Source of the DNA: Mycoplasmatota bacterium
GTDB lineage: Bacteria; Bacillota_I; Bacilli_A; MAG-NZ
Assembly (NCBI GenBank): GCA_018394315.1
Contig: CP074575.1
Span: 682,001-746,000 of the forward strand
Direction of reading: 5' to 3'
Length of the DNA stretch: 64,000 nucleotides
Shown here: in pieces, positions 1 through 64,000 of the stretch
Numbering within the stretch: position 1 is the first letter of the stretch
Layout of the letters: every line of letters starts with the position of its first letter
Made by a program: the position numbers and the translations under genes
Notes under the pieces: model-generated
Told to the model about the DNA's origin: nothing
Database searches by the model: none
The model's input: the letters and a program-made list of their open reading frames with translations, nothing else

Positions 1-261
1 GACTTATTAACTGATCTTAATAATTTTAGAAACACAGTGGAAGATATTGATGATTTAGAAAAAGAAATTATTTTCTACGGTGGTGTCGCTATTATTGGAA
101 CTGTTTTACTACTTATATTCACTTCAGGAACCAGTGCTGGATTACAAGCAGCTTTAGCATCCGCTGGTATATTTGGAGTTGTTGCTGACCTTACTATGGA
201 TCTTGATCGAGCTATTGACGATGCTTATTATTATTATTTTAGAGTGTATAATGCAAAATAG
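1..261 (+). CDS. Partial (5'-truncated) protein with Gly/Ala-rich hydrophobic C-terminus, possibly bacteriocin-like (geobacillin-26-like)
   Basis: Frame is open from base 1 (DLLTDLNNFRNTVEDID...); hydrophobic GGVAIIGTVLLLIFTSGTSAGLQAALASAG segment; family resemblance from memory only. Confidence 0.45.
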   Translation, partial: DLLTDLNNFRNTVEDIDDLEKEIIFYGGVAIIGTVLLLIFTSGTSAGLQAALASAGIFGVVADLTMDLDRAIDDAYYYYFRVYNAK

Positions 262-457
262 TTTAATCCTATTTGGTTTTGTTGATGCGGTTTATTGGTT
301 TATAGCTATCATGTTATTGATTAATGGTATTATTTTATTCTATAAATTTGGCCTAAAAGGAAGTCATGAGGCTTCAAAAAAAGTCGGGATAGTTATGATC
401 ATATTTTCATTATTAGTAATATTATTTTTATTATATCAAGTATTCTTTTTAAATTAA
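251..457 (+). CDS. Small two-TM membrane protein (possible immunity partner of the upstream gene)
   Basis: ATG at 251 overlaps the end of the upstream ORF; two hydrophobic helices; terminator-like hairpin at ~530-565. Confidence 0.5.
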   Translation: MQNSLILFGFVDAVYWFIAIMLLINGIILFYKFGLKGSHEASKKVGIVMIIFSLLVILFLLYQVFFLN

Positions 458-680
458 TCTAAGTAAAGTATCTAATACTATTTATATAATACAGCATAAA
501 TATAATCATTTTGGTAAAATTGATTTTCAAAGGTTGTCATTCGAAAGAATTGCGACCTTTTTTCTTGTAACTTTTTTATGATAATACTAATAATGCAGTA
601 AGAGAAAATATAAAGTATAATTTAACGGGGAAATATTGATCCCTTGATGCGCGCTTCTCTGACTTAGAAAGGTTGGAGAA

Positions 681-902
681 ATGAAAGGAAAAGTAGTTAG
701 AAAAGCAATTGAGATTTATCAATTAATGGTTGTAGAAGAAAAAGCATACTCAAAGGAGGAATTATCTGAAGAATTAAAAGTATCGATAAGAGCTATTCAG
801 GATTACTTTGGAGAAATCAATATTTACCTCTTTGACAGACATGATTACAGGCAGATCATGTATGATCGCTCAATAAAAAAGCATGTTATCAAAGAAATCT
901 AA
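681..902 (+). CDS. Small helix-turn-helix DNA-binding protein
   Basis: SKEELSEELKVSIRAIQDY HTH pattern; GGAG RBS. Confidence 0.6.
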   Translation: MKGKVVRKAIEIYQLMVVEEKAYSKEELSEELKVSIRAIQDYFGEINIYLFDRHDYRQIMYDRSIKKHVIKEI

Positions 903-1023
903 AAGCAGAATATATTTTCTGCTTTTTCTTTTACCTGGAAGATAGGCTTCCGACTGATGTGATATAATGCGTTGAAAAATTAAAAATAAATAGATGTAAA
1001 AAAGACTTATTTATTGTTCCTAC

Positions 1024-1050
1024 GGGGTTCGAATCCCTCTTTCTCCGCCA
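1024..1050 (+). repeat. tRNA-Ser-like 3'-end fragment (att-like scar), copy 1
   Basis: GGGGTTCGAATCCCTCTTTCTCCGCCA = T-arm + acceptor 3' strand + G discriminator + CCA, with no 5' half upstream. Confidence 0.85.
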
Positions 1051-1357
1051 TATAAAATTGATAGGTAAGCGAAAAAACTTAGTTAGAATCTATGGGACTG
1101 CCACAGATTTAGTCTTGAGGACTCTTAAGTTAATTGCTTGTCTTTTTTTATATAGTGGAGACTATTCATTGTACTGTTTTTGTAAGTGTTCACTGTATAA
1201 ATGCAAAAAGATTTGTGTAGTAGTAATCTTTGCATTTACTAACGTTTCAAGTCGACCTTGATAAGTCATTTTAATTTTACTATTATTCTATATTGAATCG
1301 CTAAATTATTAAACCTAACTAATATGATTATTGCTCAAGTAAAAAAAATCACATTTT

Positions 1358-1801
1358 CTATTTGTTAGGCTCTATAAAATCTTTTATATTTCCTGCTTCT
1401 TTATATTCTGCAATATAAATTTTTTTGAATTCCAAATTTTCATTCGTATATCTCATAAATCCGTTATCTTCTTCAAACTCAAGTGGATAATCTTCTCCTA
1501 TATCCAAAACTATCTTATATTTGGTATAGTAACCTTTATCATGTTTAAAATATGATTTTGGAAACTTTAATTCTGATATAAATTTTAATATTGGCTTCAT
1601 CTCATCTCCAGTATATTCATATACAGGAGGATTCATGTAATCCTCATAATAATCGTAGATTAATACTTTATTCACTTCATCCAAAGGGATTTTTGGAGGC
1701 TTGTTTTCATAATTAGTATCCACAGAAAATACTAAAATTATAGTAACAACTATAACACAAATAAGAATGTACTTCCAATTAACTTTACCTTTCCATTTCA
1801 T
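1358..1801 (-). CDS. Hypothetical protein with N-terminal membrane anchor
   Basis: 147-aa ORF, N-terminal TM segment, AAGGGG RBS. Confidence 0.7.
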   Translation of the reverse strand: MKWKGKVNWKYILICVIVVTIILVFSVDTNYENKPPKIPLDEVNKVLIYDYYEDYMNPPVYEYTGDEMKPILKFISELKFPKSYFKHDKGYYTKYKIVLDIGEDYPLEFEEDNGFMRYTNENLEFKKIYIAEYKEAGNIKDFIEPNK

Positions 1802-2272
1802 ATCTTATCCCCTTATCTTGTTGGAATTGCTTATTTACTCTTAAATATACTCTTCGTGAGTAGATTAATTTAGTTGAACCTGTCACATATATGTTTTTAC
1901 ACAATTATGTATAAGTGATTTGCTGTTACAAATACTTTTTAATTAGCTAAGTTGTTTATTAATGATTCTAATCTTAAAAGGCTTTGGAATTACTGTTCAT
2001 TCTATGAAGTAGTGTTTTATGCTGTTTGATCATCTCTTGAGTATTTTAATTTATATATAGATAATTACAATTTAATTCATCATACATTTATACATAATTG
2101 TTGTACCTATGTAATTATATAGTCTATCTGTAATTATGTAAAGATAGCTCAATTCTCCAAAAAAAATTGATTTTTTTTAGGATGTGCCACGTGAATGTCC
2201 TACCCTATTTGCTATAATAGGTTGAATTTGAAAATTTAATAAGTTAAGAATCAGCTTACAATATTGTAGTTG

Positions 2273-2299
2273 GGGGTTCGAATCCCTCTTTCTCCGCCA
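2273..2299 (+). repeat. tRNA-Ser-like 3'-end fragment, copy 2
   Basis: Identical 27-mer to 1024-1050, followed by hairpin AGTAAACG...CGTTTACT and a T-tract. Confidence 0.85.
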
Positions 2300-2473
2300 T
2301 AAAAATAAGATTAGTAAACGCCTAAAGTCGTTTACTTTTTATTCTTCATTATCTAACTCATCAGTCTCCATCACCGATAATCTAATTTTAAAGATGATCA
2401 ATATAGACATATTATGTTATTATATTAAGTGTATTTCTGAAGTCAATTTGATTAGTAATAGGAGAAGAATAAG

Positions 2474-3409
2474 ATGATATATACAGTATGTGGAAAGATA
2501 AATAAATCTGATATGGGCCCTACATTATCACACGAACACTTTAAGTGGGAGAGTAATGAAGAATTTTCACTTAGGATGTACTTTGAAAGAAAGTATAATG
2601 AACAGGAGATAGAAAGTGACTTTGAAAGACTGGTGCCAGTTATTAAAGAATTATATAAACTATCGTGTAGGACTATAGTGGAAGCGTCTCCTCCAATAGG
2701 TGGTCAAAATTTAAAGTTACTAAAAAGACTTTCTGAAGAAACCAAGGTGAATATAGTTCCGTGTACTGGGTGGAATGTGAATAAGTCAGTTTACAAGCTA
2801 TTTCCAAATAAATTTCGTGAACAACTTGCTAAAAGGTGGGTTAGTGATTTTAATGAAGGTTTAGATGTTCTCGAAGGTACAATTATTAGACCAGGATACA
2901 TCAAATTGTTACTTGATAGAGGTAAAATTTCAGAAGTTGATATAGAGATGATAAAAGCAGCTATTATTGCTAGCAAGGAAACTGGAATGCCGATTCATTG
3001 CCATATTTTGGAAGCAGAGATGGTGTATAGTGTTATAGAATTGTTGGAAGGAGAAAACGCTGATTTCTCTAAATTCCTTTGGGCTCATGCAGATAAGGAG
3101 AAAGATTTAGAAACAATTAAATACGCTGCAAGTAAGGGGATGTGGATAGGTATTGATACAATTCATTATGGGGAGTATAAAGAATACATTGAATTATTAA
3201 AAAACATTATCAATTCAGGCATTAAAGATAAACTGTTGTTATCACAAGATTATGATTTTATTGAAGAAATGGATAGAACAGGAAACATTAAGAGCTGTAT
3301 AAGTTTTTTTGATGAATTTATTCCATATTGTCTAAATGAAGGTTTTGATGTAAAAACCATAAGTGATATTATAGTTTCTAATCCTGCAGAGTATTACAAT
3401 ATTCCATAA
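2474..3409 (+). CDS. Phosphotriesterase-related amidohydrolase
   Basis: TLSHEH metal motif, GYIK, PIHCH, WAHAD, LLSQD, C-terminal NP. Confidence 0.9.
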   Translation: MIYTVCGKINKSDMGPTLSHEHFKWESNEEFSLRMYFERKYNEQEIESDFERLVPVIKELYKLSCRTIVEASPPIGGQNLKLLKRLSEETKVNIVPCTGWNVNKSVYKLFPNKFREQLAKRWVSDFNEGLDVLEGTIIRPGYIKLLLDRGKISEVDIEMIKAAIIASKETGMPIHCHILEAEMVYSVIELLEGENADFSKFLWAHADKEKDLETIKYAASKGMWIGIDTIHYGEYKEYIELLKNIINSGIKDKLLLSQDYDFIEEMDRTGNIKSCISFFDEFIPYCLNEGFDVKTISDIIVSNPAEYYNIP

Positions 3410-3478
3410 CAACACCAGTTGTATAATACAATGAAAGTTTATAAAAAAAAATAATTAAGATTTATTCATAGGTATGTT

Positions 3479-3505
3479 GGGGTGCGAATCCCTCTTTCTT
3501 CGCCA
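3479..3505 (+). repeat. tRNA-Ser-like 3'-end fragment, copy 3 (2 mismatches)
   Basis: GGGGTGCGAATCCCTCTTTCTTCGCCA followed by hairpin AGGTAGGCT...AGCATACCT and a T-tract. Confidence 0.8.
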
Positions 3506-3738
3506 TTTAATGGTTATAGGTAGGCTAATTCAGCATACCTTTTTTCATTGCATAGGTGGAATTTATTAAAATATATTGTTTACTACATTTTTTCTCATAA
3601 TTTTTATATCTAAGGTTATATTCTTTTGTATATACCACCAGTTCAATAATGATTAAAAAAATAAGTAGTGGATGGGCGTTCACTTATGACTGAATCAATA
3701 TTGAAAGTGGTTGGAAAAATCATATAAGGAGGAGCAGT

Positions 3739-6066
3739 ATGAGAAAGTTATTGGTCGTATTTACGCTTATGTTACTAGTAGTTATTACTTGCGGGTGTTC
3801 AGATGATGCTAAGAAATCTGAATTTGATTTTGAGCCTGCAATGGGTGGAGCTTTTGATTTAGGAATTGCTAATGATGAAAAATTGATTGAAATGCTAAAG
3901 AGAGAAGGTACTTTGGCTGAAGATGCATCTCCTGCAGTTGCGGAAGAAGCTTTGAGAAATTATCTTAAGGCTAAAATGAATGGGGCAACTAAGGAAGAAG
4001 GACAATTAGAATCATACAAGAGACAGATAAAAGAAAATTTTAATGATGGGAAAGTTACTGAAGGTATATTTAATGGTCTTGGAAATAAAGTTGGACAAAC
4101 TGAAGAACTTAATACCGTAGTAGAGGAAGATTGGGAGGATTCTGTTACTAAGGATAATATCTTAGTAATACTAATTGATTATCCTGACTTTAAGAACAGT
4201 ACAATGACCCCAGATGAAACAGATATGTTCTATGACAATTATACTAAGGAACATTACGAGGAAATGATCTTTGGTGATAATGGATATATAGGTCCAAATG
4301 GAGAACAGTTAATTTCCATGAAACAATTCTATCAAGCTCAGTCAGGGGGGAGCTATTCTATAGAAGGTCAAGTAGTAGGATGGTATACTGCACAAAATCC
4401 TGCGGTTTACTACGGAGGTAATATCGGTGGTGAAGATGGTCATCCTAGAAGTTTAGTATATGAGGCGTTGCTTGGTGCTGCAAATGATCCTGATGTTGAT
4501 TTATCAATATTTGATAATGAAGATAGATACGACTTAGATGGAGATGGAAATTACCGCGAACCTGATGGGCTAATAGATCATTTAATGATTATTCATGCAG
4601 GTGCTGGTGAAGAAGCAGGCGGTGGATCTTTAGGTGAAGATGCGATATGGTCGCATAGATGGAATCTTGGTGGAGTAGCTACTTTACCAGGAACAGAAGC
4701 GGAAGTTCCTTATTGGGGCGGAGAACTTGCAGCATATGATTACACTATGGAACCTGAAGATGGAGCGGCTGGTGTGTTCTCTCATGAATATGGTCATGAT
4801 TTAGGACTTAGTGATGAATATGATACTATATATTCTGGGGCTGGAGAACCTGTAAGTTTTTGGTCAGTAATGAGTACTGGAAGTTGGGCTGGAATAATTC
4901 CTGGTACTGAACCACCTGGATTTAGTCCGTATGCAAAGATGCAACTTCAAACAACTTTGGGTGGAAACTGGATAAGTGGATCTTCTATTCATTTGGATGA
5001 TATTAATGAAAATGGTATAGAAGTATTGTTAGATCAAGCAAGTACTAAGGGAACAAATAATGATGTTTTAAAAATTGAATTACCTGAAAAGGAAGTTATT
5101 ACAAATATTCCTTTTAGTGGAGAATATGAGTATTACAGTGGTAAAGGTAATAATGTAGATAATTATATGTTAACTACTATAGATTTAACTCAAGCAACTT
5201 CAGCTAAGTTACAGTTTAAAGCGTGGTATCAAATTGAAGTAGATTGGGATTACGCATCTATAGGAGTAATGAGCGCTGAAGGCTGGACATCAATTCAGGG
5301 TAATATCACTACTTCAAGTGATCCTTATGGACAAAATCCGGGATATGGTATTACTGGGTATTCGAATGGATGGGTAGACGCAGAATTTGATCTATCTCAA
5401 TTTGTAGGTCAAGAAATATATGTAGGATTTAATTACTGGACGGATGGTTATGTTGCAGAAACTGGGCTCTATGTTGATGACATTAGGGTTTCTGTCAATG
5501 AACAAGAATTAATATTTGATGATGCTGAAAGCAACTCTTTATTCGACCTATATGGATTTACAAAAGATCAAGGTAAATCATACTCTGAGCACTATTATCT
5601 AGTTGAATGGAGGAACCATGAAGGCGTTGATGAGGCTTTAGCTCACATAAAAAGAGGTAACAGCTTGATGGAATTTGATCCAGGAATGCTAGTATGGTAT
5701 GTTGATAAGGGATTCGATAATAACTGGACAGGAGTTCATCCTGGAGATGGATATTTAGGTGTAGTAGATGCAGATCAACATCTAAATATTTGGAGTGATC
5801 GTGATATTGGATCTACTAGATATCAAGTACATGATGCTGCATTCAGTTTAGAGAGTACAGAGAAAATGTACTTAGACTATACATATTTAGGTTTCTATAT
5901 GAAAGATTACTTTACAAAAATGAATCCTTTATTTGATGATAGCTTAGATTATAGTAATAGTGGACTTCCTGATGCAGGTAGAAATATACCTACCTATGGA
6001 CTGAAAATAAGAGTAGTTGGTGAAAGTGAAGATAGAAGTGTAGCAAAAATATTACTTTATAAGTAG
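3739..6066 (+). CDS. inhA: Immune inhibitor A-like M6 family metalloprotease (secreted/lipoprotein)
   Basis: HEYGHDLGLSDEYD zinc motif; DLDGDGNYREPDGLIDHLMIIHAGAGEE; IWSHRW; signal peptide. Confidence 0.9.
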   Translation: MRKLLVVFTLMLLVVITCGCSDDAKKSEFDFEPAMGGAFDLGIANDEKLIEMLKREGTLAEDASPAVAEEALRNYLKAKMNGATKEEGQLESYKRQIKENFNDGKVTEGIFNGLGNKVGQTEELNTVVEEDWEDSVTKDNILVILIDYPDFKNSTMTPDETDMFYDNYTKEHYEEMIFGDNGYIGPNGEQLISMKQFYQAQSGGSYSIEGQVVGWYTAQNPAVYYGGNIGGEDGHPRSLVYEALLGAANDPDVDLSIFDNEDRYDLDGDGNYREPDGLIDHLMIIHAGAGEEAGGGSLGEDAIWSHRWNLGGVATLPGTEAEVPYWGGELAAYDYTMEPEDGAAGVFSHEYGHDLGLSDEYDTIYSGAGEPVSFWSVMSTGSWAGIIPGTEPPGFSPYAKMQLQTTLGGNWISGSSIHLDDINENGIEVLLDQASTKGTNNDVLKIELPEKEVITNIPFSGEYEYYSGKGNNVDNYMLTTIDLTQATSAKLQFKAWYQIEVDWDYASIGVMSAEGWTSIQGNITTSSDPYGQNPGYGITGYSNGWVDAEFDLSQFVGQEIYVGFNYWTDGYVAETGLYVDDIRVSVNEQELIFDDAESNSLFDLYGFTKDQGKSYSEHYYLVEWRNHEGVDEALAHIKRGNSLMEFDPGMLVWYVDKGFDNNWTGVHPGDGYLGVVDADQHLNIWSDRDIGSTRYQVHDAAFSLESTEKMYLDYTYLGFYMKDYFTKMNPLFDDSLDYSNSGLPDAGRNIPTYGLKIRVVGESEDRSVAKILLYK

Positions 6067-6386
6067 TTATATCTAGTTGAACTTGCGTCTGATATATATG
6101 TGTAAGAATAATCCAAGATTATTTTAGAGAGATCAACATGTAGCTTTTTAATAGATATGATTATAGACGCTTGAGTTCAAAGATTAGAGAATACACTAGT
6201 AAAATAATTGAAAAAGTGGAAGGAATATTTTCTACTTTTTCTTTTACTTAGAGTATAAGCCTCTGCCTTGGGCTGACCTATTTACTTTAAGAAAGCTATA
6301 GGAGATATTCTTATTATAAGTCTTTTTAAAATGTATAGTTACTATTTGTTGTTGCATGGTACAATGAAGAAAAGGAGTAGGTTAGA

Positions 6387-7679
6387 ATGCAAAAGAAAAT
6401 ATTTGTGAGTATGATACTCTTTTCAATGTTAATCTTTAATGGTTGTAGTAATAGATTAGAATCTCCTGATTTTACTGAAGAGAATGACACTGAATTACCT
6501 ACGACTGGAGAAATTGAGAGTAAAGTCAAAGTCACATTTAAGGTCACTATACCTGATCCTTTGGGTGAAGGGCAGAACATATCAATAGGTTCGAAATTAA
6601 ACGGATGGGACCCTGATAATCCAGATTATTTTGCAACAAAGATTACTGATACAACTTACCATATAGAACTAGAACTTGATGCATTGAAAAAAAACAAGGT
6701 CATAGAATACCTGTGGACAATTCAGTCACTAAATAATAGTAATCCTTGGACAATGGTTGAAAGAACGGAAAGAGGATACGAGAGAGAAAATAGAGTTTTA
6801 GAATTAACTACGACCCAAGATAATTATATTGTTGATGATGAAGTATTATCATTTGATAATATCTCACTAAAGCCATCTAAGATTGTCGGGAATGTAGATA
6901 TTATCGATGACTTTTTAATTCCACAACTTGATAATCGTTTGACCACAATAAGGGTGTGGATGCCAACAACATATGATAAAAATGATACAAGCAAGAAATA
7001 TCCGGTGATATATATGCAAGATGGCCAGCAAATTATTAAGTCAACGAATTCAAGTGCAAATGAATGGTGTGTAGATGAGACAATAGAGCGATTAATTTCT
7101 GGTGGATTACACTATGGTGCTATCGTTGTGGGGATAGATACTAATGCAGAGAATAGAAGAAGTGATTATACACCAGAATGGGCTAAATCTGAGCTTAGAG
7201 GGGTTACTCAAGGGGAAGCGGATGGTTCAAGGTATGGTACGTTTATAGTAAATACATTGAAGCCTTATATTGATTCAAATTATAACACTCTACCTGATCG
7301 TGAGCATACCTCTATTATAGGAGCTTCATTAGGAGGGGTAATTTCATTTCATGTTGGACTGAAGTATATCGATGTATTTGGAGGAATAGGCTTATTTTCA
7401 CCTGCACTTCAGATAGCATCCGAGGAAGAGCGACAAGGCTTTATTAATAGTATTGACTTTGAATTGTACTCACCAAGAGTTTATGTTTACGGCGGCTACA
7501 ATGAATTTGATATTGTTTGGTATACTTATATAATTGAGAAGGAACTTAGTGAGGCTGGAGTACCTTTAGAGAATATACAAAGACAAATAAGTCCGAATGG
7601 TGAGCATCGAGCACTTTACTGGGGTGAATACTTTCATAATGCATATCTATGGCTTATAGATGATGAGGTAGTCAATTAA
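6387..7679 (+). CDS. Lipoprotein alpha/beta-hydrolase (esterase) with N-terminal CBM-like domain
   Basis: Lipobox FNGC; YPVIYMQDGQ; GASLGG nucleophile elbow; GEH..W catalytic His. Confidence 0.85.
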   Translation: MQKKIFVSMILFSMLIFNGCSNRLESPDFTEENDTELPTTGEIESKVKVTFKVTIPDPLGEGQNISIGSKLNGWDPDNPDYFATKITDTTYHIELELDALKKNKVIEYLWTIQSLNNSNPWTMVERTERGYERENRVLELTTTQDNYIVDDEVLSFDNISLKPSKIVGNVDIIDDFLIPQLDNRLTTIRVWMPTTYDKNDTSKKYPVIYMQDGQQIIKSTNSSANEWCVDETIERLISGGLHYGAIVVGIDTNAENRRSDYTPEWAKSELRGVTQGEADGSRYGTFIVNTLKPYIDSNYNTLPDREHTSIIGASLGGVISFHVGLKYIDVFGGIGLFSPALQIASEEERQGFINSIDFELYSPRVYVYGGYNEFDIVWYTYIIEKELSEAGVPLENIQRQISPNGEHRALYWGEYFHNAYLWLIDDEVVN

Positions 7680-7787
7680 TATAGTAAGTAATTGCTCATA
7701 GTATTAATAGAATTATAAACAGGTTTAGTTAGTCTTGGTTTGTGGTGAATTCTATGATAAACTGCTTATGAAAGAGGAGGAGACAAG

Positions 7788-8873
7788 ATGTTTATAATTT
7801 TTTTGAGTATTATTGTGACAATAGTTTTATTTGTATTATTCGGATTACATTCTGAAAATGGAAGGGTTGTTATCAGAAGAAATAAAGCCCAAATTCTTGC
7901 ACCACTAGGGTTGTTAATAGTTCTTTTTGGGATGATTACAAAAGTAGGAGCGGTACAAGAAGGAGTATTATATGATCCTCTTCGAGGAGGTATACAAGGT
8001 AATGTTATTAAAGAGGGATTAGTAATTAAAGCACCTTGGGCAAAATTATACACACTGCGAAAGGATCAGCAAAGCATTTCTTATAATTACTCAGAACGTG
8101 GAGAAGATACTACATTTAGTGTACAAACTGCGAATGGAGAATTTGCGGTATATGCAGTAGAGATAAAATATAAAAATTCTGATACTTCAAAAGTTTACAA
8201 GGAATTCTTAGGTATGCCTACGTCTGAACAATTAAGTCAGTACGTTCAAACAGCGATTAAGTCAATTGCTTCTGGTCATCCTAGAACTGATTATACAGGA
8301 GCAGAAGGACAAGTTAAGAGTGGTTTTACCATTTATGAAATACTTGGTAACAAGTTTGAGACAACGAGATTCTTATCAGAAGAACTCTTAAGAGAAATCT
8401 TTAAAGAATTCGGATTAGAGTTAATATCACTAAACTTTATGGATATAGATGCAGGTGTTGAAATTGAAAGTATGATTGTTGAACAAGGTACATCTGCTAA
8501 ATTAAAACAAATCAATGAAAATCTAAGAGATGCTGCAGCAGTAGCAAAAGAAACTGCAGAGATTGAAGCACAGGGATTAGCTGCTGCTGAAATTGCACGA
8601 GCTGAAGGTCAAGCGCAAGCTGTTATTTTACAAGCAGAGGCTGAAAAGCAAGCACAAATCTTACAAGCAGAAGCTGAACAGGAGTCACAAATGTTAATCG
8701 CAGAAGGTGAGGCTGAAGCTATTAGACTAGTTACGGAAGCTAATCAAGACTTAATGACAAAATTAGGGTTCACACCTGAACAATATGAACAATACATTAT
8801 TGCTAATAATTGGGACGGAGAACTTCCAGAGACTGTTTTGAGTGAAACTGCGGACATATTACTAAATAGATAA
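7788..8873 (+). CDS. SPFH/prohibitin (band 7) family membrane protein
   Basis: N-terminal TMs, GLVIKAPW, AEAE-rich coiled coil, C-terminal WDGELP. Confidence 0.85.
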   Translation: MFIIFLSIIVTIVLFVLFGLHSENGRVVIRRNKAQILAPLGLLIVLFGMITKVGAVQEGVLYDPLRGGIQGNVIKEGLVIKAPWAKLYTLRKDQQSISYNYSERGEDTTFSVQTANGEFAVYAVEIKYKNSDTSKVYKEFLGMPTSEQLSQYVQTAIKSIASGHPRTDYTGAEGQVKSGFTIYEILGNKFETTRFLSEELLREIFKEFGLELISLNFMDIDAGVEIESMIVEQGTSAKLKQINENLRDAAAVAKETAEIEAQGLAAAEIARAEGQAQAVILQAEAEKQAQILQAEAEQESQMLIAEGEAEAIRLVTEANQDLMTKLGFTPEQYEQYIIANNWDGELPETVLSETADILLNR

Positions 8874-9005
8874 GCGAAATATTTTAACAAAAACAGATTA
8901 TTAAACCTTAATAATCTGTTTTCTTTTTCTATTAATTTTTACGATTGAAGTTAGCTTTAATCTTTAAATTTTATATTATATTTTATAGCGTCTCTTTAGA
9001 ACTTT

Positions 9006-9803
9006 TTATTTTATCTTCCAATATTTTCTTCTCCATCCAGAGCCGAAATCAGGACCAGGTTCTTCGAAACTTGACCACGAAAAACCTTTACTGAGTAAGT
9101 AATTGTGGGTATCATTATCTCTATCAATATTTCCTGGAATGAGTATTAGCATTCCGCCTGGTTTCACAACTCTATTCATTTCGTTGTATTCCTTGATTGG
9201 TTCGTCTCCAAAAACGTGACCAGTCACTAAAACATCTGCAAAGTTTTCTGGAAATGGAATGTCTGTTATTAAACCATCAATAGTGTAGATGTTTTCAAGT
9301 CCAGATTGTTTTGATTTATTTTTTATGTATTCTCTAAGATTTCCTATTGGTTCAACAGCAAAAACTGTCTTTGCTAAAGGTGCAATACGGAAAGTTTGGC
9401 TTCCAGTACCTGCACCAATATCTAATACTGTTTTGTTAGAAAAATCTATTAGTTCTAGAAGCTCATTGTCATCCCAGCGATTGAATGATTGTTTATCATA
9501 TGCTTCTGGTTCAGTAACGTAAATTATCCAATCTTCTAAAGACTCTAAAAAGGCTATTTCTATTTTTCTTAATTCCTCACCGATTAGGATCTTATCATTT
9601 TTGTATTTCAGTAGAACATTATCCAACAACTCGGCAATTTCAGGACATTTATTTTTCATGAACCAGAGAATATGAGGTGATGTTTTAAGTATAATAGATA
9701 GTTGTTTTTCATCTTTAAACTTAGCTAACCACTTTAATTGAACATTTTCTAATAATAATAATGCATTAATATTCATTATCGATAAATCTTTCCATCCAAA
9801 TAT
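9006..9803 (-). CDS. Class I SAM-dependent methyltransferase (start extended from ATG 9776 to in-frame ATA 9803)
   Basis: VLDIGAGTG motif I, RVVKPGG; GGAGG at 9816-9812 is spaced for a start at 9803. Confidence 0.85.
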   Translation of the reverse strand: MFGWKDLSIMNINALLLLENVQLKWLAKFKDEKQLSIILKTSPHILWFMKNKCPEIAELLDNVLLKYKNDKILIGEELRKIEIAFLESLEDWIIYVTEPEAYDKQSFNRWDDNELLELIDFSNKTVLDIGAGTGSQTFRIAPLAKTVFAVEPIGNLREYIKNKSKQSGLENIYTIDGLITDIPFPENFADVLVTGHVFGDEPIKEYNEMNRVVKPGGMLILIPGNIDRDNDTHNYLLSKGFSWSSFEEPGPDFGSGWRRKYWKIK

Positions 9804-10040
9804 AATCTTTTCCTCCTATGATCCCTTTATTTAGGTATGATTAATTATAGTATGTATAATTGTCTAAATGCAATCCATAATTATCTAATTTGACATATTA
9901 AGTATAAAATATTTTTTCGACATAATAAGAAGACATTTTAACATAAAATGATGATTGGTGATGGTAATTAGTTGCGGTAAATATAGTTGAGAAGTGTTGA
10001 AAAAACTGTTGTTTTGGTATATTATAAAGAGTGACCTAGT

Positions 10041-13000
10041 ATGTTATTTAAGGAGAGTGTATTTATGATTATGAAGATGAAGAAATATTTAATACTAACA
10101 CTTGCGATTGTTTTGGGACTAACGATTCCGAAAGCCCATGCTGTGCCAAATAGTTGTAGTATTGAAATAACAGATGGAACTAATACCGCGTATGGTGATG
10201 AAGAATTGATTACGAACAAAGATTCTGTAACTTTGATATACTCTTGTGGCGGAGTTGGTACCGTGAATTATGATGTATATAAAGACGGACTATTTTTGGG
10301 TACAAGTAATGCTTCTGAATCATATGTATATGATATTTCTGGTTTATCTGATACTGGTCAAATTGAATTATATGCCTTGGCGACTGATGATACTGGTAGT
10401 TTAGCTACAAAAACAGTTGACTTAACTATAGATAGAACACCTACTGATGTAGTGACTTCCTTAGCAGTTTCCGATGATGTAGGGGATATTACTGATAGTA
10501 AAACAAACTCTTCTACAATAGATTTAACATGGGTTGAACCTAGCAATGAAACGCCTTCTTATTATAAGGTATATTATAGAAGGGGAATCTCAAATAGGGT
10601 TGATGTTACAAATTCAGCATATGTAAATATAATTGGATTATCTGCAGGAGTTGATATTGGAACTGATGGATTAAATTTGGTTGATGGGGTTTATACTTTT
10701 TCTGTTTCTACAATAGATGCTGCAGGCAATGAGTCTGTTTTATCTAATGTTACATTTGAATATGATACTGATGCTCCTAATAACATTAGCAGTTTAGTTA
10801 TGAAAGATTCATTTGATGAGGTAATACCAATAGATGGGATTGATAATACCGATTCTATCAATTTAAGTTGGCAAGAGCCTACGGGAGAAGATGTAGATCA
10901 TTATAATATTTATGTGAAAGAAGGAAATGGTCTATTTGTCTTTAAAGATAATTCAACAACTAGTGGAAAAGAATTAAGCACAAGTGGATTAAGTGATGGC
11001 AAATTAACCTTTAAGGTTACTTCTGTTGATTTCTCTGGTAACGAGTCTTTTGGAACACAGACTTACTTTACGTTAGATACAGTAGCTCCACTATTCTCTA
11101 TCACTTATGACTTAGGTGGAGATGGTGTAAATACAAATATTGAAAGCCAAGTAATAAATTATGCAGAAAAATCTACAATTGATGTAGTAAATAGTGCAAA
11201 TGATATTGTGAAGTATTCAATAACAACTGGAGTAGCTAATTATAAGAATGGTGATTATCAGGAACTAGAAAGTGCAATTAAAAATGTTTCTTCAGATGGA
11301 TTATATACTGTTAAGGTGAAAGATCTTGCAGGTAATATTAGTAGTTTATCATTTACATTTGATCAGGTATATCCAGACATTCCAAGCAATAGATATATAG
11401 ATGTAACTTCTGTTGATGTAGAGTACCGTAATGGTATACAAGCCGTGGTTACAATAGCATGGGATAAGTCTACAGATGATACCTTGGATCACTATGAACT
11501 ATGGATAAATGGAGAACTTTATAAAGATAATATTGAGCAACCACTTACGGGTACAACTGTAGAAGAGTCATATACGTTGACTACAATTAAGTATGGTGAT
11601 GTTACGAATTATTATGAAGTGCGAACAGTTGATGAAGTTGGTAACTTTGGTAGGTACTATGAAAGAAGACACATAGTAACTGATTTAGTTGAACCAAATG
11701 CGTATATAATTTCAACTAATAGTAGTGATGAAGAAATCTTCTTTACTGTCTATTTAGAGGATAGAAATAGAGTAATAGACCGCGTATATGCAGTTTTATA
11801 TAAAAATGATATATATCAAAGAAAAATATCTCTTACATCTGGAACCAATGAGTACTCGTTTTCGGGATTGGATAGAGATAGTACTGATTATAAAATTAAG
11901 GTTGAAGCTGATTATACATTTGATGGTTCTAACTATGATGATAAGGTAATAAATGCTGATACTGTTTATCTATTAGATACATTAGATCGATTTTATGATG
12001 TGTCCGCTCAAATAGTAGATGCGAACAAGAGTGATACCTCTATTGATTTAACAATAAACTCTGTGAAGGATTCTACATCTAATGAATCAATAAGAGTGAC
12101 GTTACATGATGAAAATGGGAACCCAGTAGATTTTGAAGATGTAGATTTAGATACTGATGATTTAACAGCAACTTCTGAAGTCTCATTTAGTCCACTCATA
12201 GTTGGAGATACATATCAAATCAGAATTACCGAGAATGATGCTATTCTAGCAACATATAATTTCTCGACCGAAAAAGATATGCCTTCATCAAATTTTAAAA
12301 TAAATAATGTTGAACAAAATACTTTGGATGTATCGATAATAATTTCTGATGATGATGGATCGGTTACTGACTTAAGTGTAGTGTTACTTGAAGATGGTGA
12401 ATTGGTTCCAAATAAGTCACAAAGCTTACATGTTGGGACAAATAACGTATCATTTAGTGGATTAGATGAAAATAGTGAATACCAGTTTAAAGTATTTGCC
12501 TCATATAACTTAATGAATGGTAGAGGTGCTGTTGTAGATGATGTTATAGGGATGTATACGCTTTTCACTGCTAAGACAGTACCTACAATTAAAATTGATG
12601 ATATCGATGTTACTGGAAATTCTGTGACGTTCGACTCGAATATTACGGATAGAGACAATGCAATTGTGTCAGTTAAAGCAGTTTTATATGATGGTAACCA
12701 ATCAACAGGAAAAGAATTGCTATTAAATAAAGGAATACTTAATAATAGAGAGTTCTATGGGTTAGATCCAGTTAAGGATTACAGAATTAATATTGATATT
12801 GTGTATGATTTAAATGACAACAATGATCCTGTTACAAATCCATTATTCTATGGGACTGAGTTTAGAACATTAAAAGTTACACCTACAGTAGATGTTAAAG
12901 ATCTTAATCCGACTAACGTTAGTGTTGATTTTTCAGCTATTGTTATAGACCCTAATGATGCTTATATTAATGGATTTATTAAGTTATATTCTACTAATTC

Positions 13001-13907
13001 TAATATTCCTATTGAGATGGTAGCAATTGGAACTACTACCCTAAAAAATGTTACATTTGAGGACTTAAAACCAGAAACAACATATCGTATAAAAGTTGAT
13101 GCTGATATTGATATTGGTGATGAAGATGGAGAAGTAGATAAAATTATCTATACTACTGAATTCACTACCTTACCTAATATTGACGTTAGTATGGAGAATG
13201 TAGAAAAAACTACTAATTCAGTTCACTTCGATGTTGATTTTATAAACAATATTGAAGCTAGAGTAGTTGTTAGATTAAAATTAGAAGAAGATTTACTTGA
13301 AGAAGTCTTGTTAGAAGAAGGACTTAATGCTATAGAATTTGATAATTTATTAGCTAATACTACATATAATATTCTTATTGAATACATGGATGGATCTGGG
13401 GTTTTACTTCAATCACAGATACTAACAGATAGAATAATTAGTTTAACAGTTCCAGAAGTGTTTATAATTCAGAGCTCTCAAAGTGAAGAAAATTTTGTTA
13501 CATTAAGAGTGACTATAGTTGATGTTGATAACACTGTTGATTCAGACAATGCAGAAATAAAAATATGTAGTGATAGTGGATTATGCTCTGTTCAAGAGAC
13601 TAGTTTATTGAACATATCTGAAGGAGTAGAAGTTGAACTTCCTTATCAAAAAAATATAATTACAGTATCGATTTCCTATGATGCGGGAGATCACACGGGA
13701 ACTGTATCAGAATCTACTAACACAATTGAAAAAATAGAGCCTGAGGATCCAAATATAGTTGATCCGGATGAACCCGAAGAGCCAGTAAATCCTAATGAAA
13801 ATCCATTGTTTAACGACACGACATTAGTGATATTAGTAGCTGTTCTTGCATTTAGTTCAGTAACAGCATTAATCTATATGATTGTGTCTAATAGAGCTAG
13901 AAAATAA
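10041..13907 (+). CDS. Large cell-surface protein with Fn3/Ig-like repeats and C-terminal membrane anchor
   Basis: Signal peptide; repeated DxAGNES and FSGLxxxxxY beta-sandwich motifs; Pro/Glu linker; TM plus basic tail; true start probably a Met near 10065-10077. Confidence 0.85.
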   Translation: MLFKESVFMIMKMKKYLILTLAIVLGLTIPKAHAVPNSCSIEITDGTNTAYGDEELITNKDSVTLIYSCGGVGTVNYDVYKDGLFLGTSNASESYVYDISGLSDTGQIELYALATDDTGSLATKTVDLTIDRTPTDVVTSLAVSDDVGDITDSKTNSSTIDLTWVEPSNETPSYYKVYYRRGISNRVDVTNSAYVNIIGLSAGVDIGTDGLNLVDGVYTFSVSTIDAAGNESVLSNVTFEYDTDAPNNISSLVMKDSFDEVIPIDGIDNTDSINLSWQEPTGEDVDHYNIYVKEGNGLFVFKDNSTTSGKELSTSGLSDGKLTFKVTSVDFSGNESFGTQTYFTLDTVAPLFSITYDLGGDGVNTNIESQVINYAEKSTIDVVNSANDIVKYSITTGVANYKNGDYQELESAIKNVSSDGLYTVKVKDLAGNISSLSFTFDQVYPDIPSNRYIDVTSVDVEYRNGIQAVVTIAWDKSTDDTLDHYELWINGELYKDNIEQPLTGTTVEESYTLTTIKYGDVTNYYEVRTVDEVGNFGRYYERRHIVTDLVEPNAYIISTNSSDEEIFFTVYLEDRNRVIDRVYAVLYKNDIYQRKISLTSGTNEYSFSGLDRDSTDYKIKVEADYTFDGSNYDDKVINADTVYLLDTLDRFYDVSAQIVDANKSDTSIDLTINSVKDSTSNESIRVTLHDENGNPVDFEDVDLDTDDLTATSEVSFSPLIVGDTYQIRITENDAILATYNFSTEKDMPSSNFKINNVEQNTLDVSIIISDDDGSVTDLSVVLLEDGELVPNKSQSLHVGTNNVSFSGLDENSEYQFKVFASYNLMNGRGAVVDDVIGMYTLFTAKTVPTIKIDDIDVTGNSVTFDSNITDRDNAIVSVKAVLYDGNQSTGKELLLNKGILNNREFYGLDPVKDYRINIDIVYDLNDNNDPVTNPLFYGTEFRTLKVTPTVDVKDLNPTNVSVDFSAIVIDPNDAYINGFIKLYSTNSNIPIEMVAIGTTTLKNVTFEDLKPETTYRIKVDADIDIGDEDGEVDKIIYTTEFTTLPNIDVSMENVEKTTNSVHFDVDFINNIEARVVVRLKLEEDLLEEVLLEEGLNAIEFDNLLANTTYNILIEYMDGSGVLLQSQILTDRIISLTVPEVFIIQSSQSEENFVTLRVTIVDVDNTVDSDNAEIKICSDSGLCSVQETSLLNISEGVEVELPYQKNIITVSISYDAGDHTGTVSESTNTIEKIEPEDPNIVDPDEPEEPVNPNENPLFNDTTLVILVAVLAFSSVTALIYMIVSNRARK

Positions 13908-13934
13908 GCAGAGATTTCCATCTCTGTTTTTTTT
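13907..13934 (+). terminator. Intrinsic terminator
   Basis: GCAGAGAT-TTCC-ATCTCTGT followed by a T-tract. Confidence 0.75.
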
Positions 13935-13954
13935 CTATTATTCGTTATATTTTC

Positions 13955-13983
13955 TTGACTTTAAACACCAATTTTGGTATCAT
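13955..13983 (+). promoter_or_regulatory. SigA promoter of the tRNA cluster
   Basis: TTGACT-17 nt-TATCAT with extended TG. Confidence 0.7.
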
Positions 13984-14012
13984 ATTTAAGCATTGTAAAA
14001 ATAAATATAGAT

Positions 14013-14089
14013 CGCGGAGTGGAGCAGTCAGGTAGCTCGTTGGGCTCATAACCCAGAGGTCGTAGGTTCAAATCCTTCCTCCGCAACCA
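14013..14089 (+). tRNA. tRNA-fMet (CAT)
   Basis: Cloverleaf; C1:A72 mismatch; GGG/CCC anticodon stem; CAT anticodon; CCA end. Confidence 0.97.
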
Positions 14090-14092
14090 AAT

Positions 14093-14168
14093 GGTCCAGT
14101 AGTGTAGCGGTTAACATGTCGGTCTGTCACACCGAAGATCGCGGGTTCAATTCCCGTCTGGACCGCCA
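14093..14168 (+). tRNA. tRNA-Asp (GTC)
   Basis: Cloverleaf with GTC anticodon, GGTTCAA T-loop, GCCA end. Confidence 0.97.
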
Positions 14169-14171
14169 TTT

Positions 14172-14247
14172 GGCTTCATAGCTCAGTTGGTAGAGCAACG
14201 GATTGAAAATCCGTGTGTCGTTGGTTCGATTCCGACTGAAGCCACCA
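14172..14247 (+). tRNA. tRNA-Phe (GAA)
   Basis: Cloverleaf with GAA anticodon, GGTTCGA, ACCA end; hairpin terminator at ~14263-14286. Confidence 0.97.
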
Positions 14248-14526
14248 TTTAAAGCGAAAAACGAGACTAAGAAGTCTCTTTTTTTATATTCCACTTTCTA
14301 TTACTTCTTATTTCTACTTTTTAATTTCACTTATCCTCATAAGCTAGATTATATCAATCAAAAAAATGTTATCTGTCAATATTAAGTATCGGTGAACATT
14401 TTAACTATTTATGTCCAGTTGAGCACTCTCTTTTTGTGTTACTATTGAATAATTAGGGACTTTTAAATTTATTAATATAAATATACATAGAAAAGTCTAA
14501 GTAGTAATTTCATTTGTTTAAACATA

Positions 14527-14553
14527 ACCTTTCAGTCCTTAAAACATAGAATA
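14527..14553 (+). promoter_or_regulatory. Possible SigK/SigE-type sporulation promoter
   Basis: AC-16 nt-CATAGAATA matches the AC-N16-CATAnnnTA consensus, upstream of the YmaF-like gene. Confidence 0.4.
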
Positions 14554-14587
14554 TAATGAAAGAAAAAGGAAAGGAAGGAACATAGGT

Positions 14588-15282
14588 ATGATTCAATTAC
14601 TACAAAGCCTAGATATGCATACACATAGATTTAAGGGTATCACAAGCACCGAGCGATTACATTATCATAATTTTCATGATGTCACTTACTTAGCTCCAAA
14701 TGTTAGACAACATCATCATGCATATTATACATATACAACGCAAGATTTTAACCATAAACATCTTATGCTTGGAATCACAGGACCTGCTTTATATCGTCAG
14801 GACGGATCACATACTCACAGACTTCAATCTCTTACTAGCATAAATGGAGGAAAACCACATTATCATGAATTCAGAGTAATTACAAGTAGACACTATGTAC
14901 CGCATATTACGCCACCTCCTATAGGCCCACCATCTAAACCCCCAAAACCTACGCAACCAATCGCACCGCCGTCTAAACCAGTTAAGCCCCCAAAACCTAC
15001 GCAACCAATCGCACCACCGTCTAAACCAGTTAAGCCACCAAAACCTACGCAACCAATCGCACCACCGTCTAAACCAGTTAAGCCCCCAAAACCTACGCAA
15101 CCAATCGCACCACCGTCTAAACCAGTTAAGCCAAAAAACCTACGCAACCAATCGCACCACCATCTAAACCATCTAAACCCCCAAAACCTACGCAACCAAT
15201 CGCACCACCGTCTAAACCAACTGAACCACCAAAGCCTACGCACCCAATCGAACCTGCAGAACCAATACAACTAATTGAATAA
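14588..15282 (+). CDS. YmaF-like His-rich protein with Pro/Lys-rich repeat tail; 1-nt frameshift near 15133
   Basis: HTHRFKGITS, HHHAY, HKHLMLGITGP, HTH and HYH motifs; repeat phase is restored by adding one base, giving a stop at 15280-15282. Confidence 0.7.
14926..15262 (+). repeat. Coding tandem repeat, 48-bp unit (PSKPVKPPKPTQPIAP) with shorter variants
   Basis: CCAAAACCTACGCAACCAATCGCACC(A/G)CCGTCTAAACCAGTTAAG repeated; about 7 units including degenerate ones. Confidence 0.95.
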
Positions 15283-15703
15283 CGTAAAACAAGTAAATAA
15301 TGAGACAAAAAATTATCTACATTACAAATCTAATATTCTTCTTAAAAAAAGGTGAACTATATTAGGTTGGGTTGAAAATCCATGTGTGTTTAGATCCTTA
15401 AGAACATAGGTGTTTTTATTTATATCTTAGTAATTATAGGTTCGAGTATTATGTTAATTGCGCTAATGGATTATTTTGGTTTTGGCTAAAAGATATATTT
15501 ACATTATTAGTTATTTACTTGCTAGTTATTATAAGAATATATTTAAGGGACAAAGATCTATAAAACTAACAAAATCGTAATTAATAAATGGGATTGAAAA
15601 TCTTTATGTCAGTTAACTCAATACGTAATTAAAAAAGTGAGAAAATAAATCAATCTCACTTTCTTTTTATAGAGCAAACTTATATTTCAGCCCCCTAAAT
15701 ATA

Positions 15704-15850
15704 TTAGTTTTCTATTTGTCTTTTGAAATAGTGCCAACACCAATATGCACAAACGAAATCCCAACCTTGTTGTCCATAACCATTCATAATTCTGGTTGTT
15801 CTTTCACCTAGTCCCCAAATGAATACACATTTATATTCAAACTTTTTCAT
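15704..15850 (-). CDS. DUF4177-like small protein (48 aa; not in ORF track)
   Basis: MKKFEYKCVFIWGLGERTTRIMNGYGQQGWDFVCAYWCWHYFKRQIEN: EYK...GxxGW..V...YFKR pattern; AAGGGGG RBS. Confidence 0.75.
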   Translation of the reverse strand: MKKFEYKCVFIWGLGERTTRIMNGYGQQGWDFVCAYWCWHYFKRQIEN

Positions 15851-15939
15851 CGAAATACCCCCTTATTTATGTTTGTGATTTCCTTTATATTTTATTTAGG
15901 ATGTTACTTACAGTATACATTGATATTATTAGAATATAA

Positions 15940-16105
15940 AGTATCATTCACAAAGGATATAGTAAAAACTTTTTTGTGAATCAAATAGAATACCGACTTT
16001 AAACATTGTAGGTATGATAAAAATAATGATGACTATGAAACTGCTGAGTCCATTGGATTTAAAAGATATGGTGAGGTATATTGGTTTGGTATAAAAAATG
16101 CTTAA
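15940..16105 (+). pseudogene. Possible remnant of a GNAT acetyltransferase C-terminus
   Basis: Fragment ETAESIGFKRYGEVYWF resembles the GNAT 'AExxGF' motif; upstream frame is disrupted. Confidence 0.3.
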
Positions 16106-16345
16106 ATGATAAGAAACCCTAAAGAACTGGTTCTACATACTTATGCTAGAAAAGTGTTTAGGGATATAATTGCAAGATAAGACAAGTTCATTGTGATATT
16201 AATTATGAGTATTGTATGAAAAAGAAAATCTATGTGTCGCTTAATAACACCTTTACTGGTGTTCTATTTTTAAGATGACAGTAACAACAACCATAAAAGT
16301 TACATATCTATAAATGAATGACGGTATATTGTTAGGAGGTTTACA

Positions 16346-17422
16346 ATGGCATTTAACGTGCTAAATTACTTCATTAGTGGTAATACAGCTAAAGGCTATC
16401 ATAGCCTATTAAAAACAAATATCGAAGATGTCCAGCTAATTGTTTTATTAGGTAATTATCAGAAACTTAAAACTATAATATTTAAGAAGATTATCGAAAG
16501 ATGGAAAAAAAACAAGCACCGTGTAGAGGTACTCCACTGTGCGTCAAACACTGATTACATAGATGGTGTAATTAATAGAAGTATAAATATTGGGATAATT
16601 GATGGAAATAGACAGGAGTTAGAAAGTTTGATTATCGATGATACATTTGATGTTGATGATATATTAGACAGAAAAATAAAAGAAAAAAATATTGAGGACA
16701 TTATCGATTACGAAAACGATATTATAAACAACCATTTGTCAGCATATAAGCATTTCAGTAATGCACTTGCAATTCATGATGAATGGGAAGAAATATACAT
16801 AAATAATATGAACAAAGAAAGAGCTGATCAGTACACTGATGAAGTCATTAGATTATTATTAAAAGAATATACACTTGATAAGTCAGGGAAAGAGAGGCAT
16901 CGATTTTTCGGGGCTGCTACACCTGAAGGACCGATTGACTTCATTGAAGATTTAACTAAGGATATAGGGAAGAGGTACTTTATCAAAGGTAGACCAGGTA
17001 CTGGTAAATCAACTTTACTTAAAAGACTAATACTAAATGCTACAAATAGAGGGATCGACGTTGAGGTATATCATTGTGGTTTTGATCCACATAGTTTAGA
17101 TATGGTGGTTTTGAAAGACTTAGATATTGTTATATTTGATTCAACAGCACCTCACGAATACTTCCCTTCAAGAGATAAAGATGAAATCATCGATATGTAC
17201 GCTAAAATAATCAAACCTGGTACTGATGAAAAATATGCGGACCGTTTAGAAGAAATAATTGAAAGATATTCCAGCGAAGTTAAGCTAGGAACTGATTTTT
17301 TGAAACAAAGTAAAGAACTTATGAAAAAGAAAGATAATTTATATGAGCATGCTGTTAATAAGGGTAATTTAAATAAATTTATATTACAATTAAATTCAAA
17401 ATTAGATGAATATGAAAAGTAA
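16346..17422 (+). CDS. PRK06851-type P-loop ATPase
   Basis: SGNTAKGYHS N-terminus; YFIKGRPGTGKSTLLK; VYHCGFDPHSLDMV; DSTAPH. Confidence 0.85.
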   Translation: MAFNVLNYFISGNTAKGYHSLLKTNIEDVQLIVLLGNYQKLKTIIFKKIIERWKKNKHRVEVLHCASNTDYIDGVINRSINIGIIDGNRQELESLIIDDTFDVDDILDRKIKEKNIEDIIDYENDIINNHLSAYKHFSNALAIHDEWEEIYINNMNKERADQYTDEVIRLLLKEYTLDKSGKERHRFFGAATPEGPIDFIEDLTKDIGKRYFIKGRPGTGKSTLLKRLILNATNRGIDVEVYHCGFDPHSLDMVVLKDLDIVIFDSTAPHEYFPSRDKDEIIDMYAKIIKPGTDEKYADRLEEIIERYSSEVKLGTDFLKQSKELMKKKDNLYEHAVNKGNLNKFILQLNSKLDEYEK

Positions 17423-17709
17423 GTGACTATGGTATACTTACTTTTTTATAACATCAAAATAATTTCAAGTTACTTTCAAAGGTCCACTTTGCTCTATCTC
17501 AATTGAAATTAAGTATTGAACTAATAAGATTGCGAACAAAAGATGGCCGAATAATTTTGAAAGGAGCAAAGGTATATGTGCTTCTTTTTTTCTTGTTTTT
17601 GATGTAAGATACCATCAAATTGTGGAATTTATTTTTTAATCTTAGTAAGATAGTGTTAGTAAAGTAAAATTGTAAGAGTAATCTTGAATTATATACAAGG
17701 GGGAACTTT

Positions 17710-18042
17710 ATGATTATTGTAGGTAAAAATCACCGAGAGTCATGCGAAGTTGATGTAGATAATATCATATATTTTGAATCCAATAATAATGATGTTTTTA
17801 TGTTTGGTTCCTTTGGAAAATTAAAAATCAATCTTAAGTTATATGAGCTTGAAGAGAAACTTATTGATTCAAAATTTGTACAGATTAGTAAATCACATAT
17901 TATAAACATCACAAAGATAATAGGCGTGAGTCAACAATGGAATTCTAGAATTAAACTGAAGGTTGTAAATGATATAACTTTATATGTTAATAGAACTTAC
18001 CTTAAACAGTTTAAGAAGTATATTAGAAAAGGAGTAGAGTAG
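17710..18042 (+). CDS. LytTR family DNA-binding regulator
   Basis: IIYFES...LYELEEKL...FVQISKSHIIN...VNRTY. Confidence 0.9.
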   Translation: MIIVGKNHRESCEVDVDNIIYFESNNNDVFMFGSFGKLKINLKLYELEEKLIDSKFVQISKSHIINITKIIGVSQQWNSRIKLKVVNDITLYVNRTYLKQFKKYIRKGVE

Positions 18043-18043
18043 A

Positions 18044-18772
18044 ATGGTTATTAAATATTTATTGATTTTACTAGTTGCTGTTATAGCAATAATGAGTTAT
18101 CTAACATTTAGAAGGGTTAGACTTGAAAATGACATAATAAAGAAACAAAAATCCTTTGGTGATACATTACTGCATAAAAAAAAGTTTCGTATGCAATATG
18201 GATTTATAGTTCTACTTATAACTTTATCTATAGGATTATATATAAATGCTACTCCACTTTATTTGAAATATGTTGGAATGGGAGTGAGTGCTAGTTGTGC
18301 ATTTAGCCTTGAAGACGATGAAGCGGTCGTTGAAAATAGTGGTAATATATTTATTGCTCGAGTAAATGAATTGAAAGAAACAAAAGAGTTTAGCATACTT
18401 AACGAAGACCATAGTCCACTGGTAGATAAGTATAGATATTCAATTACGTTTATTAATGATTTATTGGGTGATTCTAAACTAAGCAATGAGTTACAAATAC
18501 CTCGAAGTGTTGAATATCCAGGTGTATATGTATCAGATTTATGTATCGAGGATAAAGAAATTGTGGTTGAAGAAGTATACTTATTTTTGGGAGGGTTTGT
18601 AGATAGTGAACAGGCTGAAAGAAATACTGATCCAAGAGATAAAGACGGAAATTACTATTATAGTTTTAAATCAATAGAGTTAAGAGGTTACGATATGAAT
18701 AAACCACTAGAAGAACAGAGTCAAAATATCCAAGATATTGTCAGTTATTTTCAACAATTAATAAATGATTAA
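18044..18772 (+). CDS. Hypothetical membrane protein coupled to the LytTR gene
   Basis: Two N-terminal TMs; starts 1 nt after the LytTR stop. Confidence 0.7.
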   Translation: MVIKYLLILLVAVIAIMSYLTFRRVRLENDIIKKQKSFGDTLLHKKKFRMQYGFIVLLITLSIGLYINATPLYLKYVGMGVSASCAFSLEDDEAVVENSGNIFIARVNELKETKEFSILNEDHSPLVDKYRYSITFINDLLGDSKLSNELQIPRSVEYPGVYVSDLCIEDKEIVVEEVYLFLGGFVDSEQAERNTDPRDKDGNYYYSFKSIELRGYDMNKPLEEQSQNIQDIVSYFQQLIND

Positions 18773-18868
18773 AAACTTTAAAGACTGATAATCTATATAT
18801 AAACATAAGTTGCTAAAGAAACGTGGTATACTATTTATAGTATACTTTTTAATTTGGAGGGGGTTTAT

Positions 18869-19123
18869 ATGAAGAGAATGTTACTGGGTACTATGCTTTT
18901 CTTTGGTGGATTGATAGGAATCTTATCTTTGACAAGTCACTATAACAAGCTACTGATTGCACCAGATACTGTTAACTATCAATCGTTTTACATTTTCCTA
19001 AGCGGAGAAGGATTTACTAATCTGTATAACGGGTTTATTATAATTGCAGTAATAGGATTTTTGATTTGTTTATTTGAGTCATACAAAGAATGCCTTATCA
19101 AAAAAAGACAGAAAAACAAATAA
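18869..19123 (+). CDS. Small two-TM membrane protein
   Basis: GGAGGG RBS before ATG 18869; two hydrophobic helices. Confidence 0.65.
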   Translation: MKRMLLGTMLFFGGLIGILSLTSHYNKLLIAPDTVNYQSFYIFLSGEGFTNLYNGFIIIAVIGFLICLFESYKECLIKKRQKNK

Positions 19124-19442
19124 AAGATCTGATGGTGGCGGCTTAACAGTTTCTCGATGAAAACAATTATGTAGAAAACCCCAAAAATATTGGAGGTATC
19201 TTGAGTATAATAGGTCTAATAGTTGGAGTGAGTTTTTTGAGGGGACTTATACTGTAGTTGTATGGATATTATTGTAAGCTACATGATAACTGAAATATGG
19301 AGTTTCTTAGAATTCTTAGTAGTACTGAACAAAGAATTATTATCATAGATCTGCACTGTTGATTCAGTGCTTTTGCTATGACTTGAATACTACTACATTC
19401 TATGTTAGTATCGACTATATAAAGAATTCGGTAGGAGATATT

Positions 19443-20045
19443 ATGAAAATACTAGATATAATGAGAGAAAGAAGATCAGTTAGGAAATTTAAGGATATAG
19501 CTATAAGCGAAAGTGTTATTAATGATATATTAGAAAGTGCAAAACTCGCTCCTGAAACAGATACGTGTAGATATTACTTTGGCGTAGTAACAGATGATTT
19601 AATAAAGAACGAAATTGCAAGCGCAACACTATATGCTGAATGGGTAGGAAAAGCACCTGTTATTTTTGTTTGTTGCACTGATATTAGTTGGGATATCGGT
19701 GAGCAAAAAGAAGATGATTATGGTGTAATAGGAAATAAACTTAGATATACTGAGGAAGTCGTTAATTTTTTAAGAAAAAATAATAACCGAAAAGCATGTA
19801 AAACCTTAACCCTTTGTACACCGGTTTATATTGCAGCAGAGCATATGATATTAACAGCTGTCTCACATAACTTGCGAGGATGTTTAGTTGACTTTATTGA
19901 TATTGAGAGGATAAATAAAATATTAGAATTACCAGAGCACATTACGTGCCAACTCCTTGTACCTATTGGGGTTGCAGATGAAAAGCCTAAGAAAAAAACT
20001 GTTAAGAGCAGGACTGATATGTTTTTCTATAACAAATGGAATTGA
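19443..20045 (+). CDS. Nitroreductase family protein
   Basis: RRSVRKF, AKLAP, AAEHMILTAVSHNL; RBS AGGAG supports ATG 19443. Confidence 0.9.
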   Translation: MKILDIMRERRSVRKFKDIAISESVINDILESAKLAPETDTCRYYFGVVTDDLIKNEIASATLYAEWVGKAPVIFVCCTDISWDIGEQKEDDYGVIGNKLRYTEEVVNFLRKNNNRKACKTLTLCTPVYIAAEHMILTAVSHNLRGCLVDFIDIERINKILELPEHITCQLLVPIGVADEKPKKKTVKSRTDMFFYNKWN

Positions 20046-20412
20046 GAGTACTATTTTAGAGTAATATTTTAATCATGTGGATTTATATTTGTTGAAAGTA
20101 ATTTTATGGAGTAAATGATGAAGTAGAAAAGTGTCTGGATGAAATAAGGTTACTGTTAGAGAATATAAAAAATAATTGACATAGTATTGATTATTTAGCA
20201 ATTTTAGAATTACAATTATATAAAAGGTTTTAAATTAATTATGTATAATGGAAAATCCGACTGTTTGTAATTAAATATTTGAATAATTGATGTATTTATT
20301 CTAAATATGTTTAAAAATTTTGCTATTTATAATCATTTTGTTTGATAAACGAACTTAAAGTAATTATAATATATAAATAGGATGTAAAATATATAGCAGG
20401 AGGAGTAGAATT

Positions 20413-20631
20413 ATGAGTAGTAACGTTAAAGAATTTGGAGATGCAGTAAGATTTTTTCGTAAAGAAAGAAAAATGTCACAGGAAGAACTAGCTGGGTTAA
20501 GCGGTTTACATAGAACATACATAGGAAGTGTTGAAAGAGCTGAAAAGAACTTAACTATAAAAAATGTATTTAAGATTGCAGAAGCTTTAAGCATTGATCC
20601 GTGTGATTTATTTAAAAAAGAAACTCATTAA
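20413..20631 (+). CDS. XRE/Cro-CI family HTH regulator
   Basis: MSQEELAGLSGLHRTYIGSVERAEKNLT. Confidence 0.9.
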   Translation: MSSNVKEFGDAVRFFRKERKMSQEELAGLSGLHRTYIGSVERAEKNLTIKNVFKIAEALSIDPCDLFKKETH

Positions 20632-20939
20632 ATTCATATAAAATAGACCTCTATCATTAGGGGTCTTTCTTTTGAAAATCTTGCTTTTGACATCATACAG
20701 TTATTAGCTAGTTATAAACTGCAAATTGGCTACTTTAGATAATCAGTTTTTATAAAATGTTTTTGTTATTTTGTGGGTCTAAAATTCAATTTTTACGGTC
20801 TATTTTTAGTCTGTAACATATGTTATGTTAAATTTTTACAATTTTTAAAGATTTAATACTCAAAATATCAAATAATTACAGTAAGTAGCTAAAAAAAAGA
20901 TAATTTTCATCTGGAAAAAACATAGTTTTTGTTGTTATC

Positions 20940-20957
20940 TTGTAACTTATGTTACAA
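20940..20957. promoter_or_regulatory. Palindromic operator upstream of the hydrogenase-rnf operon
   Basis: Perfect TTGTAAC-TTAT-GTTACAA; weaker copy at 20811-20828. Confidence 0.65.
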
Positions 20958-21159
20958 AGTTGCGTTAATATTTACTAGGATTTAGGGTTATTTCTTGTTG
21001 TGATATATATAGAATTCAATGTTTTTTGGCATAGTTATGCGAAAAATACTAGATTATAACTCTAATTTACTTTTAGAGATTGATATACAATATTTAAATA
21101 TTTACAGTGAAAATAGGATGTAATATAATAGTATGAAGACAAATTAAAAAGGAAGGAGT

Positions 21160-21516
21160 GTGCCTATGTCAAAAGAAATTGTATTAAAGATCCAAGAGTT
21201 ATACGAAAATTGGATAAAAGATGATATGACTTCACTGGATAGTGCTAATATTTTTGCTAACTTACTTGAGTATGTAGAAGAGACAAAAAAGGATATTTGT
21301 GGAAAGTGTATTCCATGTCGAGATGGAATACCACAAATCGAAAATATATTTAGAAATTTTGAGATTGAAAAAGTTACAAAAAATGACTTGGTTAAGTTGG
21401 AGAATTATGTTGAAAATTTAAGAAGTTCTAAATGTAGTGTAGGTATCGATTTCGGAAAGAACATGGAAGTAGTACTTAGAAATAACTTTAATGATTTTTA
21501 TAGGAAAGTTAGATAG
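21160..21516 (+). CDS. Stand-alone NuoF/HydB-type [4Fe-4S]-binding domain protein
   Basis: CGKCIPCRDG...SKCSVG, the CxxCxxC-x~37-C cluster motif of NuoF, without a flavin domain. Confidence 0.75.
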   Translation: MPMSKEIVLKIQELYENWIKDDMTSLDSANIFANLLEYVEETKKDICGKCIPCRDGIPQIENIFRNFEIEKVTKNDLVKLENYVENLRSSKCSVGIDFGKNMEVVLRNNFNDFYRKVR

Positions 21517-21527
21517 GGGGAAATAGT

Positions 21528-23297
21528 ATGGCTAAGATTATTTTAAACGGAAAATCAATAAGCGCAAAAAATGGGCAAACTATTCTTTCTGTTGCTCGTG
21601 AAAATGGTGTAGAAATTCCAACTTTATGCTTTTTAGAAGAAATTAATGAAATTGGATTTTGTAGAATTTGTGTAGTTGAAGTTGAAGGTGAGAAGGATCT
21701 AGTTTCAGCATGTAATACCGCAATTAAAAGTGGTATGGTAGTTAATACGGATAGTCAAAGAGTACTTGATTCTAGACAAGCTACTCTTACATTATTAGCT
21801 AAAAAACATAGATTCAACTGTTGGGTGTGTCCTAGAGGAGATGGAACTTGTGACTTCTACAATTTATTAAAAGATTATTGTGTAGATAGTTTCAAATTCG
21901 ACCCTGCTGAGGGTAGACATGATTGTGTTGTTCCTGGTACAGGAATTTATCAAGATCAAACAAAATGTATTTTATGTAAACGTTGTGTTGCTGTTTGTAA
22001 CAATGTTGTTACTGCTAAGGTTTATAAATTTAGAGATGAAGAAGGAACAGATCCTATAGTATCTCCAACACCTAGATTACCATTTGATGAGGCAGGATGT
22101 ATTTTCTGTGGACAATGTACAAAAGTTTGTCCAACGGGAACATTAGCGGAAACAGATCACATCGAAAGAGTGGAGCAAGCAATTAGAAATCCTAAGAAAC
22201 ATGTAATTGTACAAATGGCTCCAGCAATAAGAGCTGCAATCGGTGAACCTTTTGGGTATCCAATTGGAACTCCAGTTAGAGAAGTTGAAGGGAAAATGTA
22301 CCGTGCTTTAAAAATTCTAGGTTTTGATGAAGTAACTGATACGAATTTCTCTGCGGATTTAACTATTATGGAAGAAGGTACTGAATTTATCGATAGAGTT
22401 AAGAATAGTGGAACATTACCATTATTCACATCATGCTCTCCAGGATGGGTTCGTTATATTGAAATGTATCGTCCAGAGTATCTAGCGAACCTTTCAAGTG
22501 CTAAATCTCCTCATATGATGCACGGTGCAATTTTGAAGAATTTCTATGCTCCAAAGAGTAAAGATATCGCTCCAGAAGATGTATATGTTGTATCAATTAT
22601 GCCTTGTACTGCTAAAAAATATGAAATATCTCGTCCAGAAATGGAACAAGATGGAATAAGAGATGTAGATGCAGTATTAACAACTAGAGAGTTAGCAAGA
22701 ATGATTAAAAAACATGGTATTGACTTTGTAAACTTAGAAGATTACAAACCAGAAAATAAGTTTGCTGAATATACAGGTGCAGGAACAATATTTGGAGCTT
22801 CTGGTGGAGTTATGGAAGCTGCAGTAAGAACTGTTTATGAAATATTAGAAGGTGAATCATTAGGTAGTATTGATTTAGAAATGATGCGCGGTGTAGAAGA
22901 AGATATTAAAGAGGCGACATTAAAATTACCTAAGACTGGTTTAGAAGTGAATGTAGCAATCGTTCATGGTGGTAAAGGAATTAAGAAAATGTTCGAAATC
23001 CTTGATAAAGGTGAAAAAGAATATCATTTCATTGAGTTTATGGGATGCCCTGGTGGATGCGTAAACGGTGGTGGACAACCAATAGTGAAAGAAGAAATTA
23101 TGGATCAATTCAAGGTTGCAGAATTAAGAGCTAGTGCATTATATGATTCCGATCAAAAAGACACTGAATTTAGAAGATCACACCTTAATAAAGCGGTTAA
23201 ATGGACATACGATGAGTGGTTAGAAAAACCAGGTAGCCACGTAGCACATAAGTATTTACACACTAATTATTCACAAAAGAAATTTAGAAAGGAATAG
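21528..23297 (+). CDS. hydA: [FeFe]-hydrogenase large subunit (group A), copy 1
   Basis: N-terminal 2Fe-2S, His-ligated 4Fe-4S and 2x4Fe-4S; H-cluster motifs TSCSPGW, MPCTAKKYE, EFMGCPGGCVNGGGQP. Confidence 0.95.
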   Translation: MAKIILNGKSISAKNGQTILSVARENGVEIPTLCFLEEINEIGFCRICVVEVEGEKDLVSACNTAIKSGMVVNTDSQRVLDSRQATLTLLAKKHRFNCWVCPRGDGTCDFYNLLKDYCVDSFKFDPAEGRHDCVVPGTGIYQDQTKCILCKRCVAVCNNVVTAKVYKFRDEEGTDPIVSPTPRLPFDEAGCIFCGQCTKVCPTGTLAETDHIERVEQAIRNPKKHVIVQMAPAIRAAIGEPFGYPIGTPVREVEGKMYRALKILGFDEVTDTNFSADLTIMEEGTEFIDRVKNSGTLPLFTSCSPGWVRYIEMYRPEYLANLSSAKSPHMMHGAILKNFYAPKSKDIAPEDVYVVSIMPCTAKKYEISRPEMEQDGIRDVDAVLTTRELARMIKKHGIDFVNLEDYKPENKFAEYTGAGTIFGASGGVMEAAVRTVYEILEGESLGSIDLEMMRGVEEDIKEATLKLPKTGLEVNVAIVHGGKGIKKMFEILDKGEKEYHFIEFMGCPGGCVNGGGQPIVKEEIMDQFKVAELRASALYDSDQKDTEFRRSHLNKAVKWTYDEWLEKPGSHVAHKYLHTNYSQKKFRKE

Positions 23298-23303
23298 ATT
23301 TGA

Positions 23304-24515
23304 ATGGGAAAAGTTATTAATATCAAAGAGTCTCGCGACTTCCTGAATCCAGATAAAGTCTACATTCCACTTGCTAGTGTAAATTCTAAATATTATGATT
23401 TACTTGTCTATGAGGGTGATGAAGTTAAACTTGGTGAAAAGGTTGCTGAGAGATTTGGGGAAGTTAAAACACCGATTTTCTCTTCTGTAAGTGGAGAAGT
23501 TATTGGTGTCGAAGAATTAGAATATCATAGTGGTATCGTAGTTGACCATTTGGTTATTAAAAACGATAAAAAAGACACTATACATGAAGATATTAAGCCT
23601 ATTGAAGGTGAATTAACAGCTAGAAATATTCAAAGAAAAATTGAAGAATTAGGAATAAAAGGTCTAGCACAAAGGGGTCTTTATACTAGATTTGAGTTTT
23701 CTAAAACTGTAGATCACTTATTTGTAAACGCAGTTTATCAAAATGAACCTTTTGTTAAGGTGGACCCAGAACTACTAAGTAGTTATCAAAATGAAATCGT
23801 TGAGGGAGTTAAACTTCTTGCTAAAGCTTCGTTAGCTGAGGTTTCAGTATTAGTTAATAAGAACGAAGATGATAGTATTTATGTAAATGAAGGAATTAAG
23901 ACGATTAAAGTTAATCCTAAGAGAATTGGAGTATGGCATATTTGCGCTATTAGTAAGGCTGTAGGAAAAGAACTATCACATGACTTGTTAGATGATAGAA
24001 TTATGTTTGTTTCTTCAGACACTGCAAGAGCTGTTTATAATGCTGTAACTAAAGGAATGCCTGTTGTTGAAACAGATGTTCTTGTTGTAGGGGATGCTCT
24101 AAATTCTAATTCCCACTATAATATTAAGATAGGAACTCATGTTGAAGAGTTAGTACAGGATTTAGGAGTTATTGAAGATACTGAAGAAGTTTCAGTATAT
24201 ATCGGAAGCATTTTAAGTGGTAGAACAATGCAATCTACTAACTTTGCATGTACTGAATTCATTAATTTCATCGGAGTTGATACTCCTATGAAAGGTGAAC
24301 CACAAGTATGTACAAAGTGTGGACGCTGTAACGATATTTGTCCAGTAGACATTTTGCCTCAAAATGTTATGGATGCAGAACTTAGAATGTTAGATAATCG
24401 TATATTTGAGTTAGATGTTAATAAATGTATTGAGTGTGGACTTTGTTCTTATGTATGTCCTTCGGAAATTAATGTTTTAGAATGGGTTAGACGTGCTAAG
24501 CGTCGAATCAAGTAG
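23304..24515 (+). CDS. rnfC: RnfC-like subunit with degenerate NADH/FMN site
   Basis: RnfC N-terminal barrel (V.EGDEVKLGE...SSVSGEV); CTKCGRCNDICP and CIECGLCSYVCPSEI; GxGGAGFP and NGAECEP motifs absent. Confidence 0.85.
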   Translation: MGKVINIKESRDFLNPDKVYIPLASVNSKYYDLLVYEGDEVKLGEKVAERFGEVKTPIFSSVSGEVIGVEELEYHSGIVVDHLVIKNDKKDTIHEDIKPIEGELTARNIQRKIEELGIKGLAQRGLYTRFEFSKTVDHLFVNAVYQNEPFVKVDPELLSSYQNEIVEGVKLLAKASLAEVSVLVNKNEDDSIYVNEGIKTIKVNPKRIGVWHICAISKAVGKELSHDLLDDRIMFVSSDTARAVYNAVTKGMPVVETDVLVVGDALNSNSHYNIKIGTHVEELVQDLGVIEDTEEVSVYIGSILSGRTMQSTNFACTEFINFIGVDTPMKGEPQVCTKCGRCNDICPVDILPQNVMDAELRMLDNRIFELDVNKCIECGLCSYVCPSEINVLEWVRRAKRRIK

Positions 24516-24525
24516 GGGGTAAAGT

Positions 24526-25584
24526 ATGAAATATTTAAAGCTAAAATCTCCTTTTAAACTAGGGACATTAAAATATAAGCACATCACTCAATCAATTCAA
24601 TTATCATTATTAATAGTTTTGATAGCTAGTTTCTTTATTTATAATAGAGCTGGATATCAAGGTGTTAACATTTTACTTAATGCAATTATAGCAATTGTAG
24701 TTTCATTTATAGTTGAAGTCTTATTTGCAGTTACAGCGAAGAAGTTTACAACTATTAAAGATTTATATTTTAAAGAAAATTTATTAATGATTCCATTACT
24801 TACAGTATTATTACTACCATTACATACGCCGATATTTGTAATTATTATCGCAACTATTGTTGGAGTATGGATTGGTAAATTAGTATTTGGTGGATATGGA
24901 TTCAGTATATTTAATCCAGCAATTGTTGGTGTGTTATTCGCTAATTTATCGTTTAAGTCGCAATTAGCTATGCCAGATGGAATAATTTATCCATTACAAA
25001 GATTAAAAGATGCGACAGCTAATTTAAGTATTGCTGGTTTAAATCCACATCACTTATTATTAGTTGATGGTGGATACGGAATGGCAATCGGGACTGCAAG
25101 TGTAGGATTATTAATATTACTGATTGTTGTATTATCTATAATAAGAGCAATTGACTGGCGTATAAGTTTAACTTATTTAGTTACTGTGTTTGGTATTACA
25201 TTTGTGATGGGTAAATTCTTTTTTGCTCAAGAGCAAATTCTTACAGGTTTAGTTATCTTTGGTGCTTTATTCTTAGTTACTGATGATGTCACTTCACCTA
25301 CAAGTAGAGAAACTAAAATTGTATATGCAGTAATTGTTGGTTTATTAACAGTAATGATTAGAACAATTGGTTCTAATTTAGAGGGAGTATTATTTGCTGT
25401 ATTACTAGGTAACTTAATCACTCCGTTCTTAAATAGAACAGTTAAGAGAAGTAATTTGATATCTTTAGCAAAAGCTTTAGTATTTGCAGTTATTGTAATT
25501 GTAGCTGCAGGTGCTGCATTAAATGCAATATTAGAAGGTAGAATTCCTTCTGAATTAACAACTATCATGGGGGTGATGATTTAA
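24526..25584 (+). CDS. rnfD: RnfD-like membrane subunit
   Basis: KLVFGGYGFSIFNPA; FLVTDDVTSP; FAVLLGN. Confidence 0.9.
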   Translation: MKYLKLKSPFKLGTLKYKHITQSIQLSLLIVLIASFFIYNRAGYQGVNILLNAIIAIVVSFIVEVLFAVTAKKFTTIKDLYFKENLLMIPLLTVLLLPLHTPIFVIIIATIVGVWIGKLVFGGYGFSIFNPAIVGVLFANLSFKSQLAMPDGIIYPLQRLKDATANLSIAGLNPHHLLLVDGGYGMAIGTASVGLLILLIVVLSIIRAIDWRISLTYLVTVFGITFVMGKFFFAQEQILTGLVIFGALFLVTDDVTSPTSRETKIVYAVIVGLLTVMIRTIGSNLEGVLFAVLLGNLITPFLNRTVKRSNLISLAKALVFAVIVIVAAGAALNAILEGRIPSELTTIMGVMI

Positions 25585-27317
25585 TGAAACACGTTAAAAT
25601 TATATCGTCTCTATTAGTAGTGGTTGTAATTTGTATGGTTGCAATATTCCTTATTGAGGGACCTACTTCGAAGATAATCAACGAAAGACTAATGCAAGAA
25701 GCAAATGCAGCATTATTTGAGATTTATCCAGATGCAACGGGATTTGAAGAAGTCACTGAAGAGTATCCTACTGATGAAGCGATACTTAATATATTTACTG
25801 TGAAGGAAGGCGAAACTCAAGTAGGTGTGGTTTATAAAGGAGAAGTAGCTGGTTATAATCCTGGTGTTCAGTTCTTACTTGGTGTAACTACTGATGATGA
25901 AGTGGCAGGATTTAAAATTCTAGCAAACTCAGAAACAGCAGGTATCGGTAAAGACTTAATTGAGCATCCAGATTTTGCTGAACAATTCGCTGGTGTACCA
26001 AGAGAAACAATGCAAGATGTAGGTGTTGATTTAGTAGCTGGTTCTACGGCTAATGTTACATTAGGTGGAGTTAATAAAGGAGTTAAGCATGTATTAACTT
26101 ATCATGGTGTTAACTTTAAAGGTGAAGTCGCAGTCGTACCTGAAACTGAAGAAGAAAAAATCGAAAGATTAAAATCTGAATTCTTCCCAGGATCTACATT
26201 TACAGATGTAACTGGAGACTATCCTGAAGGAGATATTATCTTAGAAATCTTAGAAGCATCAAATGGTGGGTATATATTTACTACCTTGTTCAACGGGTAT
26301 TCATTAGATTCTGTATATATGATCGGTATTGGTACTGATGGTGTTGTAACGGGTTATAGTACATTATCTACTAAGGAAACTGCTGGAATTGGTGAAGCAT
26401 TAGTTATGAATGAAGAATTCCAAGCACAATTTGCTGGAATTAGCGTAGAACAGTTAAAAGAAACTGGTGTAGATTCAGTAGCAGGAACAAGTGCTCCATT
26501 TACATTAGAAGGTTTAAATGAGAGTTTAAGTGAATTAGCTAGTTACTTTAATAAAGAAGTATTAGGTGTTCAAGATACAGTTGCTCCGGAGTTGGCTATA
26601 CTTCCTAAACAAACTGAGTTTGAGGTTGGTTCAACTGCTCCAGTTTGGGATAGTTATGTAACTGCAACAGATAATGAAGATGGTGTAGTAGTAACTCACG
26701 ATGCTGAAGCTGTTGTTGATATGAATGTTGCTGGTACTTACACTGTTATGTACACTGCTACAGATACTGCAGGAAACTATACAACTCTAACTATTGAGTT
26801 TGTTATCAGTGAAGGTGCAGTAGAAATTGTATTAGTTCCTGTATCAGATGAAGTAGAAGCTATCTTAGCTACTATGGATCCTGAGGCAAGTGAATATTCA
26901 GACGAATTAATCTCTGATGAGATTATTAAAGGTATTTATACAAGTAGAGATGCGGATAAAAACATTACTAGTGTATTCTACGATGTTGAGACAGAAAATG
27001 GTGGATATGCATCTAATAACAAAATTATGGTTCAATTTGATCCATCTATAAATTCAATTACTAAAGTGAATGTATATGTTTCAAAAGCTACTTATAAAAC
27101 TGATTCATATGCTCCAAACTCTGGAAAAGGTGAAGACTTAGACTCACCATTAATTGCTGCAGTTTGGGAAGGTGTTGCTCAAGTAGGTCAAGTTACTGAA
27201 GCAGATGTAGACTCAGTATCAGGTACTACAGCTGTAGAAACATTCCCATCATTAATTGAAGTGATTGATTACGTTATTAATTATCAAGTTACTAATCAAA
27301 TAGGAGGTGCTGAATAA
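25584..27317 (+). CDS. rnfG: RnfG-like protein with three FMN-binding-type domains and an Ig/HYR-like spacer
   Basis: ETAGIG twice; VDLVAGST, VDSVAGTS, VDSVSGTT; DTVAP...ATDNEDG...GTYTVMYTATDTAGN Ig-like domain. Confidence 0.85.
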   Translation: MKHVKIISSLLVVVVICMVAIFLIEGPTSKIINERLMQEANAALFEIYPDATGFEEVTEEYPTDEAILNIFTVKEGETQVGVVYKGEVAGYNPGVQFLLGVTTDDEVAGFKILANSETAGIGKDLIEHPDFAEQFAGVPRETMQDVGVDLVAGSTANVTLGGVNKGVKHVLTYHGVNFKGEVAVVPETEEEKIERLKSEFFPGSTFTDVTGDYPEGDIILEILEASNGGYIFTTLFNGYSLDSVYMIGIGTDGVVTGYSTLSTKETAGIGEALVMNEEFQAQFAGISVEQLKETGVDSVAGTSAPFTLEGLNESLSELASYFNKEVLGVQDTVAPELAILPKQTEFEVGSTAPVWDSYVTATDNEDGVVVTHDAEAVVDMNVAGTYTVMYTATDTAGNYTTLTIEFVISEGAVEIVLVPVSDEVEAILATMDPEASEYSDELISDEIIKGIYTSRDADKNITSVFYDVETENGGYASNNKIMVQFDPSINSITKVNVYVSKATYKTDSYAPNSGKGEDLDSPLIAAVWEGVAQVGQVTEADVDSVSGTTAVETFPSLIEVIDYVINYQVTNQIGGAE

Positions 27318-27940
27318 TGAAGAATAAGAAAAGTTTTGGTGAAATATTTACAACTGGTATCTTAAAACAAAACCCAACATTTGTTCAGTTCCTTGGAATG
27401 TGTCCAACATTAGCGGTTACTAGTAAAGTAGAAAATGCGCTTGGTATGGGTGCTGGTGTAATTTTTGTATTAGTAATGAGTAACTTTATAATTTCATTAA
27501 TTAGAAACTTTGTTCCTGATGAAGTACGTATTCCAATTTATATCGTTGTTATCGCTTCATTAGTAACAATATTAGAAATGAGTATGAATGCTTTTATGCC
27601 AGATTTAGCAGCTGCGTTAGGAACTTTCTTAAAGTTAATCGTAGTTAACTGTCTTATCTTAGGTAGAGCAGAGGCATTCGCTGCAAAGAATAGTCCGGTT
27701 AAATCTATTGCTGATGGATTAGGTATGGGGATAGGATTTACATTAGGTATTTCATTTATCGCTGTATTCCGTGAAGTATTAGGTTCTGGTACGATTCTAG
27801 GATTTGAAGTAATTCCAGCTGATTTCCAGTTATCAATATTAGGTGGACCAGCTGGTGCGTTCTTAGTGTTCGGTATTTTAGTAGCTCAAGTTACTAAACT
27901 AAGAATGATAAAAGCAAAGAAAGCAGAGGTGAATGCGTAA
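27317..27940 (+). CDS. rnfE: Rnf subunit E
   Basis: LGMCPTLAVT; LIVVNCLILGRAEAFA. Confidence 0.95.
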   Translation: MKNKKSFGEIFTTGILKQNPTFVQFLGMCPTLAVTSKVENALGMGAGVIFVLVMSNFIISLIRNFVPDEVRIPIYIVVIASLVTILEMSMNAFMPDLAAALGTFLKLIVVNCLILGRAEAFAAKNSPVKSIADGLGMGIGFTLGISFIAVFREVLGSGTILGFEVIPADFQLSILGGPAGAFLVFGILVAQVTKLRMIKAKKAEVNA

Positions 27941-28517
27941 TATGGAATATATCGCTTTAGCTTTTAGTGCTATATTTGTATCTAATGTAGTATTATCGCA
28001 GTTTTATGGTTTATGTCCTTTCTTAGGAGTATCAACAAAGAAAAGTTCTGCGTTAAGTATGGGTATGGCTGTTACATTTGTAATCACATTAAGTTCAATG
28101 ATTGCTTGGGCAATAGATACATATATCTTATTGCCAAATGATATTAGATATTTGAATACAATCGTGTTTATCTTAGTAATTGCTGCGTTTGTACAATTGG
28201 TTGAGATGGTTATTAAAAAATTCTCACCTCCTATATATCAAGCATTAGGTGTTTACTTACCTTTAATCACAACGAACTGTGCGGTATTAGGGGTTGCGAT
28301 TGATGCTACTCAAAAGTATAATTATTCATTCGGTAGTACTGTTGTTTATGCTCTTGCAATATCACTTGGATATGCATTAATTATCTTCTTATTCTCTGCA
28401 ATTCGAGAAGAGATGGACGCATATCAAATACCCGAAAACTATAAAGGAATTTCTATAGCTTTAATAAGTGCATTCATTATGGCTATGGCATTCATGGGAT
28501 TTGGAGGGATGGTATAA
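27933..28517 (+). CDS. rnfA: Rnf subunit A
   Basis: GLCPFLGVS; YLPLITTNCAVLG. Confidence 0.95.
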   Translation: MRNMEYIALAFSAIFVSNVVLSQFYGLCPFLGVSTKKSSALSMGMAVTFVITLSSMIAWAIDTYILLPNDIRYLNTIVFILVIAAFVQLVEMVIKKFSPPIYQALGVYLPLITTNCAVLGVAIDATQKYNYSFGSTVVYALAISLGYALIIFLFSAIREEMDAYQIPENYKGISIALISAFIMAMAFMGFGGMV

Positions 28518-28518
28518 T

Positions 28519-28824
28519 ATGGTTTTAGTAGTTGTATTAGCAGTTTCGCTATCTGTTGTGTTAGCTGCAGTGTTATCATTTGCTTCAAAAGCTCTATATG
28601 TTTATGAAGATCCAAGGCTTCAAGATGTAGTTAGTATGTTACCTCAAGCGAATTGTGGTAACTGCGGGAACCCTGGTTGTAAAGCTATGGGAGAAGCGAT
28701 TTTAGCAGAAGATGCCAAGCTTACATCATGTAAACCTGGTACTCAAGAAATGCGTGAAGCAATCGCAGAATATTTAGCTTCTCATCCTGATGAGGATGGA
28801 GAGTATACAAAGGTTAAAATGTAG
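28519..28824 (+). CDS. rnfB: Truncated RnfB (TM plus single FeS domain, 101 aa)
   Basis: ATG 28519 just after rnfA; LPQANCGNCGNPGC...CKPG; no ferredoxin domains. Confidence 0.85.
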   Translation: MVLVVVLAVSLSVVLAAVLSFASKALYVYEDPRLQDVVSMLPQANCGNCGNPGCKAMGEAILAEDAKLTSCKPGTQEMREAIAEYLASHPDEDGEYTKVKM

Positions 28825-28878
28825 AGAAATGAGCCTTAAAATAGGCTCCTCTACCAATGATTCTATAAGTCACATTGT

Positions 28879-28896
28879 TTGTAACATTTGGTACGA
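28879..28896. promoter_or_regulatory. Operator copy upstream of the rhodanese-selenoprotein genes
   Basis: TTGTAAC-ATTT-GGTACGA, 2 mismatches to the palindrome. Confidence 0.5.
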
Positions 28897-29026
28897 GGAA
28901 AAAGGGATATAAGTGCAACACAATGCCATTATTATGTATTTTGTATACAAACCATTGACTATGTTGAATTTGCTGTTATAATGTTATTGAAAATAAAAAT
29001 AAAATTAAAAAAAGGGGAGAATTACA

Positions 29027-29899
29027 ATGAAAAAATTAGCGTTATTGTTAACAGTTGCTTTAGTATTTTCTTTAGCAGCATGTACTAAAGAAGTAGAGAT
29101 TCCTGAAGAAGTAACTATGGAAAATATTGATCAATTTTTAGAAAGAGACAATGTACAATTAGTTGACCTAAGAAACTACTCAGACAAAATGAGTGCAGGT
29201 TACATTGATGGATTTGAAATTATTTCATTCTTCGAATATTTAGATGGAAATGCGGTTGCTAGAAACGATGGTTGGAACTGGCAAGCAGATAATCTTTTAG
29301 ACCAAGATTTATTAGAAAATTTCTTTGATAAAGAAGCTGATGCTATCTTCATGATGTGTGCTGGTGGAACTAGAGCTGGTTTCGTTAAAGCTGCTTTAGA
29401 AGAAATCGGATACACAAATGCATTTAATATTGGTGGATTCGGTGACTACAAAGGTGAAAACAAAGTTATGGGTGATGGCGTTTATGGTAAATTACCTGCA
29501 GAAGTAACTATGGCTAATGTTGACCAAGTATTAGAAGCTGATGGTGTTCAATTAGTTGACTTAAGAGACTGGGATGACAAAATGAAATCAGGTTACATCG
29601 CTGGATTTGAATTTATTCCTTTCTTCGATTATTTAGAAGTACAAAATGTATTAGTTAGAAATGATGGATGGAATTGGCAAGATGCTAATGTATTAGATTC
29701 TGATATCTTAATGAACTTCTTTGATCAAAATGCAAAAGCTATTTATTTAATGTGTGGTAGTGGAACTAGAGCTGGATTTGTTAAATCTGCACTAGAATCA
29801 TTAGGATATACAAATGTTCATAATGTTGGTGGAATCGCAGATTACGCTGGTGAAAACAAAGTTTTAGGTGACTCAGTATACGTTTGGCCTGCAGCTTAG
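29027..29899 (+). CDS. Tandem rhodanese-domain lipoprotein (sulfurtransferase)
   Basis: Lipobox LAAC; two repeats with VQLVDLR and active-site loops CAGGTRA and CGSGTRA. Confidence 0.9.
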   Translation: MKKLALLLTVALVFSLAACTKEVEIPEEVTMENIDQFLERDNVQLVDLRNYSDKMSAGYIDGFEIISFFEYLDGNAVARNDGWNWQADNLLDQDLLENFFDKEADAIFMMCAGGTRAGFVKAALEEIGYTNAFNIGGFGDYKGENKVMGDGVYGKLPAEVTMANVDQVLEADGVQLVDLRDWDDKMKSGYIAGFEFIPFFDYLEVQNVLVRNDGWNWQDANVLDSDILMNFFDQNAKAIYLMCGSGTRAGFVKSALESLGYTNVHNVGGIADYAGENKVLGDSVYVWPAA

Positions 29900-29911
29900 T
29901 AGGTAGGTAGT

Positions 29912-30577
29912 ATGAAAAAACTATTAACGTTACTCGTGGCGTTAGTATTAGTACTTAGTTTAAGTGCATGTGCTGATTACGCCCAAAATTTCACTGAAAA
30001 TAGTGAAACAAATACAGAAACACCTAAATCAACAGAAACAACTGAATTTGAGAATCAAGCTGGGGTATATACAGTAATGCATATCGCTGGTCATGGAGCT
30101 GAAGTAGAGTCTCCGGTATACGTACTATTTGAGTACCCAACAATGAAGTTTACGAAATATCAAATTGCGTTTACTTCTTGTACTTGACGTCCTGCAGAAA
30201 AAAACTATAAGCAGGTTGCTTATGTTGAATTAAATAACAGGGACGCATCATTAAGATTTATTTCATTTGATGTTGATTCTGATGGAGATTATACTCCAGC
30301 AGTATGGGGAGATTCTTCTCCAATACCACCTTATGGTGATGAAAGTTTAAGAGCTACTGGTAAAACTAAAGAAGATTTTATGACCGACTACATTAACGGA
30401 TTCTTATTAAATAAGAAACCTGAAGATCTAGCAAACGTATCTACTATTGATGATATAAAGGCCCAATATTTAGATGAGATTCCAAATATTGATAGCTATG
30501 CTGGTTCAAGTGTAACAATTAATAATGTCTTAAGAGCTTTTAAAGGATTACAAGAATATCACATGAATAATCAATAA
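29912..30577 (+). CDS. Putative selenoprotein lipoprotein (221 aa; Sec at TGA 30185-30187), joining track ORFs 29912-30187 and 30380-30577
   Basis: Lipobox LSAC; FTSCT-U-RPAE; frame stays open after the TGA to TAA 30577; SECIS-like hairpin; C-terminal IDSYAGSSVT motif; directly upstream of selC. Confidence 0.85.
30203..30226 (+). promoter_or_regulatory. Candidate SECIS element of the lipoprotein
   Basis: AAC(U)AUAAGC-AGGUU-GCUUAUGUU stem with bulged U and G-containing apical loop ~26 nt after the UGA. Confidence 0.65.
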
Positions 30578-30682
30578 AGATCAAGATCCCCATTATTATG
30601 AGGGTCTTTTCTTTTACTTGAAAATATTTGGTCATATATGTTGGAATCGTGGTAATAATATAGTATAATTTTATGGATACTT

Positions 30683-30779
30683 GGAAGCACTTACGTAACT
30701 GGTGTACGTACTGGTCTTCAACACCAAGTTGTGGGTGTAAAAACTCATGGGTGGGTTCGATTCCCATGTGCTTCCGCCA
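30683..30779 (+). tRNA. selC: tRNA-Sec (TCA)
   Basis: GGAAGCAC/GTGCTTCC 8-bp acceptor stem, extended D-stem, TCA anticodon at 30718-30720, long variable arm, GCCA; TTGGAA-17-TATAAT promoter at 30641-30669. Confidence 0.95.
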
Positions 30780-30803
30780 ATAAAAATGAAATGAGGTGAC
30801 ACT

Positions 30804-31829
30804 ATGTCTAGTAAAAAATTTGACTTGATGAAGTTCAGTAGCTGTGGAGGCTGAGCTGGTAAAGTAGGGCCGGGAGTTCTACAAAACATAGTTTCAAATT
30901 TACCTCAACAAATAGATGAAAAACTAATCTGTGGTCTAGAAAACAGTGAGGATGGAGCAGTTTATGAATTAGATAGCGAAAACTATTTAGTCAGTACCTT
31001 AGACTTCTTCTCGCCTAACATTTCTGATCCTTATACATTTGGATTAATTGCAGCCGCCAATGCTCTAAGCGATATTTTTGCAATGGGTGGAGAGATTTTA
31101 TATGCTCTCAACATATTGTCTTTTCCTTCTGAAGTTGAAGAAGAGGCTATAACTGAAATATTAAAAGGTGCTATACATAATGTTAATAAAGCCGGTGGAG
31201 TAGTTGTTGGAGGACATACTACTAAAAACAATGAAATTGTTTATGGGTTGAGTGTAACTGGAAAAGTGAAAAGAAAAAGTATTATGTTAAATAGTAATGC
31301 TAAAGTAAATAATAAGATTATATTGACTAAAAAAATAGGTACTGGTATTTATATGAGTGAGCTTTCTAAGGGTAGTGATGATTATAAGGAAGTTGTTGAA
31401 TCAATGACTACACTTAATAAAGAAGCTGCTGACATTATGATGAATTACAATGTAAGTACATGTACTGACTTAACTGGATTCGGACTTATTGGACATTTAT
31501 CAGAAGTCGCTGTAGCAAGTGACTTATCATTAAATATTTACTTTGATAAACTACCTTTGTTTGATAGGACTCTTGAATTAGTTAATAATACTAACGGTGG
31601 AATGCTTAGAAATATAGAACACTTTAGCAAGTATGTTAATTATGAAAACATTAAGAAAGAGAATATTAATATTTTAGCTGACCCTCAAACCAGTGGTGGA
31701 TTATTTATTTTTGTTGATGAGCAAGATGCGGATGAATTGTTAAAGGAATTACAAGATAAAGGAATTACGCAAGCTAGAGTTATTGGTGAAACAATCGAAA
31801 AAGGTGATAGCTTTATTAATATTTTATAA
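30804..31829 (+). CDS. selD: Selenophosphate synthetase, itself a selenoprotein (Sec17, TGA 30852-30854)
   Basis: MSSKKFDLMKFSSCGG-U-AGKVGP in frame with track ORF 31083; DFFSP, AANALSDIFAMGG, TDLTGFGLIGH, DPQTSGGL. Confidence 0.95.
30864..30882 (+). promoter_or_regulatory. Candidate SECIS element of selD
   Basis: GUAGGGC-CGGGA-GUUCUAC 7-bp hairpin starting 10 nt after the UGA. Confidence 0.7.
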
Positions 31830-33218
31830 GTGAGTATGCAAGAGTTATATAGAAAAATACCTCAAGTTTCCAAGTTAATAGAAGATAAATCAGTAAGACA
31901 TTTTTTGTCTTACTTTTATATGGAGGAAATTAAACAAGAAATTGAAGTAGTTTTAAAAGATATAAGAAGTAAGATTAAGAGTGAATTTATTGTAAGTCTT
32001 AATTATGAAGATGTTGTGTCAATGATAACTAATAGATTAAGAATTCATGATCTATACTCTTTAAGACGGGTAATAAATGGAACTGGTACTGTTTTACATA
32101 CTAATTTAGGTAGAGCGGTTATGTCTAAGAATGCAATAGATAATGTTGTTAGAGTATGTAAAGGTTATAGTAATTTAGAGTATGATATTGAAGCTGGTAA
32201 AAGGGGTAGTAGATATGACCACCTAGAAGCTATGGTATCTAAAATAGTTGGTTCTGAATCAGCAGTAGTTGTTAATAATAATGCTGCTGCTACTATGCTT
32301 ACCGTTGCTGCATTTTCAACAAATAAAGAAGCAGTTGTTTCTAGAGGGGAGTTAGTCGAGATTGGTGGTTCATTCAGGATTCCTGAGATCATTGAAGCGA
32401 GTGGTGCTATTTTAAAAGAAGTAGGAACAACTAATAGAACTCACCTAATCGACTATGAAAGAGCAACGAGTGAGAAGACTGGAATGTATTTGAAGGTCCA
32501 TCCATCAAATTACCATATCGATGGTTTTATAAAGAATGTCACTAATAAAGAGATAGTAGAACTAGCTAAAGAAACAAAAGTAATTACATGTGAAGACCTA
32601 GGTAGTGGAGCAATAATTGACTTTTCCAGATACAATTTCTATAAAGAGAATATGGTACAGGAGTCTTTAAAGAGTGGAATAGATTTAGTTACTTTTAGTG
32701 GTGATAAGTTACTAGGTGGACCACAAGCAGGAATTATTGTTGGTAAAAAAGAACTAATTGATAGAATTAAGAAACATCCACTAACAAGGGCTTTTAGGGT
32801 TGGTAAAATGACTATAGCTGCTTTAGAAGCAACACTAAGAGATTATTTAAGTCATCAAACGGTAGTTGAAACTACGCCCACTTTAAGAATGTTATTTGAG
32901 AATAAAGAAGAATTAAGAGCAAAAGCTACTAAATTAACTAATAGAATTAATGAAATAGATTATTTTGATAGTGAGGTCATTCCCGTGAATTCAACAGTAG
33001 GTGGAGGAAGTTTACCTTTAAGTATAATTGAAAGTTATGGGATCTCTATTAAATCAAAAGATATGTCAGTTAATGATCTTGAAAAATTTTTAAGAAAAGG
33101 GAAAAATCCAGTCATTGGATTGATTAATGAAAATAGGTATTACCTTGATGTTAGAACATTGCTTAATGGTGATGATGAGTTGATAGTTAAACAATTAGAG
33201 GAATATAAAAATGAATAA
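31830..33218 (+). CDS. selA: L-seryl-tRNA(Sec) selenium transferase
   Basis: VINGTGTVLHTNLGRA; VSRGELVEIGGSFRIP; FSGDKLLGGPQAG (PLP Lys). Confidence 0.97.
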   Translation: MSMQELYRKIPQVSKLIEDKSVRHFLSYFYMEEIKQEIEVVLKDIRSKIKSEFIVSLNYEDVVSMITNRLRIHDLYSLRRVINGTGTVLHTNLGRAVMSKNAIDNVVRVCKGYSNLEYDIEAGKRGSRYDHLEAMVSKIVGSESAVVVNNNAAATMLTVAAFSTNKEAVVSRGELVEIGGSFRIPEIIEASGAILKEVGTTNRTHLIDYERATSEKTGMYLKVHPSNYHIDGFIKNVTNKEIVELAKETKVITCEDLGSGAIIDFSRYNFYKENMVQESLKSGIDLVTFSGDKLLGGPQAGIIVGKKELIDRIKKHPLTRAFRVGKMTIAALEATLRDYLSHQTVVETTPTLRMLFENKEELRAKATKLTNRINEIDYFDSEVIPVNSTVGGGSLPLSIIESYGISIKSKDMSVNDLEKFLRKGKNPVIGLINENRYYLDVRTLLNGDDELIVKQLEEYKNE

Positions 33219-35055
33219 TTTTGTTATTGGTACTGCCGGTCATATTGACCATGGGAAGACATCGTTGATTAAAGCACTAACTGGAATTAATACAGACACT
33301 TTAAAAGAAGAGCAAAGAAGAGGAATAACAATTGACCTTGGATTTTCATATTTGAAACTCTCAGATGATTTAACTGTTGGGATTGTTGATGTTCCAGGCC
33401 ATGAGAAGTTAATCAAGAATATGTTATCTGGTGTATGTGGAATTGACTTGATATTACTAGTTATTGCAGTTGATGATGGCATAATGCCACAAACAAGAGA
33501 ACACTTTGAAATAATAAATTATCTTAATGTAGAGAATATTTTAGTAGTTTTAACTAAGACTGATTTGGTTGATGGGAATAGAGTATCGGAAGTGAAAAAC
33601 GAAGTCAAGAATGAATTTGGTGTATCTAATTTTGTAAATTTCTCTATATATGATGAAAATAGCTATTCTAATGTAAAAGAAGCTATTACTTCTATGCTAG
33701 TTTTTGATGATGAAGATGATACTGATACATTCAGGATGCCGATTGATAGGGTGTTTAATGTCAAGGGACACGGTGTTGTAGTAACGGGGTCTTCTATATC
33801 TGGTAAAGTTAGAATAGGAGATAAACTAGAGGTGTTACCATCCAAAAATATTGTGAGAGTTAAAGGTATCCAAGTTTTTAAAAAGAAGGTTGATATTGCT
33901 TATAAAAAGACGAGGATAGCCTTAAATATTTCAGGAATTAAGCAACAAGACTTAAATAGGGGTAAGATCATTTCTACACCAAATAAACTCATTCCTACGA
34001 AGATATTAGATGTTAAAATTAAATTGTCAAATATTGACGGAGTACTAAAACACTTAGAGAATGTGAAATTTCATTATTTAGCGAGTGAAGTAAAGGCAAA
34101 AATTAAATTGTTTAATATAAAAGAAATAAACAAGGGTGAAGTTGTTTACGGACAATTGTTACTAGAAGAAGAACTTTATGCAGTCAATGGCGATTTAGGT
34201 GTTTTAAGAAAGATAAACCCTAATATTACAGTTGCTGGTGTTGAGATCATTAATGTTCAGGGTAAATTTGCAAACAGAAAAGATAATTCCTATGTCGAAA
34301 AAATAAAGGTAATAGAAGAGGGCGACTTATTTAATATAGTTAGTAGTTATTTAACTAGCAATCTTTTTTCAACCAAGAAGAATTTATTATCTGACTTAGG
34401 AATCAGTGATAATGAACTAAGTAAGCTTGATTTGGATGTTATTAAGGTAGATGATATTTATATTTCAAAAGAGAATTTTAATATCTTCAAGCGAGATGTT
34501 TTGGTTATACTAAATGATTATCATAAGCGAAATAAATATGAATTAGGAATTAATAAGAGTGAACTGTTTAATACATTGGATTTGAGTATTTCTAGTAAAG
34601 CTGCTACTAAATTTTTAGGACTTATAGATGATATTGAAGTAACAGATAAAGTCAAACTTAAATCATTTCAGATAATTCTAAGCAAAGAAGAAAATGTTAT
34701 TGCAGAAAAAATATTAAAGTATGTAGATAGTAATGATTTTAAGCCTCCTAAATATAAGGAGATTGTCGCATTTACAAGTGGTGATAAAGCTATAGAGGTT
34801 TATTTTACGTTAATAAAACAAGGAAAACTAGTAAAATTAGATGATGATATAGTATTAACGAAGCATATGATTTCAAAATTGTTGGAAGTATTGGAATATT
34901 ATTTTGAGAAAAATAATATTCTAACATTAACAGATGCAAGAGAAATCTTAAACTCCTCAAGGAGGTATGTAGTTCCTTATTTAGAATATCTTGATAAGAT
35001 TGGATATACTAAACGAGTTGAGAGTGGAAGAACAAAAAAAGGGGTTGTGAATTAA
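33211..35055 (+). CDS. selB: Selenocysteine-specific elongation factor
   Basis: GTAGHIDHGKT; EEQRRGITIDLGF; C-terminal winged helix SSRRYVVPYLEYLD. Confidence 0.97.
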   Translation: MNNFVIGTAGHIDHGKTSLIKALTGINTDTLKEEQRRGITIDLGFSYLKLSDDLTVGIVDVPGHEKLIKNMLSGVCGIDLILLVIAVDDGIMPQTREHFEIINYLNVENILVVLTKTDLVDGNRVSEVKNEVKNEFGVSNFVNFSIYDENSYSNVKEAITSMLVFDDEDDTDTFRMPIDRVFNVKGHGVVVTGSSISGKVRIGDKLEVLPSKNIVRVKGIQVFKKKVDIAYKKTRIALNISGIKQQDLNRGKIISTPNKLIPTKILDVKIKLSNIDGVLKHLENVKFHYLASEVKAKIKLFNIKEINKGEVVYGQLLLEEELYAVNGDLGVLRKINPNITVAGVEIINVQGKFANRKDNSYVEKIKVIEEGDLFNIVSSYLTSNLFSTKKNLLSDLGISDNELSKLDLDVIKVDDIYISKENFNIFKRDVLVILNDYHKRNKYELGINKSELFNTLDLSISSKAATKFLGLIDDIEVTDKVKLKSFQIILSKEENVIAEKILKYVDSNDFKPPKYKEIVAFTSGDKAIEVYFTLIKQGKLVKLDDDIVLTKHMISKLLEVLEYYFEKNNILTLTDAREILNSSRRYVVPYLEYLDKIGYTKRVESGRTKKGVVN

Positions 35056-35072
35056 AATTCACTACCCTTTTT
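35035..35072. terminator. Bidirectional terminator between convergent selB and hydA2
   Basis: AAAAAAGGGGTTGTGAATT-AA-AATTCACTACCCTTTTT. Confidence 0.7.
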
Positions 35073-36846
35073 ACTTTAATTTATGTGACTGATCAGTATA
35101 AGTTGTATGAAGATATTTATGTGCAGCATGACTACCTGGTTTTTCTAAATATTTTTCGTAAGCTCTTTGAATAACAGGAGACATGTGTGATTTCCTAAAT
35201 TCAACATCTTCTTTATCTGATTGATATAAGGCTTGAGCTCTTAATTCAGCTACGTCCAATCCTTGCATGAATTCTTCACGTACGATTGGTTGTCCACCAC
35301 CGTTTACGCATCCACCAGGGCATCCCATAAACTCAATGAAGTGATACTCTTTTTCACCTTTATCAAGGATTTCAAACATTTTTTTAATACCTTGACCACC
35401 ATGAACGATTGCTACATTCACTTCTAAACCAGTCTTAGGTAATTTTAATGTTGCTTCTTTAATGTTTTCTTCTACACCACGAACTGCGTGTATATCTAAG
35501 TTTGGTAATGGTTCACCTTCTAAAATTTCATAAACAGTTCGTACTGCAGCTTCCATAACTCCACCAGAAGCTCCAAATATTGTTCCTGCACCTGTATATT
35601 GCGCAAGCTCGTTTTCAGGTTTATAATCCTCTAAATGACGGAAGTTAATACCATGTTGCTTAATCATTCTCGCTAATTCTCTAGTTGTTAATACTGCATC
35701 TACATCTCTTATTCCATCTTGTTCCATTTCTGGACGAGCGATTTCATATTTCTTAGCTGTACATGGCATAATTGAAACCATATAAACCTCAGAAGCATCT
35801 TTATTAAGTTCATCAGGAGCATAGAAATTCTTCATAAATGCACCTTGCATCATATGAGGAGATTTAGCACTTGAAAGGTTCGGTAAATATTCTGGACGAT
35901 ATTGTTCAATATAGCGAAGCCATCCTGGAGAGCAAGATGTGAATAATGGTAATGGTCCACCATTCTTCACTCTATCGATAAACTCAGTACCTTCTTCCAT
36001 AATCGTTAAGTCAGCAGCATAGTTAGTATCTGTAACTAAGTCAAAACCTAATTCTTTAAGTGCACGGTACATTTTACCTTCAACTTCTCTTACTGGTGTT
36101 CCGATTGGATATTCGAATGGTTCACCAATTGCAGCTCTTACTGCTGGAGCCATTTGCACTACTACAAATTTATTAGGATCTTTAATAGCAGCCTCAACAC
36201 GTTTTATATGGTTCGTTTCTATGATTGCAGCTGTTGGACAAACTTTTGAACATTGACCGCATGAGATACATGCAATATCGTCTAATGTTTCTCCACAACT
36301 TGTTGGAGCAATTATTGTATCAATTCCTCTATTGTTAAAATCTAACGTTGCAGGTGTTTGAATTTTTGCACACACTTGTGTACAAGCTCCACATTGAACA
36401 CATTTTCCAGAATCTAATGTAATTGCAGTTGATTCATTGATTATCCTTGTGTTTGACATAAATTTATGATCATCATGATAAGTGTTTTCTACGTTGTAAA
36501 ATTGCAAGTAATCATAGAAGTAACAACTTTCCTCACGAGGACATGTCCAACACTCAAATGTATGTGTAGAAGCTAATAATTCAAGTGTTCTTATTCTTGA
36601 TTTTACAACTTCCTCAGATTCGGTTTGAACCTTCATTCCTTCATTTGCTTCTAAATTACAAGTAGCTTTTAATCCCATACCTTCGATTTCAGCAACACAC
36701 ATACGACAAGCACCAATATCACTAATTCCTTTTAAGTAACAAAGTGTAGGTACTTTGATATCTAATGATCTAGCAGCTTCTAATATAGTAGTTCCTTTGC
36801 TAACCTCAACCTCTTGGTTGTTAATTGTTAATTTTATTTTATTCAT
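35071..36846 (-). CDS. hydA: [FeFe]-hydrogenase alpha subunit, copy 2
   Basis: Same FeS architecture and intact H-cluster motifs as copy 1. Confidence 0.95.
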   Translation of the reverse strand: MNKIKLTINNQEVEVSKGTTILEAARSLDIKVPTLCYLKGISDIGACRMCVAEIEGMGLKATCNLEANEGMKVQTESEEVVKSRIRTLELLASTHTFECWTCPREESCYFYDYLQFYNVENTYHDDHKFMSNTRIINESTAITLDSGKCVQCGACTQVCAKIQTPATLDFNNRGIDTIIAPTSCGETLDDIACISCGQCSKVCPTAAIIETNHIKRVEAAIKDPNKFVVVQMAPAVRAAIGEPFEYPIGTPVREVEGKMYRALKELGFDLVTDTNYAADLTIMEEGTEFIDRVKNGGPLPLFTSCSPGWLRYIEQYRPEYLPNLSSAKSPHMMQGAFMKNFYAPDELNKDASEVYMVSIMPCTAKKYEIARPEMEQDGIRDVDAVLTTRELARMIKQHGINFRHLEDYKPENELAQYTGAGTIFGASGGVMEAAVRTVYEILEGEPLPNLDIHAVRGVEENIKEATLKLPKTGLEVNVAIVHGGQGIKKMFEILDKGEKEYHFIEFMGCPGGCVNGGGQPIVREEFMQGLDVAELRAQALYQSDKEDVEFRKSHMSPVIQRAYEKYLEKPGSHAAHKYLHTTYTDQSHKLK

Positions 36847-36857
36847 ACGTTCACCTC

Positions 36858-38219
36858 TTACTTAAAGCACTTTCCAGCAGCACATTCATGTTCATTAATG
36901 TGTGCTAAAAATTCGTCTTTAAAGCTATTCATAGCTGTATGCATAGTCATTCCTACTGCTTGCCCTAAACCACATAATGATGCTGTTCTAAGATGCTCTG
37001 CTAGTTCAATTAATTTATCTAAATCTTTTAAGGAAGCGCTTCCTTCTTTGATTTTTTCTAGTAACTGTGCAGCTCTTTTTGTACCTACTCTACAAGGCGT
37101 ACATCTACCGCAAGATTCAATGTTTAATAAGTCTACATTGAAATGAGTAAAGTCTACCATACAAGTTTTATCATCTAAGATTACTACTCCACCTGAACCA
37201 ACCATAACTTGACGTTCTTTGAATTCAGGAAAAGCAACTGGTAAATCGATATCTTCACTACCTAACATAGTGACATTTGGAGACCCAGTTACGAATGCTT
37301 TGAATTTTCTGTTATCACGCATTCCACCACCAAGTTCAATTAATTCTCTAATAGTTATTCCAAGAGGAACTTCAACAGTTTTTGGACTATTCAAATGACC
37401 AGTTAATGTGAATACTTTTGATCCTTCACTACCTGGAATACCTGTTGATTTATACCAATCAGCACCGTTTAGAATAATTTGCGGTACAACTGATAATGTT
37501 TCAACATTGTTTATTAATGTTGGTTTGCTAAATAAACCTTTAACAGCTGGGAATGGAGGTTTACTTTTTGAGTTACCTCTATTACCTTCTATAGAGTTAA
37601 TAATCGCTGATTCCTCACCACAAACGTAAGCTCCAGCTCCTCTAAACACTTCTACTTCAAAGTCGAAGTCTGTTCCTAATATTTTTTTACCTAATAAACC
37701 TTTTTCTTTAGCATCTTCAATAGCTTTATTTAATACTTCTAAACACACTGGATATTCATATCTTAAATATATATATCCTTTTGAAGCACCAATAGCGTAT
37801 CCCGCTAATGCCATACCTTCAAGTACTGAATGTGGATCCTGACGCATTAATACGCCATCTATAGTTGCTGCAGATTCACCTTCATCAGCATTACATATAA
37901 TATACTTTTGACCTTTTTCTTTTGGAATGAATCCCCATTTTAATCCAGTTGGGAATCCCCCACCAGAACGACCCTTTAATCCTGAGTCTTTTACTACTTC
38001 AGTAACCTCTTCAGGTTTCATTTCAGTGATAGCTTTGTTTAGTGCAAAATATCCATCTCTAGCGATATATTCATCAATTGAATCCTTGTCAATGACATAC
38101 GAATTTTTTAAAACTATGCGAACTTCTTTTTCTTTGTTTGTACGATAATCTTTATCAAACTTATTTCCAACACGTTTTAACGTATCGTCTTTTATTTTCT
38201 TCAGTAATTTGATATCCAT
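36858..38219 (-). CDS. hydB: NuoF-like NADH/FMN-binding hydrogenase beta subunit (short form)
   Basis: GLKGRSGGGFPTGLKW; CNADEGE; GAGAYVCGEE; ESCGRCTPCRVG; ends at CAAGKC with no ferredoxin tail. Confidence 0.92.
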   Translation of the reverse strand: MDIKLLKKIKDDTLKRVGNKFDKDYRTNKEKEVRIVLKNSYVIDKDSIDEYIARDGYFALNKAITEMKPEEVTEVVKDSGLKGRSGGGFPTGLKWGFIPKEKGQKYIICNADEGESAATIDGVLMRQDPHSVLEGMALAGYAIGASKGYIYLRYEYPVCLEVLNKAIEDAKEKGLLGKKILGTDFDFEVEVFRGAGAYVCGEESAIINSIEGNRGNSKSKPPFPAVKGLFSKPTLINNVETLSVVPQIILNGADWYKSTGIPGSEGSKVFTLTGHLNSPKTVEVPLGITIRELIELGGGMRDNRKFKAFVTGSPNVTMLGSEDIDLPVAFPEFKERQVMVGSGGVVILDDKTCMVDFTHFNVDLLNIESCGRCTPCRVGTKRAAQLLEKIKEGSASLKDLDKLIELAEHLRTASLCGLGQAVGMTMHTAMNSFKDEFLAHINEHECAAGKCFK

Positions 38220-38221
38220 AA

Positions 38222-38692
38222 TTAAATCCCTTTTAATAATTCAGTAACTTTATCTATAGTTACTTTATTATGAGTTTTATGATTGATTATCACGTTAGGC
38301 GCTAGTTCGCACTTACCTAAACATCTACCTATTACAACTGAGAACTCCTTGTTCCTAGATGTAGAGTTAGGCTCGCATTTCGTTATTTCGCATACTTTTT
38401 TAAGAATGTCATTTGCTTCTTGTACATAGCACGTAGTCCCTACACAAACTTCTATGATGTTTTTACCTTGTATATCACTTGTAAAGTAATCATAGAAAGT
38501 AACAATTCCACTGATTTTTGATATTGAAGCGTCATGGTGTTTACCAATTACTCTTTGAATTTCTACTGGCACTCCACCGAATACTTTCTGAGCAAGGTGA
38601 ATTGATTTAAGAAGACCAGCTTGATCTTTTGCGTTTTCAGCAATGCTTTTCTCGAATTCTGCCAATTGCTCGGGAAGAAATTTATTCTTCAT
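38222..38692 (-). CDS. hydC: NuoE-like [2Fe-2S] hydrogenase gamma subunit
   Basis: VCVGTTC...RCLGKCELAP. Confidence 0.92.
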   Translation of the reverse strand: MKNKFLPEQLAEFEKSIAENAKDQAGLLKSIHLAQKVFGGVPVEIQRVIGKHHDASISKISGIVTFYDYFTSDIQGKNIIEVCVGTTCYVQEANDILKKVCEITKCEPNSTSRNKEFSVVIGRCLGKCELAPNVIINHKTHNKVTIDKVTELLKGI

Positions 38693-38791
38693 TCTTTTCC
38701 CTCCTTTAGGTTGTTGTATTATTTTAACATATTTTGATACTCTGATTCTACATACAATATACCCAAATATAACGAAATATATATTTTATAT

Positions 38792-38809
38792 TCGTAACAA
38801 ATGTTACAA
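38792..38809. promoter_or_regulatory. Operator copy upstream of hydCBA
   Basis: TCGTAAC-AAAT-GTTACAA, 1 mismatch to the palindrome. Confidence 0.6.
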
Positions 38810-38952
38810 ATATTATATCAAGTTTTATTTTTCATACTGTACAAAAAATGTGTTAAATACAGGTAACACTCTATTGTTGGCTATAATCTATTGTTTTGGT
38901 ACATTACTACTGGATAATTGTTGTGGTAAAATGTATCTATGGAGGTGGGAAA

Positions 38953-39513
38953 ATGAGAGTTGCTTATTATTTATACGACGGATACTCACAAATAGAAATA
39001 TCTATTCCTGAGTTTTTATTTAGGAAAGAGGAAACAATGACTTTATCAAGTAATCAAGATGTGGTTGTTTGTCAAGGGGGTAAAAGATCACTTATTGACT
39101 ATTCGGTAAGCGAAGTAAATCCAGAAGATATCGATGTTCTTATTATTCCTGGTGGGAAAGCAAACATTGAGGAAGACATACTTAAGTTGATAAAGGATTG
39201 TGAGAAACAAGGAATAGTCATCGGAGCTATTTGTGCTGGTGTTGATTATTTACTCCATGCAGGGGTTCTAAATGATAGAAAATATACTGGTTTCTTTGAT
39301 CCTGATAAAACTTATGATTTTTTACCGAAAGATGGGATATTAACTTATAAAATGTACGAAAGTGACAAGAATATAATTACCGCAAGACCAGAAGCATATT
39401 TGGAATTCGCTTTAGAATTATATCATTTAGCTGGATTCAGGATAGATTCTACGGATGGTTTTGTGGAATGGTTTAAAAGTCCGCTTTGTTGGACTAAGGA
39501 AAAAATCGATTAA
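38953..39513 (+). CDS. DJ-1/PfpI family protein
   Basis: DVLIIPGG; GAICAG nucleophile; NIITA; GGAGG RBS before ATG 38953. Confidence 0.88.
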   Translation: MRVAYYLYDGYSQIEISIPEFLFRKEETMTLSSNQDVVVCQGGKRSLIDYSVSEVNPEDIDVLIIPGGKANIEEDILKLIKDCEKQGIVIGAICAGVDYLLHAGVLNDRKYTGFFDPDKTYDFLPKDGILTYKMYESDKNIITARPEAYLEFALELYHLAGFRIDSTDGFVEWFKSPLCWTKEKID

Positions 39514-39644
39514 CATGATATGTTAATTGATTTTTTTTGTTCTAAATAGATAATTAATATCCTGGAAGTAAATTACCAATTAATATTTTATCCATATATG
39601 ATATAATATTTAAGCATTAAATGTTATGAATGGAAGTAAACTAT

Positions 39645-40937
39645 ATGAAAAAAATTATACTATTAATGATTGTGATTTTAGTAGGGTGCACAAAGAGTAT
39701 GGAACCTATAAAAATCGAGGAAGCTACAAATGAAACTACTATAGATTGTGAGAAATTTCCTTCTGCAACAGCGTGTATAGACAAAGGGGAAACAACTAAA
39801 CCAATCATTATTCCAGAGGTGATTGAGCAGACTGATCCTGATCCAATTCCTGATCCGGAACCGGAAACAGAACCAGTGCCAGAACCTGAGCCATACGATA
39901 TTTGTGATGACTACCCTAATCACGCGGAGTGTTTGGAGCCATTAACAAGTTTTCAAGTTTACACTCACGAGAGTGGAAATGATTATTTTGATTCGTTTAT
40001 AAGTATGAAATTATATATAGCATCTGATCAAAGAGGTTTTGATTATGTATCAATATATAGGAGACTAGGAGAAAAGTATCATCAAATAAGTGATAAGTAC
40101 CATAATTATGATGGTGTAGTTAATATAAAGACTATTAATGATAATCCAAGCAATACACATTATCTGTCTGAGGAGTTATATAATTTAATAAAATTTTCTA
40201 TTGCTAATTATGATTTAACAGAAGGTTATTTTGATATTTCTATTGGACCTGCTTCAAGTATTTGGCATTATTATAGAGAAAGATGTCTTGGCTATGATAA
40301 TCTTGTGCCATACTTTTGTAGCGTACCGAAAGTGGATGAGTTAAATAATGTAAGAAATTACATTGATATAGATAAGATTGTTCTAAATGATGATGAAATG
40401 TCAATAACAATGGAAGAAGGAATGAGTCTTGATTTAGGTGGAGTAGCTAAAGGATATTTTGTTGAGATGTTAGCTGATGAGTTTATGAAAAACGGGCTTA
40501 GAGCCTTCTTGATAAATGCAGGTGGTAATATTAAGACATACGGGAATAGACCACAGGATGAATTTTATACAATCGGTGTTCAAGATCCAACAAAACCAAG
40601 AGGGGAAGCTAAGTTACCATTTTCTTTGAATATTCCTGGAGGTTATTCTGTTGTTTCATCTGGAGATCAAATAAGATATTATGAAGTGGATGGTGAAATA
40701 TATCATCATATCGTTAATCCATATAATTTATTTCCGGATAGACATTCAAGACAAGTTACGATTATTACAAATGATTCACGAGCTGCTGACATTTTATCGA
40801 CAAGTGTATATTTAATGACTATAGAAGAAGGTATAGAATTCGTAGATAATTTAGATAATGTTGAAGCTATTTGGTATGGACTTGATGATGAAGTTTATTT
40901 TTCTAAAAATGCACTTGATTTTATTGTTTTTGATTAG
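39645..40937 (+). CDS. apbE: FAD:protein FMN transferase (flavinyl transferase) lipoprotein
   Basis: Lipobox LVGC; FDISIG; LDLGGVAKGY; INAGGN; SSGD..RY; YHHIVNP; ADILST. Confidence 0.93.
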   Translation: MKKIILLMIVILVGCTKSMEPIKIEEATNETTIDCEKFPSATACIDKGETTKPIIIPEVIEQTDPDPIPDPEPETEPVPEPEPYDICDDYPNHAECLEPLTSFQVYTHESGNDYFDSFISMKLYIASDQRGFDYVSIYRRLGEKYHQISDKYHNYDGVVNIKTINDNPSNTHYLSEELYNLIKFSIANYDLTEGYFDISIGPASSIWHYYRERCLGYDNLVPYFCSVPKVDELNNVRNYIDIDKIVLNDDEMSITMEEGMSLDLGGVAKGYFVEMLADEFMKNGLRAFLINAGGNIKTYGNRPQDEFYTIGVQDPTKPRGEAKLPFSLNIPGGYSVVSSGDQIRYYEVDGEIYHHIVNPYNLFPDRHSRQVTIITNDSRAADILSTSVYLMTIEEGIEFVDNLDNVEAIWYGLDDEVYFSKNALDFIVFD

Positions 40938-41010
40938 TGAATGTGGGATATTGTAAATTTACATGATACTGCGTTTTTGATATAATGAGTTGTAAAAGAG
41001 GGGCTAAAGT

Positions 41011-44000
41011 ATGAAAAAAATATATATATTTCTAAGTTTATTTACTGTTGTTTTTGTTTTATCCGCATGTAAGGAAAAAATTATTGATATTCCTATTGAA
41101 ATGCAACAGGAAAACGAAGAGAATGATCCAGTTGATAAAGAAGACACTACAGAAACTCCAGATGATAAGACAGAAGATCCTTGTGATCCAGTTATTATCG
41201 AAGTGGAAGTACCTGTACCTGTTGAAATTGAAAGACAAAGAAAATATAAACCAGGAACTTACTTTAATTCAAGTGAGAATTCAGTTGGTACCAATGGATA
41301 TAACTTTGTTGTTGTTGTAGTTGATGGATACGGTGATATTTCGGGTGTTCTTATAGATGAAACTTATTCAAGCAAAAGGATTTATGCAGACTCTGATGGA
41401 AAACTTTATGTTTATGTCCTTGGGAATGGAACAACTGTGCCAAACTCTTATCGTTTAATTGATAAGGATTTAGATTATAACTCTTATCCAACTGGCATGG
41501 ACGCATTAACAACTGATGACTATATTGTGGGAATTCATTCTGATGAGATTAATGAACTATCTGAAATTCAAGTGAATGAAACTAAAGCATACTTAGGAAA
41601 TCAACTAGATATGGCAGGGAAATACACATATCAAAAACAAGTTGAGATGATTTCAGAAAAGATAATTACCGATAATACAACTTATGGATTCAACTTATAC
41701 GAATCAGGTAACAGTATAAAAACAGATTCCATAGCAGGAGTATCAATCCATATATCAGAGTATCTAGAACTTGTTCAAGAAATTCTAGATAATGATGCTA
41801 GAATATCTGAAAGTGATTATTTATTATCAAAAGATGATCCTATATATGGGATTTATGAACCGGGATCGTATGTTTCTTATTCAGATAAACTATTAGTTGA
41901 CGACTCATTAAACTTCGATTTTTCATTTGTTGTCGTAGATGATTTTGGAGTTATTAGTGGTGTATACTTGGACTCAACGAGTTCTGACACTATCACTGAA
42001 GGTAGTAATTCTTCTAAAGGAATTATGAAAGAAGCTTATGGCCTAGGTATTATGGCTGAGACAAGTCCTTGGTATGCTCAGGCTAATGCATTAAGTCAAC
42101 AAATTATAAATAACCAAGGAATCAAAGGAATTGAATTATTAAGAATTGATCCGCTAAATGGTTTTGATGATAGTTCAATTGATATATTAGAGACTGAGGG
42201 GCGTGTACCTTTATATACTGATTCAGTAGCAAGTGTTTCAGTTCGTGTAGATGGTATGCTTCAAGCAGTTGATAAAACTTTAAATTCCATAAAATATTCT
42301 AATTATGTGGATGGTACTTACTACAAGTCAAATAGTGGTGAAAATCATATCTTTAATTTACTGACTATTAAAGACGGAGAAATTAAGTCGATTTATATAG
42401 ATAAAGTGAAGAGTGTTTATCAAGCTCAGCACTCGAAATCTAACAATGAGTACAAGGTATTTAAATTTATACGTCTATTTAAGGTGAATAATGTTACATT
42501 ATCCGCTTCTATTAGAGTCTATCAAGACGGAGATGATTATTACTCGTTAGATGATTTTCACTATATTGGTAGTCTTGAATTAGATGACCGTGAAAAGATA
42601 AATAGAGATGAACTTATGAATTTAGATACTGTAGAGAGTGATACTTTAGTAGCAGTCCCTGGTTATTATACTGCTAGAATTGCTAAGGATAGTGACTATG
42701 TGAATTTAAATGGTTGGTCAAATTATATTAATTTAATTACTAGTAAATTTCTTGAAAGTAATGGGACAGATAGTCTACTGGTAGATGAACAGGGATTAAC
42801 TTTATATGATGATATGGCAGTCTTTAATACTACTGATATAGTGAATTTAGTAAACAAAACACTATATTCAGCAAGAAACATAGAGAACAACCTCATTAAT
42901 GAAGTGGGTAGTACACTTTCAGATAAGTTAGCTGATGGAGAGTACTTTGTAAATCTCTTACCGGAATCTACCGGATATATAAAGTTTGGATATATGACTG
43001 TTCTTGATGGGGATATTATTTCGCTATACTTTGATCATACGATTGATAATGAAACTTATTCTACAACATTATTCTCTAGCAACAAATTAACTTCTAATAA
43101 TGGATTATCGATAAATGAACAAATAGTTTTATTAATGAATACAATAATTGATAATCAAAGTACTTTAGTTAACACGATTATAGATTCCTATAACTATACC
43201 AGTGAAGAAACATTAACATCAATTAACAATTTAGAAATTTTTCAAAATGATGATTTCAAGTCACCTATTGATGATTATATTGATATATTCGAGATGTTAG
43301 TGAGGGAAGCAGCAGATGAGAAATTAGTTCAGGATGCGAATTTAATTAATGAAGAATTACTTAATAATGAAAGATACTTTAATAATTCATACTTTATTAT
43401 AGATACTACTGAAGTGGAATATTTACCTTTATCAATTTCTAATTTAGAAACCAGCAACTATTACACATTAAAATGGAGTTCAGAAAACACAAAAATTGTC
43501 GATCTCGATATTAATGATAATGGATATGATGTAGTAATTGATGACGACATCGAAGAAGATGAATTTATTACACTAAAATTACAGGTATTTTTGGAAAATA
43601 CTTATAAAATAGTGGATACATTTTACTACGAGGTTCCACTGCTTACTAGAAGAGATGAAGGGATTAGAATACTGAATAATCCAGAGTTTGATTTACCAGC
43701 TGCATTTTTACTTGAAAACCACACGTTCGAATTTCCAACTTCGGATAAAGTTCAAGTCAAATGGATTTCATCTGACGCAAGTGTTTTTGAGGACGGAGTG
43801 ACTAGAAACATTAATTCTAATAAGGAATTGATACTAACTGCTTTCGTAGATTTAAATGAGGATGGACTATTAGATAACGGTGAACCGACTAAACAGTTTA
43901 ACGTTATGGTTTTAACAGAAGAAAATGCTATTGAGAAGGTTCATAGTGCTATTGGCTTGTCTAATATTTATAAATATTTGGATAAGGATTTTAGATTAAG

Positions 44001-44919
44001 TAAATATTCTCCTGTATGGGGAATTGATTATACTTGGGTAACGTATAACGATTATGTAACCTTGACTGAATATGAGGATTATGTTGATGTATCTATAATA
44101 AGAAAAGACTATGATTCAAATGTATCCTTTATTGCAGACTTAAATTTTGGAAGTTCTGTAAATGATTATAAGTTTAATTACAAAATATTAGCAGGTAACA
44201 AAAATGCTTATGCTGAATATGTTGAAGAAGATGCATCTGCTTTAGAGTTTTGTAACTTAAAATCATATGATGTAAGTGATCCAAAGATAGTTCCATTAGA
44301 TCTAACAAAACTTACTAAAGATGATTTAATTGGTGTAATTTCTGATGGAGAGTGCAAGTCTATCGTTGTTGATAAATTGAATGAATATAATGTCGGAATT
44401 GCTAGAGGTAGTAAGATTAAATTTGAAGTAAATGACTTTGGTATGTTTGTAGATAATAATGGAATGATTCTTTATGAAGATTATGAAAAGGATGCTTACT
44501 TCACATTGACTGCTACTATTGAATATACTGGTGGTTTAGTAAAGAGTACTTTAGTTAAAGAGTGGGACTTGGTTATCTTGAGTTCAAAGACACAAGAGGA
44601 GAATGCTATAGAGGACGAAAGTGAATTAGTTGATTACTTGATTGATATTTCTCATAATCAAGGAAGAGATGTTGAAATAGATTTACCAGTTACTGGTTAC
44701 ATTAACTCATCTACAATAACATGGACTCTAAATGAAAGCATTTCTACTATTCCAGATACAATGTATGATGTAAGTAAATTAGCTGACGGAGAGGTAATTA
44801 TATTAACTAATTCAGGATTAGATTCATTGGCGGAAAATCAAAGACTCGTTTTGACAGCTACATCAACTTATGGAAATTATTCGACATCTAAAGTTATCAT
44901 AATTAAACTTAAAGATTAA
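41011..44919 (+). CDS. Giant lipoprotein with about four FMN-binding-like modules and C-terminal Ig-like domains
   Basis: Lipobox LSAC; module starts YKPGTY, YEPGSY, YVDGTY, LADGEY; TDSIAGVS and TDSVASVS motifs; W.SS...LTA Ig-like repeats; follows apbE. Confidence 0.75.
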   Translation: MKKIYIFLSLFTVVFVLSACKEKIIDIPIEMQQENEENDPVDKEDTTETPDDKTEDPCDPVIIEVEVPVPVEIERQRKYKPGTYFNSSENSVGTNGYNFVVVVVDGYGDISGVLIDETYSSKRIYADSDGKLYVYVLGNGTTVPNSYRLIDKDLDYNSYPTGMDALTTDDYIVGIHSDEINELSEIQVNETKAYLGNQLDMAGKYTYQKQVEMISEKIITDNTTYGFNLYESGNSIKTDSIAGVSIHISEYLELVQEILDNDARISESDYLLSKDDPIYGIYEPGSYVSYSDKLLVDDSLNFDFSFVVVDDFGVISGVYLDSTSSDTITEGSNSSKGIMKEAYGLGIMAETSPWYAQANALSQQIINNQGIKGIELLRIDPLNGFDDSSIDILETEGRVPLYTDSVASVSVRVDGMLQAVDKTLNSIKYSNYVDGTYYKSNSGENHIFNLLTIKDGEIKSIYIDKVKSVYQAQHSKSNNEYKVFKFIRLFKVNNVTLSASIRVYQDGDDYYSLDDFHYIGSLELDDREKINRDELMNLDTVESDTLVAVPGYYTARIAKDSDYVNLNGWSNYINLITSKFLESNGTDSLLVDEQGLTLYDDMAVFNTTDIVNLVNKTLYSARNIENNLINEVGSTLSDKLADGEYFVNLLPESTGYIKFGYMTVLDGDIISLYFDHTIDNETYSTTLFSSNKLTSNNGLSINEQIVLLMNTIIDNQSTLVNTIIDSYNYTSEETLTSINNLEIFQNDDFKSPIDDYIDIFEMLVREAADEKLVQDANLINEELLNNERYFNNSYFIIDTTEVEYLPLSISNLETSNYYTLKWSSENTKIVDLDINDNGYDVVIDDDIEEDEFITLKLQVFLENTYKIVDTFYYEVPLLTRRDEGIRILNNPEFDLPAAFLLENHTFEFPTSDKVQVKWISSDASVFEDGVTRNINSNKELILTAFVDLNEDGLLDNGEPTKQFNVMVLTEENAIEKVHSAIGLSNIYKYLDKDFRLSKYSPVWGIDYTWVTYNDYVTLTEYEDYVDVSIIRKDYDSNVSFIADLNFGSSVNDYKFNYKILAGNKNAYAEYVEEDASALEFCNLKSYDVSDPKIVPLDLTKLTKDDLIGVISDGECKSIVVDKLNEYNVGIARGSKIKFEVNDFGMFVDNNGMILYEDYEKDAYFTLTATIEYTGGLVKSTLVKEWDLVILSSKTQEENAIEDESELVDYLIDISHNQGRDVEIDLPVTGYINSSTITWTLNESISTIPDTMYDVSKLADGEVIILTNSGLDSLAENQRLVLTATSTYGNYSTSKVIIIKLKD

Positions 44920-44965
44920 GATTCTCGTTATTAGAGAATCTTTTTCATTTTTATTGGAAAAGCTA

Positions 44966-44994
44966 TTGCTTCTTTTGATTAATTCGTGTATAAT
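44966..44994 (+). promoter_or_regulatory. SigA promoter of the S10 operon
   Basis: TTGCTT-17 nt-TATAAT. Confidence 0.75.
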
Positions 44995-45004
44995 TTTTTA
45001 TTGC

Positions 45005-45085
45005 AGGCGAAGACGTGCAAGGTTGCTGACACACTAGGAAGCGTTGCCTATGCCTAGTGTGATGGGTTTTTTGCATCGAGCTAGC
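45005..45085 (+). ncRNA. Firmicutes-type S10 ribosomal protein leader (cis-regulatory RNA)
   Basis: AGGTTGCTGACACAC...TTGCC...GTGTG hairpin (CACACTAGG/CCTAGTGTG) in the rpsJ 5' UTR, resembling Bacillus S10 leaders. Confidence 0.65.
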
Positions 45086-45117
45086 TTATTATGATATGAG
45101 CGAAAGGAGTGAAAAAG

Positions 45118-45420
45118 ATGGCAAATAAGATTCGCATTAAATTGAGAGCTTACGATCATGCTTTGATTGATCAGTCTTCAAAAAAGATCGTAGACACTGC
45201 GAAGAAAACGGGTTCTAAGGTGGTTGGTCCAGTACCGTTACCAACTAAAACTGAAATCTTCACGATATTAAGAAGTCCACATGTTAATAAGGATTCTCGT
45301 GAGCAGTTTGAAAGAAGAACTCATAAGCGTATGATTGACATTGTGGATGCGACTCCACAAACAATTGATGCGTTAATGCACTTAGACTTACCGTCTGGTG
45401 TGGAAATTGTAATTAAATAA
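45118..45420 (+). CDS. rpsJ: 30S ribosomal protein S10
   Basis: [11 protein letters not shown]...GPVPLPT; RBS supports ATG 45118. Confidence 0.98.
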
Positions 45421-45437
45421 TATAGGAGGTGTAACTC

Positions 45438-46064
45438 ATGGCTAAAGGAATCTTAGGTAAAAAAGTTGGGATGACACAAATCTTTAATTCTGAAGGTAAG
45501 TTAGTTCCTGTTACTGTTATTGATTGTAATGGTAATGTTGTTTTACAGAAGAAGTCTGTTGAGAATGATGGTTATGAATCTGTTCAAGTTGGTTATGGTG
45601 AAAAAAGCGAAAAAGCTTCTAACAAACCAATGATGGGTCATTTCGAAAAATCTGGATCAACACCTAAGCGCTACCTGAAAGAACTTCGTACAAATGAGAT
45701 GTCTGAGTTCGAAGTAGGTCAGGAGGTGCCTGTTAGCATATTCGCTGATGGTGACTATGTAGACGTTCAAGGTGTTTCAAAAGGGAAAGGGTTCCAAGGT
45801 AGTATCAAACGACACAACCAAAGTAGAGGACCTATGTCTCATGGTTCACATTATCATCGAAGACCTGGTTCAATGGGACCTGTTGCTCCAAACAGAGTAG
45901 CAAAAGGTAAAAAATTACCTGGTCACATGGGAAGTAGAACTATTACTATCCAAAATTTACAAATTGTAAAAGTTGATGCAGACCGCGGATTATTACTAAT
46001 TAAAGGTAATGTTCCAGGTGCCAACAAAACATTTGTAACAATTAAAAACGCAATTAAAAAATAA
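45438..46064 (+). CDS. rplC: 50S ribosomal protein L3
   Basis: [18 protein letters not shown]. Confidence 0.98.
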
Positions 46065-46090
46065 GTTTTAACCGGAAAGGAGGATTTACT

Positions 46091-46714
46091 ATGCCTAAGT
46101 TAGCATTGTTAAATCAAGCTGGTGATAAGGTAAAAGATATTACATTAAACGAATCTGTTTTTGGAATCGAACCTAATCAGCAAGTATTATATGATGTTAT
46201 TAAAGCTCAAAGAGCTGCGATGCGTCAGGGAACTCAAAAAGCTAAAACACGCTCTGAAGTTCGTGGTGGTGGTAGAAAACCTTGGCGTCAAAAAGGTACT
46301 GGTCGCGCTAGACAAGGATCTACAAGATCGCCTCAATGGGTTGGCGGAGGAGTTGTATTTGCTCCACAGCCTAGAGACTATGATGTGAAAGTAAATAAAA
46401 AAGTAAAACAGTTAGCTCTTAAATCAGCTTACTCTGCAAAAGTTAGTGATGAAGAAATTCGTGTATTAGACAAATTGGAATTAGCTGAAATCAAAACAAA
46501 GGTGTTCCAAGATGTACTAACTAATATTAATACAACTGGTAGAACATTAGTAATATTAAGTGAAGCTAATGATACTGTTGAATTATCAGGTAGAAATATC
46601 CCTGGTGTTGAAATTAACACATGGGATCACGTAAGTGTATATGATATCCTAAGAGCTCATAATGTAGTTATTACATTTGATGCTGTTAAAAAAGTTGAGG
46701 AGGTGCTTGGATAA
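46091..46714 (+). CDS. rplD: 50S ribosomal protein L4
   Basis: GGGRKPWRQKGTGRARQGS. Confidence 0.98.
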   Translation: MPKLALLNQAGDKVKDITLNESVFGIEPNQQVLYDVIKAQRAAMRQGTQKAKTRSEVRGGGRKPWRQKGTGRARQGSTRSPQWVGGGVVFAPQPRDYDVKVNKKVKQLALKSAYSAKVSDEEIRVLDKLELAEIKTKVFQDVLTNINTTGRTLVILSEANDTVELSGRNIPGVEINTWDHVSVYDILRAHNVVITFDAVKKVEEVLG

Positions 46715-46998
46715 TGAAAAGTATTTATGAAGTTTTAAAGCGTCCAATCATCACTGAGAAATCAATGAGTTTAGTTGAAATGGGTAAATATACATTCGAA
46801 GTTGCTCAAGACGCAAATAAAATTGAGATTAAAGATGCCGTTGGAAAATTATTTAACGTAGATGTTGAGAAAGTTAATTTAATTAACGGTAAAGCAAAGA
46901 AAAAAAGAGTAGGTAAACATTCTGGATACACTGCTAAAGTAAAAAAAGCGATTGTTACTATTAAAAAGGGACAATCTATTGACATTTTTGAAATCTAG
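46714..46998 (+). CDS. rplW: 50S ribosomal protein L23
   Basis: [14 protein letters not shown]; operon position. Confidence 0.97.
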
Positions 46999-47015
46999 TA
47001 AAGGAGGAAACAAGA

Positions 47016-47843
47016 ATGGCGATTAAAATCTATAAAGCTACGACTAATGGTAGAAGACATATGACTTCATTAGATTATAAAGAAATCACAACAAATAAAC
47101 CTGAAAAGTCGTTGTTAGCTCCTTTAAGTAAACGTGGGGGACGTAATCATCAAGGTAAGATTACAGTACGTCATCAAGCTGGAGGACATAAGAGAAAGTA
47201 TCGTATCATAGACTTCAAACGTAACAAAGACAACGTTGTTGGTAAAGTTGCGACTATCGAATATGATCCTAACAGAAGCGCTAATATAGCTTTAATTCAT
47301 TATTTAGATGGAGAGAAGAGATATATTATTGCTGCTAAAGGATTAGAAGTAGGTATGGAAGTTGAATCTGGACCTAATGCGGATATCAAGGCTGGTAATG
47401 CATTACCATTAATTAATATCCCAGTTGGTACAACTGTACATAACATTGAGTTATATCCTGGTAGAGGTGGACAATTAGTTAGATCTGCTGGTACCAGTGC
47501 ACAAATTTTAGGACGTGAAGGTAAGTACGTTTTAGTTAGATTAACTTCAGGTGAAGTTAGAAAAATATTAAGTACTTGTCGCGCTACTATCGGAGAAGTT
47601 GGGAATGAATTTCACGAGTTAGTTAATATTGGTAAAGCTGGTAGAAAAAGACACATGGGTATTAAACCTACTGTACGTGGTTCAGTAATGAACCCTGTTG
47701 ATCACCCTCATGGTGGTGGTGAAGGTAGAACACCTATCGGTAGAAAACAACCAGTTACTCCTTGGGGTAAACCAGCATTAGGTAAGAAAACTCGTAAGAA
47801 AAACAAAAAATCATCAAAACTTATCGTTCGTAGACGTAAATAA
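47016..47843 (+). CDS. rplB: 50S ribosomal protein L2
   Basis: [18 protein letters not shown]. Confidence 0.98.
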
Positions 47844-47861
47844 CATAAAGGAGGTTATTAT

Positions 47862-48137
47862 ATGGCTCGTTCACTTAAAAAAGGACCATTCGCTGATGCT
47901 CACTTGTTAAAGAAAGTTGAGGCTTTAAACGCTGATAACAAAAAGCAAGTAATTCAGACATGGTCAAGAAGATCCACTGTATTCCCAAGTTTTGTAGGAC
48001 ATACAATCGCAGTTCATAATGGACGCGAACATGTTCCGGTATATATAACTGAAGACATGGTAGGACATAAATTGGGTGAGTTTGCACCGACAAGAACTTA
48101 CCATGGACATATAAAAGATAAGAAAGCTAATAGATAA
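47862..48137 (+). CDS. rpsS: 30S ribosomal protein S19
   Basis: [19 protein letters not shown]. Confidence 0.98.
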
Positions 48138-48151
48138 GGAGGACGAACATT

Positions 48152-48487
48152 GTGGAAGTAAAAGCTTATAAAAAGATGATCCGCATCGCTCCTCGTAAGG
48201 TTAGATTAGTAATCGATCTTGTTCGTGGAAAAGATTGCGGAGAAGCAATTTCAATATTGAGAAATACAAACAAAAGAGCTGCAAAAGATGTTGAAAAATT
48301 AATCGTTAGCGCAATGAATAATGCTGAACACAATAACGATATGGATATCAACAACTTATACGTAAAGACAATCTATGCTAATGAAGGTCCTACTCTAAAA
48401 AGAATTAGACCTAGAGCACGTGGTAGCGCTAGTAGAATCTTAAAGAGAACTAGTAGCATTACTGTGTTCGTAGCAGAGAAAGAGTAA
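48152..48487 (+). CDS. rplV: 50S ribosomal protein L22
   Basis: [23 protein letters not shown]. Confidence 0.98.
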
Positions 48488-48500
48488 AGGAGGGAATTCT

Positions 48501-49148
48501 ATGGGTCAAAAGGTAAGTCCTGTTGGACTGCGCGTTGGTGTCATTAGAGATTGGGATGCTAAATGGTTCTTCGATCAAAAAGAAGTTCCTGAAGTACTAC
48601 AAGAAGATTTGCAAATCAGAGATTTGTTATCTGATAAATTTCATAACGCAGCAGTTTCAAAAGTTGTTATCGAAAGAAAATCAAAAGATAAAATTGATAT
48701 TATCTTAAATACGGCTAAGCCTGGTGTTATTATTGGGCAAGATGGGAAAAAGAAATTAGAAGTTGTTAATGAATTAGAAAAACTTACAAACAAATCAGTT
48801 ATGTTGAACATCGTAGAAATTCGCAAACCAGAAGTAGACGCGTTCTTGGTTGCTAGAAACATTGCTGAACAACTAGAAAACCGTGCTTCTTTCAGAAGAG
48901 CACAAAAAGTTGCAATCCAAAGAGCTATCAAAAATGGAGCTTTAGGATGTAAAACTATGGTTTCTGGTCGTTTAGGTGGTGCTGATATGGCAAGAAGCGA
49001 AGGTTACTCTGAAGGTAACGTTCCACTTCATACACTAAGAGCAGACATTGACTATGCACACGCAGAAGCAAACACTACTTATGGAAAATTAGGAATTAAA
49101 GTATGGATCTATAAAGGTGAAGTACTTCCTAAGAAAAAAGGAGAGTAG
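48501..49148 (+). CDS. rpsC: 30S ribosomal protein S3
   Basis: [21 protein letters not shown]. Confidence 0.98.
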
Positions 49149-49154
49149 TCAATT

Positions 49155-49589
49155 ATGTTAATGCCAAAAAGAACTAAGTATAGAAGACCACATCGCGTTC
49201 CTCATGATAGAGGTGTTGCAAAAGGTGGTAGAGAAGTACAATTTGGTGAATTCGGTATGCAAGCAGTAACTAGTGCTTGGATCACGAATAGACAAATTGA
49301 AGCTGCTCGTGTTGCGATGACAAGATATATGAAACGTCAAGGTCAAGTTTGGATAAAAATATTCCCTCATTTAGCTAAAACTGCAAAACCATTAGAAGTG
49401 AGAATGGGTTCTGGTAAAGGAGCTCCTGACGGATGGGTAGCAGTAGTAAAAAAAGAAAAAGTAATGTTTGAGATTGCGGGAGTGTCTGAAGAAATCGCTA
49501 GAGAAGCGTTTAGATTAGCATCTCATAAATTACCTGTAAAAACAAAGTTTGTAAAAAGAGTAAGTGGTGGTGAAAACAATGAAAGCTAA
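49155..49589 (+). CDS. rplP: 50S ribosomal protein L16
   Basis: [19 protein letters not shown]. Confidence 0.98.
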
Positions 49590-49779
49590 TGAAATTAGAA
49601 AAATGAACACTACCGAAATTGAGAAAGAAATCGTTAATTTGAAGAAGGAATTATTCGATTTAAGATTTCAAGCAGCTGTTGGTCAATTAGAAAATACTGC
49701 AAGGCTTTCAAAAATCAAGAAAGATATTGCGAGAATGTACACGATTGTTACTGAGCGTGAGAAAGACATTCGAGTGTAG
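49579..49779 (+). CDS. rpmC: 50S ribosomal protein L29
   Basis: MKANEIR...ELFDLRFQ...KKDIAR. Confidence 0.96.
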
Positions 49780-49788
49780 GAGGTACAT

Positions 49789-50049
49789 ATGGAACGTAAT
49801 CAACGTAAAGTATATACTGGAACAGTAGTTTCAGACAAAATGGACAAAACAATTACGGTAGCTGTAGAAACAAAAAGAAAACATAAGTTATACAAAAAGG
49901 CTGTTAAGCAGACAAAAAAATATACTGCTCATGATGAGAACGGTGTTGCTAAAATGGGTGACATTGTTAAAATTATGGAAACTAGACCATTATCTAAAAG
50001 TAAGAGATTTCGTTTAGTTGAAGTAGTAGAAGAAAGTATCGAGATTTAA
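49789..50049 (+). CDS. rpsQ: 30S ribosomal protein S17
   Basis: [21 protein letters not shown]. Confidence 0.98.
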
Positions 50050-50069
50050 TCTGGAAGGAGGATTCCACT

Positions 50070-50438
50070 ATGATTCAACAAGAATCTAGGTTAAAAGTAG
50101 CTGATAACTCTGGTGCTCGTGAGATTTTAACAATTAAAGTTTTGGGGGGATCAGGTAGACAATACGCTAATATTGGTGATATTATCGTTGCTACTGTTAA
50201 AGCCGCTACTCCTGGTGGTCAAGTGAAAAAGGGAGAAGTAATTAGAGCTGTAATAGTACGCACTAAACATGGATTAAGAAGAAGTGATGGAACATACATC
50301 AAATTTGATGATAATGCGGCAGTAATTATCAGAGAAGACAAAACTCCGCGTGGAACTCGTATCTTCGGTCCTGTAGCAAGAGAATTACGTGAAAAAGAAT
50401 TTATGAAAATCGTTTCTCTAGCTCCTGAAGTGCTATAG
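50070..50438 (+). CDS. rplN: 50S ribosomal protein L14
   Basis: [24 protein letters not shown]. Confidence 0.98.
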
Positions 50439-50455
50439 CCTATAAAAGGAGGTTA

Positions 50456-50770
50456 ATGAGAGTGAAAATTAAAAAAGGTGATACTGTAGTTGTACTATCT
50501 GGTAAGGATAAAGGAAAAGTAGCATCGGTGACTAAAGTTTTAGCTAAAAACAATAAAGTTATTGTTGAAGGTGTAAATATTGTTAAAAAACATCAAAAGC
50601 CTTCACAAGCTAATCCTGATGGTGGGATTATTGAGTTCGCTGCACCGATTGACGCATCTAATGTAGCTATTCAAGATCCTAAAACTAAAGAAGCAACTAG
50701 AGTGGGATATAAATTAGTTGATGGAAAAAAAGTTCGCTATGCTAAAAAATCTGGTGAATTATTAAACTAA
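50456..50770 (+). CDS. rplX: 50S ribosomal protein L24
   Basis: [16 protein letters not shown]. Confidence 0.98.
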
Positions 50771-50801
50771 TAAATAATTCAGGAAGGAGGATAAGTGATA
50801 T

Positions 50802-51341
50802 ATGAATCGCTTATTGACTAAATATAATGAAGTTGTTAAACCTGCATTATTTAAAGATTTCAATTATTCTTCTATTATGGAAGTGCCTAAAGTTGACAAA
50901 ATTGTTGTTAACATGGGAGTTGGAGATGCAGTAGCAAATTCAAAAGTGTTAGATGATGCAGTAGCAGAGTTGACACTAATTACCGGTCAAAAGCCAGTAA
51001 TTACAAAAGCAAGAAAATCAATCGCTAACTTCAAAGTACGTGAAGGTTATCCTATTGGATGTAAAGTAACTTTACGCGGAGAAAGAATGTATCAATTCTT
51101 AGATAAGTTAGTGTCAATAGCACTTCCACGTGTTCGTGACTTCCGCGGAATCAGTAAAGATTCATTTGACGGTAGAGGAAATTACACGTTAGGTGTTAAA
51201 GAACAGTTAATCTTTAATGAAATTGATTATGATAAAATTAAAAAAATCAGAGGTATGGACATCGTAATAGTAACGACGGCTAAATCTGATGAAGAAGGAA
51301 GAGCTGTATTGGCTCAATTAGGAATGCCGTTTAAGAAATAA
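50802..51341 (+). CDS. rplE: 50S ribosomal protein L5
   Basis: [18 protein letters not shown]. Confidence 0.98.
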
Positions 51342-51353
51342 GGAGGAGAAATA

Positions 51354-51539
51354 ATGGCTAAGAAATCGTTAAAAGTTAAAGCTCAGCGACAAGCAAAGTT
51401 CTCTTCTAGAGCTTATACGCGCTGTGTAAGATGTGGTAGACCACATTCAGTAATTCGCAAATTCGGAATCTGCCGTATTTGTTTTAGAGAATTGGCTTAT
51501 AAAGGTCAATTACCTGGTGTAAGAAAAGCCAGCTGGTAA
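51354..51539 (+). CDS. rpsZ: 30S ribosomal protein S14 (zinc-binding type Z)
   Basis: CVRCGR...CRIC; 61 aa. Confidence 0.97.
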
Positions 51540-51584
51540 AAAATCCAAAATATTCTCAAAGATTTTGGGAAGGAGGCAAAATTT

Positions 51585-51983
51585 ATGGTAATGACAGATC
51601 CTATCGCAGATATGCTTACTCGTATTCGTAATGGTAATCAAATGCGCCATGAAGTAGTTGAAATGCCTGGTTCTAAAATGAAATTAAGAGTTTTAGAAGT
51701 AATGAAAAACGAAGGTTTTATCAAAGACGTAGAATTTGTATCAGACGATAAACAGGGAACTATCAAAGTTCATTTAAAGTATTCAAATACTCATGAAAGA
51801 GTTATTAAAGGGTTAAAGAGAATTTCTAAACCCGGATTAAGAGTTTATGCAACACATAATGATATACCGAAAGTTTTAAACGGGTTAGGTGTAGCAATCC
51901 TTTCTACTTCGAAAGGTGTATTAACAGGTAAAGATGCTAAACACCAACAAATTGGTGGAGAAGTATTAGCCTACATTTGGTAA
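51585..51983 (+). CDS. rpsH: 30S ribosomal protein S8
   Basis: [20 protein letters not shown]. Confidence 0.98.
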
Positions 51984-52002
51984 ATATTAAGGAGGTACTC
52001 AT

Positions 52003-52536
52003 ATGAGTCGTATTGGTAAGAAACCGGTTATGCTTCCTGAAGGTGTTACTGTAACTATAGATGGTCAAACAGTTACGGTGAAGGGACCTAAGGGTGAGTT
52101 AACAAGAGAGTTTCATAAAGATATGAAAATAACGCAAGAAGACAATAGTATAGTTGTTGCGAGACCTTCTGATTCTAAATTCCATAAAACGTTTCACGGA
52201 ACTACTAGATCATTATTAAATGGAATGGTTATAGGTGTTTCTGAAGGGTATAAAAAAGAATTAGTAATCAAAGGTGTAGGTTACCGTGCACAATTACAAG
52301 GTACAAAATTAGTACTTAGTGCTGGTTACTCTCATCCAGTGGAAATGGAGATTCCAAAAGGTATTACCTTGGAAGTACCAAAACCACTGAGTATTATTGT
52401 TTTAGGTATTAATAAAGAATTAGTTGGTGAATTTGCAGCGAATATTCGCGCGGTTCGTAAACCAGAACCATATCTAGGAAAAGGTATTAGATATGTAGAC
52501 GAGTATGTTCGTCGTAAAGAAGGTAAAAGAGCGTAG
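52003..52536 (+). CDS. rplF: 50S ribosomal protein L6
   Basis: [19 protein letters not shown]. Confidence 0.98.
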
Positions 52537-52551
52537 GAAGGAGTAATCTAG

Positions 52552-52902
52552 ATGATTAAGAAATTTGATCGAAACGGAAGTCGAATGAAAAGACGTAGAC
52601 GTATTAGAGGTAAAATCTCTGGAACTCCAAGTGTTCCAAGATTATCTATATTTCGTTCAAACACAAATATTTTCGCACAAGTTATTGATGACGAGAATGG
52701 TGTTACATTAGCAAGCGCTTCAAGTTTAAAACTGGAAAACGGTGCAAACATTGAGGGTGCTAAGGAAGTTGGAACTTTAGTTTCTAAAGTTGCATCTGAA
52801 AAAGGAATTACAAAAGTTGTATTTGACCGCAGCGGTTATCTATATCACGGTCGTGTAAAAGCTTTAGCTGAAGCTGCTCGCGAAGCCGGATTAGAATTCT
52901 AA
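52552..52902 (+). CDS. rplR: 50S ribosomal protein L18
   Basis: [21 protein letters not shown]. Confidence 0.98.
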
Positions 52903-52916
52903 GGAGGTTTACTTTA

Positions 52917-53513
52917 ATGGAAGAAAATAAGAAACAAGCAACTCCAGAAACTAAAAACCGCAACGAAAGAAAACCTTTTGATAAAAATCAAAAGAGGAGA
53001 CCTAGAAGAAACAATCGCCGTAGACCTGTTGTTAAACAATTTGAAGAACGAGTTGTATCAATCAACCGTGTAACAAAAGTTGTTAAAGGTGGGCGTCGTT
53101 TCAGATTCGCTGCGTTAGTAGTTATCGGAGATAAGAAAGGTCAAGTTGGATTTGGTACTGGGAAAGCTCAAGAAGTGCCAGATGCAATTAAAAAGGCTAT
53201 CGAAGCTGCAAAAAGAAATTTAATTAGAGTACCTATGGTAGGGGCTACTATTCCTCATGAATATACATGTCGCTACGGTGCAGGGAGAGTATTATTAAAA
53301 CCTGCTAGCCCAGGTACTGGTGTTATTGCTGGTGGTCCAGTGCGTGCCGTATTAGAATTAGCTGGAATTCAAGATATCTTAAGTAAGTCTTTAGGTTCTA
53401 ACACTCCAATTAATATGGTTAGAGCAACTCATAAGGGATTAAGTGAATTAAGAACTAGAGAATCAGTTGCTGCTCTAAGAGGAAAGCAACCTGAGGAAAT
53501 TAGAGGATATTAA
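52917..53513 (+). CDS. rpsE: 30S ribosomal protein S5 (basic N-terminal extension)
   Basis: [22 protein letters not shown]. Confidence 0.98.
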
Positions 53514-53514
53514 G

Positions 53515-53694
53515 ATGGCTCAATTACATATTAAATTAGTGAGATCTACAATTGGATATCCAAAAAATCAAAAATTAACGGCAAAAGCATTAGGGTTAAC
53601 AAAAATGAATAAGACAGTTGTCAAAGTTGACAACCCTCAAGTAAGAGGTATGATAAAAACAATTTCTCATTTAGTAGAAGTAGAAGAGAAATAG
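53515..53694 (+). CDS. rpmD: 50S ribosomal protein L30 (59 aa; not in ORF track)
   Basis: [28 protein letters not shown]...[12 protein letters not shown]; lies between rpsE and rplO. Confidence 0.96.
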
Positions 53695-53708
53695 AAGGAG
53701 GTTCCAAT

Positions 53709-54146
53709 ATGAAATTACATGAAATAAAGCCGGTTCAAGGTTCTAAAGATAGAAAGAGAGTCGGACGCGGTGTAGGATCTGGAACTGGTAAGACCGCTGG
53801 GAAAGGTCATAATGGACAAAACTCACGTAGTGGTGGAGGAGTAAGACTAGGATTTGAGGGTGGACAAACTCCGTTATTCAAGAGATTACCAAAACGTGGT
53901 TTTACGAATTTTACTCGTAAAGAGTATGCGATTATTAATTTAGAAGATTTAAATGTATTTGAAGAAGGTACTGTAGTAACTCCTGAATTATTAATGGAAA
54001 AAAGAATGATTCGTAAACTTGAAGCAGGACTTAAAGTTTTAGGAAATGGGAAGTTAGATAAAAAGCTTACGATCAAAGCTCATAAAGTAACTCGCTCAGC
54101 TCAAGAGAAAATTGATGCTGTAGGAGCTACAGTAGAGGTGATCTAA
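53709..54146 (+). CDS. rplO: 50S ribosomal protein L15
   Basis: [26 protein letters not shown]. Confidence 0.98.
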
Positions 54147-55423
54147 TGAAAACGCTAAAACTAGTTTTGAAGAATAAGCAATTGTTGAATAAAATATTAT
54201 TTACACTGGGTGCATTCGCTTTATATAGAATAGCTGTATTTATTACTTTGCCTATGATTAGCATTCCAGATGAATTATTTAATAATGATTTACTAGGATT
54301 CTTAAACTCTTTCAGTGGAGGAGCGCTTAAGAACTTTAGTGTAATTGCTTTAGGTGTTGGTCCTTACATCACTGCTAGTATCGTTGTACAAATATTACAA
54401 ATGGATATCGTTCCTATTATTAAGGAATGGAGCGAAGAAGGCGATGCAGGGAAACAAAAGATTAATCAACTAACTAGATATTTAGCAATCGGATTGGCTT
54501 TTGTTCAAGCTTTAGCAATGACAATAGGTTTAAGTTCTTACTTAGATCTAGGTGTAGCAACTACACCATTAGTATTTGTTTACTTAGCATTATTAGTAAC
54601 AGCTGGTACAGCGTTCTTATTATGGTTAGGTGATCAAATTACTGTTAAAGGTGTTGGAAATGGAGTATCAATGATTATCGCAGCTGGTATCATTTCATCA
54701 ATGCCAGGAATGTATCGTTCGTTATGGCTACAATATGTAGCTATTGATGCAGCAAATTGGAGAACATACTTACAATTTGGTATCGTTATATTATTAATGA
54801 TTACTGTATTGCTTGGAGTTATCTTTATGCAAGCTGTAGTTAGAAAAGTACCAGTTCAATATGCAAATAGACAAGGGCAAGCTAAATTAAGAGGTAGAAG
54901 TGAATCTAATATTCCAATTAAATTAAATTCTGCAGGTGTAATTCCAGTTATCTTTGCGATTACTATTCTTAGTTTACCATTAACAGTTATTTCTTACTTA
55001 AATGTTGATGCAAAATGGACTAATATCTTAACTCAGATATTTAGTAATAAGATGCCTATTGGATTTGTATTATATATAGCATTCATCTTTATATTCACAT
55101 TCTTCTATGCATTTATGCAAGTAAATCCAGAGAAGATTTCTGATAATTTATCTAGACAAAATGCATTTGTACCAAGTAGAAGACCGGGAGCAGATACTGA
55201 AGTTTATCTATCAAAAGTACTGTTTAAAGTTACTTTATTAGGTGCATTGTATTTGACTATAGTAGCAATTATTCCAATCTTGAGTGCTGCAGCATTCAAC
55301 TTGCCAAGTTCTGTTTCTGTTGGAGGAACGAGTTTATTAATCGTGGTAGGTGTTGCAGTTGAAACATTCAAACAAATTCAAACTGAAGCCAATAAACAAG
55401 AGTATAGAGGATTTAGTAAATAG
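54146..55423 (+). CDS. secY: Preprotein translocase SecY
   Basis: ALGVGPYITASI; GVGNGVSMII; GGTSLLIVVGV. Confidence 0.98.
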   Translation: MKTLKLVLKNKQLLNKILFTLGAFALYRIAVFITLPMISIPDELFNNDLLGFLNSFSGGALKNFSVIALGVGPYITASIVVQILQMDIVPIIKEWSEEGDAGKQKINQLTRYLAIGLAFVQALAMTIGLSSYLDLGVATTPLVFVYLALLVTAGTAFLLWLGDQITVKGVGNGVSMIIAAGIISSMPGMYRSLWLQYVAIDAANWRTYLQFGIVILLMITVLLGVIFMQAVVRKVPVQYANRQGQAKLRGRSESNIPIKLNSAGVIPVIFAITILSLPLTVISYLNVDAKWTNILTQIFSNKMPIGFVLYIAFIFIFTFFYAFMQVNPEKISDNLSRQNAFVPSRRPGADTEVYLSKVLFKVTLLGALYLTIVAIIPILSAAAFNLPSSVSVGGTSLLIVVGVAVETFKQIQTEANKQEYRGFSK

Positions 55424-56079
55424 TGAACTTACTTATTATGGGACCTCCGGGTTCAGGTAAAGGAACACAATCCAAATTGGTAGTAGAAAAATATGGTCTA
55501 GTTCATATTTCAACTGGGGATATATTTCGTAAAGCGATTAAAGAAAAAAGTGAATTAGGGCACTTAGCTAAATCATATATTGAAAAAGGTGAGTATGTGC
55601 CTGATGATATCGTTTGCGAGGTAATTGAGGATAGATTGGCTGAGGATGATTGCAAAAATGGATTTTTGTTAGATGGTTTTCCAAGAACTATTTATCAAGC
55701 TGTAAAATTAGAACAAATGCTAGAAAAGCTGAATAAGAAAATAGATCACGTACTTAAGATTGATGTTGATCCATACGTGTTAGTCAAACGACGAGCAGGT
55801 AGAAGAGTTTGTAGTAATTGCGGTTCAAGTTATCATTTAGAGTTTAAACCACCTGTTACAAAGGGTGCATGTGATAAATGTGGACACGCAATAGTTCAAA
55901 GAGCAGACGATACTGAAGAGACTGCTTTCAAAAGACTAGATATTTACTTAAAAAGTACTTATCCATTAGTTGAGTATTATGATGCGAAAGAACTTCTCAG
56001 AAATATTCACGGATTTGGAACAATTGAAAGAGTTTTCTTTAGGATAAATAGGGAATTGGAAAAATATGATAACCATTAA
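55423..56079 (+). CDS. adk: Adenylate kinase (Zn-LID type)
   Basis: [22 protein letters not shown]...CDKC. Confidence 0.98.
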
Positions 56080-56842
56080 ATCCCAAAGAGAAATTAACCT
56101 GATGAAAGAAGCAGGAAAAATTGTGGCTATGTGCCATCAAGAAATTAGTAAAATTATCAAGCCAGGAATAACAACAAATAAAATTGATGCACTAGTAGAG
56201 AAAATCATAATAAGTAATGGTGGAACACCATCATTTAAGGGTTATAACGGATTTCCATCTTCGATATGTGCATCAATCAATGATGTTGTTGTTCATGGTA
56301 TACCATCAAATATGAAACTTAAGAATGGTGATATTATTTCCATTGATATTGGTGTAAATTATAAGGGATATCATGGAGATAGCGCTTGGACTTACCCAGT
56401 GGGTAACATAAGTGAAAGTGATGAAAAATTACTAGAAGTTACTAAAAAATCATTATTTGAAGGATTAAAATTTGCAAAAGAGGGTAATAGGTTAAGCGAT
56501 ATTTCTCACGCAATTGAGGAGTATGTAAAACCTTTTGGATATGGAATTGTAGAAGATTTTACAGGTCATGGAATTGGAAGTAAATTGCATGAAGATCCAC
56601 CAATACCCAATTTTGGAATCAATGGAAGAGGTCCAATCTTGAAAAGTGGAATGACACTAGCTATTGAGCCTATGGTTAACGCTGGAACAAAGCGTGTAAA
56701 AATAATGGTAGATGGTTGGACAACAAAAACAATAGATGGGCAAAACAGTGCTCACTATGAACATACTATCCTAATCACAAAGGATGGTTGTGAAATATTA
56801 ACGACGACTTTAGGAGGATACTTATGGCAAAAGACAACGTAA
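56066..56842 (+). CDS. map: Methionine aminopeptidase type I
   Basis: VVHGIP; GHGIG..LHEDP; AIEPMV; AHYEHT. Confidence 0.98.
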
Positions 56843-57042
56843 TCGAGCTAGAGGGTAAAATATTAGAAGTTTTACCTAATACTCAATTTAGAGTTGAGTT
56901 AGAGAACGGGCATAAAGTATTGGCACACGTTTCTGGTAAAATCCGTATGCATTACATACGCATCTTACCGGGTGATAAGGTTACTGTGGAGATTTCTCCA
57001 TATGATTTAACACGTGGTCGTATTACTTACCGTCATAAATAA
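56824..57042 (+). CDS. infA: Translation initiation factor IF-1
   Basis: [19 protein letters not shown]. Confidence 0.98.
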
Positions 57043-57056
57043 ATCTCTTCAAGTAA

Positions 57057-57188
<132 letters not shown>

Positions 57189-57202
57189 ATGGAGGTGTAT
57201 TT

Positions 57203-57568
57203 ATGGCACGTATTAGTGGTGTAGATATCCCACGCGATAAGCGTGTAGTTATTTCTTTAACATACGTATTTGGTATCGGAAAAAGTGTTAGTAAAAAAAT
57301 ACTAGCTGCTGTTGGTATTAATGAAGATAAACGCGTAAAAGATTTAACTGATGAGGAATTAGTTCGTATCAGAGCTGAAGTTTCAAAATATGAAACTGAA
57401 GGTGATTTACGAAGAAAAACATCGTTTAATATTAAACGATTAATGGAAATAGCTTCGTACCGTGGAATCAGACATCGTAAAGGATTACCTGTAAACGGTC
57501 AGAACACGAAAAATAATGCAAGAACTCGCAAAGGTCCTAGTAGAACTGTTGCGGGTAAAAAGAAATAA
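57203..57568 (+). CDS. rpsM: 30S ribosomal protein S13
   Basis: [22 protein letters not shown]. Confidence 0.98.
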
Positions 57569-57583
57569 GGAGGTAGTAGTTAA

Positions 57584-57970
57584 ATGGCTAAGCAAAATAA
57601 AAGAAAACGCCGCGTCAAAAAGAACATACCTAAGGGTGTAGCGCACATTCAATCGACTTTTAATAATACTATTATAACTATTACAGATGAAGCAGGTAAT
57701 GCCATTGCTTGGAGCAGTGGAGGAGCATTGGGATTTAAAGGTTCTAAAAAATCAACTCCATTCGCAGCACAATTGGCTTCTGAAGCTTGTGCTAAAGCCG
57801 CACAAGAGCATGGTGTTCAAAAAGTAGAGGTAAATGTTAAGGGTCCCGGACCAGGTAGAGAAGCAGCGATTAGATCTTTACAAGTTGCTGGATTAGAAAT
57901 AACAGCAATCAAAGATGTAACGCCTTTACCTCATAATGGATGTAAAGCAAAAAAACGCCGACACGGTTAA
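57584..57970 (+). CDS. rpsK: 30S ribosomal protein S11
   Basis: [25 protein letters not shown]. Confidence 0.98.
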
Positions 57971-57988
57971 TAATAAGGAGGCTTCTAA

Positions 57989-58945
57989 ATGAAAGATATG
58001 AAATTTGAAAAGCCTAATACTTATGTAGAAGCATATCAAAAAGATGATTTCTATGGTAAGTTTGTAATTAAACCATTAGAAAGAGGATTTGGTATTACAC
58101 TTGGTAATTCTCTTAGAAGAGTTTTATTATCTTCATTACCAGGTGCAGCTATTACTAATGTATACATTGAAGGAGCTCAACATGAATTTTCTTCAATTGA
58201 GGGTATCGTTGAAGATGTAACCGAAATTGTATTAAATTTAAAGGATGTGGTTTTAACTATTGATAGTGATGATCCAAATGTTGAAAAAACTATGGAGATA
58301 ATTGCTGTTGGGGAGGGTCAAGTAACAGCTAGAGATATTATTTGTGATAGTGATGTTACAATTATAAATCAAGATAAAGTAATCGCGAATCTTGCTAATT
58401 ATGCAAAACTTAAAATGGTTTTGGTTGCTAGAAGAGGTGTCGGTTACGTTGATGCTAACGAGAACAAAAGACCTGATGATCCAGTAGGATATATTCCTAT
58501 CGATTCAATTTATACACCTATTAAAAATGTTAAATACAATGTTGAAAAAATATTAGTAGATAATAGCGCAGATCATGATGAATTAATAGTAGAAATAACG
58601 ACTGATGGATCAATAAATCCTGAGGATGCAATAGGAATGGCTTCAAAAATTATGATAGAACACTTAGAAGTTCTTGTAGAACTTAGTGAAAAAGCTATGG
58701 AATCAGAATTTATTGTTGAAAGAGAAGATAAATCGAATACTAAGTTATTAGAAATGTCTATAGAAGAGCTGGATTTATCGGTAAGATCTTATAACAGTTT
58801 GAAGAGAGCTGGAATCTCTACAGTAGGTGAACTATCACGTAAGTCAGAAGAAGATATGATGACTATTAGAAATTTAGGACGTAAGTCACTAAAAGAAGTA
58901 AAAGATAAACTTGAGGAATTAGGTTTAGGTTTAAATAATTACTAA
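57989..58945 (+). CDS. rpoA: RNA polymerase alpha subunit
   Basis: [36 protein letters not shown]. Confidence 0.98.
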
Positions 58946-58965
58946 TTCAAAAGGAGGAGTACACA

Positions 58966-59334
58966 ATGGCAAGAGGTTATCGTAAATTAGGTCGTACAAG
59001 TGCACAACGTAAAGCTTTACTGCGTGACTTAGTTACTGATTTAATTATTAACGAGAGAATCGAAACAACTGAGATGAAGGCTAAAGAGTTAAAAAGATTA
59101 GCTGACAAAATGGTTACTCTTGGTAAAAAAGGTACTTTAGCAGCAAGAAAAGATGCAGGAGCATTTGTTCGTTATGAAGTTGCTAATACTGAAACAGGAC
59201 AGAATGCTGTTCAAAAATTATTCAATGAAATTGCTCCTCGCTACGCAGAGAGAAGTGGTGGATACACAAGAGTGTTGAAATTAGGTCCTCGTCGTGGTGA
59301 TGGCGCTGAAATGGCAATTATTGAATTTGTATAA
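58966..59334 (+). CDS. rplQ: 50S ribosomal protein L17
   Basis: [20 protein letters not shown]. Confidence 0.98.
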
Positions 59335-59341
59335 AAATATG

Positions 59342-59366
59342 CCCAACTTTTGTTGGGTTTTTTTTT
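59342..59366 (+). terminator. Intrinsic terminator of the ribosomal operon
   Basis: CCCAAC-TTTT-GTTGGG followed by a T-tract. Confidence 0.85.
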
Positions 59367-59625
59367 GGAGTGGAAATGATTTAACACTAGTTTTATATCT
59401 AGAATTGAGTAAAGTTTATGGGTGAAAAATATCTCTAAAGAAGAATATGATATTCGACATTATGAAAAATATTATATATGTATAAATGATGTCTTTTGAG
59501 TATATTTACGACTAGTGTTTCTACTTTTAGACTAATAAGTCTATTAAATCATTAAGTATGACAAAAATCATAAATAATGAAGAAAAACAAATTCTAGTTG
59601 AATTTGATTAAATTAAAGACTTTAG

Positions 59626-60048
59626 TTAGTTCTTTAAATCCAATATAAATTTTGTAAAGAATGCGATACTGCCTTCACCAGCAATGTTATCATCCTGTGC
59701 ATCAAATAAATTATGTTTCTTAATATTATACCAGTTGAATGTACCTTCATGACTATATCTAACTTCAATTGGATATTTCTCTTTAGTTTTCATATAGAAT
59801 ACATGTAGTTTAGAATTATCCTCTTTAAAATTTACTGTCATAATAAATTCAAATATTGATAACTTATCTAAATCATAGTTAGTCTCTTCTTTTAACTCTC
59901 TAACCATTGCTTTTGTGGGATTCTCATCTTTATCAACTTTTCCACCGATTCCATTTATCTTACCTTGGTAAGGATCAATGTGTCTTTTAATCATTAGTAG
60001 ATGCTCCCTACTAGGGTCAAAAACCATTCCTAAAACATACTCAATCAA
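59626..60048 (-). CDS. NUDIX hydrolase (8-oxo-dGTPase-like)
   Basis: Nudix box GGKVDKDENPTKAMVRELKEETN. Confidence 0.9.
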   Translation of the reverse strand: MIEYVLGMVFDPSREHLLMIKRHIDPYQGKINGIGGKVDKDENPTKAMVRELKEETNYDLDKLSIFEFIMTVNFKEDNSKLHVFYMKTKEKYPIEVRYSHEGTFNWYNIKKHNLFDAQDDNIAGEGSIAFFTKFILDLKN

Positions 60049-60168
60049 GATATCTCCTCCTTCGGTTATTATATCATATCTTGTGGTTAGTAAGTGATTA
60101 GTAAATTTAACAATTAGAATTATACAAACAAGGAATACTATTTTGTTAGAAAATATGGTAAAATCTTC

Positions 60169-62601
60169 ATGAACATTATTGGGGCTTGGGGTGGTACAGT
60201 GAAAAAAATTGAACGATATAATACGAGTATTAGTAAGGGATTAAACAATGAGCAGGTAGAAAAGAGAATTTCTCAAAAACTGACAAATAATACACGTATT
60301 ATTTCCAAAACTTATTTGTCTATTATTTTAAGTAATATTTTCAACTTCTTTAATATGATTTTCTTTGGACTCGCAGCATGGTTAATCTTTGTTGGGGCTT
60401 ATTCTGATTTAGTTTTTATGTCAGTAGTACTTACTAATTTAGCAATAGGAATTTATCAGCAGATAAGAGCAAAAAAATCTATTGATGAATTATCTATTAT
60501 GAACGCCCCTACTGCAACCGTAGTCCGTAATGGTAAAGAGAAATCGATTTTATCGGAAGAGGTAGTATTAGATGATATTATTATTTTAACTGCTGGTAAA
60601 CAAATACCTGCAGATGCAGTTGTACTAAAGGGAACTATTGAGGTTAATGAGTCACTATTAACAGGTGAGTCTGATTTAATAATAAAGAATCCAGACACTA
60701 ATATTATGGCTGGGTCATATGTAGTTAGTGGAAGATGTTATGCACATGTTATCGCTTGTGGTAAGAGAACTTATGTTAGTATGTTAACAAAAGAAGGAAA
60801 AACTATACGTAAACCAACATCTGAGATTTTACACGCATTAAACATTCTTATTAGGGTTATTGCACTTATAATTATCCCATTAGGTATATATTCTTATCTT
60901 AATAATCTTAACTTGGGATTATCTTATTTTGACACTGTTGTAAAAACATCAGCTAGTGTAATTGGAATTATCCCTGCAGGACTTTACTTGATGACATCTA
61001 TAGCTTTAGCAGTTAGTAGCATGAGATTAGCGAAAAGAAGAGCTCTTATCCAAAACTTATATTCAATTGAAATGTTAGCAAGAGTGGATGTTTTATGTCT
61101 AGATAAAACTGGCACTATTACTGATGGTACTATGAGAGTTGAGAACTTCATTACAGGTAAAAGTAAACTTAGAAATCAAAGAGTTATCTCATCAATGTTA
61201 TACCACTTAAATGAATCAAACATGACTGCTCAAGGACTAAAGAACTATTTTGGAACTGAGGATCATTACACACCAATCATTGTAGTACCATTTTCATCAA
61301 GAAGAAAGTACAGTGCAGTAAGTTTTAGAAGAGTTGGAACATTCATATTAGGAGCTCCTGAGTTTATCCTTAATATTGATGATAGTTTAAGCGAGCAAAT
61401 AGAAGAATATACATCTAGAGGAAAACGCGTGTTAGCACTAGCTTCAACTAGAGCTACCTTAACGAAGACCGGGTTTAACGGAGATACATTTCCTGAAGCT
61501 TTGATAGTTATGGATGATAACGTAAGATCAGATGCTCATAAGACTTTAGAATATTTTTATCAAAATGATGTAGAAGTGAAGGTTATTTCAGGTGATAGTG
61601 TCGTTACTGTATCCGAAATAGCTCAAAATGCAGGTGTTAAAGATGCTAGAAATTGTATTTCTCTAGATGGGAAATCTGACGTGGAGGTCATAGATGCAGC
61701 CACAAGGTATACTGTTTTCGGTAGAGTGGTCCCAGACCAGAAGAAATTAATTATTGAGACACTTAAAAGCAAAAATAAAAAAGTTGCTATGACAGGTGAT
61801 GGTGTTAATGATATATTAGCTTTAAAATCTGCGGATGTATCTATCGCAATGGCATCTGGTAGTGAAGCGGCTAGAAATGTATCACAATTAGTATTAATGG
61901 ATAGTAATTTTTCTTCAATGCCAAGAGTAGTTAAGGAAGGTAGAAGAGTAATTAATAATATTGAGAAAGTAGCTTCACTATTCTTAATGAAGACGGTATA
62001 CTCTTTATTACTTGTTTTATTAACTTTCATTGTTAGTAAACCATATCCTTTTAGACCTATTCAAATGACTTTAATTGAGTTATTCGTAATTGGTATACCT
62101 GCATTTATGTTAGCATTAGAATCTAATAGGAATAAAGTTACCGGTAAGTTCATACCGAAAGCTTTGAGAAAAGCTTTACCGGGTTCTATTGTTGTATTCT
62201 TAAATGTAGTAGTTCTATACGCATTACAAGATACAATTGGATTATCTGATTTTGAGGTATCGATTATTTCAGCAATTACTACACTTGTTACGGGACTAAT
62301 AATGCTTTATATATTCTGTCAACCATTTAATTTCTATAGGCAGGTACTATTCTTGACAATGCTATTCTCGAGTGCAATTTGTTTGATTTATTTAAGTGAT
62401 GCATTTCAAGTACAGATTAATGCTTTAAGTACTTCAGGTATTTTACTTATGATTGTATTGGTGCAAGCATCAATTCCTATACTACTTAATTTAAAGAAAA
62501 TGAAACAAACAGGAGAGAATATTTTAAAGGCAGGAGAAATGCTACTGGAGAAAATGGATTTAATAGAGGATAAAGAAAAAGATTATGATATTGCATCATA
62601 A
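60169..62601 (+). CDS. Cation-translocating P-type ATPase
   Basis: ESLLTGES; DKTGTIT; GDGVND; start may be GTG 60199. Confidence 0.93.
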   Translation: MNIIGAWGGTVKKIERYNTSISKGLNNEQVEKRISQKLTNNTRIISKTYLSIILSNIFNFFNMIFFGLAAWLIFVGAYSDLVFMSVVLTNLAIGIYQQIRAKKSIDELSIMNAPTATVVRNGKEKSILSEEVVLDDIIILTAGKQIPADAVVLKGTIEVNESLLTGESDLIIKNPDTNIMAGSYVVSGRCYAHVIACGKRTYVSMLTKEGKTIRKPTSEILHALNILIRVIALIIIPLGIYSYLNNLNLGLSYFDTVVKTSASVIGIIPAGLYLMTSIALAVSSMRLAKRRALIQNLYSIEMLARVDVLCLDKTGTITDGTMRVENFITGKSKLRNQRVISSMLYHLNESNMTAQGLKNYFGTEDHYTPIIVVPFSSRRKYSAVSFRRVGTFILGAPEFILNIDDSLSEQIEEYTSRGKRVLALASTRATLTKTGFNGDTFPEALIVMDDNVRSDAHKTLEYFYQNDVEVKVISGDSVVTVSEIAQNAGVKDARNCISLDGKSDVEVIDAATRYTVFGRVVPDQKKLIIETLKSKNKKVAMTGDGVNDILALKSADVSIAMASGSEAARNVSQLVLMDSNFSSMPRVVKEGRRVINNIEKVASLFLMKTVYSLLLVLLTFIVSKPYPFRPIQMTLIELFVIGIPAFMLALESNRNKVTGKFIPKALRKALPGSIVVFLNVVVLYALQDTIGLSDFEVSIISAITTLVTGLIMLYIFCQPFNFYRQVLFLTMLFSSAICLIYLSDAFQVQINALSTSGILLMIVLVQASIPILLNLKKMKQTGENILKAGEMLLEKMDLIEDKEKDYDIAS

Positions 62602-62620
62602 TCTCTTTTTTTCTAATTAG

Positions 62621-62731
62621 CTAATAGCAGCATTTCCATGCAGTTCCGATAATTACTAGTAAAATGAATAGAACTAGTACCAGTGCATATTGATTGCTAC
62701 GCCCGTGCCCGTGTCCGTGTCCACCACTCAT
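62621..62731 (-). CDS. YjcZ-family (tiny TM, sporulation-associated) peptide, 36 aa; not in ORF track
   Basis: MSGGHGHGHGRSNQYALVLVLFILLVIIGTAWKCCY: 'ALxxVLFILLxIIG' signature; strong GGAGGGAGG RBS. Confidence 0.8.
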   Translation of the reverse strand: MSGGHGHGHGRSNQYALVLVLFILLVIIGTAWKCCY

Positions 62732-63006
62732 AATCTTTCCTCCCTCCTATTTTTATAGTATTCAATGTTATATTTCTATTTCATAATTAGTGCCTAGTTA
62801 TACTATTCATTTATATATAAATTGATAATTACATAACGGTAATATCGGGATATAATAGACTATTTAAAAAAAATATCAAATTACTATTGCATTATAGGGA
62901 GTAGTAGCATATAATTATAGTATACTACATCATTATGTGATATAGTGATTGAATTTTTTTTAATTTAGCTACTGCGTGATATGGAATAGTAGTAAGGAGG
63001 AACAAA

Positions 63007-63246
63007 ATGTTTGAATACAGTAGTTTCAAAGAAAAGTTTGATGAACTCGTTGATAAGTTTTGCGTTGAAGATACAATAGAACGAGGTAAGAAGGTGTTAT
63101 CAAATTTGAATGAAAAGACAGAAGAGTGTTTAGTAAAAATAGAAGAGTCTGGTGTTGTTGAAAAAATATACGACGCTTTTGAAAAAGTAAATGATAAGTG
63201 TTTTATTGCATTTGAATCAATATTTAAAAGTGAGAGGGAGAAGTAA
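63007..63246 (+). CDS. Hypothetical 79-aa helical protein
   Basis: AAGGAGG RBS; abuts padR. Confidence 0.65.
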   Translation: MFEYSSFKEKFDELVDKFCVEDTIERGKKVLSNLNEKTEECLVKIEESGVVEKIYDAFEKVNDKCFIAFESIFKSEREK

Positions 63247-63561
63247 ATGGATACGCAATTTAAAAAAGGAATCATTGAGGTCTGTGTTCTAAATGAATTA
63301 AATAAAGAGGATACGTATGGCTATAAGCTGGTAAAAAATCTATCAAAGACTTTAGAGGTTGGAGAGAGTACAATATATACAATGCTTAGAAGATTGACTA
63401 AAGATAATGTATTAGATCTTTATGAAAGAGCTAGTAGTGATGGTCCCACGAGAAAGTATTATACTTTGACTGGGATAGGTAAAGAAAGATTATTTACACT
63501 AAAAAGTGAGTGGGAGAGTTTTAGTGTAAAAGTTAATAAGTTAATAGGAGGAAATAAGTAG
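63247..63561 (+). CDS. PadR family transcriptional regulator
   Basis: QFKKGIIE; YGY; TIYTMLRRL; RKYYTLT..G. Confidence 0.92.
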   Translation: MDTQFKKGIIEVCVLNELNKEDTYGYKLVKNLSKTLEVGESTIYTMLRRLTKDNVLDLYERASSDGPTRKYYTLTGIGKERLFTLKSEWESFSVKVNKLIGGNK

Positions 63562-64000
63562 TGAGGAGACAAGAATTCATTGATAAGTTAAAGAGTTTAT
63601 TGGAAATTGATGATGCTGATAAAACTTCTTTAATTGAAGAATACGAATCTTATTTTGATGAAGCAATGGCTGATGGTGCTACTGAAGAGGAAGTTATCGC
63701 AATGTTAGAAACACCAAAGGAAATAGCGATGACTGCAAATGAAGAGTTTGGAACAAAATCAAATTCTAAAGTGTTTAGAGAGTTTATTGATGAACAAGTA
63801 GGTGCGGTAAGGAAGGGATATGAAAAAGTAATTGAATCAGGAAAAACCCAAGAAGTAAGTAATAAAATCAATTCTGTAATCAGTAACACTCTTGAAACTG
63901 TCAAAGAGTCATTAAAACAAGTGAGAAAGAGTATCAAGGAGTCTGACATTAATGAAAAGATTAATGAGGCAGTTGGAAAGGTTCAGGAATCATTGGGAAA
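63561..64000 (+). CDS. DUF1700/HAAS-domain protein, 3'-truncated by the window end (not in ORF track)
   Basis: GTG overlaps the padR stop; MRRQEFIDKL...IEEYESYFDEAMADGATEEEVIAMLETPKEIA; common padR partner. Confidence 0.8.
   Translation, partial: MRRQEFIDKLKSLLEIDDADKTSLIEEYESYFDEAMADGATEEEVIAMLETPKEIAMTANEEFGTKSNSKVFREFIDEQVGAVRKGYEKVIESGKTQEVSNKINSVISNTLETVKESLKQVRKSIKESDINEKINEAVGKVQESLG

Follow-up and report, generated by a model that had tools for sequence, protein, structure and literature searches.

A specialized second Rnf cluster with a hydrogenase-type module, a surface rhodanese and a predicted flavin-type selenoprotein

What might be served by an Rnf operon that opens with a hydrogenase gene and is followed by genes for a surface rhodanese, a selenoprotein and selenocysteine synthesis? 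The locus lies in a 64,000-nucleotide stretch of DNA (hereafter ‘the window’) from an Izemoplasmatales-like, wall-less anaerobe with a genome of 2.17 Mb. The initial annotation had proposed a candidate system in which a hydrogenase-coupled, remodeled Rnf is wired to this surface module; comparative data indicate that the gene set is real and conserved, with several parts of the proposal corrected. We favor, tentatively and at slightly under an even chance, a reading based on sequence comparison in which the remodeled complex (Rnf*) would link a cytoplasmic FeS/hydrogenase module to a surface flavo-seleno/thiol persulfide reductase, and so act in electron export.

Gene order, operator and Sec genes

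Pfam, tRNA and ORF calls recovered the annotated gene set in place. On the forward strand, the first operon comprises NuoFc118, a 118-aa protein with an NADH_4Fe-4S domain only (21160–21516; PF10589, 44.9 bits), HydA1 (21528–23297; Fer2_4, NADH-G_4Fe-4S_3, Fer4, Fe_hyd_lg_C and Fe_hyd_SSU), RnfC* (23304–24515), RnfD* (24526–25584), the 577-aa RnfG* (25584–27317), rnfE (27317–27940), rnfA (27933–28517) and a 118-aa RnfB (28468–28824; probable start ATG at 28519). The same strand continues with a two-domain rhodanese lipoprotein carrying a lipobox (29027–29899), a lipoprotein that we call SelLipo (29912–30578, an ORF through a single TGA at 30185–30187), selC, the tRNA-Sec (30683–30779), selD (30804–31829), selA (31830–33218) and selB (33211–35055). 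On the reverse strand lie hydA2 (35071–36846), hydB (36858–38219; its 453-aa product resembles NuoF and has no additional FeS domains) and hydC (38222–38692), followed on the forward strand by a DJ-1/PfpI gene (38896–39513, likely start 38953), an ApbE flavin transferase (39630–40937), which is one of two apbE copies in the genome, and a 1302-aa lipoprotein (41011–44919). The DJ-1/PfpI gene had previously been missed, and was not found at the equivalent place in relatives.

The single palindromic operator described as preceding three transcription units is real. The sole perfect genomic copy of TGTAAC-N4-GTTACA, TGTAACttatGTTACA, lies upstream of the first operon (20941–20956), with a weaker neighbor (two mismatches) at 20812–20827; further copies precede the rhodanese gene (28880–28895, two mismatches) and occupy the divergent region between hydC and DJ-1/apbE (38793–38808, CGTAACaaatGTTACA, one mismatch). 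The whole 2.17-Mb genome holds one copy with no mismatch, nine with one and 152 with two. The relative L022 has copies in the same three promoter regions, at 565 (the counterpart of 20941), 8899 (one mismatch, at the place equivalent to 28880) and 14446 (the counterpart of 38793), and this retention counts in favor of the export reading. Ahead of the operon, a short gene read from the sequence as XRE-type HTH (20414–20632, forward strand) is at most a candidate regulator. The hydA2BC genes encode an NADH-type hydrogenase that has its operator in common with the Rnf* system, and are also neighbors of that system in L017, L018 and L119.

The sel operon is general Sec machinery that happens to adjoin a client. 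It is the only one in the genome, which has one SelA, and it also serves two GrdA genes that carry TGA; selD has a TGA of its own (Sec at codon 17). Given this, and the use of Cys by 74 of 76 SelLipo homologs, the suggestion that the system possesses its own Sec machinery is not supported. The sel genes are absent from the corresponding place in L017/L022.

A second Rnf with an altered input side

A second, canonical rnf, for which a search of the genome had been recommended, was found. In that set RnfC scores 118.5 bits for Complex1_51K and carries SLBB, RnfD scores 309.6 bits and RnfG is 173 aa long. Rnf* has the same rnfCDGEAB order as Rnf, the Na+/H+-translocating ferredoxin:NAD+ oxidoreductase (7zc6, 9eri, 8ahx), with well conserved RnfE and RnfA (PF02508; 228.6 and 196.6 bits for rnfE/rnfA). 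RnfC* shares with RnfC the N-terminal barrel and a pair of 4Fe-4S clusters (both CxxCxxCxxxCP motifs are kept), but differs in that the NADH/FMN motifs GGxGFP, ECEPY and GGPMMG are gone and SLBB is absent; its scores lie under the cut-offs for Complex1_51K (24.7 versus 31.2 bits) and TIGR01945 (190 versus 246 bits). Also unlike Rnf, the [S/T]GA[S/T] flavinylation site of RnfD* is deleted (IIYPL in this genome), and NuoFc118 and HydA1 are additional subunits ahead of RnfC*. RnfG*, like its Rnf equivalent, is a membrane-anchored FMN-binding subunit (Pfam FMN_bind), but has three FMN domains and an Ig-like domain. Its three flavinylation motifs (residues 149, 297 and 543; orthologs have 1–7 each) support multiple flavinylation of this RnfG, which the initial annotation had described as multi-domain.

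The NADH/FMN motifs are missing from every one of the 13 full-length HydA-linked copies of RnfC, each of which keeps both 4Fe-4S motifs and is preceded by the 118-aa NuoF-C-like FeS protein and HydA, whereas both canonical copies compared retain the two sets of motifs. Loss of the NADH/FMN site is strictly tied to this upstream pair (13 of 13 against 0 of 2 canonical copies). The claim that both cytoplasmic termini are eroded is overstated: the NADH/FMN site of RnfC is lost, but an RnfB consisting only of PF04060, the N-terminal Fe-S domain, is equally short in the canonical paralog (102 aa). The Rnf* cluster is present in all eight genomes of the order, seven of which also have a canonical-scoring RnfC; none of the latter was found in G007, whose genome is 78% complete. 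The view of Rnf* as a specialized second Rnf alongside the canonical one is supported.

Loss of motifs could also mean that Rnf* and HydA1 form a decaying, redundant paralog under relaxed selection, with erosion and no new function. RnfC*, RnfD*, RnfG* and RnfB* all score under NCBIfam cut-offs, the H-domain of HydA1 has decayed in many lineages, and the operon is broken in G004. We nevertheless regard decay as very improbable: at least 13 genomes preserve open reading frames despite an identity of just 36–50%, with all FeS cysteines invariant, RnfE and RnfA are 67–80% identical across relatives, none of the eight genomes of the order lacks the cluster, and the same losses recur in every lineage, which argues for an old, stable state.

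HydA1 belongs to the trimeric-enzyme type of [FeFe]-hydrogenases (TIGR02512, 495.6 bits against a cut-off of 405.95). In this genome, which has the HydF maturase, its H-cluster motifs are near-canonical, with L2 and L3 intact and TSCSPGW rather than TSCCPxW at L1. The same L1 variant is found in the ordinary HydA2 of this genome. Including this genome, four of 12 HydA1 orthologs have canonical or near-canonical H-cluster motifs and eight have degenerate ones; the first Cys of L1 is missing in seven of the 12, and L039 has lost three H-cluster Cys. Identity across the H-domain is 28–64%, with 23 of 369 columns invariant, against 58–67% for the FeS domain in all 11 orthologs (85 of 220 columns). 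Since the catalytic domain is not conserved, H2 cannot be the conserved donor, and the description of the system as hydrogenase-coupled fails as a conserved property.

NuoFc118 corresponds to the C-terminal cluster domain of NuoF (the ‘N3’ cluster), with C47, C50, C53 and C92 invariant in all 12 sequences, and the N-terminus of HydA1 is NuoG-like, as in the NuoF–NuoG pairs of complex I and trimeric HydABC. The two were docked together in a complex model with a score of 0.76 (best of three controls, 0.00), a value that may stem from resemblance to solved NuoF–NuoG and HydB–HydA complexes; 116 of 157 solved complexes attained that mark, against 2 of 215 mismatched pairs, contact agreement between runs was at least 85%, and partner pLDDT was at least 76. 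The predicted interface places the Cys region of NuoFc118 on the N-terminal FeS domain of HydA1 (residues 42–93 and 170–176). Unlike in NuoF–NuoG, the flavin/NADH domain is missing from NuoFc118 and degenerate in RnfC*, and unlike in HydABC the module is joined to a membrane Rnf, not to HydB/HydC. A hydrogenase-type module thus appears to stand in for the NADH site of Rnf*.

Such an arrangement resembles that of Ech and Mbh, where an ion-translocating complex in the membrane bears a hydrogenase, and Rnf* might be their Rnf-based counterpart, an ion-translocating ferredoxin:H+ oxidoreductase, although its hydrogenase is of the [FeFe] type and its membrane part is Rnf, not complex-I-like. Electrons would pass from ferredoxin through RnfB, RnfA/E, RnfG, RnfD, RnfC*, NuoFc118 and HydA1 to H2, with the surface lipoproteins a side branch or unrelated. 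Consistent with this are the retention of all six Rnf subunits, the position of HydA at the NAD+-binding place (NADH site missing 13 times out of 13, docking modeled), the near-canonical H-cluster motifs and HydF here, the operator common to Rnf* and hydA2BC, and ferredoxin:H+ energetics that at low H2 pressure are similar to those of ferredoxin:NAD+. We consider it unlikely, because the H-domain has degenerated in most orthologs while the FeS domain and neighbors are conserved, the canonical return path uses the covalent FMN site that RnfD* is missing, and both the extra FMN domains of RnfG* and the rhodanese, SelLipo and ApbE neighbors conserved in 14 loci are left unexplained.

The rhodanese and SelLipo pair

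The TGA of SelLipo specifies Sec at codon 92, in the motif SCTUR. A SECIS-like hairpin on the same strand (30203–30226; stem AUAAGCA/UGCUUAU, loop GGU) begins 16 nt past the UGA and recurs in L017/L022 and L018, the other two Sec forms in the family. The motif C-T-[C/U]-R occurs in all 76 SelLipo loci, with Cys in 74 and TGA in two; two other Sec forms are known in the family, that of this window and that of L018. Many family members have the canonical TGAT or SGAT as their C-terminal motif, which reads DSYAGSS here (residues 194–200). Against export, SelLipo gave no FMN_bind match in the Pfam search, and its profile match to RnfG was insignificant. The modeled fold, however, matches RnfG best (7zc6_G; Z 9.1, rmsd 3.1 Å, 115 residues aligned), followed by 8ahx_G (Z 8.0), TM0246 (Z 6.8) and NqrC (Z 6.0), and the nearest named Atlas clusters of a Cys homolog are FMN-binding. 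SelLipo represents a new family of RnfG/NqrC-fold lipoproteins with an ApbE-type motif, and is a putative, undescribed flavin-type surface selenoprotein.

The rhodanese has a CxxGxR loop in each of its two domains (CAGGTR and CGSGTR); in loci from other orders the Cys is shifted (A-D-G-C-I-R, not CxxGxR), which counts against export. The 1302-aa lipoprotein had been described as multi-FMN. It has no Pfam match even at E 10, but residues 74–430 are modeled as two N-terminal FMN_bind-fold domains ahead of an Ig-like region, and one motif (DSIAGVS at 239) matches the local flavinylation pattern; the description is thus supported only at the level of fold.

Of the 76 loci, 71 have a rhodanese no more than 10 kb from SelLipo, usually right next to it and in the same orientation, and the two are fused in L068 (445 aa), L096 and P0005. 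NuoFc, HydA and RnfC* stand beside the pair in 14 of the 76 loci, and ApbE beside SelLipo homologs in 17. The expectation that rhodanese, CxU/CxC lipoprotein and ApbE would be co-conserved with Rnf* was borne out in those 14 loci and in family relatives, but the pair is not specific to Rnf: 62 of 76 loci have no Rnf nearby, and in about 20 (19–20) it occurs instead with a thioredoxin, a CxxC membrane protein and a small FMN-binding lipoprotein, a set that also looks like an exporter of reducing power. L119 has Rnf*, rhodanese and the large lipoprotein without SelLipo, and G004 has an intact SelLipo beside its broken Rnf* operon. These distributions weigh against export and would suit two separate functions that merely adjoin, the pair being a stand-alone surface thiol/sulfur module that might, for instance, take up sulfur or selenium in reduced form or look after the redox state of envelope thiols, fed by any available exporter of reductant, and Rnf* lying close through a common need for ApbE and common regulation. 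The lineages concerned are mostly fermenters, and sulfide from thiosulfate has been proposed to supply cysteine synthesis (PMC8397711). That reading seems to us improbable, since across 14 loci from several orders, in Izemoplasmatales-like genomes, the pair lies directly beside or divergent from Rnf* with ApbE, an unrelated Eubacteriales locus (L072) independently has the pair and ApbE inside an rnf cluster, in two genomes both units have the palindrome ahead of them, and the surplus FMN domains of RnfG* have no other obvious client.

Electron export to surface sulfur

In the electron export that we favor, electrons would enter from the HydA1/NuoFc118/RnfC* chain, with H2 as its source in this genome given the near-canonical H-cluster motifs, and/or from ferredoxin via RnfB and RnfA/E, and would reach the FMNs of RnfG*. 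From there they would pass to a covalent FMN of SelLipo and reduce its Cys–Sec selenylsulfide, and the resulting selenol/thiol would free sulfide from persulfide borne by the rhodanese, with sulfur drawn from polysulfide, S0 or thiosulfate. Without covalent FMN in RnfD*, it is uncertain how electrons would get from RnfC* to RnfG*, which counts against this scheme. In Wolinella polysulfide respiration, an extracytoplasmic rhodanese-type sulfur carrier, Sud, supplies the reductase Psr; unlike that system, the Rnf* locus has no molybdopterin reductase.

Multi-FMN RnfG proteins have been proposed to branch electrons to extracytosolic acceptors (main text of Meheust et al. 2021, PMC8238504), and the RNF clusters described there resemble this one in having more than one FMN domain in RnfG, ApbE and large unannotated surface proteins nearby. 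Hydrogenase, rhodanese and selenocysteine are not mentioned in that main text, nor does it describe an NAD-less RnfC, a HydA/NuoFc module or a CxC/CxU FMN-fold lipoprotein. In its hybrid DsbD/DUF3570/thioredoxin-like/DUF4266 (CXC) system, covalent flavin and a CXC thiol motif occur together on the extracytoplasmic side; in SelLipo, a flavin-type domain and CxC/CxU would share one RnfG-fold protein with a rhodanese partner. PMC8238504 and PMC11334425 further describe two-subunit Nqr/Rnf-like complexes whose NqrB/RnfD-like subunit has no flavinylation site, as in Rnf*, and for which one-way outward flow is proposed; those complexes have NAD-binding PF00175, whereas Rnf* has six Rnf subunits and an FeS/hydrogenase input.

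Growth of a cultured Izemoplasma isolate was promoted by 100 mM thiosulfate, to which known sulfur genes gave no response (PMC8397711), and we count this physiology in favor of surface sulfur reduction. If export is correct, the module would be a molybdenum-independent surface sulfane-sulfur reductase.

A second Rnf with an altered NAD+ end

Rnf is generally viewed as a ferredoxin:NAD+ machine. The genome encodes two sets of its subunits, of which the canonical one (the paralog; rnfCDGEAB at G000:C1:610827-615239, equivalent to 4827-9239 of locus L005) lies directly 3' of a serine hydroxymethyltransferase gene and ~95 kb upstream of the remodelled set (Rnf*); the initial annotation had proposed looking for such a second, canonical copy, and it is present. 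The Rnf* operon, on the forward strand, opens with NuoFc118, a 118-residue protein that corresponds to the C-terminal 4Fe-4S domain of NuoF alone (21160-21516), followed by HydA1 (21528-23297) and by rnfC, D, G, E, A and B (23304-28824). ORF calling and a Pfam search bore out the gene list originally drawn up for the window, and the closest homologs were found in records titled Izemoplasmatales or Izimaplasma. All six Rnf* subunits are encoded in the one operon, with a Pfam match for each, and three fall short of curated NCBIfam cut-offs (rnfC, 190.2 against 245.95; rnfG, 71.2 against 102; rnfB, 66.5 against 68.7).

Alignment of RnfC* (the RnfC of Rnf*) to the solved RnfC 7zc6_C placed GLAQRGLY, QNEPFVK and GSILSG at the positions where the paralog has GLGGGGFP, ECEPYLT and GGPMMG; both CxxCxxCxxxCP motifs are retained. 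Its Complex1_51K match (24.7 bits) is below the cut-off of 31.2 and it has no SLBB match, and the canonical RnfC has SLBB and a Complex1_51K match of 118.5 bits. The NADH/FMN motifs GGxGFP, ECEPY and GGPMMG are missing from all 13 full-length HydA-preceded RnfC copies, and are kept by both canonical RnfC proteins compared (this genome's paralog and that of the Eubacteriales locus L072). In an order-level sample of eight genomes, every one has a high-scoring or related RnfC*, and a canonical-scoring RnfC accompanies it in seven; the search for one in the eighth, G007, a genome that is only 78% complete, was negative.

Both cytoplasmic termini of this Rnf had been described as eroded in the initial annotation. 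The loss of the RnfC motifs in 13/13 copies upholds one half of that description, but the other half falls away: the canonical paralog's RnfB is itself just 102 residues long with PF04060 alone, so a short RnfB characterizes the lineage and is not erosion specific to Rnf*. An RnfB of this size, with a single Fe-S domain, is unusually short for what is presumably a working ferredoxin:NAD+ Rnf.

RnfD* lacks the flavinylation site ([S/T]GA[S/T]-like, before PL), reading IIYPL where the paralog (309.6 bits as RnfD) has VAGATAL and 7zc6_D has VTTATPL. None of the 13 orthologs has the site, which has been deleted; 11 others retain just TPL. A parallel is offered by Nqr/Rnf-like complexes of two subunits, in which the membrane subunit likewise has no flavinylation site according to excerpts of their description (PMC11334425). 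RnfG* (FMN_bind, 53.6 bits) has three flavinylation-type motifs in this genome (DLVAGST, DSVAGTS and DSVSGTT) and one to seven in each ortholog; the canonical RnfG has 173 residues. Multi-flavinylated RnfGs, with a proposed outward branching of electrons, have been described previously (PMC8238504, in excerpt).

The iron-sulfur module and hydrogen

NuoFc118 retains four cysteines that are invariant in 12/12 sequences. A three-chain model of RnfC*, HydA1 residues 1-220 and NuoFc118 (the scored partner) gave a score of 0.76, with the best of three controls at 0.00, a pass that may mirror likeness to the similar solved NuoF-NuoG and HydB-HydA complexes more than it gives independent evidence. The mark set for this score is attained by 116 of 157 solved complexes as against 2 of 215 mismatched pairs. 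The runs share at least 85% of contacts, with a pLDDT of at least 76 for NuoFc118, and the confident interface in the model joins HydA1 42-93 and 170-176 with NuoFc118 43-59 and 82-96.

Conservation is unevenly spread along HydA1. In the N-terminal FeS domain, the 12 sequences share 58-67% identity with the copy of this genome and 85 of 220 columns do not vary; the corresponding values for the H-domain are 28-64% and 23 of 369. Group A [FeFe]-hydrogenases carry the motifs L1 (TSCCPxW), L2 (MPCxxKxxE) and L3 (ExMxCxxGCxxGGGxP). The HydA1 of this genome, which exceeds the TIGR02512 cut-off (495.6 against 405.95), has L2 and L3, and its L1 reads TSCSPGW. TSCCP is found in two of the 12 proteins and TSCSPGW in two (including this one), the first Cys is replaced in seven, and the copy at locus L039 has lost both L1 cysteines as well as those of L2 and L3; overall, H-cluster motifs are degenerate in 8/12 orthologs. 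HydA1 and HydA2 (the HydA of hydA2BC, 35071-36846) both read TSCSPGW, with Ser at the expected second Cys of L1. This L1 variant has been reported in trimeric hydrogenases of Melainabacteria, in the portion of that work available to us (PMC3787301). HydF is encoded in this genome.

Because the H-domain is degenerate in most orthologs and near-canonical here, H2 turnover by HydA1 is plausible in this genome and yet cannot be what the module does throughout the family, where the conserved part is the FeS wire. The hydrogenase-coupled Rnf put forward at the outset is accordingly kept as a plausible property of this organism, but not of the family. The same motif counts, near-canonical here and degenerate in 8/12 orthologs, bear on one of the two main rivals to the electron-export reading developed below, namely that Rnf* is an Rnf-based energy-converting hydrogenase.

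The genes hydA2, hydB and hydC lie on the reverse strand (35071-38692). HydB (36858-38219; 453 residues) has Complex1_51K, SLBB and NADH_4Fe-4S domains and is without the extra ferredoxin-like domains of bifurcating HydB. Given this short HydB, and the best NCBIfam name of HydA1 ('NADH-dependent [FeFe] hydrogenase, group A6'), the adjacent trimeric enzyme may be non-bifurcating.

A selenocysteine-containing lipoprotein and its rhodanese

Two forward-strand genes follow rnfB: a two-domain rhodanese with a lipobox (29027-29899) and SelLipo (29912-30578), a lipoprotein that reads through one TGA in the motif SCTUR. The rhodanese contains two PF00581 domains with the six-residue CxxGxR catalytic loops CAGGTR and CGSGTR; in other-order loci A-D-G-C-I-R replaces C-x-x-G-x-R, so that the Cys is shifted. 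A strict CxxGxR[AS] pattern recovered a rhodanese in 35/68 loci and missed many, a count that is not evidence since other loop forms were seen on inspection.

A search of 5.8 billion clusters yielded just 15 relatives of SelLipo, including one fusion with rhodanese. The database entries of the two closest, P0004 and P0005, have W at the TGA (Sec) position, TGA evidently having been read as Trp (code 4) on Mollicutes-like contigs; by this reading, gene callers hide the selenoprotein nature of SelLipo homologs. Among 76 genome loci, in records of Bacillota, Spirochaetota and Actinomycetota, C-T-[C/U]-R is present in all (74 Cys, 2 TGA); the search pattern included the first Cys and not the remainder of the motif. 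The TGA aligns with Cys of homologs, and Sec forms are also known from the window and locus L018. A locus in a Lachnospirales record, L070, has an independent TGA form outside Izemoplasmatales, with a weak SelB-like match nearby. The C-terminal motif D-x-x-[A/S/T]-G-[A/S]-[S/T] is kept in the family and takes the canonical form TGAT or SGAT in many members; the SelLipo of this genome has a lipobox and a flavinylation-type AGSS, at which covalent FMN is predicted.

The SelLipo model (pLDDT 78.4, pTM 0.71) was matched by an all-against-all structural aligner to RnfG 7zc6_G (Z 9.1, rmsd 3.1 Å, 115 residues aligned), and further to RnfG 8ahx_G (Z 8.0), TM0246 (Z 6.8) and NqrC (Z 6.0). Foldseek against the PDB returned no match at E <= 0.001, PF04205 gave none at E <= 10, and NCBIfam has no model for the protein, its matches being confined to the signal peptide. 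With hhalign, the flavinylation motifs of the SelLipo family and RnfG* were aligned at a probability of just 0.5%; the comparison with the 1302-residue lipoprotein of the window reached 69%, in part via signal peptides. We regard the TGA lipoprotein as a new FMN-fold family paired with a rhodanese. No description of such a selenoprotein family was found in the open-access full-text literature, and the selenoprotein family table of a 2026 review, in the part available, has no FMN, Rnf or lipoprotein entry.

A bacterial SECIS is a hairpin shortly 3' of the UGA with a G in its apical loop. Sixteen nt past the UGA, a hairpin with a 7-bp stem and a GGU loop is common to three related Sec forms. Cys forms read NYWQ where Sec forms read NYKQ, NYEQ or NFKQ, the latter building the hairpin stem; the same bases encode conserved residues, and coding constraint cannot be separated from the stem. 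No clear hairpin was seen 3' of the TGA in L070, and the folding energy of the 48 nt past the Sec/Cys codon did not separate Sec from Cys forms; in this comparison the shared hairpin shape alone is informative.

SelLipo is followed on the same strand by tRNA-Sec, selD (with its own Sec codon), selA and selB, so that selA, selB, selC and selD are all present. SelA is single-copy in the genome, and in-frame TGA occurs in two GrdA genes (G000:C1:1617850-1618293 and 227667-228110) that adjoin GrdB genes, so that the organism has glycine/betaine-type reductase selenoproteins in two sets. On these grounds the sel operon is general Sec machinery, and the suggestion that the system has its own was dropped.

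Gene neighborhoods and probable common control

Within 10 kb on each side of SelLipo at the 76 loci, a rhodanese is present in 71, mostly adjoining and on the same strand, and ApbE in 17. NuoFc and HydA occur at 14 loci, and RnfC* and further rnf genes come after them wherever the contig extends far enough. The conserved synteny suggested in the initial annotation thus extends to the rhodanese (71/76) but for NuoFc and HydA is limited to 14/76. Most of the 14 have the nuoFc-hydA-rnf operon divergent from rhodanese-SelLipo-ApbE; in this genome and loci L017 and L022, rnfB is followed by the pair, then by hydA2BC and apbE with the large lipoprotein, and the latter two loci have no sel genes at the equivalent place. 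These counts bear on the other main rival, that two independent modules are simply adjacent. At L072 the pair and ApbE stand within an rnf cluster whose RnfC is canonical. SelLipo is missing from L119, where Rnf*, hydA2BC, the large lipoprotein and a rhodanese of one domain are all present.

Another 19-20 loci have alternative partners: a thioredoxin-like protein, a 400-residue membrane protein (with an N-terminal CxxC domain, membrane cysteines and merely weak DsbB and thioredoxin matches in Pfam) and an FMN-binding lipoprotein of 140-170 residues. This set looks like another exporter of reducing power. A five-gene set of FMN-binding lipoprotein, rhodanese, CxC lipoprotein, thioredoxin-like protein and CxxC membrane protein recurs in L027, L030, L032, L035, L036, L043, L044, L053, L057 and others. 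A block 3' of ApbE, encoding a PF07456 membrane protein, DegV, a 2TM protein, PadR, MarR, DegV and a GltD/NfnB-like oxidoreductase (Fer4_20 and Pyr_redox_2), is conserved in L024, L025, L026, L031, L040, L041, L048 and L064.

In genome G004, SelLipo is intact, RnfD* is shortened to 219 residues and the rhodanese, ~70 kb away, to 44; a second rnfE/A was not found in the genome. The breaks, at L117 11786-12445 (inside rnfD) and L018 11006-11137 (rhodanese), are ~70 kb apart, with rnfG/E/A/B missing from the genome; they reflect a rearrangement that deleted sequence or else a fault in the assembly.

Upstream of the apbE gene of the window (39630-40937, forward strand; one of two copies in the genome), a forward-strand DJ-1/PfpI gene (38896-39513) separates it from the hydC promoter region, and was not found at the equivalent place in any of the relatives examined. 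The 1302-residue lipoprotein (41011-44919, forward strand) has no Pfam match even at E 10, PF04205 included; a search with its N-terminal 650 residues yielded 40 relatives from 1.84 billion representatives, and PF04205 was matched in 11/14 distant relatives scanned. In a model of residues 74-430 (pLDDT 84.2, pTM 0.84), domain 1 matches 3o6u (Z 11.2), 2kzx (Z 10.6) and CbFMN4 domain 1 (Z 5.0), and the match for domain 2 is the second domain of SaFMN3 (Z 7.9). The DSIAGVS of the lipoprotein resembles the C-terminal DDIAGVS of RnfG* orthologs, and a second site, DxIAGxT by consensus, is degenerate here (DSVASVS).

The best copies of the palindrome genome-wide are at 20941 (no mismatches) and 38793 (one mismatch); those at 20812 and 28880 are weaker. 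A palindrome ahead of three transcription units, as initially described, is borne out by the copies at 20941, 28880 and 38793 and by those at three equivalent promoters in L022, which supports the view that rnf*, rhodanese-SelLipo and hydCBA/apbE are controlled together. Rex was ruled out as the regulator, there being no PF06971 match in the genome. Promoter-like sites are no commoner than in shuffles (95 against 98.2), so that even the good ones, at 21101 and 28955, are just hints.

Proposed electron export to sulfane sulfur

Judged from these comparisons, the conserved core is an Rnf in which an FeS/hydrogenase-type module has taken the place of the NAD+ end and the outer flavin subunit is enlarged. 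Beside it stand a flavin-plus-CxC/CxU lipoprotein, a rhodanese and ApbE, and the Rnf* system would export electrons and finally reduce the sulfane sulfur bound to the rhodanese. In this genome H2 is likely to be a donor; we infer the chemistry at sulfur, the way the electrons flow and the coupling to ions. It is conceivable, although we hold it to be doubtful, that an [FeFe]-hydrogenase:Rnf supercomplex drives a Mo-free extracellular sulfur (or selenium) reductase, the catalytic subunit of which is a new selenoprotein family of the SelLipo type. Within such a supercomplex, the covalent FMN of the RnfG-fold lipoprotein would reduce a Cys-x-Sec selenylsulfide, and the reduced pair would strip sulfane sulfur off the partner rhodanese. 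We found no description of a HydA-Rnf complex in the open-access full-text literature, and nothing joining rhodanese with ApbE and FMN-binding domains.

A cultured Izemoplasma shows thiosulfate-stimulated growth without a response of known sulfur genes (PMC8397711, in excerpt), which is suggestive as context but does not count as evidence for this locus. The supercomplex, if real, would provide an H2- or ferredoxin-fed respiratory sink for wall-less fermenters and could account for that growth effect. A stable lineage with the NAD+ site replaced by a hydrogenase-type FeS module would broaden the coupling range of Rnf, an ancient pump, and would be the first Rnf-based link to H2; the SelLipo family is predicted to combine two extracytoplasmic redox currencies, covalent flavin and CxC/CxU, in one small domain. 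If the pair reduces sulfane sulfur, it would constitute a new sulfide-forming route, missed by surveys of the psr, phs or dsr marker genes, and a testable cause of the thiosulfate effect in the sole cultured Izemoplasma (PMC8397711).

Follow-up and report, generated by a model that had tools for sequence, protein, structure and literature searches.

A reading frame in the window, the whole 64,000-nt stretch of Mycoplasmatota DNA analysed here, is interrupted by one TGA, which raises the question of whether this codon is read as selenocysteine (Sec) and, if so, what kind of protein the gene encodes. The frame starts at 29912, spans 221 codons and ends with TAA at 30575-30577, and its only internal TGA is codon 92 (30185-30187), 3' of the codons for ...AFTSCT. 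The features concerned are the following:

29912-30577, + strand: selenoprotein gene (221 aa), with a lipoprotein signal, a linker and a predicted RnfG/NqrC-type FMN-binding domain carrying C90-T-U92-R
29960-29971, + strand: lipobox L17-S-A-C20, with a predicted lipidated Cys20 (L17 and C20 invariant in 16/16 rows)
30179-30190, + strand: C-T-U-R motif, with the in-frame TGA (30185-30187) read as Sec

Translation table 11 splits the gene into a 91-aa open reading frame and a 65-aa piece from 30380, as the sequence-only reading had recognised, and the 91-aa form (P0072/P0144) and the 65-aa tail (P0107) are separate public database proteins. Public annotation truncates genes of this C-x-U family at the TGA; a homologue cut at the same place (P0090) carries the name 'hypothetical protein'. 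The lipobox LSAC, also noticed earlier, is present as L17-S-A-C20, and the lipobox pattern is matched by 52 of 64 full-length homologues, most of the remaining ones having a signal peptide as judged by eye. The selenoprotein is thus supported as a predicted exported, membrane-anchored extracytoplasmic lipoprotein, in line with the export first proposed for it.

Four lines of evidence lend strong support to Sec read-through: the TGA aligns with Cys codons, TGA recurs in other lineages, the Sec machinery is present, and a hairpin is conserved. Codon 92 was tallied in 176 related loci, which are redundant and include the window's own, and the 165 matches to a strict motif pattern have TGT in 80, TGC in 77, TGA in 8 and no other codon, i.e. 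Cys in 157 of 165. Among 12 loci lacking a strict match, 7 show Cys under a looser pattern and one (L097) reads U-T-U, with TGA at both Cys positions and an unchanged gene order; the remaining 4 have no motif, and 2 of these are weak signal-peptide matches. Position 92 is C or U in all 105 alignment rows. As the patterns used for the loci demanded the first Cys or the C-terminal motif, degenerate members are under-sampled. Homologues with Cys at this site (SCTCR) had been named beforehand as support for Sec; 74 database proteins carry C-T-C-R, as against about six without one or both Cys. In addition, a search of 1.84 billion representatives gave 125 profile matches, nine of which end exactly at C-T, as truncation at UGA would predict; P0115, one of the nine, falls by sequence in a third branch.

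The opposing reading, that the TGA is a true stop (in a pseudogene or through a sequencing error) or encodes Trp, draws on two homologues out of 15, P0002 and P0003, which have Trp at position 92. Trp at this site had been named beforehand as evidence against Sec; it does occur, but both proteins nest among TGA genes in the tree, and the Trp is thus probably a gene-caller reading of TGA. Code 4 (TGA as Trp) was rejected: 161 of the genome's 1329 long ORFs terminate at TGA, and CCA is the anticodon of the one tRNA-Trp that was detected. Also against a stop or an error, eight other distinct genes with intact downstream frames carry TGA at this Cys position (L021, L069, L097, L098, L099, L100, L164 and L183; the gene of G309 is counted, and three come from one metagenome assembly), and a second assembly encodes a protein 98% identical with the same last residue (P0072). 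Contigs from three DNA sequencing runs gave patchy cover, with no listed piece spanning the TGA. In the host genome, TGA also marks the Sec positions already known for SelD and for two genes each that we take to be GrdA and GrdB. SelA scores above the cut-off in 4 of 4 TGA genomes checked, but 6 of 7 Cys genomes checked have no match at that level, the other (G304) having SelA and tRNA-Sec; the genome of L069 has tRNA-Sec and SelA.

The GrdA and GrdB genes lie in two glycine/betaine-reductase-type operons on the minus strand of the host genome (G000:C1, near 1616683, 1618170, 231327 and 227987; L187 and L188), both with an in-frame TGA in GrdA and GrdB. Together with SelD and the gene studied here, they bring the genome to at least six selenoprotein genes.

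A hairpin likened at the outset to a SECIS element lies downstream of the TGA:

30203-30226, + strand: SECIS-like hairpin located 26 nt 3' of the TGA, with a bulged U and an apical GGU loop

RNAfold reproduces it as described, with a GGU triloop closed by A-U, the bulged U, a 7-bp upper stem and -7.0 kcal/mol. The published bacterial SECIS model has a loop of 3-9 nt with G in the first two places, a distance of 16-37 nt from the UGA, a stem of 4-16 bp and an energy of at most -7.5 kcal/mol (PMC13188914). The loop, spacing and upper stem of the hairpin fall within this model, whereas the energy of the hairpin alone is just short of the cut-off, a point for the no-Sec reading; the outcome depends on the folding window, as a 66-nt window gives -15.4 kcal/mol. 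Against shuffled sequences, 4 of 200 were as good at 31 nt and 7 of 200 at 41 nt, and a 53-nt window around the hairpin was not better than shuffles (56 of 200). In six related Sec genes, codons for identical residues are invariant at 7 of 8 positions inside the hairpin versus 13 of 58 elsewhere. Over the corresponding 27 nt, the folding energy of the Sec genes lies between -6.3 and -6.7 kcal/mol, whereas 100 distinct segments from Cys genes average -2.0 and 7 of them reach -5 kcal/mol. Of these 100 segments, 86 encode a Trp in the hairpin region, where all six Sec segments have another residue. The stem shows only one-sided changes (A-U to G-U), with no two-sided compensation. In L097, a single hairpin is within range of both UGAs (32 and 26 nt). 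Also for the no-Sec reading, L069 and L164 have the TGA and a downstream frame open after it, yet neither this hairpin nor any other that beats shuffles, and a SECIS shared by both was not found. Taken together, 29912-30577 is a selenoprotein gene, as confirmed by computation only, in which the TGA is almost certainly recoded as Sec, and the chance that it is a stop or Trp is very remote.

The gene had been placed directly upstream of tRNA-Sec, and its surroundings comprise the following:

28955-28982, + strand: sigma-70-like site (11/12; consensus match only), 5' of the rhodanese and selenoprotein pair
30583-30608, + strand: terminator-like hairpin with a U-rich tail, 3' of the selenoprotein gene (z -2.53, 3/200 shuffles)
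30641-30669: promoter-like site between the selenoprotein gene and tRNA-Sec
30683-30775, + strand: tRNA-Sec, anticodon TCA (Rfam 65.3 bits, cut-off 47)
30804-31829, + strand: SelD, with its own in-frame TGA (U17 at 30852; TIGR00476 323 bits, cut-off 125)
31830-35055, + strand: SelA (31830-33218; TIGR00474, E 1e-172) and what we take from its sequence to be SelB (33211-35055)

The gene does adjoin tRNA-Sec, but the terminator-like hairpin and the promoter-like site intervene, and the gene is thus more likely to be transcribed together with the rhodanese gene that ends 12 nt before it. The terminator-like hairpin was missed by a separate terminator scan, and promoter matches overall are not above chance (8 found versus 10.7 expected). 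This neighbourhood would be explained if the selenoprotein and rhodanese pair reduced selenite or carried selenium to SelD. Sec genes lie beside it in the window as they do in L097 and G309, and MccSep, a periplasmic selenoenzyme that reduces polysulfide, is reported to reduce selenite as well (PMC13510729). However, the pair occurs with Cys in 6 genomes without SelA over the cut-off, the Sec forms of L021, L099 and L100 have no tRNA-Sec or selA nearby, and a probable terminator separates the gene from tRNA-Sec in the window; we regard a role in selenium acquisition as quite improbable.

The family is uncommon, with a strong match, judged by the E-value gap, in 16 of 298 other scored genomes of the phylum; all but these 16 of the 29 genome matches are at the signal-peptide level. 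One of the closest homologues (L021) is assigned by its record to Candidatus Izemoplasmatales and lies in a genome of the same family as the window genome, and Cys forms are on record for two cultured strains, Holdemania massiliensis AP2 and Anaerovirgula multivorans SCA. Three Sec/Cys changes are required on the tree, among them a Cys copy in L100 that is nested among Sec genes and adjoins a Sec copy, though a single Sec clade is not rejected (p-AU 0.19). A search of 150 relatives of the L069 genome returned no homologue, which makes the L069 Sec gene sporadic in its group.

Two arrangements deserve separate mention. The tandem at L100:6550-8582 consists of a rhodanese, a Cys paralogue (C-G-C-R, without the hairpin), a second rhodanese and a Sec copy, and the Cys paralogue looks like a selenium-independent backup. 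At L097:8235-8243, two Sec codons lie two apart (U-T-U), and a tRNA-Met call by ARAGORN inside this gene is probably spurious.

The window protein has no Pfam or NCBIfam match beyond signal-peptide noise, and by itself matches neither FMN_bind (PF04205) nor RnfG (TIGR01947). NCBIfam has no model for the family core (105 members) or for 16 whole or fused members and relatives, and its models of known CxU and rhodanese selenoproteins match the core of none of the 105 at E <= 0.01. However, 52 of the 105 members match FMN_bind at E <= 0.1, the best at 2.8e-6, and the nearest Atlas match to a Cys homologue is a cluster of 68 members auto-named 'FMN-binding protein family' (score 0.92). An AlphaFold (AF2) model built from the 105-row alignment (pLDDT 94, pTM 0.90) was compared in a wide structural search, in which the top five matches are RnfG or NqrC with Z-scores of 9.5, 8.4, 6.7, 6.2 and 5.8. 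The best is RnfG (PDB identifier 7zc6_G) with an rmsd of 3.7 over 118 aligned residues; only two matches exceed Z 8, though we find the coherence of the top rows convincing. All 81 residues of the minimal flavinylated domain CbFMN4 align to model residues 35-169, starting at the strand that precedes the C-x-U loop, and CbFMN4 is also the best, weak match (E 0.037) in an HMM search of PDB sequences. Foldseek against the PDB returned nothing at E <= 0.001. Setting the family profile against 104 domains of the RnfG type yields 95%, with confidence limited to the C-terminal half, whereas single-sequence comparison of the window protein with the window RnfG gives a probability of 4.8%; the profile alignments did not reproduce the N-terminal strand register or the placement of the C-x-U loop. 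On the strength of the model, the domain very probably adopts the RnfG/NqrC FMN-binding fold.

A motif near the C-terminus had been compared with ApbE target sites:

30491-30511, + strand: flavinylation-like motif D194-x-Y-A-G-S-S200, with Ser200 as the predicted FMN acceptor

The motif is present, though not as the protein end that it was first taken for, as 21 residues follow it. Over 105 rows, it has D in 104, G in 100, Ala in 48 and S/T at position 200 in all 105. The ApbE target consensus is [S/T]GA[S/T] (PMC8238504, available text), from which the window motif differs at two places, while distant members are canonical. The earlier suggestion of a possibly FMN-modified protein is accordingly supported by the predicted fold and by the conserved acceptor but not by the exact consensus, and on sequence and model the protein probably carries covalent FMN. 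In NqrC, two loops enclose the flavin ring, one following strand 6 and the other being the ETPGLG loop (PMC4348036). From strand order and alignment range in the model, we infer that C-T-U-R stands in place of the first of these loops and the conserved Y-T-x-G-x-W-G-D in place of the second.

Three further residues are highly conserved in the 105 rows, namely His57 (98), Asp134 (104) and His217 (103), and together with C90 and U92 they could be ligands of a metal, which would make this a flavin and metal protein with a redox or metal-uptake/detoxification role in place of a thiol-exchange enzyme. The U-x-U of L097 would suit a soft-metal site, and Sec has been proposed as a metal ligand in several families (PMC13188914). 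However, no metal transporter recurs among 50 neighbour ORFs scanned (chosen from 236), and a metal site leaves the link to the rhodanese unexplained; we consider it rather unlikely.

This link concerns the gene immediately upstream:

29027-29899, + strand: tandem-rhodanese lipoprotein, a conserved partner with an active-site Cys loop in both domains (PF00581, E 7e-14)

Among related and partly redundant loci, whose records span Mycoplasmatota, Bacillota, Spirochaetota and Actinomycetota, 111 of 122 have a same-strand rhodanese gene at most 1.8 kb away, and in loci of at least 9 kb tblastn found rhodanese in 66 of 69 with Cys and 5 of 5 with Sec. Moreover, model matches reveal rhodanese fusions in P0003, P0035, P0039 and P0134. 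The rhodanese link, which the sequence-only reading lacked, is the best clue to function. The partner rhodanese domains (n=69) have the usual active-site Cys in 49, a shifted Cys in 18 and no Cys in 2; the shifted form is seen at L022:7189-7599 and in 17 other rows, mostly at the fourth loop place (A-D-G-C-I-R type).

In one further locus, L189:8850-9125 (G309), the Sec gene is seemingly fused to the C-terminal part of a rhodanese, with the frame interrupted upstream; either a fusion that has broken or a fault in the assembly could account for this.

Of the 122 loci, 31 have a thioredoxin-like lipoprotein near the gene and 23 a small FMN-binding lipoprotein; in one branch, the module extends to both (L026:3578-3985, L029:8677-9571 and L035:8545-8943). 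The thioredoxin-like neighbour brings up the alternative that the flavinylated C-x-U/C protein is an extracytoplasmic thioredoxin reductase for this lipoprotein; such a system would maintain surface disulfides, repair or activate proteins at the surface, and count the rhodanese among its clients. A CxxC motif is present in 5 of 7 thioredoxin-like lipoproteins inspected, P0075, P0080 and P0100 have by eye a C-terminal CxxC extension, and for DsbD systems gene clusters have been described that combine ApbE, thioredoxin and a CXC protein (PMC8238504, available text). However, the extensions have no Pfam match at E 0.001, and 91 of 122 loci, the window included, have no thioredoxin neighbour, as against rhodanese in 111. 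A disulfide-maintenance role is therefore unlikely in our view.

The setting in the window also includes a candidate electron source and a modifying enzyme:

23304-28824, + strand: run of Rnf-type genes, the proposed electron source, including an RnfG of 577 aa with three domains; the other subunits are presumed from their sequences
39630-40937, + strand: ApbE flavin transferase, the proposed modifying enzyme (PF02424, E 2e-56)

The order in the cluster is [FeFe]-hydrogenase-like genes (so named by us on recognition), the Rnf run, the rhodanese lipoprotein, the selenoprotein, tRNA-Sec, selD, selA, selB and ApbE. Elsewhere, the 69 long Cys loci include 26 with ApbE and 17 with Rnf genes. All 10 further genomes searched for ApbE have it, in one case as a fragment, and RnfD turned up in 4 of 5.

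Some other genes of this cluster are unusual. The window RnfG (25584-27317) has three FMN-binding domains, three flavinylation-like motifs and an Ig-like domain in its 577 aa. At 21528-24515, a [FeFe]-hydrogenase-like gene is immediately 5' of a short (403 aa) RnfC-like gene, an order that recurs in many Izemoplasmatales loci and suggests a hydrogenase-coupled Rnf variant. Just 3' of ApbE, 41011-44919 encodes a 1302-aa lipoprotein with no Pfam match and one flavinylation-like motif, possibly a multi-flavinylated surface protein.

Based on the C-x-C/U pair, the FMN-carrier fold, the near-constant rhodanese partner and the Rnf/ApbE setting, we favour a mechanism in which an ApbE-flavinylated lipoprotein uses its C-x-U centre to move electrons of the Rnf chain to rhodanese-loaded sulfur; as a whole, we give it an even chance. 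ApbE would attach FMN to Ser200, and the C-x-U loop would sit beside the flavin ring, at the site of the ring-flanking loop of NqrC. The FMN would be reduced by an Rnf-type flavin chain (RnfD/RnfG, and in other loci the small FMN lipoprotein) and would then reduce the C90-U92 selenenylsulfide. The rhodanese would form a persulfide from thiosulfate or polysulfide, which the selenolate would attack, releasing sulfide and recycling the rhodanese carrier. The module would thus be a flavin-to-thiol converter, through which fermenting anaerobes could dispose of electrons on external sulfur or obtain sulfur, with Sec perhaps an optional upgrade of the attacking Cys. We infer both the binding of the partner and the substrate. 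By analogy, MccSep demonstrates polysulfide reduction by a Sec/Cys enzyme of the periplasm (PMC13510729). A cultured Izemoplasma relative grows better when given thiosulfate (PMC8397711), which the passages covered in that paper explain differently, and its supplement has no rhodanese or FMN entry.

Some observations count against this mechanism. NqrC-type FMN carries one electron (PMC4348036, available text), whereas cleavage of an S-S bond needs two. The partner rhodaneses with a shifted Cys (18/69) or without Cys (2/69) do not favour it, nor do the one genome in five in which RnfD was not found and the Rnf genes flanking only 17 of 69 long Cys loci. As ApbE occurs in about half of bacteria (PMC8238504, available text), its presence is weak support.

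We conclude that this is a real and apparently uncatalogued selenoprotein family, a variant of ApbE-type flavinylated carriers with a C-x-U centre and a rhodanese partner. In agreement with the initial impression that no described selenoprotein family was recognisable, none of the catalogues checked (a 119-family table, NCBIfam and Pfam) contains it. The table, of 2026, lists 119 prokaryotic selenoprotein families and no FMN-binding one (PMC13188914), a few entries having been compared by description only and none being described as FMN-binding. The available texts of deep-Sep (PMC12013277) and of the BSepDB main article (PMC13326102) do not mention the family, nor do those of the flavinylation surveys PMC8238504 and PMC11334425, in which 'rhodanese' occurs 0 times, as does 'selen' in PMC8238504. 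We found no literature linking a selenoprotein with flavinylation and Rnf or with a flavinylated lipoprotein, or Izemoplasma with selenocysteine. The Sec family is thus likely undescribed, Haft and Tolstoy 2025 having been compared via the review table only; the Cys family, as the auto-named Atlas cluster indicates, exists in databases without description.

The family adds a fold unrepresented among the 119 catalogued prokaryotic selenoprotein families. Flavinylated FMN-binding domains are usually seen as plain electron carriers, and here such a domain appears to have its own catalytic thiol/selenol pair. The natural series of C-x-C, C-x-U and U-x-U, plus a Cys copy beside a Sec copy, offers a test of what Sec adds, and the two-gene module is small and has Cys forms in cultured strains, which opens it to routine biochemistry. 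That this is the first selenoprotein with a covalent flavin, its small surface domain uniting ApbE-attached FMN with a C-x-U centre (U-x-U in one case) and coupling Rnf electron flow to rhodanese-sulfur reduction outside the cell, is a tentative claim that we hold at somewhat less than even. If true, it would represent an undescribed sulfur-reduction route in wall-less Izemoplasmatales-type bacteria, and the Cys form would extend this route to some spirochaetes, Bacillota and Actinomycetota.

The closest known relatives are RnfG, NqrC and other FMN_bind (PF04205) proteins, with which the family shares the predicted fold, the extracytoplasmic site, the ApbE and Rnf context, and a D...G-x-S/T acceptor motif where the last helix begins. 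Unlike RnfG and NqrC, it has a near-invariant C-x-C/U-R, an extra N-terminal hairpin and conserved His residues; the window protein is a separate lipoprotein beside a true RnfG (25584-27317), and the family lies far below the RnfG cut-off (5/105 at E <= 0.01). NADH-dependent persulfide reductase (Npsr) and fusions of CoA-disulfide reductase with rhodanese run electrons from flavin to thiol to rhodanese-bound sulfur, a logic like that proposed here, but they are cytosolic FAD/NADH/CoA enzymes with a different fold. Npsr is mentioned in the available text of PMC13510729, the source for MccSep/ExtKL of Geobacter, which is likewise an extracytoplasmic selenoenzyme whose Sec and Cys cleave S-S bonds, and whose organism has a rhodanese-like lipoprotein, ExtH (cited therein). 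MccSep is, however, a multiheme cytochrome of unrelated sequence and fold, whereas here the carrier would be a covalent flavin, and the analogy is functional only. The ApbE-DUF3570-thioredoxin-DUF4266 (CXC) clusters with DsbD are a proposed flavinylation-thiol hybrid outside the cytoplasm (PMC8238504, available text), though with the flavin site and CXC on separate proteins of other families; the C-x-U family has no match to the families of these clusters, no DsbD was seen here, and the account of them in that text does not mention rhodanese or Sec. Lastly, known CxU and rhodanese selenoproteins, represented in our comparison by rhodanese form 3 (NF041203), the UshA-like family (NF041198), ferredoxin-thioredoxin reductase (NF041072) and Sec.1, share the C-x-U motif and a tie of Sec chemistry to rhodanese (PMC13188914). 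They differ in having other domains, and in the family described here the Sec lies in the partner of the rhodanese and not in the rhodanese.
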